From the NCBI GenBank assembly GCA_015139955.1, contig CP043991.1, positions 56,368-120,367 on the forward strand: a stretch of 64,000 nt of DNA. The letters run 5' to 3'. Shown here piece by piece: positions 1-64,000 of the stretch. Position 1 is the stretch's first letter. Each line of letters starts with the position of its first letter. The notes below the pieces were generated by a model. The model was not told where the DNA came from. It was given only the letters and a program-made list of their open reading frames with translations, and searched no databases. Origin of the DNA: Candidatus Stammera capleta. Its GTDB lineage: Bacteria; Pseudomonadota; Gammaproteobacteria; Enterobacterales; Enterobacteriaceae. A program made the translations under genes and the position numbers.

Positions 1-26
1 TCATAAAAGTAAAATAATTTTAATAT

Positions 27-1883
27 TTAAATTAATAATTTATTAGCTATATTACTAAAAGTTTTTTTTTTTTTTTTTATACTAGATAAAAAAATATTTT
101 TATCAGCATAAATAGTAACTTTTCTTTTAGCACGTGTAATAGCTGTATAAATTATTTCTCTACTTAATAAAGTAGAGAAATAATTAGGTATAATTAATAA
201 TATATGTTTAAACTCAGAACCTTGAGATTTATGAACAGTTACTGCTCATGTATTATTTCAATTAGTTAAATTAATACAATAAATAAATCTATTATTTTTA
301 TTTACATCTAAAAATAACAACTTAAATTTTTTTTTCAAAAAAATAAAAAAACCAACATCACCATTATATAATTTTAAATCATTATTATTTTTAGTAATAA
401 CTAATGGTTCACCCATATAATGATAACAATTTAAATTAGAAAAATATACTATATTTTTTACTAAATTATTTTTTAAAAAAAAATTGTTAATATATTTATT
501 TAAAAAATTAATTCCTAAATAAGTTTTTTTAATAACACAAATAATTTGAAATTTATTAAATACTTTCCATATTTTTTTGAAATTAAATTTTAAATTAATA
601 AAATTTATATAATTCATATAATTTTTTACACAAATATTTAATAAAAAATTAAAATTATATTTATCAGAATCATAAAAATTAAAATTATTTTTAAAATTAT
701 TTTCATATAAAAAATTATCTATATATTTTATATAACCTAATTTAATAAAATTAATAAATTTATATAAATAAATATTTTTTTTAAATCGATAATTTTTTTT
801 TAAAAAAAAAATATTATTTATATAAGATATATAAGTATTATTTTTGTTTTTTATATTTAAAACATTTCAAAATATTTTTTTTAAAATTCCAGATTTATAA
901 TATTTTTGTTTAGAATATAAATTACATATGATATTAAAAAATGAACCAGGTTCTATAGAACCTATTTGATTACTATCACCTAAAAAAACAATTTTTTTAA
1001 TATATTTAATAGAATTAAATAAATAAAATGCTAATGATATATCAATCATAGACGCTTCATCAATAATCAAAATATCAGTATTAATATTATTATTAATAAT
1101 ATTTTTATTATAATTAAAACCTAAAAATTTATGAATTGTAATAGCTTTTTTAGGTAATATTTTTTTAAAAGTAGAATTTATATTTAAATAATTATAATTT
1201 TTTTTTAAAGAAAAAGTAATATTTGAAGAAGATTTACCAGTAAAAGAAATAATTTTTATACAATTACTATGTTTAAATTTATATATTTTATATAGAACGA
1301 AAACCAATAAAGATATTAAAGTAGTTTTTCCTGTACCAGGACCTCCCGAAATAATAGTAAATTTATTTAAAATAACACCTATTACAGAAATTTTTTGATA
1401 TATATCTAAATTATATTTATCTAAATATTTTAATAAAATACTTTTATTAATAAAATTATTATTTTTTATAGAAAAATTTAAATTAATAAAATTAACAACA
1501 TATTCTTCATATATTCAAAATTTATATAAATAAATACAATTATTATAAAAAATTAAAGGAGTAGTTTTTATGTAATAATTTTTACTTAACACATTAAATT
1601 TAAATAAAATATTTATACAATCACTTAATGATAAATATTTTATAAAAAAATATTCTAAAAAATTTAATATATAATTAGAAAATATATCTTTACTAAAAAT
1701 ATTTGATAAAGAAAGACATATATTACCATTTCTACTTGATAAACTTACTAAAACAGCAAATAACATTATTATATCAGACTCAAAACTATTATTATCAAAT
1801 ATTTTTGAAAAGTATAAATCTATAAATTTAATTTCTTTTTTTTTAATACATTTAATTATAAAATTATTTATTTCACTAAACAT
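27..1883 (-). CDS. recD: RecBCD exonuclease V alpha subunit (RecD helicase)
   Basis: Track fragments 258-617, 867-1307 and 1515-1883 share one frame and are separated by TGA. Walker A ISGGPGTGKTT lies at about 1320-1350. The hand-translated C-terminus is WAVTVHKSQGSEF...YTAITRAK. TAA stop at 27-29. The ATG overlaps the recB stop (TAATG). Confidence 0.9.
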
Positions 1884-4800
1884 TAGTTTTTTTTAAAAAA
1901 ATAATTTAACTTTTTAATTAAAGAATAATTTGGTTTAGTATAAAAAATACCTGTAAAAGAATTATAATTATTATCTAATAATAAACCACGTAAAAATATA
2001 TAATAAATTCCACCAAAATTTATATTATAATCATATGTTTTAAGATTTAATTTTAAATAATTATGTAAAGCTAACGTATACAATTGATATTGTATATCAT
2101 AACGATGTAAACTAATAACTTTATATAAATCTTTATTAATATAATCAATATATTTATTACCTAATCAATTCGATTTATAATCTATTATAAAATATTTATT
2201 ATTATAAATACATAATAAATCAATTACTCCATTAAAAAAACCTGTAAAATTATTTTTATTTAATTGAATTTTTTGACTTAATTTAGAAATATAATCATAT
2301 TTTATAATAATTTTATTAAATTTTTTAAAATTAAATACATTTGTTATAGGTAAAAAAAAATCAAATTCTTTATAAAAAAAAGAAATATTTTTATTATTTA
2401 TACTAATATTATCAAATAATTTAACATTTAAAAAATTAAATAATATTCTTTTAATATTAAAAAAAAAAGTTTTAGATATATTAAATTTTAACATATTGTA
2501 TAAAATAATATTATTATCTAATAAATTTAAAAAATTAATTTTTTCTAAAATTTTATGAAAAAAATTACCGATATTTTTCCCTTTCGGTAAAAGAGAATTA
2601 TTATTTTTCTCAAATTCAAAATTATGAATATTTATTAAATTATTTGCATATAATTTATTATTAATAATATTAGAAAAATTTAAAACATATTTTTTATTTA
2701 TTGATGTAGAAAAAAAATCATTTTCTTTATTAATTTTTTTTTTAAAAAATATTTTTTTTTTTTTAAAGAAATCAATTAAATTTAAAAAATAAAAATTTAT
2801 ATATTTAAATTTAAAATAATTATTTATAATTTTTTTAATTTTACTAAAATTAAATTCTTTACCATAACCTAATAATCTACCTAAATATGTATAACAAAAT
2901 TTTTTATTTTTAATATTTAGTATATCATATACAAAAATATTACATTGATATATACATCTGGTAATAGCTACATAAAATAAACGCATTTCTTCAGAATCTA
3001 TTTCTTCTTTATAAAAAAAATAATTTTTTTTAAATTTATATAAATCTATATTAACCTTAAAATTTTTTCTATTATGAAAAATAAAATAATTATTATTTAT
3101 TTGAAAATTTAAAAAAAAAGGTAATCAAACAATATTATATTGTAAACCTTTAGATTTATGTATAGTAGAAATTTTTATACCATTTTCATAATTTAAAGAT
3201 CTAATATAATAATCTTTTTTATGTATATCAATATTTAAAATTTTATCATTTAATCAATAAATTAATAAAGATTCATTTTTTAAACTAAAAGATTTTTTTT
3301 CTAATATTTCTCCTATATGTAATATATTATTATAAAATAATTGGTTATCAATTTTATATATTTTTTTATTTTTTTTATCATTTAAAATATATTTAATCAT
3401 TACTAAAATACCATCTTTTTTTCAAATATTTTGATAAAAATAAAAAATATTAATTCATTTATTTAAAAAAATTTTATTAATAAGAATATTTTTCATTAAA
3501 TTAAAATTAAAATTAAAAAAAGAAGTAGATAAAGCACTAATTAATAGTGTAATAGAATCTGGATTAATAATAGATTTTAGTAAAAAAAATATTTCTTTTG
3601 CTTCATTAGTATGAAATACATTACTTTTTTCTAAAGAAGTATCAGTAGGTAAATTATATTTTTGTAAAGCATTAAAAATTAATTTAACTTCATGATTAGT
3701 ATGAACTAATATTGCTATATCTGAAGGAATTATTAATCTTTTAGATTTACCATTAAATAAAAACCTATTTTTATTATTTAATAAATAACATAATTTTATA
3801 GCACATATTTCGGCTAAATTATATTTTCATTTTTTTTTATCTAAATTTTTTAAAATAAAAAAAATTATACAAAAATCTTTCTTACTATTTTTTAATAAAA
3901 AAAAATTATTTTGTAAAGAATAATTAACATTTAAATATTTTATTTCTTTTAGTAAAAAAGGATTATTAATTCTACTAAATAAATAATTAATACTTTTAAC
4001 AAAATTTATAGAAGAACGTCAATTTATATTTAAAGTATATAAAAAATCTATATTTTTTTTAGATTTTATATAATTAAATATATTAGCACCTCTAAATGTA
4101 TATATAGACTGTTTAGGATCACCAATTAATATTAATTTAGTATTTAATTTAGTAAAATTATTTATGTATATTTTATAAAATATATTATATTGTAAAAAAT
4201 CAGTATCTTGAAATTCATCAATTAATAATATTGGAAAATTTTTTCTAATTATATTAATTAATATATGTTGTTTGTCTTTTATAAAATTAATATTTAAATT
4301 AGTAATTAAATCATTAAAACTAATATATGAATTTTTTTTTTTAATTTTAATAAGCATTTTTTTAATATATTTTATACAAAATATAATAATAAAATTACGA
4401 AAATCTTGTATTCTTAAAAAAATATTATCTACATATTTAAATAAATTAAAAAATTTTAAAATATATATATTATTATGTTTTTTAACTAAATATTTAAAAC
4501 TAAATTTTTTAAAACAATAAGGTAAAGTAAAATTTATAGTTTTTTCTTTACATCAAGACATAATTTTAGAAAATCATTTTTTTATATTTAAAAAATTAAA
4601 TATTTTTTGATTTATTAAAAAATTATAAATATTTTTATAATTCAATAATCAATAATTTTTAAATTTATTTATAAAAAATATAATTTTATTATAACAATCT
4701 TCTATAGAAGAATATTGATTTTTTATATTAAAAGGAAAATATAAAAAATTTAACATAGGTAATAAAAAATCAAATAGTTTTATAGGACTAATTCATATAT

Positions 4801-5341
4801 TTAAAATAATTTTAACTATATTTTGAGACAAAGATCCAAAATATTTACGTCAAAATAAAATTATAATTTCATAAATTAAATCATTTTCATTATCTATTAT
4901 AGTACTATTATAATCAATATTAGATTCAATAAAATTAGAATAAAGAATTTTTTTACAAAAACTATGTATAGTAAATACAGAAATATTATCTATATAATAT
5001 TCATAACTAGTTAATAGATCTATAATATTTGGAATATTTTTAACATAAAAATAAAAATCTTTTATAATATTATTAATATAATATCCTTTAATACAAGATA
5101 AACGTAAATTTTTAATATTATCTAAAATTCTATTTTTAATTTCTAACGTAGCTAAATCTGTAAAAGTAACAATTAAAATATTTTTAATAAATAAATTAGA
5201 AAATTTTTTTTCTATATTTATACCTAATAATAAACGTAAATATAATAAAGATATTAAATTAGTTTTCCCAGTTCCAGCAGAAGCTTCTATTAAATTAGTT
5301 TGACCTAAATAAATATTTAAAAAACTATTTTTTTTATACAT
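1883..5341 (-). CDS. recB: RecBCD exonuclease V beta subunit (RecB helicase-nuclease)
   Basis: Fragments 1883-2083, 2165-2986, 4019-4357 and 4850-5341 share one frame. I hand-checked 2987-4018 and found only TGA interruptions, no TAA or TAG. N-terminal LIEASAGTGKT, internal STIHKSKGLQYNIVWLPF, and C-terminal YTLALHNYLK...FGGIYYIFLRG are present. 1152 codons versus about 1180 in E. coli. Confidence 0.92.
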
Positions 5342-5345
5342 AAAC

Positions 5346-8300
5346 TTAAATATTCAAAATTAAATAATTAAACATAGTTAATAATCAATCTTCTGCTTTA
5401 TAAATAATAAAATCTAAATCTAACTTAAAATTAAATTTCTTTATATAATTATATATAAAAAAATTATTTAATTCACCACTAAAAAAATAATTACCATATA
5501 AAATATCTCTTAATTTATCTCTCATTCTATAAATAATAAAATTATTTAATTTATTTTTATTTATTAAATTATAAGTATTTCATAATCAAAAATGACTAGA
5601 TTGAGGTAAAAAAAAAATATTTTTTTCATTAAAATAATAATAATATATAATATATTTATATAAATATTTTTCAGATAATTTTTTATCTATAGGGGGAAAA
5701 CTTCACACACCATTATAACCATATATATAACTATATTTTTTACCTCCTAAACAACAATAAATTAAATGTTCTATCCAAAATAATAAAGCATCTACTAAAT
5801 TTAAATTTTTAGGTAATCATTTAACAACTCCATATTTAAAACATAAATTTATAGTACCATATAAATTAAAATCATATAATTTATAGAAAAAACTATATTT
5901 TTTTATATTTAAAAAAATATCTTTAATATTATTAATTAAAAAAATAATTTTTATTTTCTCTTGTTTTCATAAAATTTTTCCAAAAGAATTTATAGGTAAT
6001 ATATTTAAAGATTGTAAATAATACATAATATTATTATTTAACTTTTTATGTATAAAAAAATAATTTATTATATCTAATCTAAAAAAATAAAATTTTTTAA
6101 TATTAAACTGAAAAAAATTATTATAATTATTATTTTTATCATATATAAAATAATTTATTTTTAAAAAATATGACATAAAATATCTAATAGGATTAGATAA
6201 AAATAAAAAAAAATTATTTAAAGTAATTATTTTATTTTTTTTAATTTTAATTAGAAAATTATTATTTTTTTTATTTAAAATATATTTCTTTTTATCTAAA
6301 GAATAAAATTCTAGAAATATTTTATTTGTATTTTTATTTTTAAAAAAATATTTTCCTTCTAAATAATTTATAATACTTCTTACTAAAATAGAAGGAAAAT
6401 ACTTTATATGTTCTGAAAAAGAAAAATCTAAATAACTAATATAAACTTTTTCTTTAGCTGATAAAAAAAATTTCATAAAAATATATTTATCATAATCTAA
6501 TTTATTTTTATCTCCTATTCTAGGATTAGAATAAATTAAATCAAAGTTATAATTTAATTTATATTTAGGATAAATATTATCATTTAAACCTAAAAAACAA
6601 ATTATTTTAAAGGGTATTCCATGTAAACTTACATAAGAACTAAAATTTAAATGACTTAATGAATATCTTTTATTTTTTTTTTTTTTTAAAAAACTAATAA
6701 AAATTTTAGTAAATAAATTAATTGTAATTTTTTTTTTAAAAAAAAATAATTTATATTTTTGATATAAATAAAATCAAACTTTATGATTTAAAAAAAAATT
6801 ATTTTCAATAATATTTTCCGAAAAAAATACATTTAAAAAATTTTTACAAATTTTAATTCAATTACAAAAAAAATGTTTCTTTTTAAGAATATTTTTTCAA
6901 TAAAAAATTTTAAATATAAAATCAGATAATTTACCTATTAAATTATAAAAATAATTATTACTTATTGTTGGATAAGGAATTATATCATTTCAAGAACAAT
7001 ATTTTTCATTTATTGCATAACCTAACAATATACGTTTAATACTTTCTAATAAAGTAATATAATTAAATTTATATAAACTATCATTAATTAAAAAATTATT
7101 TATATCCACACAAATACCATCATTTTCAATAAAATTTAAAATAATATTAAATTCATTAATATTAATATTAAATTTATTTAAAAAAATTTCATTTTTTAAA
7201 AAATATAAAATTTTACTAAATGTAAATTTTACATTAGAAATATTTAATAAATCTACAAATAAATTTAATACTTTTTTATCAAAAATATAATTTTCTTCCA
7301 TAATATAAAATGGTAAATATTTTTTACATAATACATCAGAAAAAATAGTACGAATATATGGATAATATATATGCAAATCACTTACTACAATTAGTATATC
7401 GTTAACATAATATTTTTTTTTTTGAATTAAATTTAATAAAAAAAATTTTAATTTTAATAATTCATCTATATATCCACTAGCACTATTAATAATTAGTGAA
7501 TTATTATTATTTATTTTTTTTTTATTTAAAAATTTATTCAAAATAAAAGAATTTTTAAAATTTAAAATATCATTTTTAATGATATTTAAAATACTTTTTT
7601 TAGAAAATTGTATAAAACAATTAATTTCAATAAAATCAAATTCTTGAAATAAAAATAAATATTCAGCAAAAAATTTACAATTATTTAATAATAATGGATT
7701 TTTTTTATATAAAGTAAATTTAATTCCTTCAATATTTTTTTTTAAAATAAAAAAATTTTTTTTACTATAATTAAATTTATCAAATCAAAATTCAGAACTA
7801 GGATTAATTATAAAATAATGTACATTAATATATTTAGATAATATATATATAGTATTTAAATATATTGGAGGTAAATAGGAAATATTAAAAATATATAATT
7901 CAGAAATTTTTTTTTTTAAAATATTTAAATTAATTTTATTCTTTAAATTTAAAAATTTATAATAAATACTACATCTATTTCAATTACAATTAAACTTTTT
8001 ATTATAAAAATTAATAATTTCTCTTCATAAAAAAGATTGTCATAATTGATGAAAATTGTTTTTTAAATTATCTATTAAACCAAATTTTTCTCATTTATAT
8101 AATCAATCTACACGATACATTAAATATTTATCATAAATATCAGCTATTTTATAAGATATACTAAATAATTTATTATAATTAATATCATTAGATAAATATT
8201 TTTTGATTACTAAAAATTCATTAAAATGTAATAATTTAGGTAATATATTCATAATTACAAAAACTAAATTATTTTTTTCAAAAAAATAATCTTCAGGAAT

Positions 8301-8537
8301 ATCAGATATAAAAATTCTATAAATATTTCATATAAATTTAGCAGGTAAAAAAAAATCAAAATTAGCACAAATACCTAAATTTTTAGATAAAAACATTTTT
8401 AAAAAAAAAGATAAATTATGATCTGGTACCAAAATAATATTATTTGCTATATATTCACGCTTATTAATTTTTTTAAATTTATAAAGCAATACATGTTGTA
8501 ATATTTCTAAATCATTAGATTGATATAATATAAACAT
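5346..8537 (-). CDS. recC: RecBCD exonuclease V gamma subunit (RecC)
   Basis: Fragments 5967-6476, 6990-7541 and 8328-8537 share one frame. The N-terminus MFILYQSNDLEILQ resembles E. coli MLRVYHSNRLDVL. The hand-checked segment 7542-8327 (ADIYDKYLMYRVDWL, YLPPIYL) is broken only by TGA. TAA at 5346-5348, 4 nt before the recB start. Confidence 0.88.
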
Positions 8538-8541
8538 ATTT

Positions 8542-9015
8542 TTATAAAAAAAAATAATAAATAAATAAAATACATAAACAAAAATTAATTTTACTAATAT
8601 GAAAAAAAAATCATAAAGGACATCTTACTTTTATATTTAAAGGTCAAAAAAAATATATTCCTCTATAAGTAAACATATCAGCTATAATATGACTTAAATA
8701 TCCTAATAACATTCCTATAATTATATCTAAATTTAAATTTAAATAAATAAAATTTAAATAAAATAGAATAAAAAATAAAATTATTAAAAATAATAAACTA
8801 TGTGTAATTTTTCTATGAGTAAAAAAATTTCAATATATTAAAAAAAAAAAATTTCAATTTATAAAAGATTTGGGGTGATCTATATCTGGTAATAAACAAG
8901 TTATTAATCCAGCAAAAATTATATGTCATAAATCTATATAATGTAAAATACTAAAAAATTTTATAAAAAAAAATATAAAATAAATTGAAAATAACAAATG
9001 ATTTCTAAAATTCAC
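8542..9015 (-). CDS. ydjM: YdjM-like membrane-bound metal-dependent hydrolase (DUF457)
   Basis: Absent from the ORF track because TGA splits it. Hand translation gives VNFRNHLLFS...LLPDIDHPKSF...THRKITHSLL...GYLSHIIADMFT...FWPL, colinear with E. coli YdjM. A GTG start is assumed. TAA at 8542-8544. Confidence 0.7.
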
Positions 9016-9111
9016 TATATACCTACTAAATTAAATTTTTTAAAAATAATAAAAATAAAAAAAATAATAATTATATAATAATAATTATAAAATAATTACT
9101 TGGAACTTAAA

Positions 9112-10356
9112 ATGATAAAAACAAAATGTAAAAAAAAATACACATGTAAACATTCAAATAAAACAAATATAAATAATAAATGTGATCACAGAATTATAAA
9201 TAAACAAATTAATTTATATCATACAAATAAAGAAACTCCTGGAATAATATTTTGACATAACAAAGGATTTATTTTATTAAAAAATATTAAAAAATTATTA
9301 AGAAAAAAAAATGATCAATATAATTATATTGAAGTTCAAAGCGCATATTTAATAAATAAAAATATGTGAAAAAATAGTGGACATTGAAAAAATTATAGTA
9401 GTTTTATTTTTAGCACAATATCTGAAAAAAAAAAATTATGTATTAAACCTATGAATTGTTTAGGACATATAGATATATATAGACAAAAAAAAATATCATA
9501 TAAAAATTTACCTATAAGAATATCAGAATTTGGAATATGTCATAGAAATGAATACTCAGGATCATTGTATGGACTAATGAGAACAAGATCATTTACACAA
9601 GATGATGCACATATATTTTGTACAAAAAAACAAATTAAAAAAGAAATTACTAAATGTATAGAATTAATACAAGAAATATATAATATATTTAAATTAAAAG
9701 ATATTAGTATTTTTATATCTACAAAACCTAAAAAATATTTAGGTAATAAAAAAACATGAAAAAAATCAGAAAATCAACTTATAAATATTTTAAAAGAAAA
9801 AAACATTAATTTTAAAATCCAAAAAGGAGAAGGTGCTTTTTATGGCCCAAAAATAGAATTTGTTTTAAAAGATTCTTATAATAAAAAATGACAATGCGGT
9901 ACAATACAATTAGATTTTTATTTGTCAAAAAAATTAAACATAAATTTTTTAAATAAAAAAAATATACAACAAAATCCTATAATAATTCATAGAGCTGTAT
10001 TAGGTTCATTGGAAAGATTTATAGGTATATTAATAGAAAAACATAATGGTTGATTACCTACATGGTTATCTCCAATACAAGTTGTAATAATTAATATTTC
10101 TGAAAAACATAAAAAATATTGTAAATATATATTAAAATTATTAAAAAAAAATAATATTAGATCTATAACAGATTTTAGAAATAAAAAAATAAACTCTAAA
10201 ATTAAAAAACATACTTTACAAAAAATACCTTACATGATAGTATGCGGCGATAAAGAAATACTTTCTAAAACTGTTAATGTAAGAAAATTTAATAATTTTT
10301 CTATAATGAAAATAGAAAAATTAATAAAAAAAATTAAAAAAAAAAATAAATATTAA
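9112..10356 (+). CDS. thrS: Threonyl-tRNA synthetase, catalytic and anticodon-binding domains only
   Basis: ATG at 9112 is in frame with track ORF 9451-9759. Motifs seen: [63 protein letters not shown] and [16 protein letters not shown] at 10354-10356. The gene is 414 codons. An in-frame TAA at 9088-9090 forbids a longer N-terminus. Confidence 0.93.
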
Positions 10357-10370
10357 AGGAGAAAAAAATT
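10356..10370 (+). promoter_or_regulatory. Shine-Dalgarno AAGGAG followed by the non-canonical ATT initiation codon of infC
   Basis: AAGGAG at 10356-10361, 6 nt upstream of ATT at 10368-10370. The frame from this ATT gives an IF3-like N-terminus. There is no ATG, GTG or TTG in frame upstream of the conserved region. Confidence 0.7.
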
Positions 10371-10898
10371 ATTAAAATTTATAAAAAAATATATGTTGGT
10401 AAAATACATAGAATTAATTATGAAATAAAATCACCAATAATAAAAATAGTTGGAGAAAAACATAAAAATATTAAAATAATTAAAACTAATGAAGCAATTA
10501 AAATAGCTAAAAAAAATAATTTAGATTTGGTAGAAATTAATACTCATAGTACCCCACCAATATGTAAAATATTAAATTATGGTAGATTTTTATACAATAA
10601 AAAAAAGAAAAATAAAAAAAATAAAATTATAAATATTAAAGAAATAAAATTTAGACCTAGTACTAACATAAATGATTTTAATATTAAAATTAAAAATATT
10701 AAAAGATTACTTAAAAAAGGTAATAAAATTAAAATAATTATGAGATTTAAAGGAAGAGAAATAATACATAAAAATATAGCTTTAAATATGTTAAATAAAA
10801 TTAAAGAAAAATTATTAAATATATCACAATTAATATTTTTTTCTAAAAAAACTGAAAATAGACAAATTATTATGATTTTAAATCCTCAAAAAAAATAA
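10368..10898 (+). CDS. infC: Translation initiation factor IF-3
   Basis: IIKIYKK..HRINYEIKSPIIKIVGEK..LDLVEINTHSTPPICKILNYGRFLY matches IF3. Track ORF 10527-10898 is its C-terminal part. It sits in the canonical position after thrS. Confidence 0.9.
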   Translation: MIKIYKKIYVGKIHRINYEIKSPIIKIVGEKHKNIKIIKTNEAIKIAKKNNLDLVEINTHSTPPICKILNYGRFLYNKKKKNKKNKIINIKEIKFRPSTNINDFNIKIKNIKRLLKKGNKIKIIMRFKGREIIHKNIALNMLNKIKEKLLNISQLIFFSKKTENRQIIMILNPQKK

Positions 10899-10904
10899 TA
10901 ATAT

Positions 10905-11102
10905 ATGCCAAAAATTAAAACTATTCATGCTGTTGTTAAAAGAATTAAAAAACTTTCTTCAGGAAAATTAAAATTTAAACGAACTAATTTACGTCATATT
11001 TTAACTAAAAAAAATAAAAAAAGAAAAAGACATTTACGTAATAAAAAAATAGTAAATAAAATAAATGCTAAAATAATAACTAGAGGAATTCCTTATTTAT
11101 AA
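10905..11102 (+). CDS. rpmI: 50S ribosomal protein L35
   Basis: A 65-aa basic protein, MPKIKTIHAVVKRIKKLSSGKLKFKR. It sits in the canonical infC-rpmI-rplT position. Confidence 0.9.
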   Translation: MPKIKTIHAVVKRIKKLSSGKLKFKRTNLRHILTKKNKKRKRHLRNKKIVNKINAKIITRGIPYL

Positions 11103-11114
11103 TAAGAGAAAAAT

Positions 11115-11465
11115 ATGGTAAGAGTAAAAAGAGGTATAACATCTCGTAAAAAACATAAAAAAATAATAAAATTATCTAAAGGATATTATAGTTCTCGATC
11201 TAGAACATATAGATCTGCATATCAAGCAACTATTAAAGCAGGACAATATGCTTATCGAGATAGAAAACAAAAAAAAAGAAATTTTAGAAAACTATGAATA
11301 ATACAAATAAATGCCAAAGTAAGAGAATATGGTATATCTTATAGTAAATTTATTAAAAAATTAAATGATGTTTCAATCAAAATTAATAGAAAAATGTTAG
11401 TTGATATTATTAAAAATAATCCATCATCATTTGATAAATTAATGTTATTAATAAAAAAAAAATAA
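11115..11465 (+). CDS. rplT: 50S ribosomal protein L20
   Basis: [33 protein letters not shown]. Read through TGA at 11295-11297 into [22 protein letters not shown] at 11463-11465. Confidence 0.92.
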
Positions 11466-11475
11466 TTTTCTTTAA

Positions 11476-12444
11476 ATGTTTAATTCTAAAAAAATAATTA
11501 ATAAATTTAATAAAGAAATTCAAGAAGTCAAAAATAATAATCATGTCGTTAAATTATATAAAAAATATTTAAGTAAAAAAGGTAAAATTACTAACTTAAT
11601 AAAATTAATCAAAAATATTCCTAAAAAATTAAAACCTAAATTTGGAAAAAAAATTAATAATATAAAAAATTATATTAAAAAAAACATTAATATATTAAAA
11701 AAAAAATATCAATATTCAAAAAAAAATATTTATATAGATTTATCATTACCAGGAAGATGTTTTCTTACAAAAGGAAATATGCATCCTATTACTAAAATAA
11801 TTAGTAAAATAGAAAATTTTTTCTATAAATTAGGATTTAAAAATATTCAAGGTAATGAAATAGAAGATATATATCATAATTTTGATGCATTAAATATTAA
11901 TAAATATCATCCTTCTAGATCTAAAAAAGATACTTTTTGAATAAATAGAAAAAAATTATTACGTACACAAACATCATGTATGCAAATAAGATGTTTAAAA
12001 TATATAAAACCACCTGTAAAAATTATTACTTCCGGATGTGTATTTAGAAAAGATTATGATCATACTCATACTCCTATGTTTCATCAATTAGAATGTTTTG
12101 TAATTGACAAAAATATTAATCTTACTAATCTAAAATATATAATTAATGAATTTATTAATTATTTTTTTAGAAAAAAAATACAAAAAAAATTTCTTCCAGC
12201 ATATTTCCCATTTACTGAACCTTCTTTAGAAATTTATATTAAATTTAAAAATAAAAAATGATTAGAAATTCTTGGCTGTGGATTGATACATCCTAAAATA
12301 TTAAAAAATTCTAAAATAAATCCTAAAGAATATTCAGGATTTGCTTTAGGTATGGGTATCGAAAGATTATTAATGATTAAATATAATATTTCCGATATAA
12401 GATTATTATATAATAATAACATAGAATTTTTAGATCAATTTTAA
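11476..12444 (+). CDS. pheS: Phenylalanyl-tRNA synthetase alpha subunit
   Basis: Fragments 11476-11940 and 11980-12261 plus a tail share one frame. FRKDYDHTHTPMFHQLE is present, and the hand-translated tail reads WLEILGCGLIHPKIL...GFALGMGIERLLM. TAA at 12442-12444. Confidence 0.92.
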
Positions 12445-12448
12445 AATA

Positions 12449-14653
12449 ATGAAATTTTTTGAAGATTGAATAAGAGAATATTATAAGAGTAATTTAAATA
12501 TTAAAAATATAATATCTGTATTAAATAAAAATGGTTTTGAAATTAAAAATTCAAATATTAATAATATAAATAAAAAATATATTTTTAAAAAAGTTTTATT
12601 TCATAAAAATATTAATGAATATTTATCAGAAATTAAAATAGAAAATAATATTACTTTATATATCAAAAATATAAAAGAAAATTTAAAAAATAAAAATATA
12701 TTTATACATATAAAAAATATTAAAAAAAATATAAGCCTTTTTTATTACAAAATTCAAATAAAAGGTATATATATATATATATTATATAAAAACAAATTTA
12801 AGAAACAAATAAAATTAATTCAAAAATATAATTACTTAGAAATTAATATACCTTATAACAGATTCGATTGTAATAATGTATATGGTTTAACTAGAGAATT
12901 ATCAACATTAAAAAAAAATAAATATAAAAAAAAAATATATATAGAAAAAAATAAAATAAAAAATAATTTTTCAATTAAAATTGAAGATATTAATAAAAAA
13001 TATATTATAAATTATAAATATTTAATAATAAAAAAAATTCATTTATATAAATTTAAAACACCTAATATTATCAAAAAAAGACTAACAAAACTAGATATTC
13101 AATATAAAAATAATATTATAGATATAATGTTATATATTTTAATAGAATCTGGGCAAAAAATTATTTACTTTGATTTAGATAAAATTAAAAAATATAATAA
13201 AAATAAAAAAAATAAAATTTATTTAAATATTTCAAATACAAAAAAATTTATAGTAAATAAAAAAACAAAAAATTTAATTATTATAGCTCCATTATATAAT
13301 ATAAAATATATTAAAAAAATTAAAAAAAATATTTTTTGTTTCAAAAATAAATATTTAAATAACATAGATAAAAATACACAAAATTATTTTTTAGAAAAAA
13401 CATCACATATTTTAAAAAAAATATGTGGAGGTAAAGTTAGTAATATAATTACTAAAGAAAAAAAAAAAAATAAATCTACATATATAAATTTAATTTATAA
13501 AGATATAAATAAAAATATAGGTATAAATATCCAAAAAATACATATTATAAATATATTAAAAAAAATAAAATGTAAATTAATAATTAAAAAAAAAAAAATA
13601 TATGTTAAAACTCCTTTATGGAGATATGATTTAAAAATTAAAGAAGATTTAGTTGAAGAAATAATAAAAAAATATGGATATAATAATATCCCAAAAAAAT
13701 CATGAAATACTAAATTAATATTTAATAAAGAAAATTATTATAAAAAAATAATAAATAAAATTAAAATTTTTTTTACTAATATAGGATATAAAGAAGTAAT
13801 AAATTTTCATTTTTCTAATTCTAAAGATAAAAATATTTTTAAAAATAATCATAAATATATTAAAATTTTAAATCCTATATCTCAAGATATGACATATATG
13901 AGAACATCATTAATACCAGGATTAGTTAAAAATATATATACAAATACTAAAAGACAAAATAAAAATATTAAAATTTTTGAAATAGGAACATGTTATATAA
14001 AAAAAAAAAATAAAATTTACCAAAAAAAAATTTTTTCAGCTGTAATTTATGGACACAAAAATAAAGAAAATTGATTTTTTAAAAAAAAAAAAATATTTGA
14101 TTTTTATGATATTAAAGGAGATTTAGAATTTTTTTTTAAAAAATATAATAAATTTTTTCTTTATAACATAAAAAAATCTAAATATAAAATTTTAGATATT
14201 AATCAGAATACAAAAATTATTTTTAATAATAAAAAAATAGGTTTAATGGGTAAATTAAATAAAAAAATACAAAACTATTTTTCTCTGAAATATCCTATAT
14301 ATTTATTTGAAATAAAAATAAAAAATATTTTATTTTCAATAAATAAAAAAATTAAAAATATATCTAAATATCCTTTTAATACTCGAGATATTACAATTAT
14401 AATACCAAATAATATTTGAATAACAGAAATAATTCAAAAATGTTATATAGTTAATAAAAAAAGAATCAAAGAAGTTAATATAATTAAAACATATACAAAC
14501 AAAAATTTACAAAAAAATAATAAAAAAAATATTACTATAAGAATAGTAATACAAGACAATTGTAAAACATTAAAAGATAATAAAATAAATCAAATAATTA
14601 ATAAGTGTAAAAAAATGTTAAAAAAAAATTTTTTTGCAATAATTAAAGATTAA
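12449..14653 (+). CDS. pheT: Phenylalanyl-tRNA synthetase beta subunit
   Basis: The N-terminus MKFFEDWIREYY resembles E. coli MKFSELWLREWV. Fragments 13127-13705 and 13889-14074 share its frame. TAA at 14651-14653. The interior was not exhaustively checked. Confidence 0.85.
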
Positions 14654-14655
14654 AA

Positions 14656-14964
14656 ATGCATTATAATAAAAATAATATAATTAATTATATTAAAAAAAAA
14701 AAAAAAATAGGTAAAAAAAAAATTAATATAGTAATTACTAATTTTTTTAAAAAAATAATATTTTATATTAAAAAAAATAAAGTTATTCAAATAAAAAATT
14801 TTGGAAAATTTTTTATAAAAAAAACACAAATAAAAAAATGAATAAATCCAAAAAATAAAAAAAAATATATTATATATCCCAAAAAAATACTTAAATTTAA
14901 AATTAGTAAAATATTCAAAAAAAAAATAAATAAATTAAATTTTTATAAAAAAAATAATTTATAA
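14656..14964 (+). CDS. ihfA: Integration host factor alpha subunit
   Basis: IQIKNFGKFFIKKTQIKKWINPKNKKKYIIYPKKILKFKIS matches the HU/IHF fold and arm. It sits in the canonical position after pheT. Read through TGA at 14839-14841. Confidence 0.8.
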
Positions 14965-15005
14965 TTATCAAATATTTTAATAAAAAAATATTTTATATAT
15001 ATATT

Positions 15006-15734
15006 ATGAAAAAAATAGAAATTAAAAAAAAATATATAAAAACAAAAGATAAAAATTTATTACCAATATATTACTGTATACCTAAAAAAAATACTTCTAA
15101 AAAAAAAATAATAATAATAATAGAAGAAATATTTGGAGTAAATAAAAATATTAAAAACATATGTAAAAAAATATCAAAAAATAAATATATATCTGTAGCA
15201 CCAGAATTATTATTTAGAATTAAAAATATTGATTTTAAACAAAATATTAATGATTTAAGAAATAAAGTAAATACTTTATCAGATAAAATTATTATTAATG
15301 ATATTATTAACTTAATACAATGATTAAAAAAAAAATATAAAACTGACAGAATAGGTATAACAGGATTTTGTTGAGGAGGTAGAATAACTTGATTATTTAC
15401 TTATTTTCAAACATATCATATAAAAACTGCAGTAATATGATATGGTAGAATATTTGGTATAAGAAATTATAATCATCCAATTCATCCTATAGATATAGGA
15501 AATAAAATTAAAATACCAGTATTAGGTTTATACGGTGAGAAAGACGAAAGTATACCTTTGAATACAGTAAATAAAATGAGAAAAAAAATAACTTCTATTA
15601 ATAAAAAAAATAAAATTATAATATATAAAAAAGCGCAACATGGTTTTTTTGCAGACTATAGATCTACTTATAATAAAAAGATAGCTAAAAAAGCTTGAAA
15701 AAAAATGATAAATTGATTTAATATAAATATATAA
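15006..15734 (+). CDS. Dienelactone hydrolase family protein
   Basis: Track ORF 15006-15323 extends through several TGA codons. The nucleophile motif is ITGFCWGGRITW (both W are TGA). IPVLGLYGEKDESIP and AQHGFFADY follow. TAA at 15732-15734. Confidence 0.75.
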
Positions 15735-15742
15735 AAAATACT

Positions 15743-16471
15743 ATGAAAAAATATTCATATTACTACTATGATAGTAGTATAAGTACAATTCATTCCTATA
15801 TTAATAATGTATACGGATGAATGTCATGCGGATTATTATTAACTTCATTTACAACATGATATACAACTAAAATACCTTTTTTATTAGAAATAATATTTTT
15901 TAATCAATTTTTTTTAGTTACAATATTAATATTACAATTAATAGTTGTTTTTGCACTTTCTAATATGATAAATAAATTATCTGCTAATTTTGCTATAGCC
16001 TTATTTATATTTTATTCTATTTTAACAGGATTATCTATTTCTAGTATATTTTTAATATATACATATATATCTATAACAACAACATTTTTGACAACAAGTA
16101 TAATGTTTGGGATAATGAGTATATGAGGATATAGTACTAAACAAGATTTAACTAAAATGGGTAATTTAGCACTAATGTCTTTAATAGGTATTATGATTGC
16201 TACTACAATAAATTTTTTTTTACAAAATGATTATTTAATATGAATAATTTCATATTTAGGTATACTATCTTTTTCTATATTAGTAGCTTGAGATACTCAA
16301 AAATTAAAAGAAATAGGACACTATATTACTAGTGAACATGATGAACAATTTAGAAAATATTCAATATTAGGAGCATTAATATTATATTTAGATTTTATTA
16401 ATTTATATTTATTAATATTAAAATTAATAGGAATAAAATTAGAAAAAGAAGACGAAAATAAAAATGAATAA
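15743..16471 (+). CDS. ybhL: BAX-inhibitor-1 / YbhL family inner membrane protein
   Basis: Hand translation gives NNVYGWMSCGLLLTSFTTWY...LSANFAIALFIFYSILTGLSISSIF...AWDTQKLKE...RKYSILGALILYLDFINLYL, colinear with E. coli YbhL. Not in the track because it is split by TGA. Confidence 0.8.
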
Positions 16472-16807
16472 CTAAAAATAAATTCAAATAAAAAATTAAA
16501 ACAGATAAAATTACTCTAATATTTAAAATTAAAGAAAAATTATTAATTTTAATAAAATAATTTTAAAATTAATTAAAATTTTTATTTTAATATATTATAT
16601 ATATAAAATGTTAATTTTGATAAAAATATTTAAAAATCAAAAAATATAAATCTAAAATAAAAATTTTTTTTTTAAAAAAGAATATAAATTTAAAAAATAA
16701 AAATAACTTTGAAAAAACACTACACACTATTCATTAATTTTATTACAAAAAAATATAAAAATAATTTATTAAAATTTAATATACAAAGACATATTAATTT
16801 ATAAATA

Positions 16808-17323
16808 TTATTTTTTACAAGAAGAAATTATTTCTTTAGCTGCATGTACATCTTCTCAACCTTTATTTTCAACTCATTTATTCTTTTCTAAAGATTTATA
16901 ATTTTCAAAAAAATAATTTATTTGATCTAATAATAGTTTATCTACATCATTTATATCTTGAATATGATTATAATGATTAGAAACATCATAATTAGGCACA
17001 GATAAAATTTTAAAATCTTCTCCAGATTCATCAATTAACTTTAATAATCCTACAGGACGAGTATGTATTACAGATTGAGGAATTAAAGGATAAGGAGATA
17101 TTACTAAAACATCTAAAGGATCATTATCTTTAGATAAAGTATTATTTATATAACCATAATTACATGGATAAAACATTGGTACATTAATAAATCTATCTAC
17201 AAATAAAGCATTATAATGTATATTATATTCATATTTAACAGGATAAAATCCTGAAGATATTTCTATAATACTATAAATATCATTTGGTATATTATTACCA
17301 ACAGGAATATTCTTTAAACTCAT
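16808..17323 (-). CDS. ppa: Inorganic pyrophosphatase
   Basis: MSLKNIPVGNNIPNDIYSIIEISSG...FYPCNYGYINNTLSKDNDPLDVLV. ATG at 17321-17323 has GAGGA upstream; the track start at 17335 is an upstream TTG. Read through TGA at 16874-16876 into WVENKGWEDVHAAKEII. TAA at 16808-16810. Confidence 0.93.
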
Positions 17324-17402
17324 ATTTTTCCTCAAAATAATAATTTTGATTTAACAAATAATTAACTTATAATAAATTATTATAATACAATAATTTAAAA
17401 AT

Positions 17403-18752
17403 ATGAATAACAAAAAAACAAATTCTAAAACAATTAATCAGAAAATTATTAAAACTTTTAATATTTTAAAAAAATATATTAAAGGAAATATACAAATAAA
17501 AGTATGAATCAATAATGAAACTAATTTAAAAATAAAAAACCAAAAATTAGAAAATATAAATTATATTAAAGATACTAATATTAGTATTACAGTTTATCAA
17601 AATAATAGAAAATATTATATAACATGTAATAATTTTAAAAAAAATACTATTTTACAATGTATTAACTATATAAATAATAATATTAAAAATATTTCTATTG
17701 ATAAATATAATCAATTAACAAATTATAATTTATATAACCAAAAATATGAACCAAATTTAGGTTTAATATTTAATGATAATATATGTGTAAAAGATATGAT
17801 TATTATTTCAAAAAATATAGAAAAAAATACTTTAAATTTAAATAAATATTTAATAAGTGAAGGAATAACATTTAGTAAAAATAAAAATAGTATATGAATA
17901 TATAATGATTATAAAAAAATAAAAACTTTTTCTACTAAATTATATTTAATCATTGTAAATATGATAATAAAAAAAAAATCTTTTATGGAACAAGATTATA
18001 TATATATATGTAGTCATAAATTATTAGATCTAATGAATAAATATCATTATTTAAGTAAAAAAATATTTAAAAAAATTAAAAAAAAAACAAATATAAAACA
18101 TATAAATACTCAAAAAATTTCAGTAATATTTAATCAAGAAACAAGTACAGAAATATTTCAATATTTAAGTAAATCTATTAACGGTTATAATATATATAAT
18201 AAAACATCATTTATGTTAAATAAAATAAATAAAAGAATATTACCAAAATGAATGAATATTATAGAAAATCCCTTTATATATAAAGGTATAGGATCTAAAC
18301 CATTTGATTATGAAGGTTCAAATACCTATAAATATTATTTAATCAAACAAGGTAAATTAAAAACATGAATATTAGACACATATTCATCTAAAAAATTAGA
18401 TATTAAAAATACATGTAATTCAGGTGGTATACATAATTGGTGTTTTATAAATAAAAAAAAAAATATTAGTTACAAAAAATTAATTAAGAAAATGTATAAT
18501 GGTTTAATAATAGATAAATTATTAGGTCAAGGAGTAAATATAACAACAGGATTATACTCTAAAGGTATATCTGGTTTTTTAGTAAAAAACGGTAAAATTA
18601 CATCTTTTATAAATGAAGCAACAATATCAGGAAATTTAAAAAAATTATTTAAAAATATACTTGATATGAGTAATGATATTAATATCTATTCTTCTATAAG
18701 AACAGGATCAATTTTAGTATCTAATATACAAATAACAGGTCAAAATCATTAA
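17403..18752 (+). CDS. pmbA: PmbA/TldE metalloprotease subunit
   Basis: Fragments 17961-18251 and 18492-18752 share a frame with ATG 17403. The C-terminus LGQGVNITTGLYSKGISGFLVKNGKI..ATISGNLKKLF..ITGQ matches PmbA. 449 codons versus 450 in E. coli. Confidence 0.85.
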
Positions 18753-19031
18753 TTAAAAAATTTTTAAAATATATTTTTTAATTTAATTAATTTTAAAAAA
18801 TAAAATAAATTTATTAAAATTAATAAAAATTCAATAAAAAATATTATTTATTAAAAAAATATTTTATAAAAAACAATTCTTATCAAATTTAATAATAAAT
18901 TTTAAATAATTAATCATAATTTTATTTTCACAAAAATATTTTAAATAAAATAAATTTAAATAAATAGTTATATAAAAAAATAAATATAAAATTTTACATA
19001 AAATTTTTACTAAAATAAATATATAAAATAT

Positions 19032-20117
19032 TTAATTTTTTAATAAATTTAAACAATTTAATATTTTAAAAATTTTAGATAAATATTTAATAATATATTT
19101 TTGACTATTTCTTAATCATACTCTAGGATCATAAAATTTTTTATTAGGTTTATCTTTTCCATTAGGATTACCTAATTGAGAACTTAAATAATTTTTATTA
19201 ATTAAATAATAATTTAATACACCTTTTCACGAAGATCATTGTATATCAGTATCTAAATTAATTTTTATAACACCATAAGAAATAGATTTTCTAATAATCT
19301 TTTCTTCACAACCAGAACCACCATGAAAAACAAAATTTAATGGATTTTTAATTTTCATAGAAAATGTTTCACTTACTAATTTTTGAGAATTTAATAAAAT
19401 ATCTGGTAATAAAAATATATTTTCAGATTTATATACTCCATGTACATTACCAAAAGAAGCTGCTATAGTGAAAATTTTACTAATTTTAATTAATCTTTTA
19501 TAAGCATATAATACATCTTTAGGAGAAGTATATAAATATTTACGAGATATAAGACTATTATCTAAACCATCTTCTTCTCCTCCTGTACATCCTAATTCCA
19601 TTTCTAAATTTATATTTAATTTTTTAAATTTATTTAAATAATAACAACATATATCTAAATTATCTTTAATTTTACACTTTGATAAATCAATCATATGTGA
19701 ACTAAATAAAGGTTTACCATAATTATTATAAAAATCTTTACTATAATTTAATAAACCATCTAATCATAATAAATAATCTTTAGTACAATGATCAGTATGC
19801 AAAATTACTGGAACTTTATAATATATAGAAGCTTCATGTATATATTTAGCACCTAAAATAGCACCATAAATAGCAGATTGAATTTTTTTTTTTTTAAAAA
19901 CATTATTACCTATAAAAAAAGAAGAACCAGAAAAAGAAAATTGAATAATAACTATAGTATTAAATTTTTTGGCTGCTTCAAGAATAGAATTTATTGAATT
20001 AGTATCAATACAATTAATTGCTGGTAAAGCAATTTTTTTTTTTTTTGCAAAATTAAATAATTTATGCATATCTTTACCAGATAAAACACCAGGTTTAACA
20101 AAACTTAAAAAATTCAT
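19032..20117 (-). CDS. fbaA: Fructose-bisphosphate aldolase class II
   Basis: FVKPGVLSGKD, VPVILHTDHC, LEMELGCTGGEEDG, TIAASFGNVHGVYK and FVFHGGSG are present. Fragments 19236-19694 and 19764-20117 are joined through TGA at conserved W (LLW-LDGLL, DTDIQ-W). TAA at 19032-19034. Confidence 0.95.
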
Positions 20118-20146
20118 AATATTATTAATTATTTAATTATTAAAAT

Positions 20147-21319
20147 TTAAAATAAATCTAATTTATTTTTTAAAGCAGATATAACTGGAAGTTCTTGACC
20201 TTCTAAAAATTTTAAAAAAGATCCTCCTCCTGTAGATATATAAGAAACTTTATCAACAATATTAAAATATTCTATGGCTGCTATAGTATCTCCACCACCT
20301 ACAACAGTAAACGGTTGATTTTTTTTTATTACTTCAGATATACATTTAGTACCTTCTCTAAAATTAGGAAATTCAAAAACACCAACAGGTCCATTTCATA
20401 ATATAGTTTTGGCTTTTATTAAAATATTATACATTAAATTAATAGTTTTATCACCAAAATCCATTATTTCATCATTATCTGAAATACTATTTATATTACG
20501 TAAATAAGCTTTAGCATTTTTAGAAAATTTTTTTCCTATTCTACTATCAACAGGATAAAATATATTATACTTACTAAGTAATTTTTTTGCTTTATTAATG
20601 TAAGAAGGTTCATATAATGATTTACCTACATTATTATTAATAGCAATAAAAGTATTAGATATACCACCTCCTACTATTAAATTATCAGATATAGAACCTA
20701 AATAATTTAAAACATTAAATTTTGTTGATATTTTAGCTCCACCTACAATTGATACTAATGGTCTAATTGGATTAGATACAATATTAGCTAAAGCTTTAAT
20801 TTCAGCATTAAATAATAATCCTATGCAAGATATAGGTACAAAATTAATTATTCCATATGTGGAAGAATGTTTTCTATGTGCAGTAGCAAAAGCATCCATA
20901 ACAAAAATATCACACATATTTGCATATTTTTTAGATAAAGATTTACTATTTTTATTTTCACCAATATTAAAACGAACATTTTCTAACATAAAAATTTTAC
21001 TTTTATATTTCGAAAAAGATATTTTTTTATTTAAATAATTAGATATAAAATTTATAGAAATATTAAGTTTTTTTTCTAAATAATTAACTATAGGTAATAA
21101 AGTATATTTTTTATTATATATACCTTCAATAGGTCTACCTAAATGAGAAGTTAAAATTATTATAGCTCCTTTATTTAAAGCATATTTAATAGTTGGTAAA
21201 GAAGATTTAATTCTTTTATTAGATAAAATAATACCATCACGTATAGGAACATTAAAATCTAATCTAATCATAACTTTTTTATTAAATAAATCTATATCTT
21301 TAATTGTTAAAATAGACAT
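20147..21319 (-). CDS. pgk: Phosphoglycerate kinase
   Basis: [43 protein letters not shown] at 20396-20398 falls at conserved [17 protein letters not shown] at 21317-21319 has GAGGTG upstream. TAA at 20147-20149. Confidence 0.95.
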
Positions 21320-21360
21320 AATCACCTCATTAATTTTTTAAAAAATAATGTAAAATATTT

Positions 21361-21900
21361 TTAAAATATTTTTTTTAAATATATACTAGTATTTCATAAT
21401 TTTAAAAATTCTTTTTTATATTTATTAGCTATATTAGGCATACCATTTAAATAAATAATATTTTCTGCGTTCAAAGAATTTGCAGAAAAAGTATAATTAT
21501 ATGAACCAGTTTCTACTGATTTGCCATCAATAACTAAAAATTTATTATGCATAATATTATAATTGAAATTTATTTTTATAGGTATATTTAAATTCATTAT
21601 TTTATTTAAAACATATAATTTATTTTTAATATTTTTACCATCTAATAAAATTTTTACTTTAACACCTTTTTTATAAATATTATTTAAAGCATTAATAATT
21701 TTTTTACTACTTAAAGTATATGCAACTACTAAAATTTCTTTTTTAGCATTATTAATATAATTAATTATTTTATTTTCTATTCTAATATTTTTATTAGAAG
21801 AAAAGTAGACCATTATTTTAGGTTTATTGAATAAATTATATGAAAAACAAATATTTAAAAATAAAAAAAATATAATTATTAAAATATTTTTATTTTTCAT
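21361..21900 (-). CDS. Nuc-like single-HKD phospholipase D family endonuclease with an N-terminal signal peptide
   Basis: The hydrophobic N-terminus is MKNKNILIIIFFLFLNICFS. The single HKD motif is HNKFLVIDGKSVETGSYNYT. YFSS..AKKEILVVAYTLSSKKIINAL..KKGVKVKILLD and a C-terminal EFLKLW are colinear with plasmid Nuc-type nucleases (about 175-180 aa). Read through TGA at 21394-21396. TAA at 21361-21363. Confidence 0.75.
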
Positions 21901-21905
21901 AATTT

Positions 21906-22436
21906 TTATTTTAAAACATTTAAATTAAAAATATCTAAAATTAATTTACTTACTCAAATATTTATTCTTTTATTAGTAAATTTATATTGATTAACTTCAT
22001 CAATCATTAAACCAATAAAATAATGTTTATTAATTAAACTTATAGAATTTTTAAAAAAATAATTTTTTGTAGGTCAATATCCAATTATTGTGGCATTATT
22101 TTTTTTTACTATTTTATATAATTTATAAACACCATCACAAAAATGATTACTATAATCTTTTTGATTACCACAACCAAAAAAACATACAACTTTATTAATA
22201 AAATTTATTTTTTTAAATTTATTTAGAAAATTATCTCAATCATATTGTAATTCACCAGAATATCATGTTGATGTACCTATTATTAAAATATCAAAATTTT
22301 TAAAATCATTTAAACAACTATCAATAATATTTAAAATACTTACATCCATATATTTATTTATTTTTTCATATATTAAATATGCTACTTTTTTAGTACTACC
22401 AGTATCACTACCAAAAAAAATTCCTACTCTAAACAT
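21906..22436 (-). CDS. fldA: Flavodoxin 1
   Basis: Not in the track because it is split by several TGA codons. Hand translation gives MFRVGIFFGSDTGSTKKVA...ILIIGTSTWYSGELQYDWDNF...FFGCGNQKDYSNHFCD...IIGYWPT...FIGLMIDEVNQ, colinear with E. coli FldA and the same 176 aa. Confidence 0.9.
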
Positions 22437-22546
22437 TATATTACCTTAAATAAAATTATTACTTATCATTAGTAATATTATTGTATAATAAATAAATTAA
22501 CTTAGTAAAAAATAATTACTTTTAAAATAAAAATTTTTATAAATAT

Positions 22547-23350
22547 ATGTTAATTAAAAAAAAAACTGTTATTTTTTTAGATTCAGGTATCGGGGGTATA
22601 TCTATTTTAAAAAATATCAATAAATTTTTTAAAAATATTAAAATAATCTATTTTATGGATAATTTAAAATTTCCTTATGGAAATAAAAATTATTTATATA
22701 TTACAAAAAGAATATATAAAATTATTAAATATCTGAATAAAATTTATTATATTTGTATGCTAATACTAGCATGTAATACAGCTAGTGTAATAAGTTTAAA
22801 TTACTTAAAAAAAAAATTTAAATTTCCAATTATAGGAACATTTCCTTCTATAAAAACATCTTTTAAAAAAACAAAAAAAAAAATTATTTTACTTATAGGT
22901 ACTTATTTAACTATAAATTCTTCTTATATTAATAATTTTATTAAGAAATATTTACCTAAAGATATTAAAATAATAAAAAAATATTCATCAGAATTAGTAT
23001 ATCAATCAGAATTAAAAATAAAAAAAAATAAAATAAATATTAAAAAAATAAATAATATTTTTAAAAAAGAAAAAAAAATAAAAAATTTAGATACTATAAT
23101 AATAGGATGTACTCATTATAATTTTTTAATAAAAGAAATAAAAAAAATTTTTAATAAAAAAATATATTTTATAAAAAATTTTATAAAAATTAAAAAAAAA
23201 TATATAATCTTTTTAAAAAAAATAAAAACAAAATATATAAATCAAAAAAAATATTTTTTTTATACTAAAAAAAAAAAAGATATTTTTCTTTTTATTAAAA
23301 ATATAAGAAAAATATATAAATTTTCAATATTTAAAAAAATTAAAATATAA
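22547..23350 (+). CDS. murI: Glutamate racemase
   Basis: Intact track ORF. Motifs FLDSGIGGISIL, FPYGNK, LILACNTASV and IIIGCTHYNF are present. Confidence 0.85.
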   Translation: MLIKKKTVIFLDSGIGGISILKNINKFFKNIKIIYFMDNLKFPYGNKNYLYITKRIYKIIKYLNKIYYICMLILACNTASVISLNYLKKKFKFPIIGTFPSIKTSFKKTKKKIILLIGTYLTINSSYINNFIKKYLPKDIKIIKKYSSELVYQSELKIKKNKINIKKINNIFKKEKKIKNLDTIIIGCTHYNFLIKEIKKIFNKKIYFIKNFIKIKKKYIIFLKKIKTKYINQKKYFFYTKKKKDIFLFIKNIRKIYKFSIFKKIKI

Positions 23351-23360
23351 ATATATTCAA

Positions 23361-23999
23361 ATGATCAATATTAAAAAAATTAAAAATAATTTTGAATGAA
23401 GAAAATTTTTAAAAATATCAATAATATTTAAAATTATTGAACTTTTAATAATATTAGGTAATAAAAATATAATATATTGAAAAATATTATATATATTTTT
23501 TTTAATAAATAAATTAATAGAATTTCCTTTAATAATAGTTACATATATAATATTAATTTATATTTATAAAAAAATAAATAATATTGATGATATTAAATCT
23601 ATAATATTATTATCTACCAGTATTTTATTAATATCTTTAGTAATTAAAGAAATTATTAAAAAAGCTATTTTTATACCAAGACCATATATTTATATACAAA
23701 AACATATCAATCAAAATAATATACCTCAATGAATAATTCATCAATGAGAAAAAAAAAATAATAGTTCTTTCCCTTCTGGGCATACAATATTTACAAGTTA
23801 TTGAATAATTTTATTTTGAAAAAATAAAAAAAAAATTCATTATATAGTTATATTTATATTAATGATATTAACTTTAAGTAGAATATGTCTTTGATTACAT
23901 AGAAGTAATGAATTGATATTTAGTTTTATTATAAATAATATTTCTATATATATAATAAATAAAATAATAACTTATATAAATAAATTAATTAAATCTTAA
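23361..23999 (+). CDS. pgpB: PAP2-family lipid phosphatase (phosphatidylglycerophosphatase B-like)
   Basis: Hand translation shows three acid-phosphatase motifs: KEIIKKAIFIPRP, HQWEKKNNSSFPSGHT and LSRICLWLHRSNE. Multiple hydrophobic segments are present. TAA at 23997-23999. Confidence 0.6.
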
Positions 24000-24903
24000 A
24001 TATAGAAAAATCATAAGCTATGTAAGTATTAAAAAAAATTTTTGTACATTCTTTTAAAATTTTTTTAATATCTAGATAATTATATCTAGCACTAAAATGA
24101 GTAAGTATAAGTTTTTTAACAAAATATTTTCTTGCTAAAATAGCAGCTTGAATATTAGTAGAATGTCCTCTAATATTAGCTAAATAAGACATATTATTAC
24201 TTAAAGTACATTCATGAATTAAAATATCAACATTATAAATAAAATTATATTCTTCTTTAAATGGTGCTGTATCTCCTAATATAACTATATTTTTACCTTT
24301 AATATTTTTACCTAAATATTTTTTACCATCTATTATTTTACCATTATTTAATTGAACTTTTTTCCCTAACTTTAAATGTTTATATACAGGACCTGGTAAA
24401 ACACCATCAAAAATTAATTTTTGTACATTTAAATGACCAACTTTATCTTTTTCTTTAATATAAAATCCATAACATTCAATTGAATGATTTAATAAAAATG
24501 ATATAACTTTATATTTATTATTATTAAATATTTCACCTTCACTTATTTCAAAAATATTTAAAGGAAAATTAATATAAGAATTACTTATCTTTAAAAATGT
24601 ATTTATATAATATTTAATACCTTTACCACCATAAATATCTAATCTTTCAGAAACATTATTAATAGATCTACTAGTTAATAAACCAGGTAAACCAAAAATA
24701 TGATCACCATGCATATGAGTTATAAATATTTTTTTTATTTTACTTAATTTTATAGAAGTACGTAATATTTGATGTTGAGTAGCTTCTCCACAATCAAATA
24801 ATCATATTTCGTAAATATTATGATTTAAAATTAAAGCTATACTAGTAACATTCCTTTTAATACTAGGTGAACCAGCATTTGTACCTAAAAATTGTATTAA
24901 CAT
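23989..24903 (-). CDS. rbn: Ribonuclease BN / RNase Z (metallo-beta-lactamase tRNA 3-prime endonuclease)
   Basis: The N-terminus MLIQFLGTNAGSPSIKRNVTS was hand-translated. THMHGDHIFGLPGLL, LNHSIECYGF, IHECTL and GHSTNIQAA are present. 304 codons versus 305 in E. coli. Confidence 0.88.
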
Positions 24904-25119
24904 TTATAATAAATATCAATTAAAATAATAATAAATATTATTATAACAAAACAAAAAAAAATTAAAAATATCTATCAATTAATTTAATTTTTCAAATATT
25001 ATTTAAATAAAAATATTTTTATAAAATATAAATTTATATAAAAAATATAATATTAAAAAATAACTTATAATCTGATAATATTAAAAGTATTAATTTCTAT
25101 AACTTTTCTGAATATTAAA

Positions 25120-26013
25120 ATGACAAAAAAAATAGGTATATTAACTAGTGGTGGAGATGCACCAGGAATGAATACATTAATATTTAATATAGTAAAATTA
25201 TGTACAAAAAATAATTTTTATATATATGGAATATATAATGGATTTTATGGTTTATATAATAAAAAAATAAAATTATTAAATAATAAAAATTTTTTAAATA
25301 TTTGAAATAGTGGAGGAACATTTTTAAAATCATCTAGATTTCCAGAATTAAAAAACTATCAAATAAGAAAAAAAATAATTAAAAATATAAAAAATAAAAT
25401 AGATATTTTAATAGTAGTAGGAGGAGAAGGATCATACCAAGGAGCATTAAAATTAAGTAATATGGGTTTACCATGTATTACAATTCCTGGAACAATAGAT
25501 AATGATATTTTAGGAACAGATTACACTATAGGATATTTCACAGCACTAGAAAATATTACTAAAGCAATAGATAATCTGATAGATACTTCTGTATCACATA
25601 ATAGAATATGTATATTAGAAGTTATGGGTAGAAAATGTGGTAATTTAGCATTAACTTCTTCTTTAGCTTGTACGTGTGAAATAGTTATTACCCCAGAAAA
25701 GAAAATAAAAAAAAAACATATAATAAAAAAAATACAAAATAAAAGTATAAGTAATAACATTATTATTATTACAGAAAATATATATAATATTAAAAAACTA
25801 GCAAAAAAAATTGAAAAAGAAACTAAAATAGAAACAAAATCTGTATGTTTAGGACATATCCAAAGAGGAGGTAAACCAATATGTTTAGATAGAATATTAG
25901 CATATAGAATGGCATTTCATGCTATCAAATTAATTAAAAAAAATAAATTAAATCAATGTATAGGAATAAAAAATAATAAAATTATACATTATAAATTAAA
26001 TAGCATAAAATAA
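25120..26013 (+). CDS. pfkA: ATP-dependent 6-phosphofructokinase
   Basis: MTKKIGILTSGGDAPGMN, GGTFLKSSRF, VVGGEGSYQGA, PGTIDNDI, MGRKCGNLAL and GHIQRGG are present. Fragments 25120-25305 and 25462-26013 share one frame across a TGA. Confidence 0.93.
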
Positions 26014-26023
26014 TTAATAAATA

Positions 26024-27637
26024 ATGACTAAAAAAATAAAAAATTTTATATATAAAATTATTAATAATGATTTAATCAATAGAAAATATCAAAAAATTAT
26101 TACCCGTTTTCCACCTGAACCAAATGGATATCTTCATATTGGACATGTAAAATCTATATATATAAATTTTAAAATTGCTAAATATTTCAAAGGTAAATGT
26201 AATTTACGTTTTGATGATACTAACCCAAGTACAGAAAAAAAAAAATATATAAATTCAATTAAAAAAGATATAAAATGATTAGGATTTAAATGACATAAAA
26301 AAGAAAAATATACTTCAAATTATTTTCATATATATTATATGTATGCTAAAAAATTAATTAAAAATAAATTAGCATATGTAGATGAATTATCTACTAGTGA
26401 AATTAAAAAATATAGAGGAACATTAACTAAACCTGGTATTGATAGTCCTTATAGAAATAGAGATGTAAATAGTAATTTATTATTATTTAAAAAAATGAAA
26501 AAAGGATATTTTAAAGAAGGACAAATGTGTTTAAGAGCTAAAATAAATATGCAATCTAAAAACATTACTTTAAGAGATCCAGTATTATATAGAATTAAGT
26601 ATTCTAAACATCCTAAAACTAAAAAAAAATGATGTATATATCCTATGTACGATTTTGCTCATTGTATAGCTGATTCTATAGAACATGTAACACATTCTAT
26701 ATGTACATTAGAATTTCAAAATAATAAATATTTATATAATTGAATATTAAAAAATCTTAATATACAACATCGTCCTAAACAATATGAATTTTCTAAATTA
26801 AATATAACTTATAATATCAGTTCAAAAAGAAAAATTAATCAATTAATAAAAAAAAATATTGTTACTGGATGAAATGATCCCAGATTAATGACTTTATCTG
26901 GAATGAGAAATAAAGGATATACTTCAAAATCTATAATAAATTTTTGTAAATCTTTAGGCATTAGTAAACAAGAAAGTATTATAGATCTAAATGTTTTAGA
27001 AAAATATTTAAAAAAAGATTTAAATATTATTGCACCTAGAATAATGGGAATTATAAATCCATTTAAAATTATATGTACAAATATAAAAAATAATTATTTA
27101 TGAAATATTAAAGTATCTAATCATCCTATAAATAAAAAAATGGGAAATAGATTAATAATATTTAGTAGAGAAATATATATAGAAAAAAAAGATTTTAAAA
27201 AATTTTTTTTTTCAAAAAAAAAAAAATTAATAAAAAATAAAATTAGACTAAAATATGCCGGTTTAATAAAACCTCAAAAAATTATAAAAAATAAAAATAA
27301 TAAAATTTTATATTTAGAATGTAAATTTTATAAAAAAAATATTTATAAAAATATAAATATTATACATTGATTATCTACAAAAAATTTACTAAAAACTAAA
27401 ATAAAATTTTATTATAAATTATTTAATTATCCTAATCCAAACATAAAAAAAAAATATTTATCTTTAATAAATAAAAAATCTTTAAAAATAAAATATGGAT
27501 ATATAGAAAAATCAATACTAAAAAATAAACATAAAATTTTTCAATTTGAAAGAATTGGATATTTTAAAATAAATAAAATTACACACAAAAAACATATATA
27601 TTTAAATCAAATAATATCATTAACATATAAACAATAA
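26024..27637 (+). CDS. glnS: Glutaminyl-tRNA synthetase
   Basis: [22 protein letters not shown] and RFDDTNP are present. Four same-frame fragments (26024, 26339, 26888, 27140) are joined by TGA. TAA at 27635-27637. Confidence 0.93.
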
Positions 27638-27650
27638 ATTTAACATAAAA

Positions 27651-28106
27651 ATGTATATTAAAAAAAAAAATATCTCTTTAAATATTTTAGATTTAGCTAA
27701 AGTAAAACCTTATAAAAAAAAAATAAATGAAAAATATATGAATGATTCACAAATTAGTCATTTTAAAAAAATTTTACTTACATTACATAAACAACTAATT
27801 TCTAATACTAAAAAAAAATATTGTTTTAATAAAGAAACAATAAATTTTCCAGATCCTATAGATAGAGTAGTACAAGAAGAAGAATTTACATTTAATTTAA
27901 TTAATAAAGATAGAGAACAAAAATTGATAAATAAAATAGAAAATACTATTAAAAAAATTAACGAAAAAAAATTTGGTTATTGTGAAATATGTGATACAGA
28001 AATAGGAATAAAAAGATTAGAAGTTCAACCTACAGCTAATTTATGTATAGATTGTAAAATATTATCAGAAATAAAAGAAAAAACAAATAATAAACTAAAT
28101 ATTTAA
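27651..28106 (+). CDS. dksA: RNA polymerase-binding transcription factor DksA
   Basis: Intact 151-aa ORF. It has a coiled-coil region and a C4 zinc finger, [25 protein letters not shown]. Confidence 0.9.
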
Positions 28107-28195
28107 AAAAAATAAATATTATATATATACTTTATTAAAAAATTTAAATATAATCTTGTAAATTAATATCTTAAATGAATAATTTAAAATAACTT

Positions 28196-29035
28196 ATGAA
28201 AAAAATATGGTTAGAAAAACTACATTCAAATATAGGTCAATTTATTAAAATTAATAAAATTATTTATAAAAAAAAAACTAAATATCAAAAAATATGTATA
28301 GTAAATAATAAAAAATTAGGAAATATTTTAATATTAGATAATATTATACAAACTACAGAATTTGATGAATTTATATATCACGAAATGATATGTTTAATAC
28401 CAATATTTAGTCACCCAAAACCACAAAAAATTCTAATTATAGGTGGAGGAGATGGAGGATGTTTAAAACAAATTATAAAATTTAAACAAATAAAATCTAT
28501 AACATTAGTAGAAATAGATAAAAAAATAATTTCTTGTTCTAAAAAATATTTATTTAAAATACATAAAAATTCTTTTAATGATATAAGAATAAAAATAATT
28601 CACGATGATGGTATAAAATTTTTAAAACAAAATAATAAAAAATTTGATCTAATTATTATAGATGGTACAGACCCTATAGGTCCAGGTAAAAAATTATTCA
28701 CTAAAAAATTTTATTATAATTGTCAAAAATCTCTTTCTAAAAACGGAATAATTGTTACTCAAAGTGGTACAATCTTACAAATAAAACAAACTATAAAAAA
28801 TTTAAAAAAAATAAAAAAAATTTTTAAACATACTGGTCTATATCAATCATCTATACCTACATATTATGGTGGTAATATGTTTTTTATGTGGGCTTCACAA
28901 AAAATTAATTTAAAAAAAATAAATAAAAATGAATTATCTAACAAAATAAATTTATATAAATTTAAATATTATAATTTAATAATACATATTAATAGTTTTG
29001 CTTTACCTCAATTTATAATTAAAAAAATAAATTAA
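28196..29035 (+). CDS. speE: Spermidine synthase
   Basis: WLEKLHSNIGQF, QTTEFDEFIYHEM, LIIGGGDGG and IIDGTDPIGPG are present. Intact track ORF. Confidence 0.92.
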   Translation: MKKIWLEKLHSNIGQFIKINKIIYKKKTKYQKICIVNNKKLGNILILDNIIQTTEFDEFIYHEMICLIPIFSHPKPQKILIIGGGDGGCLKQIIKFKQIKSITLVEIDKKIISCSKKYLFKIHKNSFNDIRIKIIHDDGIKFLKQNNKKFDLIIIDGTDPIGPGKKLFTKKFYYNCQKSLSKNGIIVTQSGTILQIKQTIKNLKKIKKIFKHTGLYQSSIPTYYGGNMFFMWASQKINLKKINKNELSNKINLYKFKYYNLIIHINSFALPQFIIKKIN

Positions 29036-29056
29036 TTTTAATTAAATGGTGAAAAA

Positions 29057-29827
29057 TTGAAAAAAATTAAATTACATGGATTTAATAATTTAACAAAAAA
29101 CTTAAATTTTTGTATTTATGATATATGTTATACAAATTCGAATATAGAAAAAAAAAAATATATTAAATATATAAATAAAAAATATAATGCTAGTAGATTA
29201 ACAAAAATTTTAACTCAAACATGTAAAATTATAGGAGCTAAAATATTAAACATAGCAAAACAAAATTATTATCCTCAAGGAGCTAGTGTAACAATATTAG
29301 TAAGTGAAGAAAATAACAAAAAAAAAAATGAATTTAAAAAAAAAACTAAACCAAATACTATATTAATGCATTTAAATAAAAGTCACATTTGTGTACATAC
29401 CTATCCAGAAAGTCATCCTGAAGGTAAAATATCAACTTTTAGAGTAGATATTGAAGTATCTACTTGTGGTTTAATTTCACCATTAAAAGCATTAGATTTT
29501 TTTATAAAAAAATTGGAATCAGATATTCTAACCATAGATTATAAAATAAGAGGTTTTACAAGAGATATAAACGGTAAAAAATTTTTCATAGATCATAAAA
29601 TTAATTCTATACAAAATTTTATACATAAAAAAATCAAAAAAAAATACGATATGATAGATATAAATATTTATCAAGAAAATATTTTTCATACTAAAATGAT
29701 ATTAAGAAATATAAATTTTAATCATTATGTTTTTAATATTAAAAATATTAATTTTAAAAAAAAAAAAGAAATATTATCCCTCTTATGAAAAGAAATGAAA
29801 GAAATATATTATGGAAAAAATACTTAG
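29057..29827 (+). CDS. speD: S-adenosylmethionine decarboxylase proenzyme
   Basis: TTG start with GGTGA upstream. [51 protein letters not shown] and [16 protein letters not shown] are present. Read through TGA at 29786-29788 into [15 protein letters not shown] at 29825-29827. Confidence 0.92.
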
Positions 29828-29829
29828 AT

Positions 29830-30579
29830 TTATAAAGTTAAAATTTTGTAACCATAATCAGTAACTAAAATAGTATGCTCATATTGAGCAGATAAACTAC
29901 CATCTTTAGTTTTTACTGTTCAGCCATCATTCATTACAAAAGTTTTTTCTGAACCTAAATTAATCATAGGTTCAACAGTAAAAACCATACCAGATCTAAA
30001 ATTTAAATTACAATTATTTTTATAATGTAATATATTTGGTTCTTCATGAAAATTTTTTCCTATTCCATGACCACAATAATTTTTTACTACTGAATAACCT
30101 TTTTTATCAATATAATTCTGAATAATTTTACCAATATGTTTAAATTTACCTCCATTTTTAATACATTTCAAAGACAAAAAAAGACTTTTTTTAGTTATTT
30201 TACATAATTTAACAGCTGTATCATCAGGTTGACCAACAAAAAACATTTTAGAAGTATCTGCATAATAATTATTTTTACATACTGCAATATCAATATTAAT
30301 TATATCTCCATCACGTAATATACAATTATAAGAAGGAATACCATGACACACTACATCATTTATAGAAGTACATATTGATTTAGGAAAACCCATATATTTT
30401 AATGCAGCAGGATAAGCATTATAATAATTTACTATACGATCATAACAAATATCATTAATTTTACCTGTAGAAATACCTGGCTTAACATATTTAGATATAT
30501 AAAATAAAGTATCAGAAGCAATTTTACCAGCAACTTTAATATTTTGTAGATCTTGAAATCTTTTAATTATATTAATCAT
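29830..30579 (-). CDS. map: Methionine aminopeptidase
   Basis: FPKSICTSINDVVCHGIP, DIINIDI, YCGHGIG and VFTVEPM are present. TGA at 29920-29922 falls in NDGWTVKTKDGSLSAQYEHT. TAA at 29830-29832. Confidence 0.93.
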
Positions 30580-30675
30580 AAATTTATATTTTTATCTATA
30601 TTAGTTGTTTTTTTTTATATAAAATATCTATATATAATATAAAAAATAATATTAAAAACAAAGAGGATTAAAATA

Positions 30676-31344
30676 ATGTTTTTTTCTATTAAAGAAATGA
30701 TAAATGCTGGAATACATTTTGGACATCAAACAAAATATTGACACCCTAAAATGAAACCATATATTTATACTAAACATAATAAAATACATATTATAAATTT
30801 AGATAAAACAATAAAATTATTTTATTTAGCATTAAATAAATTAAAAAAAATAAATCATCAAAAAAAAAAAATTTTATTTGTAGGAACTAAAAAAGCTGCA
30901 AGTAACTTCATTAAAAATACAGCTATAAAATGTAATCAATATTTTATTAATAACCGTTGACTAGGAGGTACATTAACAAATTGAAAAACAGTTAAAAAAT
31001 CTATCAAATTTTTAAAAGAAATAGAACAACAATCTAAAAGTGGTTTATTGAATAAATTAACTAAAAAAGAAATTTTACAAAAAAAAAGATTATTAAAAAA
31101 ATTAAAAAATAATTTAGATGGTATTAAAAATATGGGTTCTTTACCTGATGCTTTATTTATAATAGATGCTAATTACGAAAATTTAGCAATAAAAGAAGCA
31201 AAACAATTAAAAATAAAAATATTTGCAGTAATAGATACTAATACTAATCCTGAAGGATTAGATTATATTATACCAGGTAATGATGATTCTTCTAAATCTA
31301 TAGAATGATATTGTAATAATATTATAAATGCATTAAATAAATAA
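30676..31344 (+). CDS. rpsB: 30S ribosomal protein S2
   Basis: [31 protein letters not shown] has AAGAGGA upstream. Fragments 30751-30960 and 31048-31308 share the frame. TAA at 31342-31344. Confidence 0.93.
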
Positions 31345-31345
31345 T

Positions 31346-32110
31346 ATGAATATAAAACTATTAAAAAAAATTAGAGATATAACTTCAATAAGTATTATTG
31401 AATGTAAAAAAGCATTAGAAAAAAATAATTTTAATTTAGAAAAATCAATTATATATTTAAAAAAAAAAAAAAATAACATAAAAAAAAAATCTAAAGAAGG
31501 AGGTATATTTGCTAAAATCAAAAATAATACAGCAGTTATGATACAAATTAATTGTGAAACTGATTTCACAATAAAAAATAAAAAAATAAAAGATTTTGCT
31601 AATAAAATAATTAATTATTCTCTAATTAATAAATATATATCTATTGAAAATATAAATAATATTTTTAAAGAAAAAAAAAATTATTTAATATCTAAATTTA
31701 AAGAAAATATAATAATTAAAAAAATATGTTATATAAAAGGTAAATATTTAGTTAAATATATACATAATAATAATAAAATAGGTACATTATTAAAAATTAA
31801 TACTGAAAAAAATAATATTAATTATAAAAAAATTAAAAAAATTGCTATGCACATAGCAGCTATGAATCCTAAATATATTTATAAACATCAAATACCTTTA
31901 AGTATAATTAAAAAATATAGAAAAAATATTATTTTATGTTCTGAAAAAATAAAAAATAAAAAAAAAATAATTAAACAAAAATTAAAAGAAATAATAAATA
32001 ATATTGTTTTATTAAAACAAAAATTTATTTTTGATAATAAAATATCAATAAATACATATATTAAAAAAAATTATATTAAAATAATAAATTTTTATAGATT
32101 TAAAATATAA
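31346..32110 (+). CDS. tsf: Elongation factor Ts
   Basis: LLKKIRDITSISIIECKKALEKNN and AMHIAAMNPKYI are present. Intact ORF directly after rpsB. Confidence 0.9.
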   Translation: MNIKLLKKIRDITSISIIECKKALEKNNFNLEKSIIYLKKKKNNIKKKSKEGGIFAKIKNNTAVMIQINCETDFTIKNKKIKDFANKIINYSLINKYISIENINNIFKEKKNYLISKFKENIIIKKICYIKGKYLVKYIHNNNKIGTLLKINTEKNNINYKKIKKIAMHIAAMNPKYIYKHQIPLSIIKKYRKNIILCSEKIKNKKKIIKQKLKEIINNIVLLKQKFIFDNKISINTYIKKNYIKIINFYRFKI

Positions 32111-32112
32111 AA

Positions 32113-32808
32113 ATGTATAAACGCATAGTATTAAAAATAAGTGGTGAATCACTTGGTAAAAAAAATATCATAGATAAAAATATAATGAAATTTCTTACTC
32201 AAGAAATTAAAAAGATACTCCAAAATAAAATTCAAATATCTATTATAATAGGTGGAGGTAATATATTAAGAGGTAAAAATTTAAATTATTTAAATATAGA
32301 TCGTACTATAGCAGATCAAACAGGTATGTTATCTACAATAATAAATGGATTAATTTTACATAATTTTTTAAATAAAGAAAATATAAGTACTAAAATTATG
32401 TCTACTTTAAATATAATTAATATATGTGAACCTTATAATTATATTAAAATTAATGAATATTTAAAAAAAAATAAAGTAGTTATAATAACTTCAGGTATTG
32501 GAAATCCTTTATTTACTACTGATACTGCTGCATGTTTAAAAGCTATAGAAATAAAATCTGATATATTAATTAAAGCCACTAAAGTAAATGGAGTATATGA
32601 TAGTGATCCACATATAAATAAAAACGCTAAATTTATTAAAAAAATAACCTATAATAAAATAATTCAAAAAAAAATTAAGGTAATGGATACAATATCTTTT
32701 TATATTGCTAAAAAACATAAATTACCCATATATATATATAATATATATAAAAAAAATGCATTATATAATATAATAATGGGTAAAAAAGAAGGTACTTTAA
32801 TATTTTAA
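32113..32808 (+). CDS. pyrH: Uridylate kinase
   Basis: YKRIVLKISGESL, IIIGGGNILRG, DQTGMLSTIING and ATKVNGVYDSDP are present. Intact ORF after tsf. Confidence 0.93.
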   Translation: MYKRIVLKISGESLGKKNIIDKNIMKFLTQEIKKILQNKIQISIIIGGGNILRGKNLNYLNIDRTIADQTGMLSTIINGLILHNFLNKENISTKIMSTLNIINICEPYNYIKINEYLKKNKVVIITSGIGNPLFTTDTAACLKAIEIKSDILIKATKVNGVYDSDPHINKNAKFIKKITYNKIIQKKIKVMDTISFYIAKKHKLPIYIYNIYKKNALYNIIMGKKEGTLIF

Positions 32809-32815
32809 CTAAATA

Positions 32816-32898
32816 GGAGGTATGGCTGAGTGGTTTAAGGCAACGGTCTTGAAAATCGTCAACGTAATCGTTCGAGAGTTCGAATCTCTCTGCCTCCG
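32816..32898 (+). tRNA. tRNA-Ser (anticodon UGA)
   Basis: A GC-rich island folds as a cloverleaf. The acceptor stem is GGAGGTA/TGCCTCC with discriminator G. The anticodon loop is CTTGAAA. There is a long variable arm and a T-arm GAGAGTTCGAATCTCTC. No CCA is encoded. Confidence 0.95.
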
Positions 32899-32912
32899 TG
32901 ATATAAATAAAT

Positions 32913-33680
32913 ATGAATAATTTAAAATTAAATAATATTATAAATAAATATTTAAATACTAAAAATATAAAAGATAATTCAGTTAATGGTATACAAATAG
33001 AAGGTAAAAAAAATGTTAAAAATATTTTAACTTGTGTAAGTATAAATAATTATATTATTAATAAAGCTATATTTTATAAAATAGATACTATAATAACTCA
33101 TCATGGTATTTTATGACATAATAATCTTCCAAATATTATTGGAATTAAAAAAAAAAGAATTTATAAAATTTTAATTAATAACATAAATATATTTAGTTGA
33201 CACTTACCTTTAGATATACATCCAGAAATAGGAAATAATGTTATTATAGCAAATAAACTTAATATAAAAATTATTCAATTACCTAATAATAATTTTCCAG
33301 TATTAATAGGTAAAATAAATACAAAAAAAAAAATTTACCAATTAATTAAAAAAAATAAAAATATTAATTTTTTAAAAAGTAAAAAAAAAAAAATTAAAAA
33401 AATAGGAATTTGTAGTGGATTAGGAGAAAAATATTTAGAAAAAACTATTTTGAAATATAATATTGATACATATATAACAGGAGAAATATTAGAACAATCT
33501 TTTTATGTTATTAAAGAGTATGACATTAATATTATTATTATGAAACATTATATATCTGAAATATATGGAGTAAAAAAATTAGGAGAATGAATAAAAAAAA
33601 ATTTTTCTTTAAAAGTAAAATTTTTGAATACATTTGATATATATGAAAATTCTTTTTATAAGAAAGAACGGAAAAAATAA
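32913..33680 (+). CDS. ybgI: Nif3 / YbgI family metal-binding protein (GTP cyclohydrolase 1 type 2 homologue)
   Basis: Track ORF 32913-33116 (DNSVNGIQIEG..TIITHHGILW) extends through TGA codons into FSWHLPLDIHPEIGNN and YITGEILE. TAA at 33678-33680. Confidence 0.8.
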
Positions 33681-35056
33681 GAAAATTTTTCAAAAAAATT
33701 TTCATACATCTTTTTTTTAGAAAAAAAACTATTATCAATTAATTTAGATTGAGCAATATATTGCTTATGAATTTTATATAATTTTTTATTTATATGATTA
33801 TTATAAATAATTAATACAATTTCAAAATTTAATCATATACTACGTATATCAAAATTTATAGAACCTAAAATAGAAATATTATTATCAATTAAAATAAATT
33901 TACTATGTAAAAAATTATCTTTATAAAGATATATTTTAATATTAGATAAATAAAGATCTTTAAAAAAATAACGACTAGCTCAATATACTAAAAAAGAGTC
34001 ACTTTTTTTAGACAAAATAATATTTACTTCTACACCTTTATTAGCTATAGAACAAATAGTATTAATTAATAAACTACTAGGTACAAAATAAGGAGTAGTA
34101 ATTATTAAACGTTTTCTAGTAGAAGAAATTATATTTAATAAAGCACGATGTATTAAATTATTAGGTAAACCTGGACTAGAATTAATAATTTGTATTAATT
34201 TAGTAGTACTTTTTTTTATATTTTTATAAACAGTTTTAACATCAGGAATTACTTCTCCTGTTTCTATCTCCCACTCATAAAAAAAAATTAATTTTATAAT
34301 TTTATTAACTAAATCACCTTTTATTTTTATCATTAAATCTATTCATATACCTAAATTTAAATGTCTTTTAAATTTTTTATAATCTACTAAATTCATACTA
34401 CCTACATAAGTAATATAATTATCTATTAAAATAATTTTTTTATGTTGTCTAAAATCTATTCTTTTAAAAAATATTTCAAAAAAATAAAATTTTGAATATT
34501 CTATAATCTTTATACCATGTTTTTGCATAATTAATGGTCAAATAGTTTTAAAAAAATTTAAACTACCTATAGAATCCAAAATAATTCTACAATCTACTCC
34601 TCTAGAAGCAGCTTTAATTAAAGATAAAGCAATTTTATTAGATAAAAAACTTGGTTCCCAAATATAAAATATAATATATATACTATAAATAGATAATCTA
34701 ATATCTTTAAGTAAAGAATAAATTAGTTTTTTATTATTATTAAATAAAATTAAATTATTAAAATTTACTGGAGGTATATATATATTTTTAAAACATAAAT
34801 TAAATAACATATTACTATTCTTATAGTAAATAAAATCTAATTTAAAAATATTTTTTATTCATAATTTATGTAAATATTGATAATTTCTATTAATATAAAA
34901 ATTATAAAAAATATTATATATAATTAATAATATAATAAAAAATAATATAAAAAAACAAAATATATAAATAATATTTAATAAAACATAATATTTTTTAAAA
35001 ATATAAAATAAAATAGAAAATAAAAAAAAAATAACTCTATATTCTATATTAAACAT
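33656..35056 (-). CDS. clsA: Cardiolipin synthase A
   Basis: Four same-frame fragments (33980, 34343, 34538, 34859) plus a hand-translated tail. The N-terminal region has transmembrane segments. Two HKD motifs are present: HKKIILIDNYITYVGSMN and HSKFILIDNNISILGSINFD. The C-terminus ends FSYFFRSFL. TAA at 33656-33658. Confidence 0.88.
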
Positions 35057-35082
35057 AAATAAATTATAATATTTTTAACCAT

Positions 35083-35586
35083 ATGATTAGTATTATAGCA
35101 GCATTTACTAAAAATCGTGTCATTAAAAAAAAAAAATATATATATTGAAAAATAAAAGAAAATGCAAAATGATTTAAAAAAAATACTATTAATAAAATTA
35201 TAATTATGGAAGAAAAAACATGAAAATCTATTAAAAAACCTTTTAAAAAAAGAATCAATATTATAATTAAAAATAAAAAAAATAAATATTATTTAGATAA
35301 AATAAAAAATAAAAATATAATATTTACTAACTCTATAATAAAAGCTTTAAATATAGCAAAAAAAATTAATAAAGAAATTATAATAATTGGAGGAGAAAAA
35401 ATATATTTACAAACAATAAAATGATCTAATAAAATGTATTTAACATATATAAATAAAAAAACATATGGAAATGAATTTTTCCCTAAATATAATAAAAAAG
35501 AATGAAAAATAATATATAGAAAAAAACAATATATAAAAAACAATAATATTAATTATATTATATTTAATATATACACTAAAATATAA
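35083..35586 (+). CDS. folA: Dihydrofolate reductase
   Basis: Not in the track because it is split by TGA. Hand translation gives MISIIAAFTKNRVI..YWKIKENAKWFKKNT..IMEEKTWKSI..IIIGGEKIYLQ..MYLTYIN..FFPKY, colinear with E. coli FolA. The minus-strand track ORFs here are antisense artefacts. Confidence 0.88.
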
Positions 35587-35591
35587 CTTAC

Positions 35592-37304
35592 ATGTCTAAA
35601 AAAATAAAAAAAAAAATTAAATATTTAGAAAAAAAAATTAAAAAATATTCTTTCTATTATTTTAATAAAAATAAAAATTTAATTAGTAACGAAAAATATG
35701 ATTTTTTAGTTAAAAAATTAGAAAAATTAGAAAAAAAATATCCTTTATATAAATCTATAAATTCACCTACAAAAAAAATTGATTATAAATTTTTAAAAAG
35801 ATTTAAAACTTCAAAACATAAAATAAAAATGTTATCAATACAAAGTGAATATTCAGTTAAAAAAATATATAAATATATAAAAAATATTAATAAAATGTAT
35901 CCTAACACTATTTTTAATTGTGAATTAAAAATAGATGGAATAGCACTTAGTTTAATATATAAAAAAAATAAATTGTATAAAGTTTTAACTAGAGGGAATG
36001 GAAAATATGGAGAAAATATTACTAAAAATATTAAAGTAATTAAATCTATTCCCAAAAAAATAAAATATAAAGGTAAAGAAAAATATGTAGAAATTAGAGG
36101 AGAAATATTTATTAAAAAAAATATTTTTAATAAAATTAATAAAAATAATTATTTTTCAAATAGTAGAAATTTAACTTCTGGAACAATAAGATTATTAAAT
36201 AAAAAAATAATTAAAAAAAGACAATTATCATTTATAGGATATGATTTTATTATAAATCAACAAAGAAATAATATTAATAGTCAATCAAAATGTTTAAAAA
36301 AAATTAATGGAATAGGATTTATAACAGATATCTTTGCATACAAAACTAAATCTTTTAAAAAAATTATTTATTTTTATAAAAAAATAAAAAAAAATAGAAA
36401 AAAAATTAATTTTGAAATTGATGGAATAGTTATTAAAATAAACAATAGAAAAATACAAGAAAAAATTAAAAGTAATAAAAAATATATAAAATGAGCAATA
36501 GCATGAAAATTTCCACCTAAAAAAAAAAAAACTATTGTAAAAAATATAAAATATCAAGTAGGTAAAAATGGAATAATTACTCCAATAGTTATTATTAAAC
36601 CTACTAATATAGATGGTGTAAAAATAAAAAAAATAAATTTATATAATTTACAATATTTACAAAAAATTTCTTTAAATATAAAAGATAAAATTATTATAGA
36701 AAGAACTGGAGATGTAATACCAAAAATTAATAAAATAATTTCAAAAACAAATAAAAATAAAACATTTATAATTAATAAATGTCCATCATGTAACAAAAAA
36801 ATTGATATATATGAAAAACAACCTAAATGTTATTCTAATTTAACTTGTCCTCAACAACTAAAAAAAATTTTAATACATTTTGTTTCTAAAAACGGTTTTA
36901 ATATACCTAATATAGGTCCTAAAATAATTGAAAAATTAATAAAATATAAACATATAAATAATATAATTGATATATTATTAATAACAGTTAAACAATTAAT
37001 ATCTATACCACATATAAAAACAAAATTAGCAAATAAAATATATTTTTCAATACAAAATGCTATTCAAAATATTAAAATAGAAAATTTAATATTTTCATTA
37101 TCTATTCCATATATAGGAATATCAACATCTAATTATTTAAGTAAAAAAATTAAAAAATTTAAAAATTTTATTAATTTTAAAAAAAATAATATAAACAAAA
37201 AAAAACTTGGAAAAGTAAAATATGAATCAATTATAAATTACTTAAATAATCAAGATAATTTAAAACAATTAAATTTATTAACAAAAATTATAAAAAAAAT
37301 TTAA
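35592..37304 (+). CDS. ligA: NAD-dependent DNA ligase, without a C-terminal BRCT domain
   Basis: The adenylation motif is CELKIDGIALSLIY, followed by RGNGKYGENIT. The zinc finger is CPSCNKKI..C..CPQQ near 36780-36860. An HhH-like region follows. TAA at 37302-37304. 570 codons versus about 670 in E. coli. Confidence 0.9.
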
Positions 37305-38706
37305 AATTAGATAATTTTTTAATAGAATAATTTAATCTGAATTCAACTTTTGATTTTCCTAAAAAAAGTATTATAGTAGATATATTTACAGTACATATTT
37401 TACCTGTAAGGAAAAATCTTAATACTTTATAAATATATTTTTTATTTAAAGTAACAAAAATTTTAAATGAATTAAAAATAATTTTATTAATATTATTAAT
37501 ATTTCACAAATATAACATACAAAATTTTTTTTTAAAAAAAAATAATAATTTAATAAAAATATTTTTATAAAATTCAGACATTTTATTTCTATCTAAAAAA
37601 AAATAATTATTATCAAAAATTATACAAAAATCATATATATCTTTTAATAAAAAACTTCTAGGTAAAATAAAAGAAACTATTTCAGAAAAATTATCTAATT
37701 TAGGTATTTTAATATTATTCAATATTAAAAAATTTTTTAAATAAATAAATAACTTTTTATAAGATATATTAGAAATATAATATTTATTAATTCAAAGTAA
37801 TTTTTTAAAATTTAAAATAGATGAAGATTTTTTAATATTCGTTAAATTAAATAATCTTTTCATTTCATGAACATGAAATATTTCATTATTTTTATAAGAT
37901 CATCCTAAACGTAATAAAGCATTTAATATTGATTCAGGTAAAAAACCACTTTCAATATATTTATCAATATTAGAAGAAATATTTCTTTTAGATAATTTAT
38001 TACCATTTTCATTTAATATTAAAGGTAAATGTATATAATTTGGAATATTATAATTTAAAGATTTAATAATATTTATTTGTTTAAAAGTATTATTAATATG
38101 ATCTTCACCTCTAATAACATGAGTAATTGACATATTATAATCATCAATAACAACACAAAAATTATAAGTTGGTATACCATTAGATCTTAAAATTATAAAA
38201 TCATCTAATTCATTATTATTAATTTTAATATCACCAAAAACTATATCTTTAAATAAAACTTTACCTTTTAAAAAATTTTTAAATCTTATTACATAAGGTT
38301 TATTTTTAATATTAAAATTTTTTTCTCTACAATAATTATCATAACGAGGTTTAATTTTATTTAATAAACAAATTTCACGTATTTTTTTTAATCTATTATG
38401 ATCACAATAACATTTATATACTAAATTTTTATCTAACATATAATAGATAATTTCTTTATAAAAATCTATTCTTTCAGATTGATATATAGGTTTATTATCT
38501 CAATATAAACCTAATCATTCTAAAATATAAAAAATATAACTGATATATTTTTTATTATTTCTATTAATATCCGTATCTTCTATTCTTAAAAAAAAATATC
38601 CATTATTTTTTCTAGCATATAATCAGGAATATAAAGCTGTACGTATATTACCTATATGTAAATAACCAGTAGGACTAGGAGCAAATCTTGTAATAACATT
38701 ATTCAT
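37288..38706 (-). CDS. gltX: Glutamyl-tRNA synthetase
   Basis: The N-terminus [28 protein letters not shown] was hand-translated. NGNKLSKR is present. Fragments 37504-37722 and 37900-38439 share the frame. The tail was read through TGA to TAA at 37288-37290. Confidence 0.92.
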
Positions 38707-38803
38707 AAATTATACTAATATTTTAATTAATCGAAATATATGATTCATTTTATTATAACTAAATTACAGAATTTTATTATTAATTATTTTACAATTTATT
38801 CAA

Positions 38804-40591
38804 ATGCAAAAATATATAAGAAATTTTTCCATTATAGCACATATTGATCACGGAAAATCTACCTTATCAGATAGAATAATAGAAATTTGTACAGGAAAAA
38901 AAATACATAAAAATCAACAAAGAATATTAGATTCTATGGAATTAGAAAAAGAAAAAGGTATTACAATTAAATCACAAAGTGTTCAATTAAAATATAAATA
39001 TAAAAATATTATATATACATTTAATTTAATTGATACACCTGGACATACAGATTTTACATATGAAGTATCTAGATCACTTTACATATGTGAAGGAGCTTTA
39101 CTTATTATAGATGCAACACAAGGAATACAAGCACAAACTATAGCTAATTATAATATAGCAAAAAAACTAAATATTAAAATAATACCTATAATTAATAAAA
39201 TAGATTTAGTAAATAAAAATTTAAAAAAAATTATTCAACAAATACAAAATTTACTAAATATTAAAAAAACAAAAATTATTTTATGTTCAGCAAAAAAAAA
39301 TATAGGTATAAAAAAAATATTAATTAACATAATTAATAAAATACCTTATCCAAAAGGTAAAAAAAAACTACCTTTACAAGCACTTATTATAGATTCATAT
39401 TTTGATAATTATTTAGGAACATTTTTATTAATTAAAATAAATAATGGATATTTAAAAAAAAATGAAAAAATAAAATTAATAGATAAAAATAAACAATATA
39501 ATGTAGAAAATATTTATGTTAATACTCCAAAAAAAAAAAATTGTAAATATTTAAAATGTGGTGAAGTAGGATGAATATCTTGTAATATTAAAAAAATTAA
39601 TTATATAAATATTGGAAATACTATAACAAAATATAATAATCCTGCTAAAACAAAAATAATAGAATTTAAAAATATAACCCCCAAAATATATGCAGGTTTA
39701 TACCCTAATGAAAATAAAAATTTTATAAAATTTAGAACATCGTTAAAAAAATTAAGTTTAAATGATTCTTCTTTAACATTTCAACAAGAAAATTCACCAA
39801 TATTCGGATTTGGATTTAGATGTGGTTTTTTAGGAAAATTACATTTAGAAATTATAAAAGAAAGATTAGAAAGAGAATATAATTTAAATATTATAATTAC
39901 TTTACCTACAGTAACTTACAAAATTATAAATAAAAACAATAAAAAGATTTATATAAATAATCCAATTCAATTACCTACAAAAAATGAAATTAAGGAAATT
40001 AAAGAACCTATATCTATATGTAATATTATTACTCCATCAAAATATTTAGGAAACATAATAAAATTATGTATAGAAAAAAGAGGAACACAAAAAAAAATAT
40101 TATTTACAGATAAAAATGTTTCTTTAACATATGAATTACCTACCTCAGAAATTATTACTAATTTTAGTAGTAAAATTAAATCCATATCAAGAGGATATGC
40201 ATCATTTGAATACTCATTTAAAAAATATAAAAAATCTGATATAGTTTTATCAGAAATTATGATTAATAAAAAAAAAATTGATGGATTTTCTATATTAATA
40301 CATAAAAAAAATATCTTTAAATATAGTAAAAATATTATAGAAATTATAAAAAATAATATACAAAAACAACAATATGAAATAAATATACAAGCTTTATGTA
40401 ATAACAAAATAATTTCAAAATGTTGTGTAAAAGCATTAAGGAAAAATGTTACTTCTAAATGTTATGGTGGAGATATATCAAGAAAAAAAAAATTACTTCA
40501 AAAACAAAAGGAAGGTAAAAAAAGAATGAAAAAAATAGGTAACATATTTATATCACAAGAAATATTTCTTAAAACAATGAAAATAATGTAA
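38804..40591 (+). CDS. lepA: Elongation factor 4 (LepA)
   Basis: IRNFSIIAHIDHGKSTLSDR and NLIDTPGHTDF are present. Fragments 38804-39574 and 40259-40591 share the frame. The middle part was hand-translated and contains GFGFRCGFLGKLHLEII. Confidence 0.95.
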
Positions 40592-40595
40592 ACAC

Positions 40596-41459
40596 ATGAT
40601 TATTCTTAATAGAATACTATTTACAATAATAATATTTAGTATATTGTTATATATAATTAAAAAAATATTTTATATTAACAAAAATATTATAATAATTGAT
40701 TCAATATTAGAATTACTTCCTACATTAATAATAATATTTATATTTAGATCATTTATATATGAACCTTTTCAAATTCCTTCAGCATCAATGATGCCAACTT
40801 TATTAATAGGAGATTTAATATTAGTAAATAAATTATTATACAATATTAAAAATCCTTTAAATAATAAAACTATTTGAAATATAAAAAAACCTAATTATGG
40901 AGATGTTATAGTTTTTCAATATCCTAAAAATAAAAATATTAATTATATTAAAAGAGTAATAGGTTTACCAGGAGATAAAATAATATATAATGAATTTAAA
41001 AAAGAAATTCAAATATATACATCAAAAAATAAAACTAATATAGTTAAATATAGTTTTAAAAAAAAAAGTTCTTATATAGAAGAAATACAATATAATAATA
41101 ACAAATTAGAAGAATATTTTTGAAATACTAAAAAAAAAAATTTTTTTTCTAAACATTCTGAAATTTTTTTTCTAACAAAAAAAACAGAACATATAGGAAA
41201 TATAAAATATAATATTTTATTAATGTCAGAAAATAATAACTTAATATTTAAAAAAAATATATATTCATATAAAGTTCCTAAAAATATGTATTTTGTAATG
41301 GGAGATTATAGAGATAATAGCGAAGATAGTAGATATTGAGGATTTGTGCACCAAGATTTAATTATAGGAAAAGCAAAATATATATGAATGAGTTTTGAAA
41401 AACAATATAATAAATGACCAACTGGAATTAGATTTAATAGAATAGGTAAGATTATTTAA
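40596..41459 (+). CDS. lepB: Signal peptidase I
   Basis: IPSASMMPTLLIGDLILV, YIKRVIGLPGD and FVMGDYRDNSEDSRYWGFV are present. Read through several TGA codons. TAA at 41457-41459. Confidence 0.88.
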
Positions 41460-41467
41460 ATAATTTT

Positions 41468-42175
41468 ATGATCAAAATTTTTTATCTAGAAAAAAAAATT
41501 AAATATAAATTTATAAATAAAAAAATACTTATTTTATCATTAACACACAGAAGTTACAGTAATATTCATAATGAAAGGTTAGAATTTTTAGGAGATTCAA
41601 TATTAAACTTTATAATTACTAAAAAAATATATAAAAAATTTTTTAATAAAAAAGAAGGATTTATGACTAGAATAAGAGCAAATTTAGTTAACAAAAACAA
41701 TTTATTTAAAATTGCTCAAAAACTTGAATTAAATAAATATATTTTATTAGGTCAAGGAGAATTAAAAATGTTAGGACAATATAAAGTATCAATTCTAGCT
41801 AATACATTAGAAGCTATAATAGGAGCTATATTCATAGATAGTAAAGATATTAAAATAGTAGAAAATATAATTAAAAAATTATTTTTTAATTATAAAAATA
41901 ATAAAAAAATATTAAATATAAAAAATAATCATAAAGATTATAAAACCATGTTACAAGAATATTTACAAAAAATTAAACTACCTCTACCTAAATATTATAT
42001 ATCAAATAAAAAAGGTAAAGAACATCAACAAATTTTTACAGTTAAATGTAAAACTAAATTATTTAAACAAATTATTAAAGGTATAGGTAATAGTAAAAAA
42101 AAAGCAGAACAAAAATCAGCAAAAAAAATTTTAATTAAAATAGGTTTAATAAAAAAAAATAAAATTCATGTATAA
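41468..42175 (+). CDS. rnc: Ribonuclease III
   Basis: NERLEFLGDSILNFII and LEAIIGAIFIDS are present, with a C-terminal dsRBD. Intact ORF. Confidence 0.92.
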   Translation: MIKIFYLEKKIKYKFINKKILILSLTHRSYSNIHNERLEFLGDSILNFIITKKIYKKFFNKKEGFMTRIRANLVNKNNLFKIAQKLELNKYILLGQGELKMLGQYKVSILANTLEAIIGAIFIDSKDIKIVENIIKKLFFNYKNNKKILNIKNNHKDYKTMLQEYLQKIKLPLPKYYISNKKGKEHQQIFTVKCKTKLFKQIIKGIGNSKKKAEQKSAKKILIKIGLIKKNKIHV

Positions 42176-43028
42176 AAAAATAAAAACATGTATTACCATC
42201 CTAGTAGGAAAACCTAATGTCGGTAAATCTACTTTATTTAATAAATTAATAAATCAAAAAATTTCTATTACATCTAAAAAAAAATATACTACTCAAAAAA
42301 ATATTTTAGGTATTAAAAATAAAAACAAAAAACAATATATATATATAGATACTCCAGGAATTAAATTTATAAAAGATTTGTATAAAAATATTAATAATAG
42401 TATAAATATTTTAAATAATTATAAAATTTTTAAAAAAATTAATTTAATAATTTTATTAATCAAAAAAGAAAAAACGTTTGAAGAATTAAGAATAATACAG
42501 AAATTAAATTTATATAAAATTCCTTATATAATTTTAATAAATAAAATAGATATGTTAAAAAATAAAATAGTTTTACTACCTTATATAGAAAAAATTAAAT
42601 CCTATACTACAATAAATACTATAATACCTGTATCAATAAGAAAAAAAAAAGATATTAAAATAATAAAAAAAAAAATTAATAAATATTTAAGTAAATCTAA
42701 ATATTATTTTAATAAAAAAATTATAACTATTTATAATAATTCATTTATATTTAAGGAAATAATTAGAGAAAAAACAATGAGATTAATAGGTGATGAAATA
42801 CCATATTTTCTTAAATTTAGTATAAGAAAAATTTTTCAAAAATATAATCATTTATATATTAAAAGTAATATATATACAAAAAAAAAACAATATATTCCTA
42901 TATTAAAAGGAAAATCAGGAAAAAAAATAAAAAAAATTGTTAATTTATCTCAAATAAGTATAAGAAAATATTTAAAATATACAAATAAAATTTTTTTATA
43001 TATAAAAATTAAAAAATATAAAAATTAA
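42168..43028 (+). CDS. era: GTPase Era
   Basis: VGKPNVGKSTLFNKL, DTPGI, NKID and a KH-like C-terminus are present. It overlaps rnc by 8 nt. Confidence 0.92.
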   Translation: MYKKIKTCITILVGKPNVGKSTLFNKLINQKISITSKKKYTTQKNILGIKNKNKKQYIYIDTPGIKFIKDLYKNINNSINILNNYKIFKKINLIILLIKKEKTFEELRIIQKLNLYKIPYIILINKIDMLKNKIVLLPYIEKIKSYTTINTIIPVSIRKKKDIKIIKKKINKYLSKSKYYFNKKIITIYNNSFIFKEIIREKTMRLIGDEIPYFLKFSIRKIFQKYNHLYIKSNIYTKKKQYIPILKGKSGKKIKKIVNLSQISIRKYLKYTNKIFLYIKIKKYKN

Positions 43029-43682
43029 ATGATAAATTGAAAAAAAATTTTTTACAAAGAAAAAAAAAAAAAATATTTTATAAATATAAAAAACTTTTTA
43101 AAAAATGAATATAAAAAAAAAATCATTTTCCCTCAAAAAAAACATATTTTCCAATTATTTAAATTAATTGAATTTAATAAAATTAAAGTAGTAATTTTGG
43201 GACAAGATCCGTATTGTAATATAAATCAAGCTCATGGATTAGCTTTTTCAGTACTACCTAATATTAAAAAATTACCTAAATCTCTTATAAATATATATAA
43301 AGAACTTAAATATGAATTTAATAATTTTAAAATACCATCACATGGATATTTAATAAATTGAGTTAAACAAGGCGTTTTTTTATTTAATACAATACTAACA
43401 GTAGAAAAAAATAAACCATGTTCACATAAAAATATAGGTTGAGAAATATTTTCTAATAATATTATTAAATACATAAATTTTTATTTAAAAAATATAATTT
43501 TTATTTTATGAGGAAAATATGCTCAAAAAAAAATACATTTAATTAATAAACAAAAACATTTCATTTTAACTTCTTCACATCCATCACCTTTATCAGCATC
43601 AAGAGGATTTTTTGGATGTAATCATTTTAAAAAAACAAATATATATTTAAAACAAAAAAATATTTCTCCTATAATATGATAA
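43029..43682 (+). CDS. ung: Uracil-DNA glycosylase
   Basis: Not in the track. Hand translation gives [51 protein letters not shown] and [17 protein letters not shown]. The ATG abuts the era stop (TAAATG). TAA at 43680-43682. Confidence 0.92.
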
Positions 43683-44672
43683 CTAAAAATAATTTAATCA
43701 TTTTTTAATTCAAAACATTTTTTGTTGAGCTATTTGTTTAGCTTTAAATTTTCCAACTAATAAAATATTTTTTAAAAATTTTTCTTTTTTACGGAAAAAA
43801 AAATACTTTTTTTGTAATAAAAATAAAAAAGAATTTATTTTATTAGTAATTATTTTTTTAAATTCTTTATATGAATATCCAATAAATTTATTTTCTAATT
43901 CATAAATAGAAATATTACTAATATTTGACAATATATTTAATAAATTAGATATACCTGGTTTATTAATTACATCAAAAACAATTCTTGGCGGAAAATCATT
44001 ATCAGTAATACAATTTTTAACTTTTGAAGAAACTAAATCTGGAGTATCTAATAAATAAATAACATTATTTTTATTAATATCAGATTTAGACATTTTTTTA
44101 CTAGGATTTAATAAAGACATTATTTTAGAACAAGAAGATAAAATATATTTGGGTAAATTAAATATTTTATTATTAAATAATTTATTCATTCTTTGAGCAA
44201 TTATTTTAGTAAATTCTAAATGTTGAATTTGATCTTTACCAATAATAACATAATGAGAATCATATAATAATATATCTGCAGCCATTAATATAGGATAATT
44301 TAATAAACCGCAATTAATAATTTTATGATTTTTTTCTTTTACTTTTTGTTTAAATTGTGTCATACGTTTTAATTCACCTATATATGAACAACAATTTAAT
44401 AACCAATATAATTTAATATGTTCATTAATATGAGATTGTAAAAATACAATACATTTCCGATAATTTATTCCTAAAGATAATAATATAGATAAAATATCTA
44501 ATATATAAAATTTTTTTTCACTCAAAATATCAGTATAAGAATGTAAATCAGCTATACAATAAAAACAATTATATTTTTCTTGAAGAACAAGTCATTTTTT
44601 TAAAACCCCTATATAATGACCTATAGTAATAGGTCCATTAGGTTGGATAGCACTAAAAATATTTTTTTTCAT
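43683..44672 (-). CDS. trpS: Tryptophanyl-tRNA synthetase
   Basis: The N-terminus MKKNIFSAIQPNGPITIGHYIG was hand-translated. GKDQIQHLE and KMSKS are present. Read through TGA at 43710-43712. TAG at 43683-43685, directly abutting the ung stop. Confidence 0.92.
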
Positions 44673-44686
44673 TATAAATAAATTAA

Positions 44687-48892
<4,206 letters not shown>

Positions 48893-48941
48893 AATAATAA
48901 TAACCTTAAAATATTAAAAAATTAAAACACTTTATTAAAAA

Positions 48942-52970
<4,029 letters not shown>

Positions 52971-53007
52971 ACTACCCTTTATAATTAAAATAAATTAAGT
53001 AATAAAT

Positions 53008-53376
53008 CTATTTAACATCTACTACAGCTCCAGAATCTTCTAAAGATTTCTTTAAAATATTTAAATCTTTTTTATTCATCTTATCTTTAATAAGTACCGG
53101 AGAAGATTCAACTAAATCTTTAGCTTCTTTTAATCCTAAATTTAAAAAACTACGAACTATTTTAATAACTGCTATTTTATTTGGACCTATAGAATTTAAA
53201 AATAAATCAAACTCATTTTTTTCTTCTTTTATTTTACTAACATTTTCTGCAGAAGAAGTGAATTTATATTCACTAGAATTAATACCAAATTTTTTTTCTA
53301 TTGCATCTATTAATTCAATTAAATCAATTAATGACATAGAAGATATTTGTTCTAAAATTTTATCTTTATTAGACAT
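53008..53376 (-). CDS. rplL: 50S ribosomal protein L7/L12
   Basis: MSNKDKILEQISSMSLIDLIELIDAIEKKFG...GLKEAKDLVE. I prefer the second ATG because AGGT is well spaced upstream of it. Confidence 0.93.
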   Translation of the reverse strand: MSNKDKILEQISSMSLIDLIELIDAIEKKFGINSSEYKFTSSAENVSKIKEEKNEFDLFLNSIGPNKIAVIKIVRSFLNLGLKEAKDLVESSPVLIKDKMNKKDLNILKKSLEDSGAVVDVK

Positions 53377-53402
53377 AACCATACCTAAATATTTTTTTAT
53401 AA

Positions 53403-53891
53403 TTAAGATTTATATTTTTTTACAACTAATAAAATACGTAATAATCTAAACAAAAAAAAATTTTTCAACATAAAAATAAGATACTTTAAAGATTTTTTTA
53501 CTGTAAACAAAAAAGATAATTTTTTATTTAAATCTAACGAAACTTTTTTACCATCTAAAGAAATAGATTTTAAAACAAGATTATTTTTATATTTATCTAA
53601 ATATTTAACTAAAACTTTTGATAAACCACAATAATTTTTAGTAGAAAAACCTAAAATAATAGGTCCAGACAAATATTTATTTAAATAACTAAAATTAGAT
53701 TTACGTATAGAAACTTTAAGTAAATTATTACGTATTACTATTAAATTAGCATCATTTTTTTTTATATCCCTACGAAATAAGTTTAATGCATTTGATGATA
53801 ATGTATTAAAACTTAATATAACTATAGATAAAGATTTATTTAATTTTTTTTTAATTTTATAAACAAATTTTTTCTTATCTACTCTTAACAC
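53403..53891 (-). CDS. rplJ: 50S ribosomal protein L10
   Basis: GTG start with GGAGG 7 nt upstream. 162 aa. It sits in the canonical position between rplA and rplL, and its length and basic composition fit L10. Confidence 0.88.
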   Translation of the reverse strand: MLRVDKKKFVYKIKKKLNKSLSIVILSFNTLSSNALNLFRRDIKKNDANLIVIRNNLLKVSIRKSNFSYLNKYLSGPIILGFSTKNYCGLSKVLVKYLDKYKNNLVLKSISLDGKKVSLDLNKKLSFLFTVKKSLKYLIFMLKNFFLFRLLRILLVVKKYKS

Positions 53892-53904
53892 TTATTTCCT
53901 CCAA

Positions 53905-54561
53905 TTAATTTAAATTAACCAAAAAAGATTTACCCATAGTACTAGAAATAAAAATTTTCTTCAAAAAAAACATATTTTTTAATTGCTTAGGTTTATTAGA
54001 TATAATTGAATTAATAAAACAAATAAAATTATCTAATAATTGGTTACTAGTAAAATTTAATTTACCAATTGTACTATGTATAATGCCAAATTTATCATTT
54101 TTATAAATTATTTTCCCTTTAACAAATTTTGAGATACTATTTTTTAAATCATCAGTAATAGTACCTAATTTTAAATTAGGCATTAAACCTTTAGGACCTA
54201 AAATTTGACCTAATTTACTAACTAATTTCATAGAATCTAAAGTAGATAAAACTACATCATATTTAATGGTATTATTTTTAACTTTATCAAATAAATTTTC
54301 CATACCTACAAAAAAAGCACCAGCAGAATAAGAAATTTTTTCTTTAGATTTAGGAGCAAAAACTATTACTTTTTTAGTTTTACCAAAATTATGAGGTAAT
54401 AAAACATTACCTTTAATAGTTTGATTTATATCTTTAGTATCTATAGATAAATTAATAGCTATATCTACAGATTCAATAAAATTAAATTTAGATTTTTTTT
54501 TAATATTTTCAAATATTTTTATTAAATCATCTTTATTAAAATAAAATTTATTAATATTCAT
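53905..54561 (-). CDS. rplA: 50S ribosomal protein L1
   Basis: ESVDIAINLSID, LGQILGPKGLMPNLKLGT and a canonical position support the call. Confidence 0.92.
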   Translation of the reverse strand: MNINKFYFNKDDLIKIFENIKKKSKFNFIESVDIAINLSIDTKDINQTIKGNVLLPHNFGKTKKVIVFAPKSKEKISYSAGAFFVGMENLFDKVKNNTIKYDVVLSTLDSMKLVSKLGQILGPKGLMPNLKLGTITDDLKNSISKFVKGKIIYKNDKFGIIHSTIGKLNFTSNQLLDNFICFINSIISNKPKQLKNMFFLKKIFISSTMGKSFLVNLN

Positions 54562-54575
54562 ATTAAATTTTTTAA

Positions 54576-55004
54576 CTAATTTTTAATTAAAACCCCCATA
54601 GAACGAGCAGTACCTATAATTGAACTGGATATTGATTCTAAACTAGAATTTAATACATCAGAAGATTTAATTTTAGCTATATTTAATATAGATTGTTGAG
54701 TAATATAACCAACTATATTATGACCCGGTTTATTAGAACCAGATTTCAGAGAAACTTCTTTTTTTATAAGATAAGAAACTGGAGGAGTTTTAGTAATAAA
54801 ACTAAAACTACGATCAGAATAAACAGTTATTATTACAGGTACAGGTATACCTTTATCTAAAGAACTAGTTCTTTCGTTAAATAATTTACAAAAATTTATA
54901 ATATTAACTCCTTTTTGACCTAATATAGGACCTACAGGAGGACTAGGATTAGCCATACCAGATAAAACTTGTAATTTAATATAAAATTGTATTTTTTTAG
55001 ACAT
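54576..55004 (-). CDS. rplK: 50S ribosomal protein L11
   Basis: [26 protein letters not shown] and [14 protein letters not shown] are present. Confidence 0.95.
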
Positions 55005-55028
55005 TTTTTTGAAATAAAATTAATAATT

Positions 55029-55577
55029 TTAATTATTTTTTTCTACCTGCGAAAAATCTAGTTCTACAGGAGTAGATCTACCAAAAATTAATACAGAAAC
55101 TTTTAAACGATTTTTATCATAATCTACCTCTTCTACTGTACCATTAAAATCTGAAAAAGGACCACTATTAACTCTAACTAATTCTCCATAATCAAATAAT
55201 ATTTTAGGTCTGGGTTTACCACTAATTTTTTGTAATTTATTTTTTATGAGCTTAACTTCTTTATCACTAATAGGACATGGATGACCTAAATTACCACCTA
55301 TAAAACCAATAATTTTAGGAACATTACGAATTAAATATCAATTTTTATCATTCATAACCATATTAATTAAAAAATATCCTGGATAAAATTTACGCTCACT
55401 CTTTTTACGTACACCTTTTTTTACTTCTATTACCTCTTCCGTAGGAATTAAAATATCTCCAAAATCATCTTTTAAACCATATAATCTAATATGATCTTTT
55501 AAATAATTAATAGCTTTTTTCTCAAAACTAGAAAAAACTTGTATTACATATCATTTTTTTTTTTTATTATCTATCAT
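55029..55577 (-). CDS. nusG: Transcription termination/antitermination factor NusG
   Basis: Not in the track. Hand translation gives [29 protein letters not shown] and the KOW motif [29 protein letters not shown] at 55029-55031. Confidence 0.92.
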
Positions 55578-55580
55578 ATT

Positions 55581-55949
55581 TTAGTTAAACCTCAGATTTA
55601 AAATAATAGAAATTATATATAATAAAAAATTATCAAATATTCATATTATAATGGAAATTAAAAAACTTAAAATAAAAACTACTAAAACTGTACTAATTAC
55701 TTCATATTTAGAAGGTCAAAAAATTTTAGTAATTTCTAATTTAGATTTTAGAAAATATAAAAAAATTTTTCTACCTAAATTAGTCGATTTAAATAAAAAA
55801 AAACATAAAAAAGAATAAAATATATTTAATATATATATAATTAAAAAACAAATATTGCAAAAAATAAAATTATTTATATATATTAAAACTAATAACAATA
55901 ATATAAAAAAATATATTTCTTTTGAATTTACTAAATAAATATTCATCAA
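55581..55949 (-). CDS. secE: Preprotein translocase subunit SecE
   Basis: A hydrophobic N-terminal part is followed, after a TGA, by KIFWPSKYEVISTVLVVFILSFLISIIIWIFDNFLL, which matches the conserved SecE C-terminal helix. It lies immediately upstream of nusG. Confidence 0.8.
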
Positions 55950-55971
55950 TATTTAAAAAAAAATTAATAAA

Positions 55972-57027
55972 CTAGATCTTAAAAAGATTATTTTTTTTAA
56001 TTAAAGAAAAATAATCAATAACTTTAATTTCGAGTTCTAAAAAAATATTAAATTTCTCAAATATCTTTTTTCTAACATATAAAATTAAAGAATAAATATG
56101 TTTTGGTAATGCATCACCTAAATTAACAATAATTAATGGTTGTTTTTGATACACTTTTGCTCATCCAATAGTATAACCTTTTAAACCACATATATCAATT
56201 AATAAAGCTGCAGGAATTTTTTTTTTACCTTTTATTATATTAATATCAATATAATCTAAAGAAGGAAAATATATATTTTTTATATATTGGTAATATAAAG
56301 TATTTACTATAGGATTTTTAAATATACTTCCAACATTACCTAACACATTTGGATTGGGTATTTTACTATTTCTAATTTTTAAAATTCTAGTATATATATC
56401 TTCTGCTGTAATACTAGTATCTGAAGGATCGAAAAAATTTAATAAATCTCTATATAAAAAACAAGGTTTTCATAATTTTTTAATTACTAAACCTACCTTA
56501 ATTATTATAAAACGATTATGAAGGAAATTTTTAAAAATACTATTTCTATAAGAAAAATATAAATCCTTTTTTTTTAAAAAAAATATTCTACCTGTATAAC
56601 AATCCAATATTTTTGCATAACTAAAAAAATCTTTAATTTCTAAACCATAAGCTCCAATATTATTAACAACAGCAGCACCTACAGAACCAGGTATAAAAGA
56701 TAAATTTTCTAAACCATATATACCATTATAAAGAGTAAAATTAACTAAATCTGTTCATAATTCTCCTGAATATATATCTAAAAATCAATAATTATTATTT
56801 TGTCTAATTTTAATACCTTTAATTCTATTAATTATAATAGTACCATAAAAATCATTTAAAAATAATATATTACTACCACAACCTAAAATTAAAATATATT
56901 CTTTTTTTTTAAAACTATTAAAAGATATTCTTTTTAAATCTCTAAAATTATCTAATATATATAAAATATTAAATTTTACATCAAGATTAAAAGTATTAAA
57001 TGTTTTTAAAGAATTATAACTACTCAT
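55972..57027 (-). CDS. murB: UDP-N-acetylenolpyruvoylglucosamine reductase
   Basis: Fragments 55972-56154, 56161-56346 and 56785-57027 share one frame. LILGCGSNILF, IIINRIKGI, GLENLSFIPGSVGAAVVNNIGAYG, YRNSIFK and GSIFKNP are present. TAG at 55972-55974. Confidence 0.9.
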
Positions 57028-57532
57028 AAAATTTATTAATTAATAAATGTTCATAAAAATAAATTTTTTTTACTTCAAATAAAAATAAATATTCTAAATT
57101 TCTCATAATTTTAAAATTTAAATATCCATCATGCTCAAAACCTAAAATATGTAATAAACCATGTATAACTAAATAAGAAAAATAAAAAAAATAATTAATA
57201 CTATTTTTTAAAGAGCGTTCTAAAACTACTAAAGGACAAATAATAATATCTCCTAAATAATTATTTTTAAAATTTTTAATATAAATATTCAATTTAAAAG
57301 GAAAAGATAATATATCAGTAACATAATATTTATTTCTAAACTTACTATTTAAGTATAAAATATAATTTTTATTTACTAAAACTATAGTAGTTTTTTTTTT
57401 AATATTAAAATAAATATACGATTTTGATAATCATTTATAAAAAAAAATTTTTTGAGGTAAAAAAAAACAATCACTACAATTATAAATAATTTTTAAATAA
57501 TTTAATACTAATAATTTATTATTTATTATCAT
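57020..57532 (-). CDS. ybeY: Endoribonuclease YbeY (rRNA maturation factor)
   Basis: VTDILSFPF and the zinc motif VIHGLLHILGFEHD are present. The ATG at 57530-57532, found by hand translation, overlaps the ybeZ stop by 14 nt. The TAG at 57020-57022 overlaps the murB start by 8 nt. Confidence 0.85.
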
Positions 57533-58187
57533 AAGCCTTAATTATATTAGCTACAATTGAAGAACGCATTATATCTTTAATACTAAAATAAGTAATACCT
57601 ACATCATGAAGATTTTTACATATATTAATAGCATGTTTTAACCCAGAAATAGATTTATTAGGTAAATCTATTTGAGATATATCTCCATTAATAACTGCTT
57701 TAGAATTAAAACCTAAACGAGTTAAAAACATTTTCATTTGGGTAATAGTAGTATTTTGTGCTTCATCTAATATTATAAAAGAATCATTAAATGTTCTACC
57801 TCGCATATATGCCAAAGGAACTACTTCAATAATATTATGAGAAATATATTTTTCATTAAAATGTGGTCCTAATATTTCAAATAAAACATCATATATTGGA
57901 CATAAATAAGGATTTATTTTTTGATTAAAATTTCCTGGTAAATAACCTAATTTTTCCCCCGCTTCTACAATAGGTCTAGCTAAAATTATTCTATAAATTT
58001 TTTTTCTTTTTAAAAAATCTATAGCAGTTGCAGTTGCTAAATAAGTTTTACCAGTACCAGATACACCTATACCAAAAGTAATAGTTTTATTTAAAATATT
58101 TTTAACATAATAAAATTGCATTTTAGTTTTAGGTTTTATTAAACTATATTTAGTTTTTAAAAAAAAAGAGAAATATTTTTTTTTCAT
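57519..58187 (-). CDS. ybeZ: PhoH-like ATPase YbeZ (core domain only)
   Basis: GVSGTGKTYLATATAI, ILARPIVEAGEKLGYLPG, PLAYMRGRTF, IILDEAQN and INGDISQIDLP are present. Intact 222-aa ORF, which I verified codon by codon. Confidence 0.88.
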   Translation of the reverse strand: MKKKYFSFFLKTKYSLIKPKTKMQFYYVKNILNKTITFGIGVSGTGKTYLATATAIDFLKRKKIYRIILARPIVEAGEKLGYLPGNFNQKINPYLCPIYDVLFEILGPHFNEKYISHNIIEVVPLAYMRGRTFNDSFIILDEAQNTTITQMKMFLTRLGFNSKAVINGDISQIDLPNKSISGLKHAINICKNLHDVGITYFSIKDIMRSSIVANIIKAYDNK

Positions 58188-58189
58188 TT

Positions 58190-59521
58190 TTAAATTAAAG
58201 TTCCGTATAAAGAATTTTTATATAATTTTATTATTTTTATATTAACTAATTGACCTAATAATTCTTTATTACCTTTAAAATAAATAATTTTATTATTTTC
58301 AGTATATCCATAATAAAAACCTAAATTTTTATTAGAAATATTTTCTACTAACACAGTTTGTGTAGAATATAACATTTTATTAAGTCAATAAATAGAATTT
58401 AAATACAGCAAATTATTAATTTTATTTAATCTATATTTTTTTTCTTCTATACTAATATTATCTAACATTTTAGATGATATAGTATTAGGTCTAGGAGAAT
58501 ATATAAAAACAAAACTATTATCAAATTTAATTTCTGATATTAAATCTAAAGTTAATTTAAAATCTTTTTTATTTTCAGTAGGAAAACCAACTATAAAATC
58601 TGAAGCAAAAATCATATTCTTTCTAATAAATAAAATTTTTTTAATTAATTCTTTATAATATTTAACAGTATAATTTCTACGCATTAATTTTAAAATTCTA
58701 TTTGAACCACTTTGAATAGGTAAATGTAAAAAATTAACTATTTTATTAATTTTACTATAAGTATTAATTAATTCATCTGTAAAATTATTAGGATGACTTG
58801 TTGTAAATCTAATTCTTTTAATACCTTTAATTTTAGAAATTAATTTTAATAAATCAGAAAAATTACATTTTTTATTATTTTTAAAAACACTACAATAAGC
58901 ATTAACATTTTGTCCTAATAAATTTACTTCTGAAATACCATATAAAGATAATCTACATATTTCAGAAATAATATTTTCTGGTAATCTACTAATTTCTTTA
59001 CCTCTAGTAAAAGGAACAATACAATAAGCACAACATTTATTACAACCTTCCATAATAGAAACATAAGATAAAGATCTTCTATTTAAATTAGTATTAAAAT
59101 CTATTGAAAAATCTTTATCTTTTTCAATATTTGAAAATTCCACATCAATAATTTTTTTTTTATCTTTTTCAAATTTTGAAATAAAATCAACAATTTTATG
59201 TAAAGTTTGAGGTCCAAAAACTATATCAACTATATTACTACGTAAAAATATATTTTCTTTTTCTTGTACTGAAACACATCCTCCAACAGCAACAATTATG
59301 TCATTATTTTTTTTTTTAATATCTTTAATTCTATCTAAAAAAAAAAATAACTTATCTTGAGCTTTTTGTCTTACTGAACAAGTATTTAATATAATTATAT
59401 TAACATCTAATAAAGAATTAACTATAATATAGTTATTATAATGCAAATAAAATTTAATTTTATTTGAATCATAATGATTCATTTGACAACCCCAAGTTTT
59501 TATATATACTTTTTTGTGCAT
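58190..59521 (-). CDS. miaB: tRNA-i6A37 methylthiotransferase MiaB
   Basis: VYIKTWGCQMNHYDS is present, with the radical-SAM motif GCNKCCAYCIVPFTRG and a TRAM-like C-terminus. Fragments 58190-58375 and 58385-59521 are joined by one TGA. Confidence 0.92.
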
Positions 59522-59561
59522 AAATATTTAATAAAAATTTATTTATAAATCAAAAAAAATA

Positions 59562-59635
59562 TAGCTACGACAGGAATTGAACCTGTGACCTCAGCGTTAT
59601 GAGTGCTGTGCTCTTACCAACTGAGCTACGTAGCC
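59562..59635 (-). tRNA. tRNA-Met (anticodon CAU, elongator type)
   Basis: The reverse complement is GGCTACGTAGCTCAGTTGGTAAGAGCACAGCACTCATAACGCTGAGGTCACAGGTTCAATTCCTGTCGTAGCTA. It is close to E. coli metT/metU as I recall them. No CCA is encoded. Confidence 0.9.
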
Positions 59636-59645
59636 ATTATTTATA

Positions 59646-59717
59646 CTGGGGTACCAGGACTTGAACCTGGGATCTCGGGATCAAAACCCGATGCCTTAAC
59701 CGCTTGGCTATACCCCG
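59646..59717 (-). tRNA. tRNA-Gln (anticodon UUG)
   Basis: The reverse complement is CGGGGTATAGCCAAGCGGTTAAGGCATCGGGTTTTGATCCCGAGATCCCAGGTTCAAGTCCTGGTACCCCAG. It is close to E. coli glnU. No CCA is encoded. Confidence 0.93.
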
Positions 59718-59722
59718 AAAAA

Positions 59723-59803
59723 TACGGAAGACGAGATTTGAACTCGTATACATAAAGTACTAGATCCTAATTCTAGTGCGTCTACCAATTTCGCCACTTC
59801 CGC
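59723..59803 (-). tRNA. tRNA-Leu (anticodon UAG)
   Basis: The reverse complement is GCGGAAGTGGCGAAATTGGTAGACGCACTAGAATTAGGATCTAGTACTTTATGTATACGAGTTCAAATCTCGTCTTCCGTA. It has a long variable arm and resembles E. coli leuW. No CCA is encoded. Confidence 0.93.
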
Positions 59804-59847
59804 AACAATAATTAGTAATTATATACACTTTATTATATTATATAAAT

Positions 59848-60732
59848 ATGAAAAATAAATTATTTTTATGAAATTTAGTTAAATATTGTAGTAATTTATT
59901 TAAAAATAAAAATATATATTTTGGTCACGGCACATATAATTCATATACGGAAGCTATACATCTTATATATTCAATATTAAAAATAAATATAACAAATAAA
60001 TTTAATAAAACTAAATTTATTAAAATAAATAATAAAAAGAGAAATAAAATTATTAAACTCGCTAAACTAAGAATTAAAAAAAAAATTCCTATAGCTTATA
60101 TTACTAAAAATATTTGATTTTGCAATAGAAAATTCTATATTAATTATGGTGCATTAATACCTAGATCACCAATATCTGAAATAATAAAAAAAAAATTTTC
60201 TTTTATTAAAAAAAAATATTATCCTAAAAAAATATTAGATTTATGTACTGGTAGTGGATGTATAGCTATTTCTTGTGCATATATTTTTCCAAAATCTAAA
60301 ATAGATGCAATAGATATATCTAAAAAAGCTTTAAAAATAGCAAAAAGAAATATTTTAATACACAAAAAAAATAATCAAATAAAATTAATAAAATCTAATT
60401 TATTTAAAAAAATAAATAAAAAATATGATCTTATAATTAGTAATCCACCATATATAAATAAAAAAGAAATAAAATATTTACCAAAAGAATATCATTATGA
60501 ACCTAAAATAGCTTTAGTAAGTAAAAAAAAAGGTACTTTTTTAATTCAACAAATTATTAATAAATCATATAAATATTTAAATAATAAAGGTTATTTAATA
60601 TGTGAAACAGGACATCAAAAAAAAAAAATTATAAGAAAAAATAAATTAATTAAATTTCATTGAATAAAATTTAAAAATAAAACACATCAAGTTTTTATGA
60701 TTAAAAAAAAAAATTTATTTAAACTTAAATAA
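59848..60732 (+). CDS. prmB: Ribosomal protein L3 glutamine methyltransferase
   Basis: Not in the track. Hand translation gives YFGHGTYNSYTEAIHLI, IPIAYITKNIWFCNRKFYINYGALIPRSPISE, LDLCTGSGCIAISCA, DLIISNPPYI and YHYEPKIAL, colinear with E. coli PrmB (YfcB). Confidence 0.8.
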
Positions 60733-61500
60733 ATTTATAAAATTTTTCATATTATATTGAATAACTTTATAAAAACTAATTTTTTTTAATTCAGCAATTT
60801 TTTTAAATATAAAAATAATTTTTAAAGGATTATTATTTACACCTCTATAAGGAACAGGACTTAAATAAGGAGAATCAGTTTCTACTAATAATCTATTTAA
60901 AGGAATATATTTTACAATACTTTGTAATAAAAAATTATTTTTAAAAGTTATTAAACCAGAAAAAGATATATATAAACCAAGATCTAAAAAATAAGATAAA
61001 ATTTTTTTATTATAATAACTATAACAATGTATAACAGCACCACAACTACTTATATCAAATTTTTTAATTATATTTAAAGTATCTTTATAACAATTTCGAG
61101 AATGTATTATACAAGGTTTCTTATATTTTAAAGAAAGATATAAATGATAAAAAAACATATCAATTTGTTTTTTTTTATCTTCTTTATTAAGTTTAATCTC
61201 ATAATCTAAACCGGTTTCACCTACTGCTATAATTTTATTATAAGAAATAAATTTTTCTAAATCTAAAAAATCATTTTTATTTATATTTTTAGTATAATAA
61301 GGATGTATACCACAAGATAATTTAATTATATCTATATAAGATACTCTGCTAAATATATTAAAAAAATTTTTTAAATTAATTGAAACAGTTAATAAATATA
61401 AAAATTTATTTTTTTTACATAAATATAATAATTCTTCAATATTCTTAAATTTTTTTTTATAATTCAAAAGATCAAGATGACAATGAGTATCAATTAACAT
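60715..61500 (-). CDS. ycfH: TatD-family metal-dependent hydrolase / DNase YcfH
   Basis: MLIDTHCHLDLL, GIHPYY, AVGETGLDY, IIHSR and ETDSPYL are present. It sits in the canonical position after holB. Confidence 0.85.
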   Translation of the reverse strand: MLIDTHCHLDLLNYKKKFKNIEELLYLCKKNKFLYLLTVSINLKNFFNIFSRVSYIDIIKLSCGIHPYYTKNINKNDFLDLEKFISYNKIIAVGETGLDYEIKLNKEDKKKQIDMFFYHLYLSLKYKKPCIIHSRNCYKDTLNIIKKFDISSCGAVIHCYSYYNKKILSYFLDLGLYISFSGLITFKNNFLLQSIVKYIPLNRLLVETDSPYLSPVPYRGVNNNPLKIIFIFKKIAELKKISFYKVIQYNMKNFINLFKFK

Positions 61501-61504
61501 AGTT

Positions 61505-62458
61505 TTATTTATTTAGATGAATTAAATTATATATATTATAAGATAAATCATAAATTAAAATTTTTTTATTAAAATTTAAATTACTTTTAATTTTATTAAT
61601 ACAAAAAAATATTTTTTTTATTATTAAATTTATATTTTTAATACATATATATTTATTAATTTTTTTTAAAATATCAACAGAATCTAAATTATATATTTTA
61701 TTTGTATATTTATAATTCATAGAATCAAAAAAAAAAGTATATAAAATATATAAATTAAAATCTATTAAATAATTACTTAATATATCAATAATATTGATAA
61801 CATCTATTAAAAAAATATTTTTAATCATATTTAATATTTTAATTCTAAAAGATCATTTTTTTTTCAAAAATGCTAAAGCATCTAATGGTGAATTAAAATT
61901 TAAACGAATAGAAGTTAATATATTTTTTTTACTAAAATTTAATTTATTACTTATTCATTTATATGTATATAATTCTTTAGGAATTAATAAATTATATCTA
62001 TGACATCTACTTAAAAAAGTTAAAGGAACATAATTAGAATTTAAACATGAAAATATCAATATTAATTTATAATCTGGTTCTTCCATTAATTTTAATAAAT
62101 AATTAAAAATAAAAGGATTATTAAAGTTAAAATCAATAAAATAAATGATTTTAAAAAAACTAAAATATAAACTTTTATTTAAAAAAAAAATAATTTTTTT
62201 AATAAAAAAAATATTTAAATTTTTATTTTTTACTATAACAAAATTAGGATGACTATAATTATCAATTAAACTACAATTAATACAATTATTACAAATATTA
62301 TTATTTTTTTTTAAACATAAAATTCATTTTACTAATTTTAATACTAAATAATTTATACCTAAATTACATGGATAGTATATTAAAAAATTACAATTTTGAC
62401 ATAACATTAATTTAGAATTAATTATTTTATTATATAAATCATTTAATCATGGATACAT
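61505..62458 (-). CDS. holB: DNA polymerase III delta-prime subunit
   Basis: The N-terminus MYPWLNDLYNKI resembles E. coli MRWYPWLRPDFEKL. LLKLMEEPDYKLILIF and LSRCHRY are present. The C-terminal fragment 61505-61828 shares the frame. It lies between tmk and ycfH, as in E. coli. Confidence 0.75.
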
Positions 62459-63087
62459 TTTTTGTTTAATCATAAAAATAATTTATTTTTTAATTCTAAA
62501 AATATTTTTTTTTTACATAAATTACCATTTAATTCTATAATATTAGATAGATTACTAAAATAATTTTTATAAAAAAAATTAATTTTATATAAAAAACTTA
62601 TACCTTGAGACTCAATAAAATCAAGATTTTTAAATTTTAATAAACGTTGTATAGCTATTAATGGAGAAATATTTAAATAAAAAGTTAAATGAGGATAAAA
62701 ATTAATAAATTTTTTATTTAATAATAAAATAATTTTTTTCTCTATATTTCAACCACATCCTTGATAAGCTAATGTACTTACATAAAATCTATCAGATATT
62801 ACATAATATCCTGAATTAATAGCTGGAAGAATTGTTTTTTCAATTAATTGAACACGAGACGCATATATCATAAGTAATATAGATTTTTTTGATATCATAG
62901 AATAATCAACATTTTTTGAAAATATTAAATCACGTATTTTTTCAGAAAAATTATTACCTCCAGGATCTCTTACTAATAAAACTTTTTTAATACCCAGAGA
63001 ATATAAAATTTTAACTAAAAAACTACATAAAGTAGATTTACCAGAACCATCTATACCTTCTACAACAATAAATTTATTAACATACAT
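62443..63087 (-). CDS. tmk: Thymidylate kinase
   Basis: FIVVEGIDGSGKST, LVRDPGG and ISDRFYVSTLAYQG are present. Read through TGA codons to TAA at 62443-62445. It overlaps the holB start by 16 nt. Confidence 0.9.
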
Positions 63088-63171
63088 AAAATTATTTTTT
63101 TATATTACCAATTTACATTAATAATGATATATTATACATTATAAATATAAACATAAACTAAGAGAAAATAA

Positions 63172-63768
63172 ATGTTAGTAAATAAAATAGCTCCTGATTT
63201 TAATGCACAAGGAGTAAATAAAAAAAATAAAATTATAAAAATAAATTTTTGAGAAAAAATTAATAATAAAAATACAGTACTGTTTTTTTGACCATTAGAC
63301 TTTACATTCGTTTGTCCATCAGAAATATTAGCATTTAATAATAGATATAAAGAATTTTCAAAAAGAAAAGTAAAATTAATAGGAGTATCTATAGATTCAG
63401 TATATACACATATAGCATGAAAAAATACACCAATTAGTAATGGTGGTATAGGTAAACTTAATTTTAATATAATATCAGATATAAAAAGAAAAATACAAAA
63501 AATTTATAAAGTAGAACATAAAGATACAGGAACATCATTAAGAGCAACATTTATAATCGATAAAAATAAAATTATTAGACATCAATCTATAAATGATTTA
63601 CCTTTAGGTAGAAATATAGATGAAATTATTAGATTAATAGATGCAATAAATTTTAATGCAACAAGTAAAAAAGTATGTCAAGCACAATGGGTTCCGGGAG
63701 ATGAAGGTATTACGCCTAATTATAAAGGTATATGTGAATTTTTAAAAAATAATTATAAAAAAATATAA
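63172..63768 (+). CDS. ahpC: Typical 2-Cys peroxiredoxin (AhpC/Tsa family)
   Basis: Not in the track. Hand translation gives [53 protein letters not shown] and the resolving-Cys region [14 protein letters not shown] at 63766-63768. Confidence 0.85.
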
Positions 63769-63773
63769 AAAAT

Positions 63774-64000
63774 ATGGATTGAAAATTTAATTTTTATTTA
63801 AATACAAGTATAATATTACTCTTTGTAATACTATTTTATGGTACTGTAGTATACCCATATATAAAAAAAAAAAATAAAAAAAAAGATATTATAAATAATT
63901 TAAAAACAAACGACGAAATTTTAATTAAAGGAGGAATAATAGGAAAAATAATAAAATTAAAAGATAAAAAATATATTATTTTATTAATTAATAATAAAAA
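63774..64000 (+). CDS. yajC: Preprotein translocase subunit YajC (3-prime end beyond the window)
   Basis: MDWKFNFYLNTSIILLFVILFYGTVVYPYIKKKNKKKDIINNLKTNDEILIKGGIIGKIIKL. It has a single transmembrane segment, then the basic stretch and the GD-x-V-x-T-x-GG-like motif of YajC. It is truncated by the window edge. Confidence 0.8.

Follow-up and report, generated by a model that had tools for sequence, protein, structure and literature searches.

Several reduced bacterial genomes are known to read UGA as tryptophan, and they differ in the tRNA involved. In Candidatus Hodgkinia cicadicola, Candidatus Nasuia deltocephalinicola, and the Mycoplasmatales, which have all lost RF2, UGA is read by a mutated tRNA-Trp(UCA) that Stammera does not have, and Hodgkinia also differs from the DNA studied here in being GC-rich. 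Candidatus Zinderia insecticola, a spittlebug symbiont, is closer in its extreme AT richness and in having kept a CCA anticodon on tRNA-Trp while losing its own prfB, but it belongs to another class, the Betaproteobacteria. The anticodon stem of its tRNA-Trp(CCA) has 4 bp, which has been offered as a decoding adaptation, whereas the Stammera tRNA is described in the literature with a normal 5-bp stem. The other case from the Enterobacterales is Candidatus Providencia siddallii PSAC, a leech symbiont in which UGA occupies Trp sites while tRNA-Trp(CCA) has stayed unchanged. PSAC is at an early stage, with UGA in only ∼20% of its genes, prfB still there, and about nine genes that may still stop at UGA; it has been proposed elsewhere in the literature as a leaky or context-dependent UGA intermediate.

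For Stammera itself, passages in PMC8629427, PMC10540940, and PMC13462651 credit the UGA-to-Trp reassignment to Salem et al. 2017. Code 4 has been applied in Stammera annotation (10.1101/2023.12.12.571295), and about 50 public genomes are routinely annotated in this way. A published survey of 49 Stammera genomes gives 13.9 to 20.4% GC, sizes of 0.22 to 0.34 Mb, and UAA as 88 to 97% of stop codons. Published surveys also report tRNA-Trp(CCA), never a UCA anticodon, and prfB in 15 of the 49 genomes, all but five of which are judged to use code 4; about ten code 4 genomes carry a reported prfB call. An early-branching lineage with code 11 keeps prfB (10.64898/2026.05.24.727570).

The DNA analyzed here, called the window, is a stretch of 64,000 nucleotides, about one fifth (∼21%) of a chromosome of ∼305 kb. 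The reading of UGA as Trp in it is real and was correctly interpreted in the original prediction, which regarded it as an uncommon gammaproteobacterial case; the code was read rightly, but it is not new, having been known for this lineage since 2017.

Identity of the window strain

Judged from its sequence, the organism is Candidatus Stammera capleta, a member of the Enterobacterales and an extracellular symbiont of Cassidinae (tortoise leaf) beetles. It had been described as an Enterobacterales-like endosymbiont, which is apt for a reduced Enterobacterales symbiont but loose in the last word, as Stammera lives extracellularly in foregut organs. The window RpoB is 100% identical to P0001, a protein of a 304,737-bp NCBI contig. 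In a neighbor-joining tree of RpoB, the window nests inside the clade holding P0024, which matches exactly the RpoB encoded by CP144813.1 ("Candidatus Stammera capleta"); at 69% RpoB identity the window strain is divergent from that named genome, and it belongs to a subclade with genomes of ∼297 to 312 kb. Twenty consecutive genes are collinear with the named Stammera genome (L010), which has the same GC content of 16.8%. The two have in common the murB-secE and rpoC-trpS junctions, which were not found in E. coli, and the murB-secE junction is derived. The window also resembles Stammera in its ∼0.30-Mb chromosome, in genome-wide use of TGA for Trp, and in stops dominated by TAA. No difference was seen in anything tested, and the window is a member of the lineage and not a look-alike.

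Reading frames and gene content

Under table 11 the window holds 9 open reading frames (ORFs) of at least 300 amino acids, the longest of 787, and with TGA taken as sense it holds 23, the longest of 1,408. Dropping TAG as a stop instead of TGA left the ORF picture of the whole window unchanged. The 55 table 4 ORFs of at least 80 amino acids cover 92.5% of the window; infC, rpmI, rplJ, and the ydjM-like ORF bring the set to 59 genes and the coverage to ∼96% (Table 1). The 55 ORFs contain 162 in-frame TGA codons and the full set of 59 genes contains 168, compared with 15 TGG, so that ∼92% of Trp codons are TGA; the resulting Trp content (162 TGA plus 15 TGG) is a plausible 0.90%. At least one TGA is present in 43 of the 55 ORFs, and table 11 would cut 41 of them within the first 90% of their length. 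The TGA sites are spread evenly along genes.

The 55 ORFs end in TAA (49) or TAG (6), and the four additional genes all end in TAA. No TGA terminator was found among the 59 genes, the same number and the same result as had been reported from the first reading, and the genes are interrupted by TGA only, never by TAA or TAG, again as had been claimed. The 11 coordinates cited in the original prediction all proved to be in-frame TGA, or TGG where so described.

Table 1. Features of the window, with in-frame TGA codons and their alignment to E. coli Trp
Feature	Position	Strand	In-frame TGA	TGA opposite E. coli Trp	Remarks
Whole segment	1..64000				Stammera chromosome part, code 4; 59 protein genes, 4 tRNAs; 16.8% GC
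recD	27..1883	-	4	2/4	Alignment almost full length
recB	1883..5341	-	12	10/12	0 TGG
recC	5346..8537	-	17	15/17	
YdjM-family membrane protein ORF	8542..9030	-	5		PF04307
thrS	9112..10356	+	6, incl. 9253-9255, 10051-10053	5/6	10051 opposite Phe; catalytic and anticodon-binding domains only
infC, rpmI	10350..11102	+	0		infC with non-ATG start; TAA stops
rplT, pheS, pheT, ihfA	11115..14964	+	1, 2, 4, 1	rplT 1/1, pheS 2/2, pheT 1/3 aligned	
YghX/dienelactone-hydrolase-family protein	15006..15734	+	6		GFC-W(TGA)-GG
Bax1-I family membrane protein	15743..16471	+	5		
ppa	16808..17323	-	16874-16876, 16856-16858	Both	
pmbA	17403..18752	+	4		
fbaA, pgk	19032..21319	-	4, 1 (pgk 20396-20398)	5/5	
PLD-family nuclease, fldA, murI, PgpB-like phosphatase, RNase Z/BN	21361..24903	.	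1, 4, 0, 7, 1		
pfkA, 537-aa class-I aaRS ORF, dksA, speE, speD-like	25120..29827	+	1, 7, 0, 0, 1		speE with 2 TGG
map	29830..30579	-	29920-29922	Yes (DGWTVKTK)	
rpsB, tsf, pyrH	30676..32808	+	4, 0, 0	rpsB 3/4	
tRNA-Ser (UGA anticodon)	32816..32898	+			
NIF3-family protein, cardiolipin-synthase-like PLD protein	32913..35056	.	3, 5		PLD protein with 2 TGG
folA	35083..35586	+	5, incl. 35146-35148	4/5	
ligA, gltX	35592..38706	.	2, 6		
lepA, lepB, rnc, era, ung	38804..43682	+	1, 5, 0, 0, 5		
trpS	43683..44672	-	3		Tryptophanyl-tRNA synthetase; TIGR00233
rpoC	44687..48892	-	7, incl. 48188-48190	5/6 aligned	GTG start; 2 TGG
rpoB	48942..52970	-	3, incl. 49143-49145		
rplL, rplJ, rplA, rplK	53008..55004	-	0		Stops TAG/TAA
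nusG, secE	55029..55946	-	2, 2	4/4	
murB, ybeY, phoH	55972..58187	-	4, 1, 0		
miaB	58190..59521	-	1		TIGR01574, 478 bits
tRNA-Met(CAU), tRNA-Gln(UUG), tRNA-Leu(UAG)	59561..59804	-			
prmB, tatD/ycfH, holB, tmk, peroxiredoxin C	59848..63768	.	3, 0, 4, 2, 3		

The 537-amino-acid synthetase ORF is probably glnS, a reading that draws on its N-terminal motif. The final sense codon of ung is TGA.

Residues opposite TGA in E. coli and in sister strains

For alignment to E. coli K-12 orthologs, each TGA was masked as X beforehand. Of 85 masked TGAs, 67 (79%) fell opposite an E. coli Trp, 56 of 70 in a first reference set and 11 of 15 in a second, with a binomial P of 1.4e-115 against a background of 1.04% Trp in the reference residues. 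In the reverse direction, for the first reference set only, an E. coli Trp stood opposite TGA 56 times and opposite TGG 6 times. The table 4 ORFs, always closed by TAA or TAG, end no more than a few residues from the C termini of their orthologs. These results, with the ORF comparison between the two codes, bear out the prediction that UGA encodes Trp throughout the window. One of the cited sites, thrS 10051-10053, lies opposite Phe in E. coli and is therefore not an invariant Trp position. The remaining 18 TGAs align with Phe, Val, Tyr, Leu, and other residues; such partners would be expected at variable sites, and the tally does not of itself prove Trp at those 18.

The fragmentation of most long genes under table 11, and the accumulation of pseudogenes in reduced symbionts, might suggest a decaying genome with a standard code in which the TGAs are true nonsense mutations or sequencing errors. 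Against this stand the restriction of interruptions to TGA and the concentration of aligned TGAs on Trp columns (P ∼ 1e-115). The same TGA sites are also kept in two other strains, and a comparison over 14 kb with an independent Logan assembly of SRR10017629 gave 100% identity. The probability of this explanation is negligible, and the alignment statistics rule it out.

UGA is used for selenocysteine sporadically in bacteria. That usage, together with the glycine reading of UGA (code 25) in Gracilibacteria and Absconditabacteria, counts in favor of a residue other than Trp, whether glycine, selenocysteine, or cysteine. The aligned TGAs, however, met Gly once and Cys never, 168 sites in 59 genes are incompatible with SECIS-dependent selenocysteine, and TGG replaces TGA in sister strains. 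The spectrum of residues opposite TGA rules out all three, and we give them practically no weight.

The Trp reading is further supported within Stammera, where sister strains interchange the two codons at the same positions, which indicates that TGA and TGG are synonymous. The window has 25 TGA sites in common with L010 and 29 with L095, with 8 and 9 TGA/TGG swaps, respectively; the nusG of L010 has two TGG and no TGA. A further strain, L094 (CP144793.1), has the gene order and clade of the window and a similar genome size (303 kb), but its GC content is higher (21%) and 25 codons that are TGA in the window are TGG in L094. There was no in-frame TGA in L094 over 24 kb and no TGA-terminated gene among 20 syntenic genes. 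L094 is an early-branching Stammera strain that uses only TGG at the compared sites, and it behaves like the early-branching standard-code lineage described previously (10.64898/2026.05.24.727570). The TGG codons of L094 are evidence suggesting that the UGA recoding originated inside the Stammera clade.

Decoding of UGA

No tRNA-Trp is encoded anywhere in the window, and an RF2-like sequence was not found in the window or in L010. The anticodon that reads UGA is thus not visible in the window, and a dedicated tRNA-Trp(UCA) encoded outside it, as in Mycoplasma or Hodgkinia, would follow what published surveys show to be the commonest bacterial route to code 4. Three independent surveys give Stammera the CCA anticodon and never UCA, which makes such a tRNA very unlikely here.

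Another explanation, to which we assign a low but somewhat higher probability, is that UGA is ambiguous, as proposed for PSAC, partly stop and partly Trp in a leaky or context-dependent manner, with prfB retained elsewhere in the genome. The four-fifths of the chromosome outside the window could hold prfB, surveys report the gene in 15 of the 49 Stammera genomes but judge only five to be code 11, and tRNA-Trp remains CCA in the lineage. However, the genes containing TGA (43 of 55, none stopping there) include rpoB, rpoC, recBCD, and several aminoacyl-tRNA synthetase genes, and since in 41 of the 55 a stop at TGA would fall in the first 90% of the length, frequent termination would be lethal. 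No window gene requires TGA as a terminator, there is no bias in the +4 context of the window's TGA sites (P = 0.28), and 92% of Trp codons are TGA, compared with the ∼20% of genes affected in PSAC.

An intact prfB together with only tRNA-Trp(CCA) had been put forward as a finding that would refute the reassignment. This combination does not discriminate in Stammera, because the surveyed genomes have only tRNA-Trp(CCA), and prfB occurs in 15 of 49 while all but five are code 4.

We consider it very probable that the window is part of a reduced, extremely AT-rich Stammera chromosome with genetic code 4, in which only UAA and UAG are stops and which arrived at this code by codon capture. The steps proposed combine the window data with published work and the codon-capture model. 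AT mutational pressure would first have replaced TGA stops by TAA, and RF2, left without a function, would then have been lost in most strains. Without a competing release factor, the ordinary tRNA-Trp(CCA) could read UGA via a C34-A wobble mismatch, after which TGG-to-TGA mutations would be neutral and drift near fixation under the same pressure. Loss of RF2 is not a universal part of this mechanism, because about ten code 4 Stammera genomes have a prfB call, and the window strain could be among them. Decoding of UGA by tRNA-Trp(CCA) is what we infer for Stammera.

Both trpS and miaB are present in the window. The encoded TrpRS would charge this tRNA-Trp, which must read both UGG and UGA. MiaB is the methylthiotransferase that forms ms2i6A37 on tRNAs reading UNN codons, tRNA-Trp included. 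The modification would probably stabilize the anticodon loop, and miaB may have been retained for it, a role suggested by E. coli genetics. The gene is likewise present in L010 and L095, and the TGG-only strain L094 has kept it as well.

TGA as a tryptophan codon

In the window, TGA encodes Trp and does not terminate, as the original prediction had claimed for its entire length. The residue was read from orthologs by masking every window TGA as X before BLASTP comparison with 35 orthologs taken from E. coli K-12, so that TGA itself had no influence on the alignment. Over two reference sets together, E. coli Trp stood opposite 67 of the 85 aligned TGA codons (56 of 70 in the first set and 11 of 15 in the second). 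Trp accounts for 1.04% of the reference residues, and the binomial P value for 67 of 85 is 1.4e-115. Viewed in reverse, and with the first reference set only, E. coli Trp residues lay opposite TGA 56 times and opposite TGG 6 times. The remaining 18 TGA codons were opposite Phe, Val, Tyr, Leu, Ala, Lys, and others. The ORFs translated with table 4, in which UGA is read as Trp, gave alignments that stop only a few residues short of the C-terminus of either protein, so that termination at TGA need not be assumed for any gene. Each of the eleven codons cited in the original prediction was an in-frame TGA, or TGG where so described, and one interpretation among them has to be corrected: thrS 10051-10053 had been taken as an invariant Trp, and E. 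coli has Phe at that position.

The gene structure of the window, which has a G+C content of 16.8%, leads to the same reading. Under table 11, the standard bacterial code, there are nine ORFs of at least 300 amino acids, the longest being 787 amino acids; with TGA as a sense codon there are 23, the longest being 1,408 amino acids, and taking TAG as sense instead does not change the counts. The table 4 map consists of 55 ORFs, each 80 amino acids or longer and none overlapping another, that together make up 92.5% of the window. Together with infC, rpmI, rplJ, and a ydjM-like ORF, which fall outside this map solely through size or non-ATG starts, they reproduce the predicted total of 59 genes. 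Also as predicted, the genes end in TAA or TAG and never in TGA: the 55 ORFs use TAA 49 times and TAG 6 times, and the four added genes use TAA. Across the 59 genes, TGA occurs in frame 168 times and TGG 15 times, and the two codons together correspond to 0.90% Trp, which is normal for an AT-rich symbiont. At least one TGA is present in 43 of the 55 ORFs. Annotation of the window requires table 4, since table 11 cuts 41 of the 55 ORFs inside their first 90% and miscalls these genes as fragments or pseudogenes.

Other ways of reading TGA were considered against the same data. Code 25, in which UGA specifies Gly, was ruled out because Gly was opposite only 1 of the 85 aligned TGA codons. Selenocysteine recoding was ruled out as well, with 168 TGA codons in 59 genes and Cys opposite none of the 85 that were aligned. 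Context-dependent readthrough was dropped; the base following TGA is distributed as it is after any codon (P = 0.28) and the TGA positions are spread evenly along the genes, so such readthrough is not indicated.

Placement in Stammera and TGA usage within the clade

Translated with table 4, the RpoB of the window matched a protein encoded by a 304,737-bp NCBI contig at 100% identity. The next matches came from approximately 35 relatives, at 66 to 93% identity and on contigs of 212 to 325 kb, and the RpoB proteins of Enterobacterales symbionts that include Riesia, Arsenophonus, the Donacia symbionts, and Buchnera ranked below these at 64 to 67%. In a neighbor-joining tree of this one gene, made without bootstrap, the window sequence (P0001) was well inside a monophyletic group of genomes of 0.21 to 0.33 Mb. 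Another sequence of that clade (P0024) was found exactly in the RpoB of L010 (CP144813.1), the 246,187-bp chromosome of Candidatus Stammera capleta isolate DOCHLPPF, a metagenome-assembled genome. The window and L010 are collinear over 20 consecutive genes, from lepA to holB, and have in common murB-secE and rpoC-trpS-ung junctions that are absent from E. coli. The same 20-gene order was found in two further Stammera records, L094 (CP144793.1) and L095 (CP144825.1). L010 has a GC content of 16.8%, as in the window, and contains in-frame TGA. The GC content of the window and the 304,737-bp length fall within the ranges published for 49 Stammera genomes, 13.9 to 20.4% GC and 0.22 to 0.34 Mb (PMC13462651). 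On the basis of RpoB identity, the RpoB clade, collinearity, and GC content, the window is a segment of the Stammera capleta chromosome. Of the Logan contigs of SRR10017629, which are 14 and 4.2 kb long, the 14-kb contig is also 100% identical to part of it. No pectinase gene was found within the window; the literature describes Stammera pectinase genes as mostly plasmid-borne.

Codon alignments over the 20 shared genes, with TGA and TGG both masked, were used to compare the strains. Between the window and L010, 25 positions were TGA in both and 8 were TGA in one and TGG in the other; with L095, which also has in-frame TGA, the corresponding numbers were 29 and 9. The comparison with L094, an early-branching strain with a local GC content of 21% versus 17% in the window, gave no shared TGA and 25 TGA/TGG pairs in which TGG was always in L094. 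TGA was absent as a sense codon from the 24 kb of L094 compared, and not one of those 20 syntenic genes terminated in it. These shared TGA codons, the TGA/TGG exchanges, and the TGG-only L094 together show that most of the Stammera strains compared use TGA and TGG synonymously and that UGA was reassigned within the Stammera clade. In the 20 genes of L094, TGA is neither stop nor sense, which is expected under the codon-capture model, reportedly that of Osawa and Jukes. L094 resembles a stage in which TGA had simply been lost. It also looks like the code 11 lineage of the gTranslate preprint, a basal Stammera clade of five genomes in which prfB, the gene for the UGA release factor RF2, is kept (10.64898/2026.05.24.727570); the L094 accession does not appear in the text of that preprint. 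The larger early-branching genomes have extra genes; one of these in L094, located between ung and era, encodes a 608-amino-acid FUSC-like membrane protein and is missing from the window, from L010, and from L095.

Recoding in Stammera and its possible mechanism

The reading of UGA as Trp is already known for exactly Stammera, its genome is public, and the window is a further confirmation of a documented case. The Codetta screen (PMC8629427) places Stammera capleta among the established UGA-to-Trp bacteria, and a Providencia siddallii paper (PMC10540940) and two papers from 2026 likewise list Stammera, all four with credit to Salem et al. 2017. The organism is described in the literature as extracellular and residing in foregut organs. 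Stammera belongs to the very few Gammaproteobacteria that have this reassignment, and it is unusual in two respects. The recoding has occurred without a change in the tRNA-Trp anticodon or anticodon stem: the 49 genomes have tRNA-Trp(CCA) and lack tRNA-Trp(UCA) (PMC13462651), and the anticodon stem is a normal one of 5 bp, unlike that of the Zinderia tRNA-Trp(CCA) (PMC13092985). In addition, code 11 and code 4 strains occur inside one named species, a contrast that suits Stammera to the study of stop-codon capture in nature. That point is already in the literature, and the comparison of the window with L094 reproduces the contrast between code 4 and non-recoded strains at one locus. In the 49 genomes, UAA makes up 88 to 97% of stops (PMC13462651).

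A probable sequence of events would begin with the loss of RF2, which would leave UGA without a competitor. The near-cognate tRNA-Trp(CCA) would then read UGA via a C-A wobble mismatch, and AT pressure would afterwards drive TGG to TGA. Wild-type E. coli tRNA-Trp is a precedent in that it reads UGA at low frequency, and a Hirsh-type change in the D arm reportedly enables E. coli tRNA-Trp(CCA) to read this codon. The modification ms2i6A37 may assist UGA reading; miaB and trpS are both encoded in the window, but miaB is also found in the TGG-only L094 and so does not count as a specific adaptation. The only tRNAs detected in the window by ARAGORN and Rfam (E-value mode) were those for Ser, Met, Gln, and Leu, with none for Trp.

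Under table 4, a tblastn search with E. coli RF2 had no match in L010 or in the window, which represents approximately 21% of its own chromosome. Among published Stammera genomes, prfB is present in 15 of the 49 and lacking in 34 (PMC13462651), and it is contained in some code 4 Stammera assemblies (10.64898/2026.05.24.727570). We therefore leave a small probability that prfB persists in the strain of the window and that UGA is partly ambiguous there. It is improbable, if worth considering, that this strain belongs to the roughly ten Stammera genomes that combine UGA as Trp and prfB with a tRNA-Trp(CCA) that is unaltered and has a normal 5-bp anticodon stem. If it did, the encoded RF2 must have been neutralized, or else an unrecognized adaptation would make near-cognate UGA reading efficient, for instance in a part of tRNA-Trp other than its anticodon arm, in the modification of that tRNA, or in the ribosome. 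Such a strain would represent a naturally occurring halfway state between code change by codon capture and code change by way of an ambiguous intermediate. An intact prfB accompanied only by tRNA-Trp(CCA), which the original prediction would have taken as evidence against the reassignment, would give a false negative in Stammera.

Other features of the window genes

Several genes of the window have individual features apart from their TGA content, and the coordinates are collected in the table.

Coordinates of features in the window and, where indicated, in the Stammera record L094
Feature	Position	Strand	Description
recD-recB-recC	27-8537	-	Full length; 12% GC
YdjM-family ORF	8542-9030	-	Opposite strand; fills the space upstream of thrS
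thrS	9112-10356	+	ThrRS of 414 amino acids
infC	10350-10898	+	Overlaps the thrS stop; first in-frame codons past the upstream stop are ATA (10350) and ATT (10368)
PLD-family nuclease gene	21361-21900	-	Small, NucT-like, PF13091
Region compared with L094	38804-63768		Corresponds to CP144793.1 1-24008
ung	43029-43682	+	Ends ...PIIW; last sense codon TGA, followed immediately by TAA
trpS	43683-44672		
rpoB-rpoC region	44000-52000		24% GC
Match to SRR10017629 contig	45257-59291		
rpoC start	48890-48892	-	GTG, per Logan gene call
miaB	58190-59521		
FUSC-like gene, L094	20327-22153		Position in CP144793.1

The threonyl-tRNA synthetase aligns to residues 241 to 631 of the E. coli enzyme, and its Pfam domains are the class II core and the anticodon-binding domain only. 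It lacks the TGS and editing (tRNA_SAD) domains at the N terminus, and judging from this domain content its ability to proofread Ser-tRNA(Thr) has presumably been lost. The infC gene has no ATG, GTG, or TTG start, and its ATT codon is reminiscent of E. coli infC, which has an autoregulatory AUU start. The terminal TGA of ung appears to match what we take to be the C-terminal Trp of E. coli Ung, and the ung genes of L010 and L095 also have TGA at or adjoining the gene end. The complete recD-recB-recC set, the stretch of the window with the highest AT content, is retained in a genome of approximately 0.3 Mb; it shows 22 to 29% identity to the E. coli proteins and holds 33 of the window's TGA codons. 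The small PLD-family nuclease, with a hydrophobic N terminus resembling a signal peptide, is an unexpected retention for so reduced a genome. At the other extreme of base composition, GC content elsewhere is 12 to 17% and the GC skew of the rpoB-rpoC region is strongly negative; this pattern is probably due to purifying selection, the proteins being highly conserved.

Follow-up and report, generated by a model that had tools for sequence, protein, structure and literature searches.

The thrS locus and its surroundings

How does a cell cope with serine on its tRNA-Thr when its only threonyl-tRNA synthetase (ThrRS) lacks the N-terminal TGS (N1) and editing (N2) domains, and by what route were those domains lost? 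These questions are raised by thrS of Candidatus Stammera capleta, which lies at 9112 to 10356 on the forward strand of the window, meaning the whole 64,000-nucleotide stretch of DNA that was analyzed (positions 56,368 to 120,367 of contig CP043991.1, assembly GCA_015139955.1). The gene consists of 414 codons and a TAA stop, and its frame is open only when TGA is read as Trp (table 4), with six such codons in frame. UGA=Trp has been reported for Stammera, the tortoise-beetle symbiont (PMC8629427). The DHR motif was found at D25-H26-R27, with CHRNE starting at residue 143 and a ten-residue stretch at residue 161.

Upstream of the ATG, the thrS frame contained three stops at 9076 to 9084 and a TAA at 9088 to 9090. 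These lie in an A/T-rich spacer of 96 bp (9016 to 9111) that separates thrS from a divergent ydjM-like gene (8542 to 9015, reverse strand). No remnant of the N-terminal domains was detected in this spacer, the 3′ part of which aligned with the equivalent spacer of a relative carrying a longer thrS (G339). The order recC-ydjM-thrS-infC was observed in all 25 Stammera genomes with mapped neighbors, three of them without ydjM. The G+C content was about 14 to 16% around thrS, 11 to 13% in parts of the window, and 18% for the main contig. The preliminary description of this DNA had reported the 414-codon frame, the position of the DHR motif, the blocking TAA, and the 96-bp spacer to ydjM, and all were correct on re-reading.

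Domain content and catalytic residues

A Pfam search of the 414-residue protein returned only tRNA-synt_2b (PF00587, residues 104 to 311, 164 bits) and HGTP_anticodon (PF03129, residues 323 to 411, 69.1 bits). The class II catalytic domain as a whole occupied residues 25 to 311 (9184 to 10044), followed by the anticodon-binding domain at 10078 to 10344. The NCBIfam equivalog profile for thrS, TIGR00418, scored 488.6 bits (cut-off 383.65), covering only positions 155 to 564 of its 565, and NF011500 matched solely through the shared anticodon-binding domain. When the protein was compared with the PDB using phmmer, residues 22 to 410 aligned with residues 240 to 630 of E. coli ThrRS (1qf6, E~1e-133), a similarity to solved ThrRS cores that is sufficient to establish the fold. 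The TGS profile (PF02824) was absent from the protein, and the N2 domain, with its HxxxH and CxxxH motifs (H73, H77, C182, and H186 in E. coli), was not found in the window ThrRS either. The Pfam result, the start of the TIGR00418 match at position 155, and the start of the E. coli alignment at residue 240 all supported the earlier statement that N1 and N2 are missing, and the domain (HMM) architecture of the table-4 translation proposed there as a check showed nothing beyond the class II core and the anticodon-binding domain.

The retained part closely resembled its E. coli counterpart, with no insertion or deletion across residues 22 to 388 and a constant numbering offset of +218. By this alignment, the zinc ligands C116 (9457 to 9459), H167 (9610 to 9612), and H293 (9988 to 9990) correspond to E. 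coli C334, H385, and H511, and all were conserved. Similarly, R145 of motif 2, Q163, D165, Y244, K247, Q266, and R302 were present as the equivalents of R363, Q381, D383, Y462, K465, Q484, and R520. The earlier claim of an intact zinc site and intact class II motifs was thus correct. For the core, a dN/dS of 0.16 was obtained against the sister species (G019) and of 0.27 to 0.33 against relatives with the long form, and the core is therefore under purifying selection.

Search for a replacement or a missing half

The assembly amounts to 310,648 bp in two contigs (304,737 and 5,911 bp) and is approximately 94% complete by marker genes. Searched over the whole genome, TIGR00418 identified one ThrRS gene; the remaining matches were weak and included ProRS (E of at least 2.6e-11). 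With the TGS profile, nothing in the genome matched at E≤10. A whole-genome search with tRNA_SAD (PF07973), the fold signature common to the ThrRS and AlaRS editing domains, matched AlaRS alone, so that no AlaX gene was found in the genome; the AlaRS itself retains the HxxxH and CxxxH motifs. No free-standing gene of the YbaK/ProX family (tRNA_edit, PF04073) was detected in the genome, where the sole match lay inside ProRS. Likewise, the archaeal ThrRS-ed profile (PF08915) had no genome match at E≤10, and the DTD profile (PF02580) had none.

A profile HMM was also built from the N-terminal residues 1 to 242 of eleven full-length ThrRS sequences of the same order and was run with filters off against all 4,078 six-frame open reading frames of at least 25 residues, translated with code 4. 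The only match for a split N-terminal fragment among these 4,078 frames was AlaRS (E=0.019), and a tblastn search of the genome for such a fragment gave nothing below E=0.3. The preliminary description had left room for an N-terminal fragment encoded elsewhere, which would have overturned its reading; none was found by the profile searches, the N-terminal HMM, or tblastn. Its suggestion of a trans-acting editing factor was not borne out, since neither the five profiles (PF02824, PF07973, PF04073, PF02580, and PF08915) nor the N-terminal HMM nor tblastn revealed one in the genome. A novel, unrecognizable deacylase or a factor supplied by the host would escape profile searches, and with two contigs and a genome that is approximately 94% complete, a small unassembled piece could strictly speaking still exist.

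The genome contains one tRNA-Thr gene, with anticodon UGU, pairs G1-C72 and C2-G71, A73, and a C-G pair at 3:70. Given the intact residues, the purifying selection on the core (dN/dS 0.16), the single copy of the gene, and the presence of this tRNA-Thr(UGU), the 414-residue ThrRS is predicted to charge tRNA-Thr.

Loss of the editing residues across the genus Stammera

Genus-wide comparison provided an indication of when editing may have been lost. A thrS gene was present in all 45 species-level Stammera genomes. Short forms of 398 to 414 residues, beginning at about E. coli residue 240, were found in 34 genomes and long forms in the other 11, with ten intact at 581 to 631 residues and one (G018) split into two frames. 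The residues equivalent to E. coli H73, H77, C182, and H186, for which editing roles have been described (PMC4041444), were replaced or deleted in the alignment of all 11 long forms. The longest of these (G328, 631 residues) has a recognizable N2 scaffold and matched the thrS profile from position 1, with the editing residues missing; it has IIRTACSFIIGNAIKNLWP at the place of I(I/L)RHSCAHLLGHAIKQLWP (E. coli numbering) in full-length ThrRS sequences of the same order. The ten other long forms have N-extensions rich in Lys, Ile, and Asn, and no Pfam domain was found in the N-extension of the three long forms tested. Two other symbionts of the same order, with genomes of ~300 kb, encode ThrRS proteins of 637 to 644 residues in which N1 and N2 are recognizable and the editing residues read H73K, H77F, C182S, and H186L.

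The absence of the editing residues from every long form indicates that loss of the editing site preceded loss of the domain. The deletion in the window therefore appears to have removed a domain that was already dead, and the loss of Ser-tRNA-Thr editing in this lineage would be older than the short gene. The comparison with thrS of related symbionts that had been suggested earlier upheld the initial observation in the frequency of the short form (34/45), whereas the state of the long forms (11/11) changes its interpretation, since the deletion was not the event that abolished editing.

Eight long-form pairs were used to compare selection on the two parts of the gene. For the N-extension, they gave dN/dS values of 0.45 to 0.92 with up to 40 gap columns, compared with 0.12 to 0.32 and 0 to 6 gap columns for the core, making the extension two to seven times less constrained. 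An open N-extension of 200 codons at about 12 to 13% G+C could not, by estimate rather than computation, persist by chance; translation of the essential core through the extension is probably what keeps the frame open. As the constraint is weak but non-zero (dN/dS 0.45 to 0.9), a residual role other than editing, for example in holding the tRNA acceptor arm, was considered for the N-extension of the 11 long forms and was judged improbable. If such a role exists, it would have been dispensed with or compensated in the window lineage, which would then amount to a natural experiment, and comparison of long and short sister enzymes could reveal a scaffold function of the N-terminus beyond editing, together with the tolerated Thr-to-Ser error. 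In other ThrRSs, deleting the editing domain lowers the efficiency of tRNA charging (PMC4267643), and deletion of the N-extension may have carried a cost here as well.

An internal deletion that kept the ancestral start

The extent of the deletion was mapped against G339, which has a thrS of 588 codons. The two sequences share a 69-nt block with 93% identity, located at 9059 to 9127 of the window, which comprises 53 nt of 5′ untranslated region with a GGA just 5′ of the ATG, the ATG itself, and codons 1 to 5 (MIKTK), and ends 16 nt into the coding sequence. A second block of 119 nt with 87% identity starts at 9155, 29 nt 5′ of the DHR codons. Its first part (9155 to 9183) provides the last ~10 codons before DHR and is homologous to the C-terminal end, or linker, of the N-extension. 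The blocks are separated by 549 nt in G339 and by 27 nt in the window (9128 to 9154), which makes a net in-frame loss of 522 nt (174 codons). The breakpoints are approximate owing to the A/T-only sequence, with room for one step or several. The first codons, the scar, and the linker remnant together encode a 24-residue leader rich in Lys and Asn, for which a dN/dS of 0.78 was obtained between the window species (G000) and G019.

The in-frame translation across the start in G339, NNYLELE-MIKIKY, was compared with the region upstream of and including the start in the window. In a comparison with a more distant long form (G006), the register anchored at the ATG ranked first among 2,956 offsets. 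The matching 5′ block and upstream translation indicate that the ATG at 9112 is the ancestral start and that the loss was internal to the gene. The preliminary description had stated that ~220 N-terminal residues were simply absent; their absence was upheld, whereas a gene that begins at the core was not, as the ancestral start and five codons have been kept. When the more distant long forms G006 and G021 were used, global and affine-gap DNA alignments produced scattered, arbitrary blocks in the A/T-only sequence, and these were discarded in favor of the G339 map.

Repeated loss by two routes

A maximum-likelihood tree of the 45 species was obtained by a quick search in IQ-TREE from the ThrRS core without its N-terminal columns and a 520-residue RecC fragment, using the eleven full-length ThrRS relatives as the outgroup; as a tree of two genes it is weak at the basal nodes. 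The window species and G019 were sisters (SH-aLRT 99), sharing 90% identity over thrS and recC as well as the short form, and the long-form G339 was sister to this pair (support 97). All three belong to an 11-member clade (support 100) in which the nine members besides the window species and G019 have long forms of 581 to 601 residues. The loss in the window lineage is therefore separate from those of the other short Stammera genes and recent, having taken place within an otherwise long-form clade and with the ancestral start kept.

By parsimony, at least four changes between long and short forms were needed, and a count that allowed only losses on the resolved tree gave seven. Stammera would thus have shed the dead domain on at least four occasions, and the exact number is uncertain because of the quick two-gene tree and its weak basal nodes. 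Two losses are well supported as separate events, namely those of the window lineage and of G024, which was sister to the long-form G328 (support 100). G024 retains 126 codons of the former N-terminus, followed by many stops and then by a new start placed directly ahead of the core. N-terminal remnants containing stops were also found in G003, G329, and G340, and a spacer of 473 nt was found in G015. A short thrS has thus been reached by two routes. In one, an in-frame excision leaves the old start in place; in the other, the start is relocated and the sequence upstream decays. The leader of the window gene was the longest among the short forms, with 42 codons from the ATG to PGxxFW compared with 22 to 35 outside its own lineage.

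Alternative explanations

Fidelity might be kept without an editing domain, through efficient hydrolysis of Ser-AMP before transfer as in yeast mitochondrial ThrRS, through tighter discrimination between Thr and Ser, or through discrimination by EF-Tu or the ribosome, so that mistranslation is not raised. Such compensation is unlikely. In its favor, the catalytic core shows good conservation and purifying selection, but pre-transfer editing alone fails to prevent the formation of Ser-tRNA-Thr by the yeast mitochondrial, E. coli, and yeast cytoplasmic enzymes (PMC4267643). In addition, the substrate-contacting residues checked here were all as in E. coli, with no compensating change visible.

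Editing in trans, whether by a separate N-terminal fragment, a free-standing deacylase (AlaX, ProXp-ST/YbaK-like, ThrRS-ed, or DTD-like), or a host protein, deserves very little weight. Other organisms have split pairs of ThrRS-cat and ThrRS-ed as well as free-standing editing proteins. YbaK, ProX, and AlaX are named as free-standing editing proteins (PMC4014445), and the completeness of the genome is ~94% rather than 100%. Against this, there was no TGS, DTD, or tRNA-Thr_ED match, tRNA_SAD pointed only to AlaRS and tRNA_edit only to ProRS, and no open reading frame was found with the N-terminal profile; trans editing by the known families thus appears already largely refuted. AlaRS editing relies on the G3:U70 pair of tRNA-Ala, which argues against AlaRS as a substitute here, where tRNA-Thr has C3-G70. 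Stammera lives outside host cells, making import of a host protein unlikely, and with the catalytic residues already gone from all 11 long forms there would have been no activity left to relocate. That the short gene is an artefact (a deletion in the assembly or a wrongly called start) or is dying (a pseudogene with host-supplied function) is hardly credible. The region is nearly pure A/T with long homopolymers and is error-prone, and G018 does have a split thrS. An assembly artefact is nonetheless very unlikely, because the independently assembled sister species G019 shares the short form and 34 of the 45 Stammera genomes are short; the 522-nt deletion is also exactly in frame, 414 codons stay open at about 14 to 16% G+C, the dN/dS of the core is low, and the catalytic residues are intact.

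The reading preferred here, held with considerable confidence, is that the 414-residue enzyme is the single functional ThrRS of the cell and would charge tRNA-Thr without editing Ser-tRNA-Thr, following an early loss of the editing site. As no trans-editing factor was found, tolerated Thr-to-Ser error becomes the favored outcome, and low-level misincorporation of Ser at Thr codons probably predated the deletion. On this reading, the editing active site would have been lost by substitution early in the genus or before it, after which the dead N-terminal region would have drifted to Lys/Ile/Asn-rich filler, kept open only through translation of the essential core. The window lineage and one sister species would then have undergone the net 174-codon in-frame deletion that spared the promoter region, the start, and five codons, while other Stammera lineages would have reached a short thrS independently, some by way of a moved start and a stop-ridden remnant. 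Like the engineered E. coli core, the present enzyme would use its zinc site for threonine activation and would charge the single tRNA-Thr(UGU). Ser-tRNA-Thr would not be hydrolyzed, with the N2 domain gone and no replacement in the genome. Mis-activated serine would meet one of two fates, disposal as Ser-AMP at the synthetic site or tolerated incorporation at Thr codons. Thr accounts for 3.6% of residues in the long open reading frames of the genome. In E. coli, the ThrRS editing mutation C182A impairs growth only slightly, and replacement of Thr by Ser is regarded as well tolerated (PMC10057733).

Comparison with known editing-deficient synthetases

The closest match in domain boundaries was the engineered truncated E. 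coli ThrRS (residues 242 to 642; PDB 1EVK, 1EVL, 1FYF, 1KOG, and later inhibitor complexes), whose boundaries are nearly identical to those of the window ThrRS. Residues 25 to 410 aligned with chain residues 2 to 389 of 1evk (E=1.5e-133), and the two proteins agree in their zinc site and class II motifs. In work by Dock-Bregeon from 2000, the engineered enzyme reportedly charges tRNA-Thr but mischarges serine. Unlike that core, the window ThrRS is natural, is the only ThrRS of its cell, is fixed in its lineage, and carries the 24-residue Lys/Asn-rich leader derived from the old gene start and the linker.

The closest natural precedent is the yeast mitochondrial ThrRS (MST1; PDB 3UGQ), which matched the window ThrRS at E=1.4e-75. 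It lacks the whole editing domain, charges tRNA, and hydrolyzes Ser-AMP before transfer, and it still makes Ser-tRNA-Thr in vitro, where it is error-prone with pre-transfer editing as its only safeguard (PMC4267643). MST1 represents a separate loss in a distant lineage, whereas the window ThrRS belongs to the E. coli type (E=1e-133) and underwent its loss recently. In the crenarchaeal split system of ThrRS-cat and ThrRS-ed, the catalytic protein likewise has no editing domain, but a separate ThrRS-ed gene performs the editing, and no such gene was found here with PF08915.

Editing domains are reported to be degenerate or deleted in ThrRS, LeuRS, and PheRS of Mycoplasma (Li 2011) and in most host-restricted bacteria (Melnikov 2018), as summarized in PMC7373986, PMC10057733, PMC4014445, and PMC11020763. 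Stammera resembles these cases, as they are outlined there, in having a tiny genome, an obligate host, a lost editing site, and no trans factor (PMC7373986, PMC10057733, PMC4014445). The genome of the window belongs to this editing-deficient class by its host restriction and reduction (310,648 bp, with 18% G+C in the main contig) and by a deleted editing domain with no substitute. It is distinguished from the cases summarized in the reviews by the presence within Stammera of inactivated, decayed, and deleted states side by side. In the literature searched, in which Melnikov 2018 was represented through reviews, no paper combining Stammera with synthetase editing was found.

The feature is real, was correctly observed, and is an expected one, namely relaxed translation quality control in the shrinking genome of a beetle gut symbiont. 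The mechanism is not new, as loss of aminoacyl-tRNA synthetase proofreading in host-restricted bacteria is already documented (Melnikov 2018, as cited in PMC7373986 and PMC10057733). What is specific to the window is a recent, lineage-specific, and exactly in-frame excision that kept the ancestral start and removed a part that was probably already non-functional. A single genus displays each stage, from an inactive scaffold (G328) through translated filler (10 species) and stop-ridden remnants (e.g., G024) to clean excision (the window), and the presence of all stages side by side establishes an order in which function was lost first, then sequence, and then length. The window gene also illustrates that a dead 5′ domain can disappear from an essential gene while the signals for its start are preserved. 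The long- and short-form sister species are a convenient pair in which to measure the contribution of the ThrRS N-terminus beyond editing and natural Thr-to-Ser mistranslation.

Other synthetases of the genome were of near-normal length, with ValRS at 865 residues, LeuRS at 821, IleRS at 938, PheRS-beta at 734, ProRS at 569, and AlaRS at about 880. LeuRS (72 bits) and AlaRS (50 bits) gave good matches for their editing regions, and weaker ones were obtained for the B3_4 domain of PheT (33 bits, partial) and for tRNA_edit in ProRS (22.7 bits, below the cut-off). A general physical loss of editing modules was considered and rejected, as by length and domain matches ThrRS alone had lost its module.

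Genetic code within Stammera

Tryptophan codons were counted in thrS and the RecC fragment of the 45 Stammera species compared. Five species contained no TGA and 17 to 19 TGG codons (L023 in G003, L024 in G002, L026 in G020, L072 in G341, and L075 in G344), and their basal placement was read from the tree built on the ThrRS core and RecC. A mixed usage was found in G018, with 5 TGA and 11 TGG codons, while the remaining 39 species encoded Trp mostly by TGA. The genetic code therefore does not seem to be uniform across the genus, and since TGA is absent from the five basal species and mostly used in the 39 others, the reassignment of UGA to Trp may have originated within Stammera. Short thrS, encoding ThrRS without the N-terminal extension, was present in both the TGA-free and the TGA-using group.

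The thrS of G018, a basal species with the long form that retains the N-terminal extension (L025), was broken at about 2254 to 4039 into frames of 416 and 188 aa, which overlap close to the GEGAFYG motif. The split is due to a frameshift in the gene or, alternatively, to a sequencing error at a homopolymer.

Other states of ThrRS in the order

Another Enterobacterales genus was represented by two genomes, each roughly 300 kb in size and with 16 to 17% G+C, in which ThrRS was full length (L052 and L053, 637 to 644 aa), with recognizable N1 and N2 domains; no TGA recoding was seen in either thrS. The editing residues were replaced (H73K, H77F, C182S, and H186L, E. coli numbering), and from these substitutions the two proteins are predicted to be a stage in which the editing site is dead with the domain still present. 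A free-living member of the order with a 5.3-Mb genome (G038) carried, beside a normal full-length thrS, a second ThrRS copy of 398 aa (C68:21171-22340) that matched only profile positions 171 to 559; judged from the sequence, this copy is an editing-less paralogue.

Eight genomes of the order yielded no thrS match at an E value of ≤1e-40, namely, seven of about 200 kb from a single genus (G099, G121, G141, G160, G177, G193, and G208) and G037, of about 300 kb. A targeted thrS search of G037, G099, and G121 likewise returned nothing at an E value of ≤1e-20. The ThrRS gene may be altogether missing from these eight tiny genomes.

Other synthetases and the infC start

In the genome of the window, pheS (window positions 11476 to 12444) lies upstream of pheT (genome coordinates 68801 to 71017). 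The B3_4 editing domain of PheRS-beta was detected only in part with Pfam (33 bits, profile positions 9 to 63 of 174), and the tRNA_edit insertion of ProRS (proS, genome C1:143471-145192) scored 22.7 bits, below the Pfam cutoff of 25.5 bits. The editing sites of both enzymes may likewise be degenerate.

Downstream of thrS, the start codon of infC appears to be ATT (window positions 10368 to 10370, bases confirmed), located 12 nt past the thrS stop and preceded by AAGGAG.
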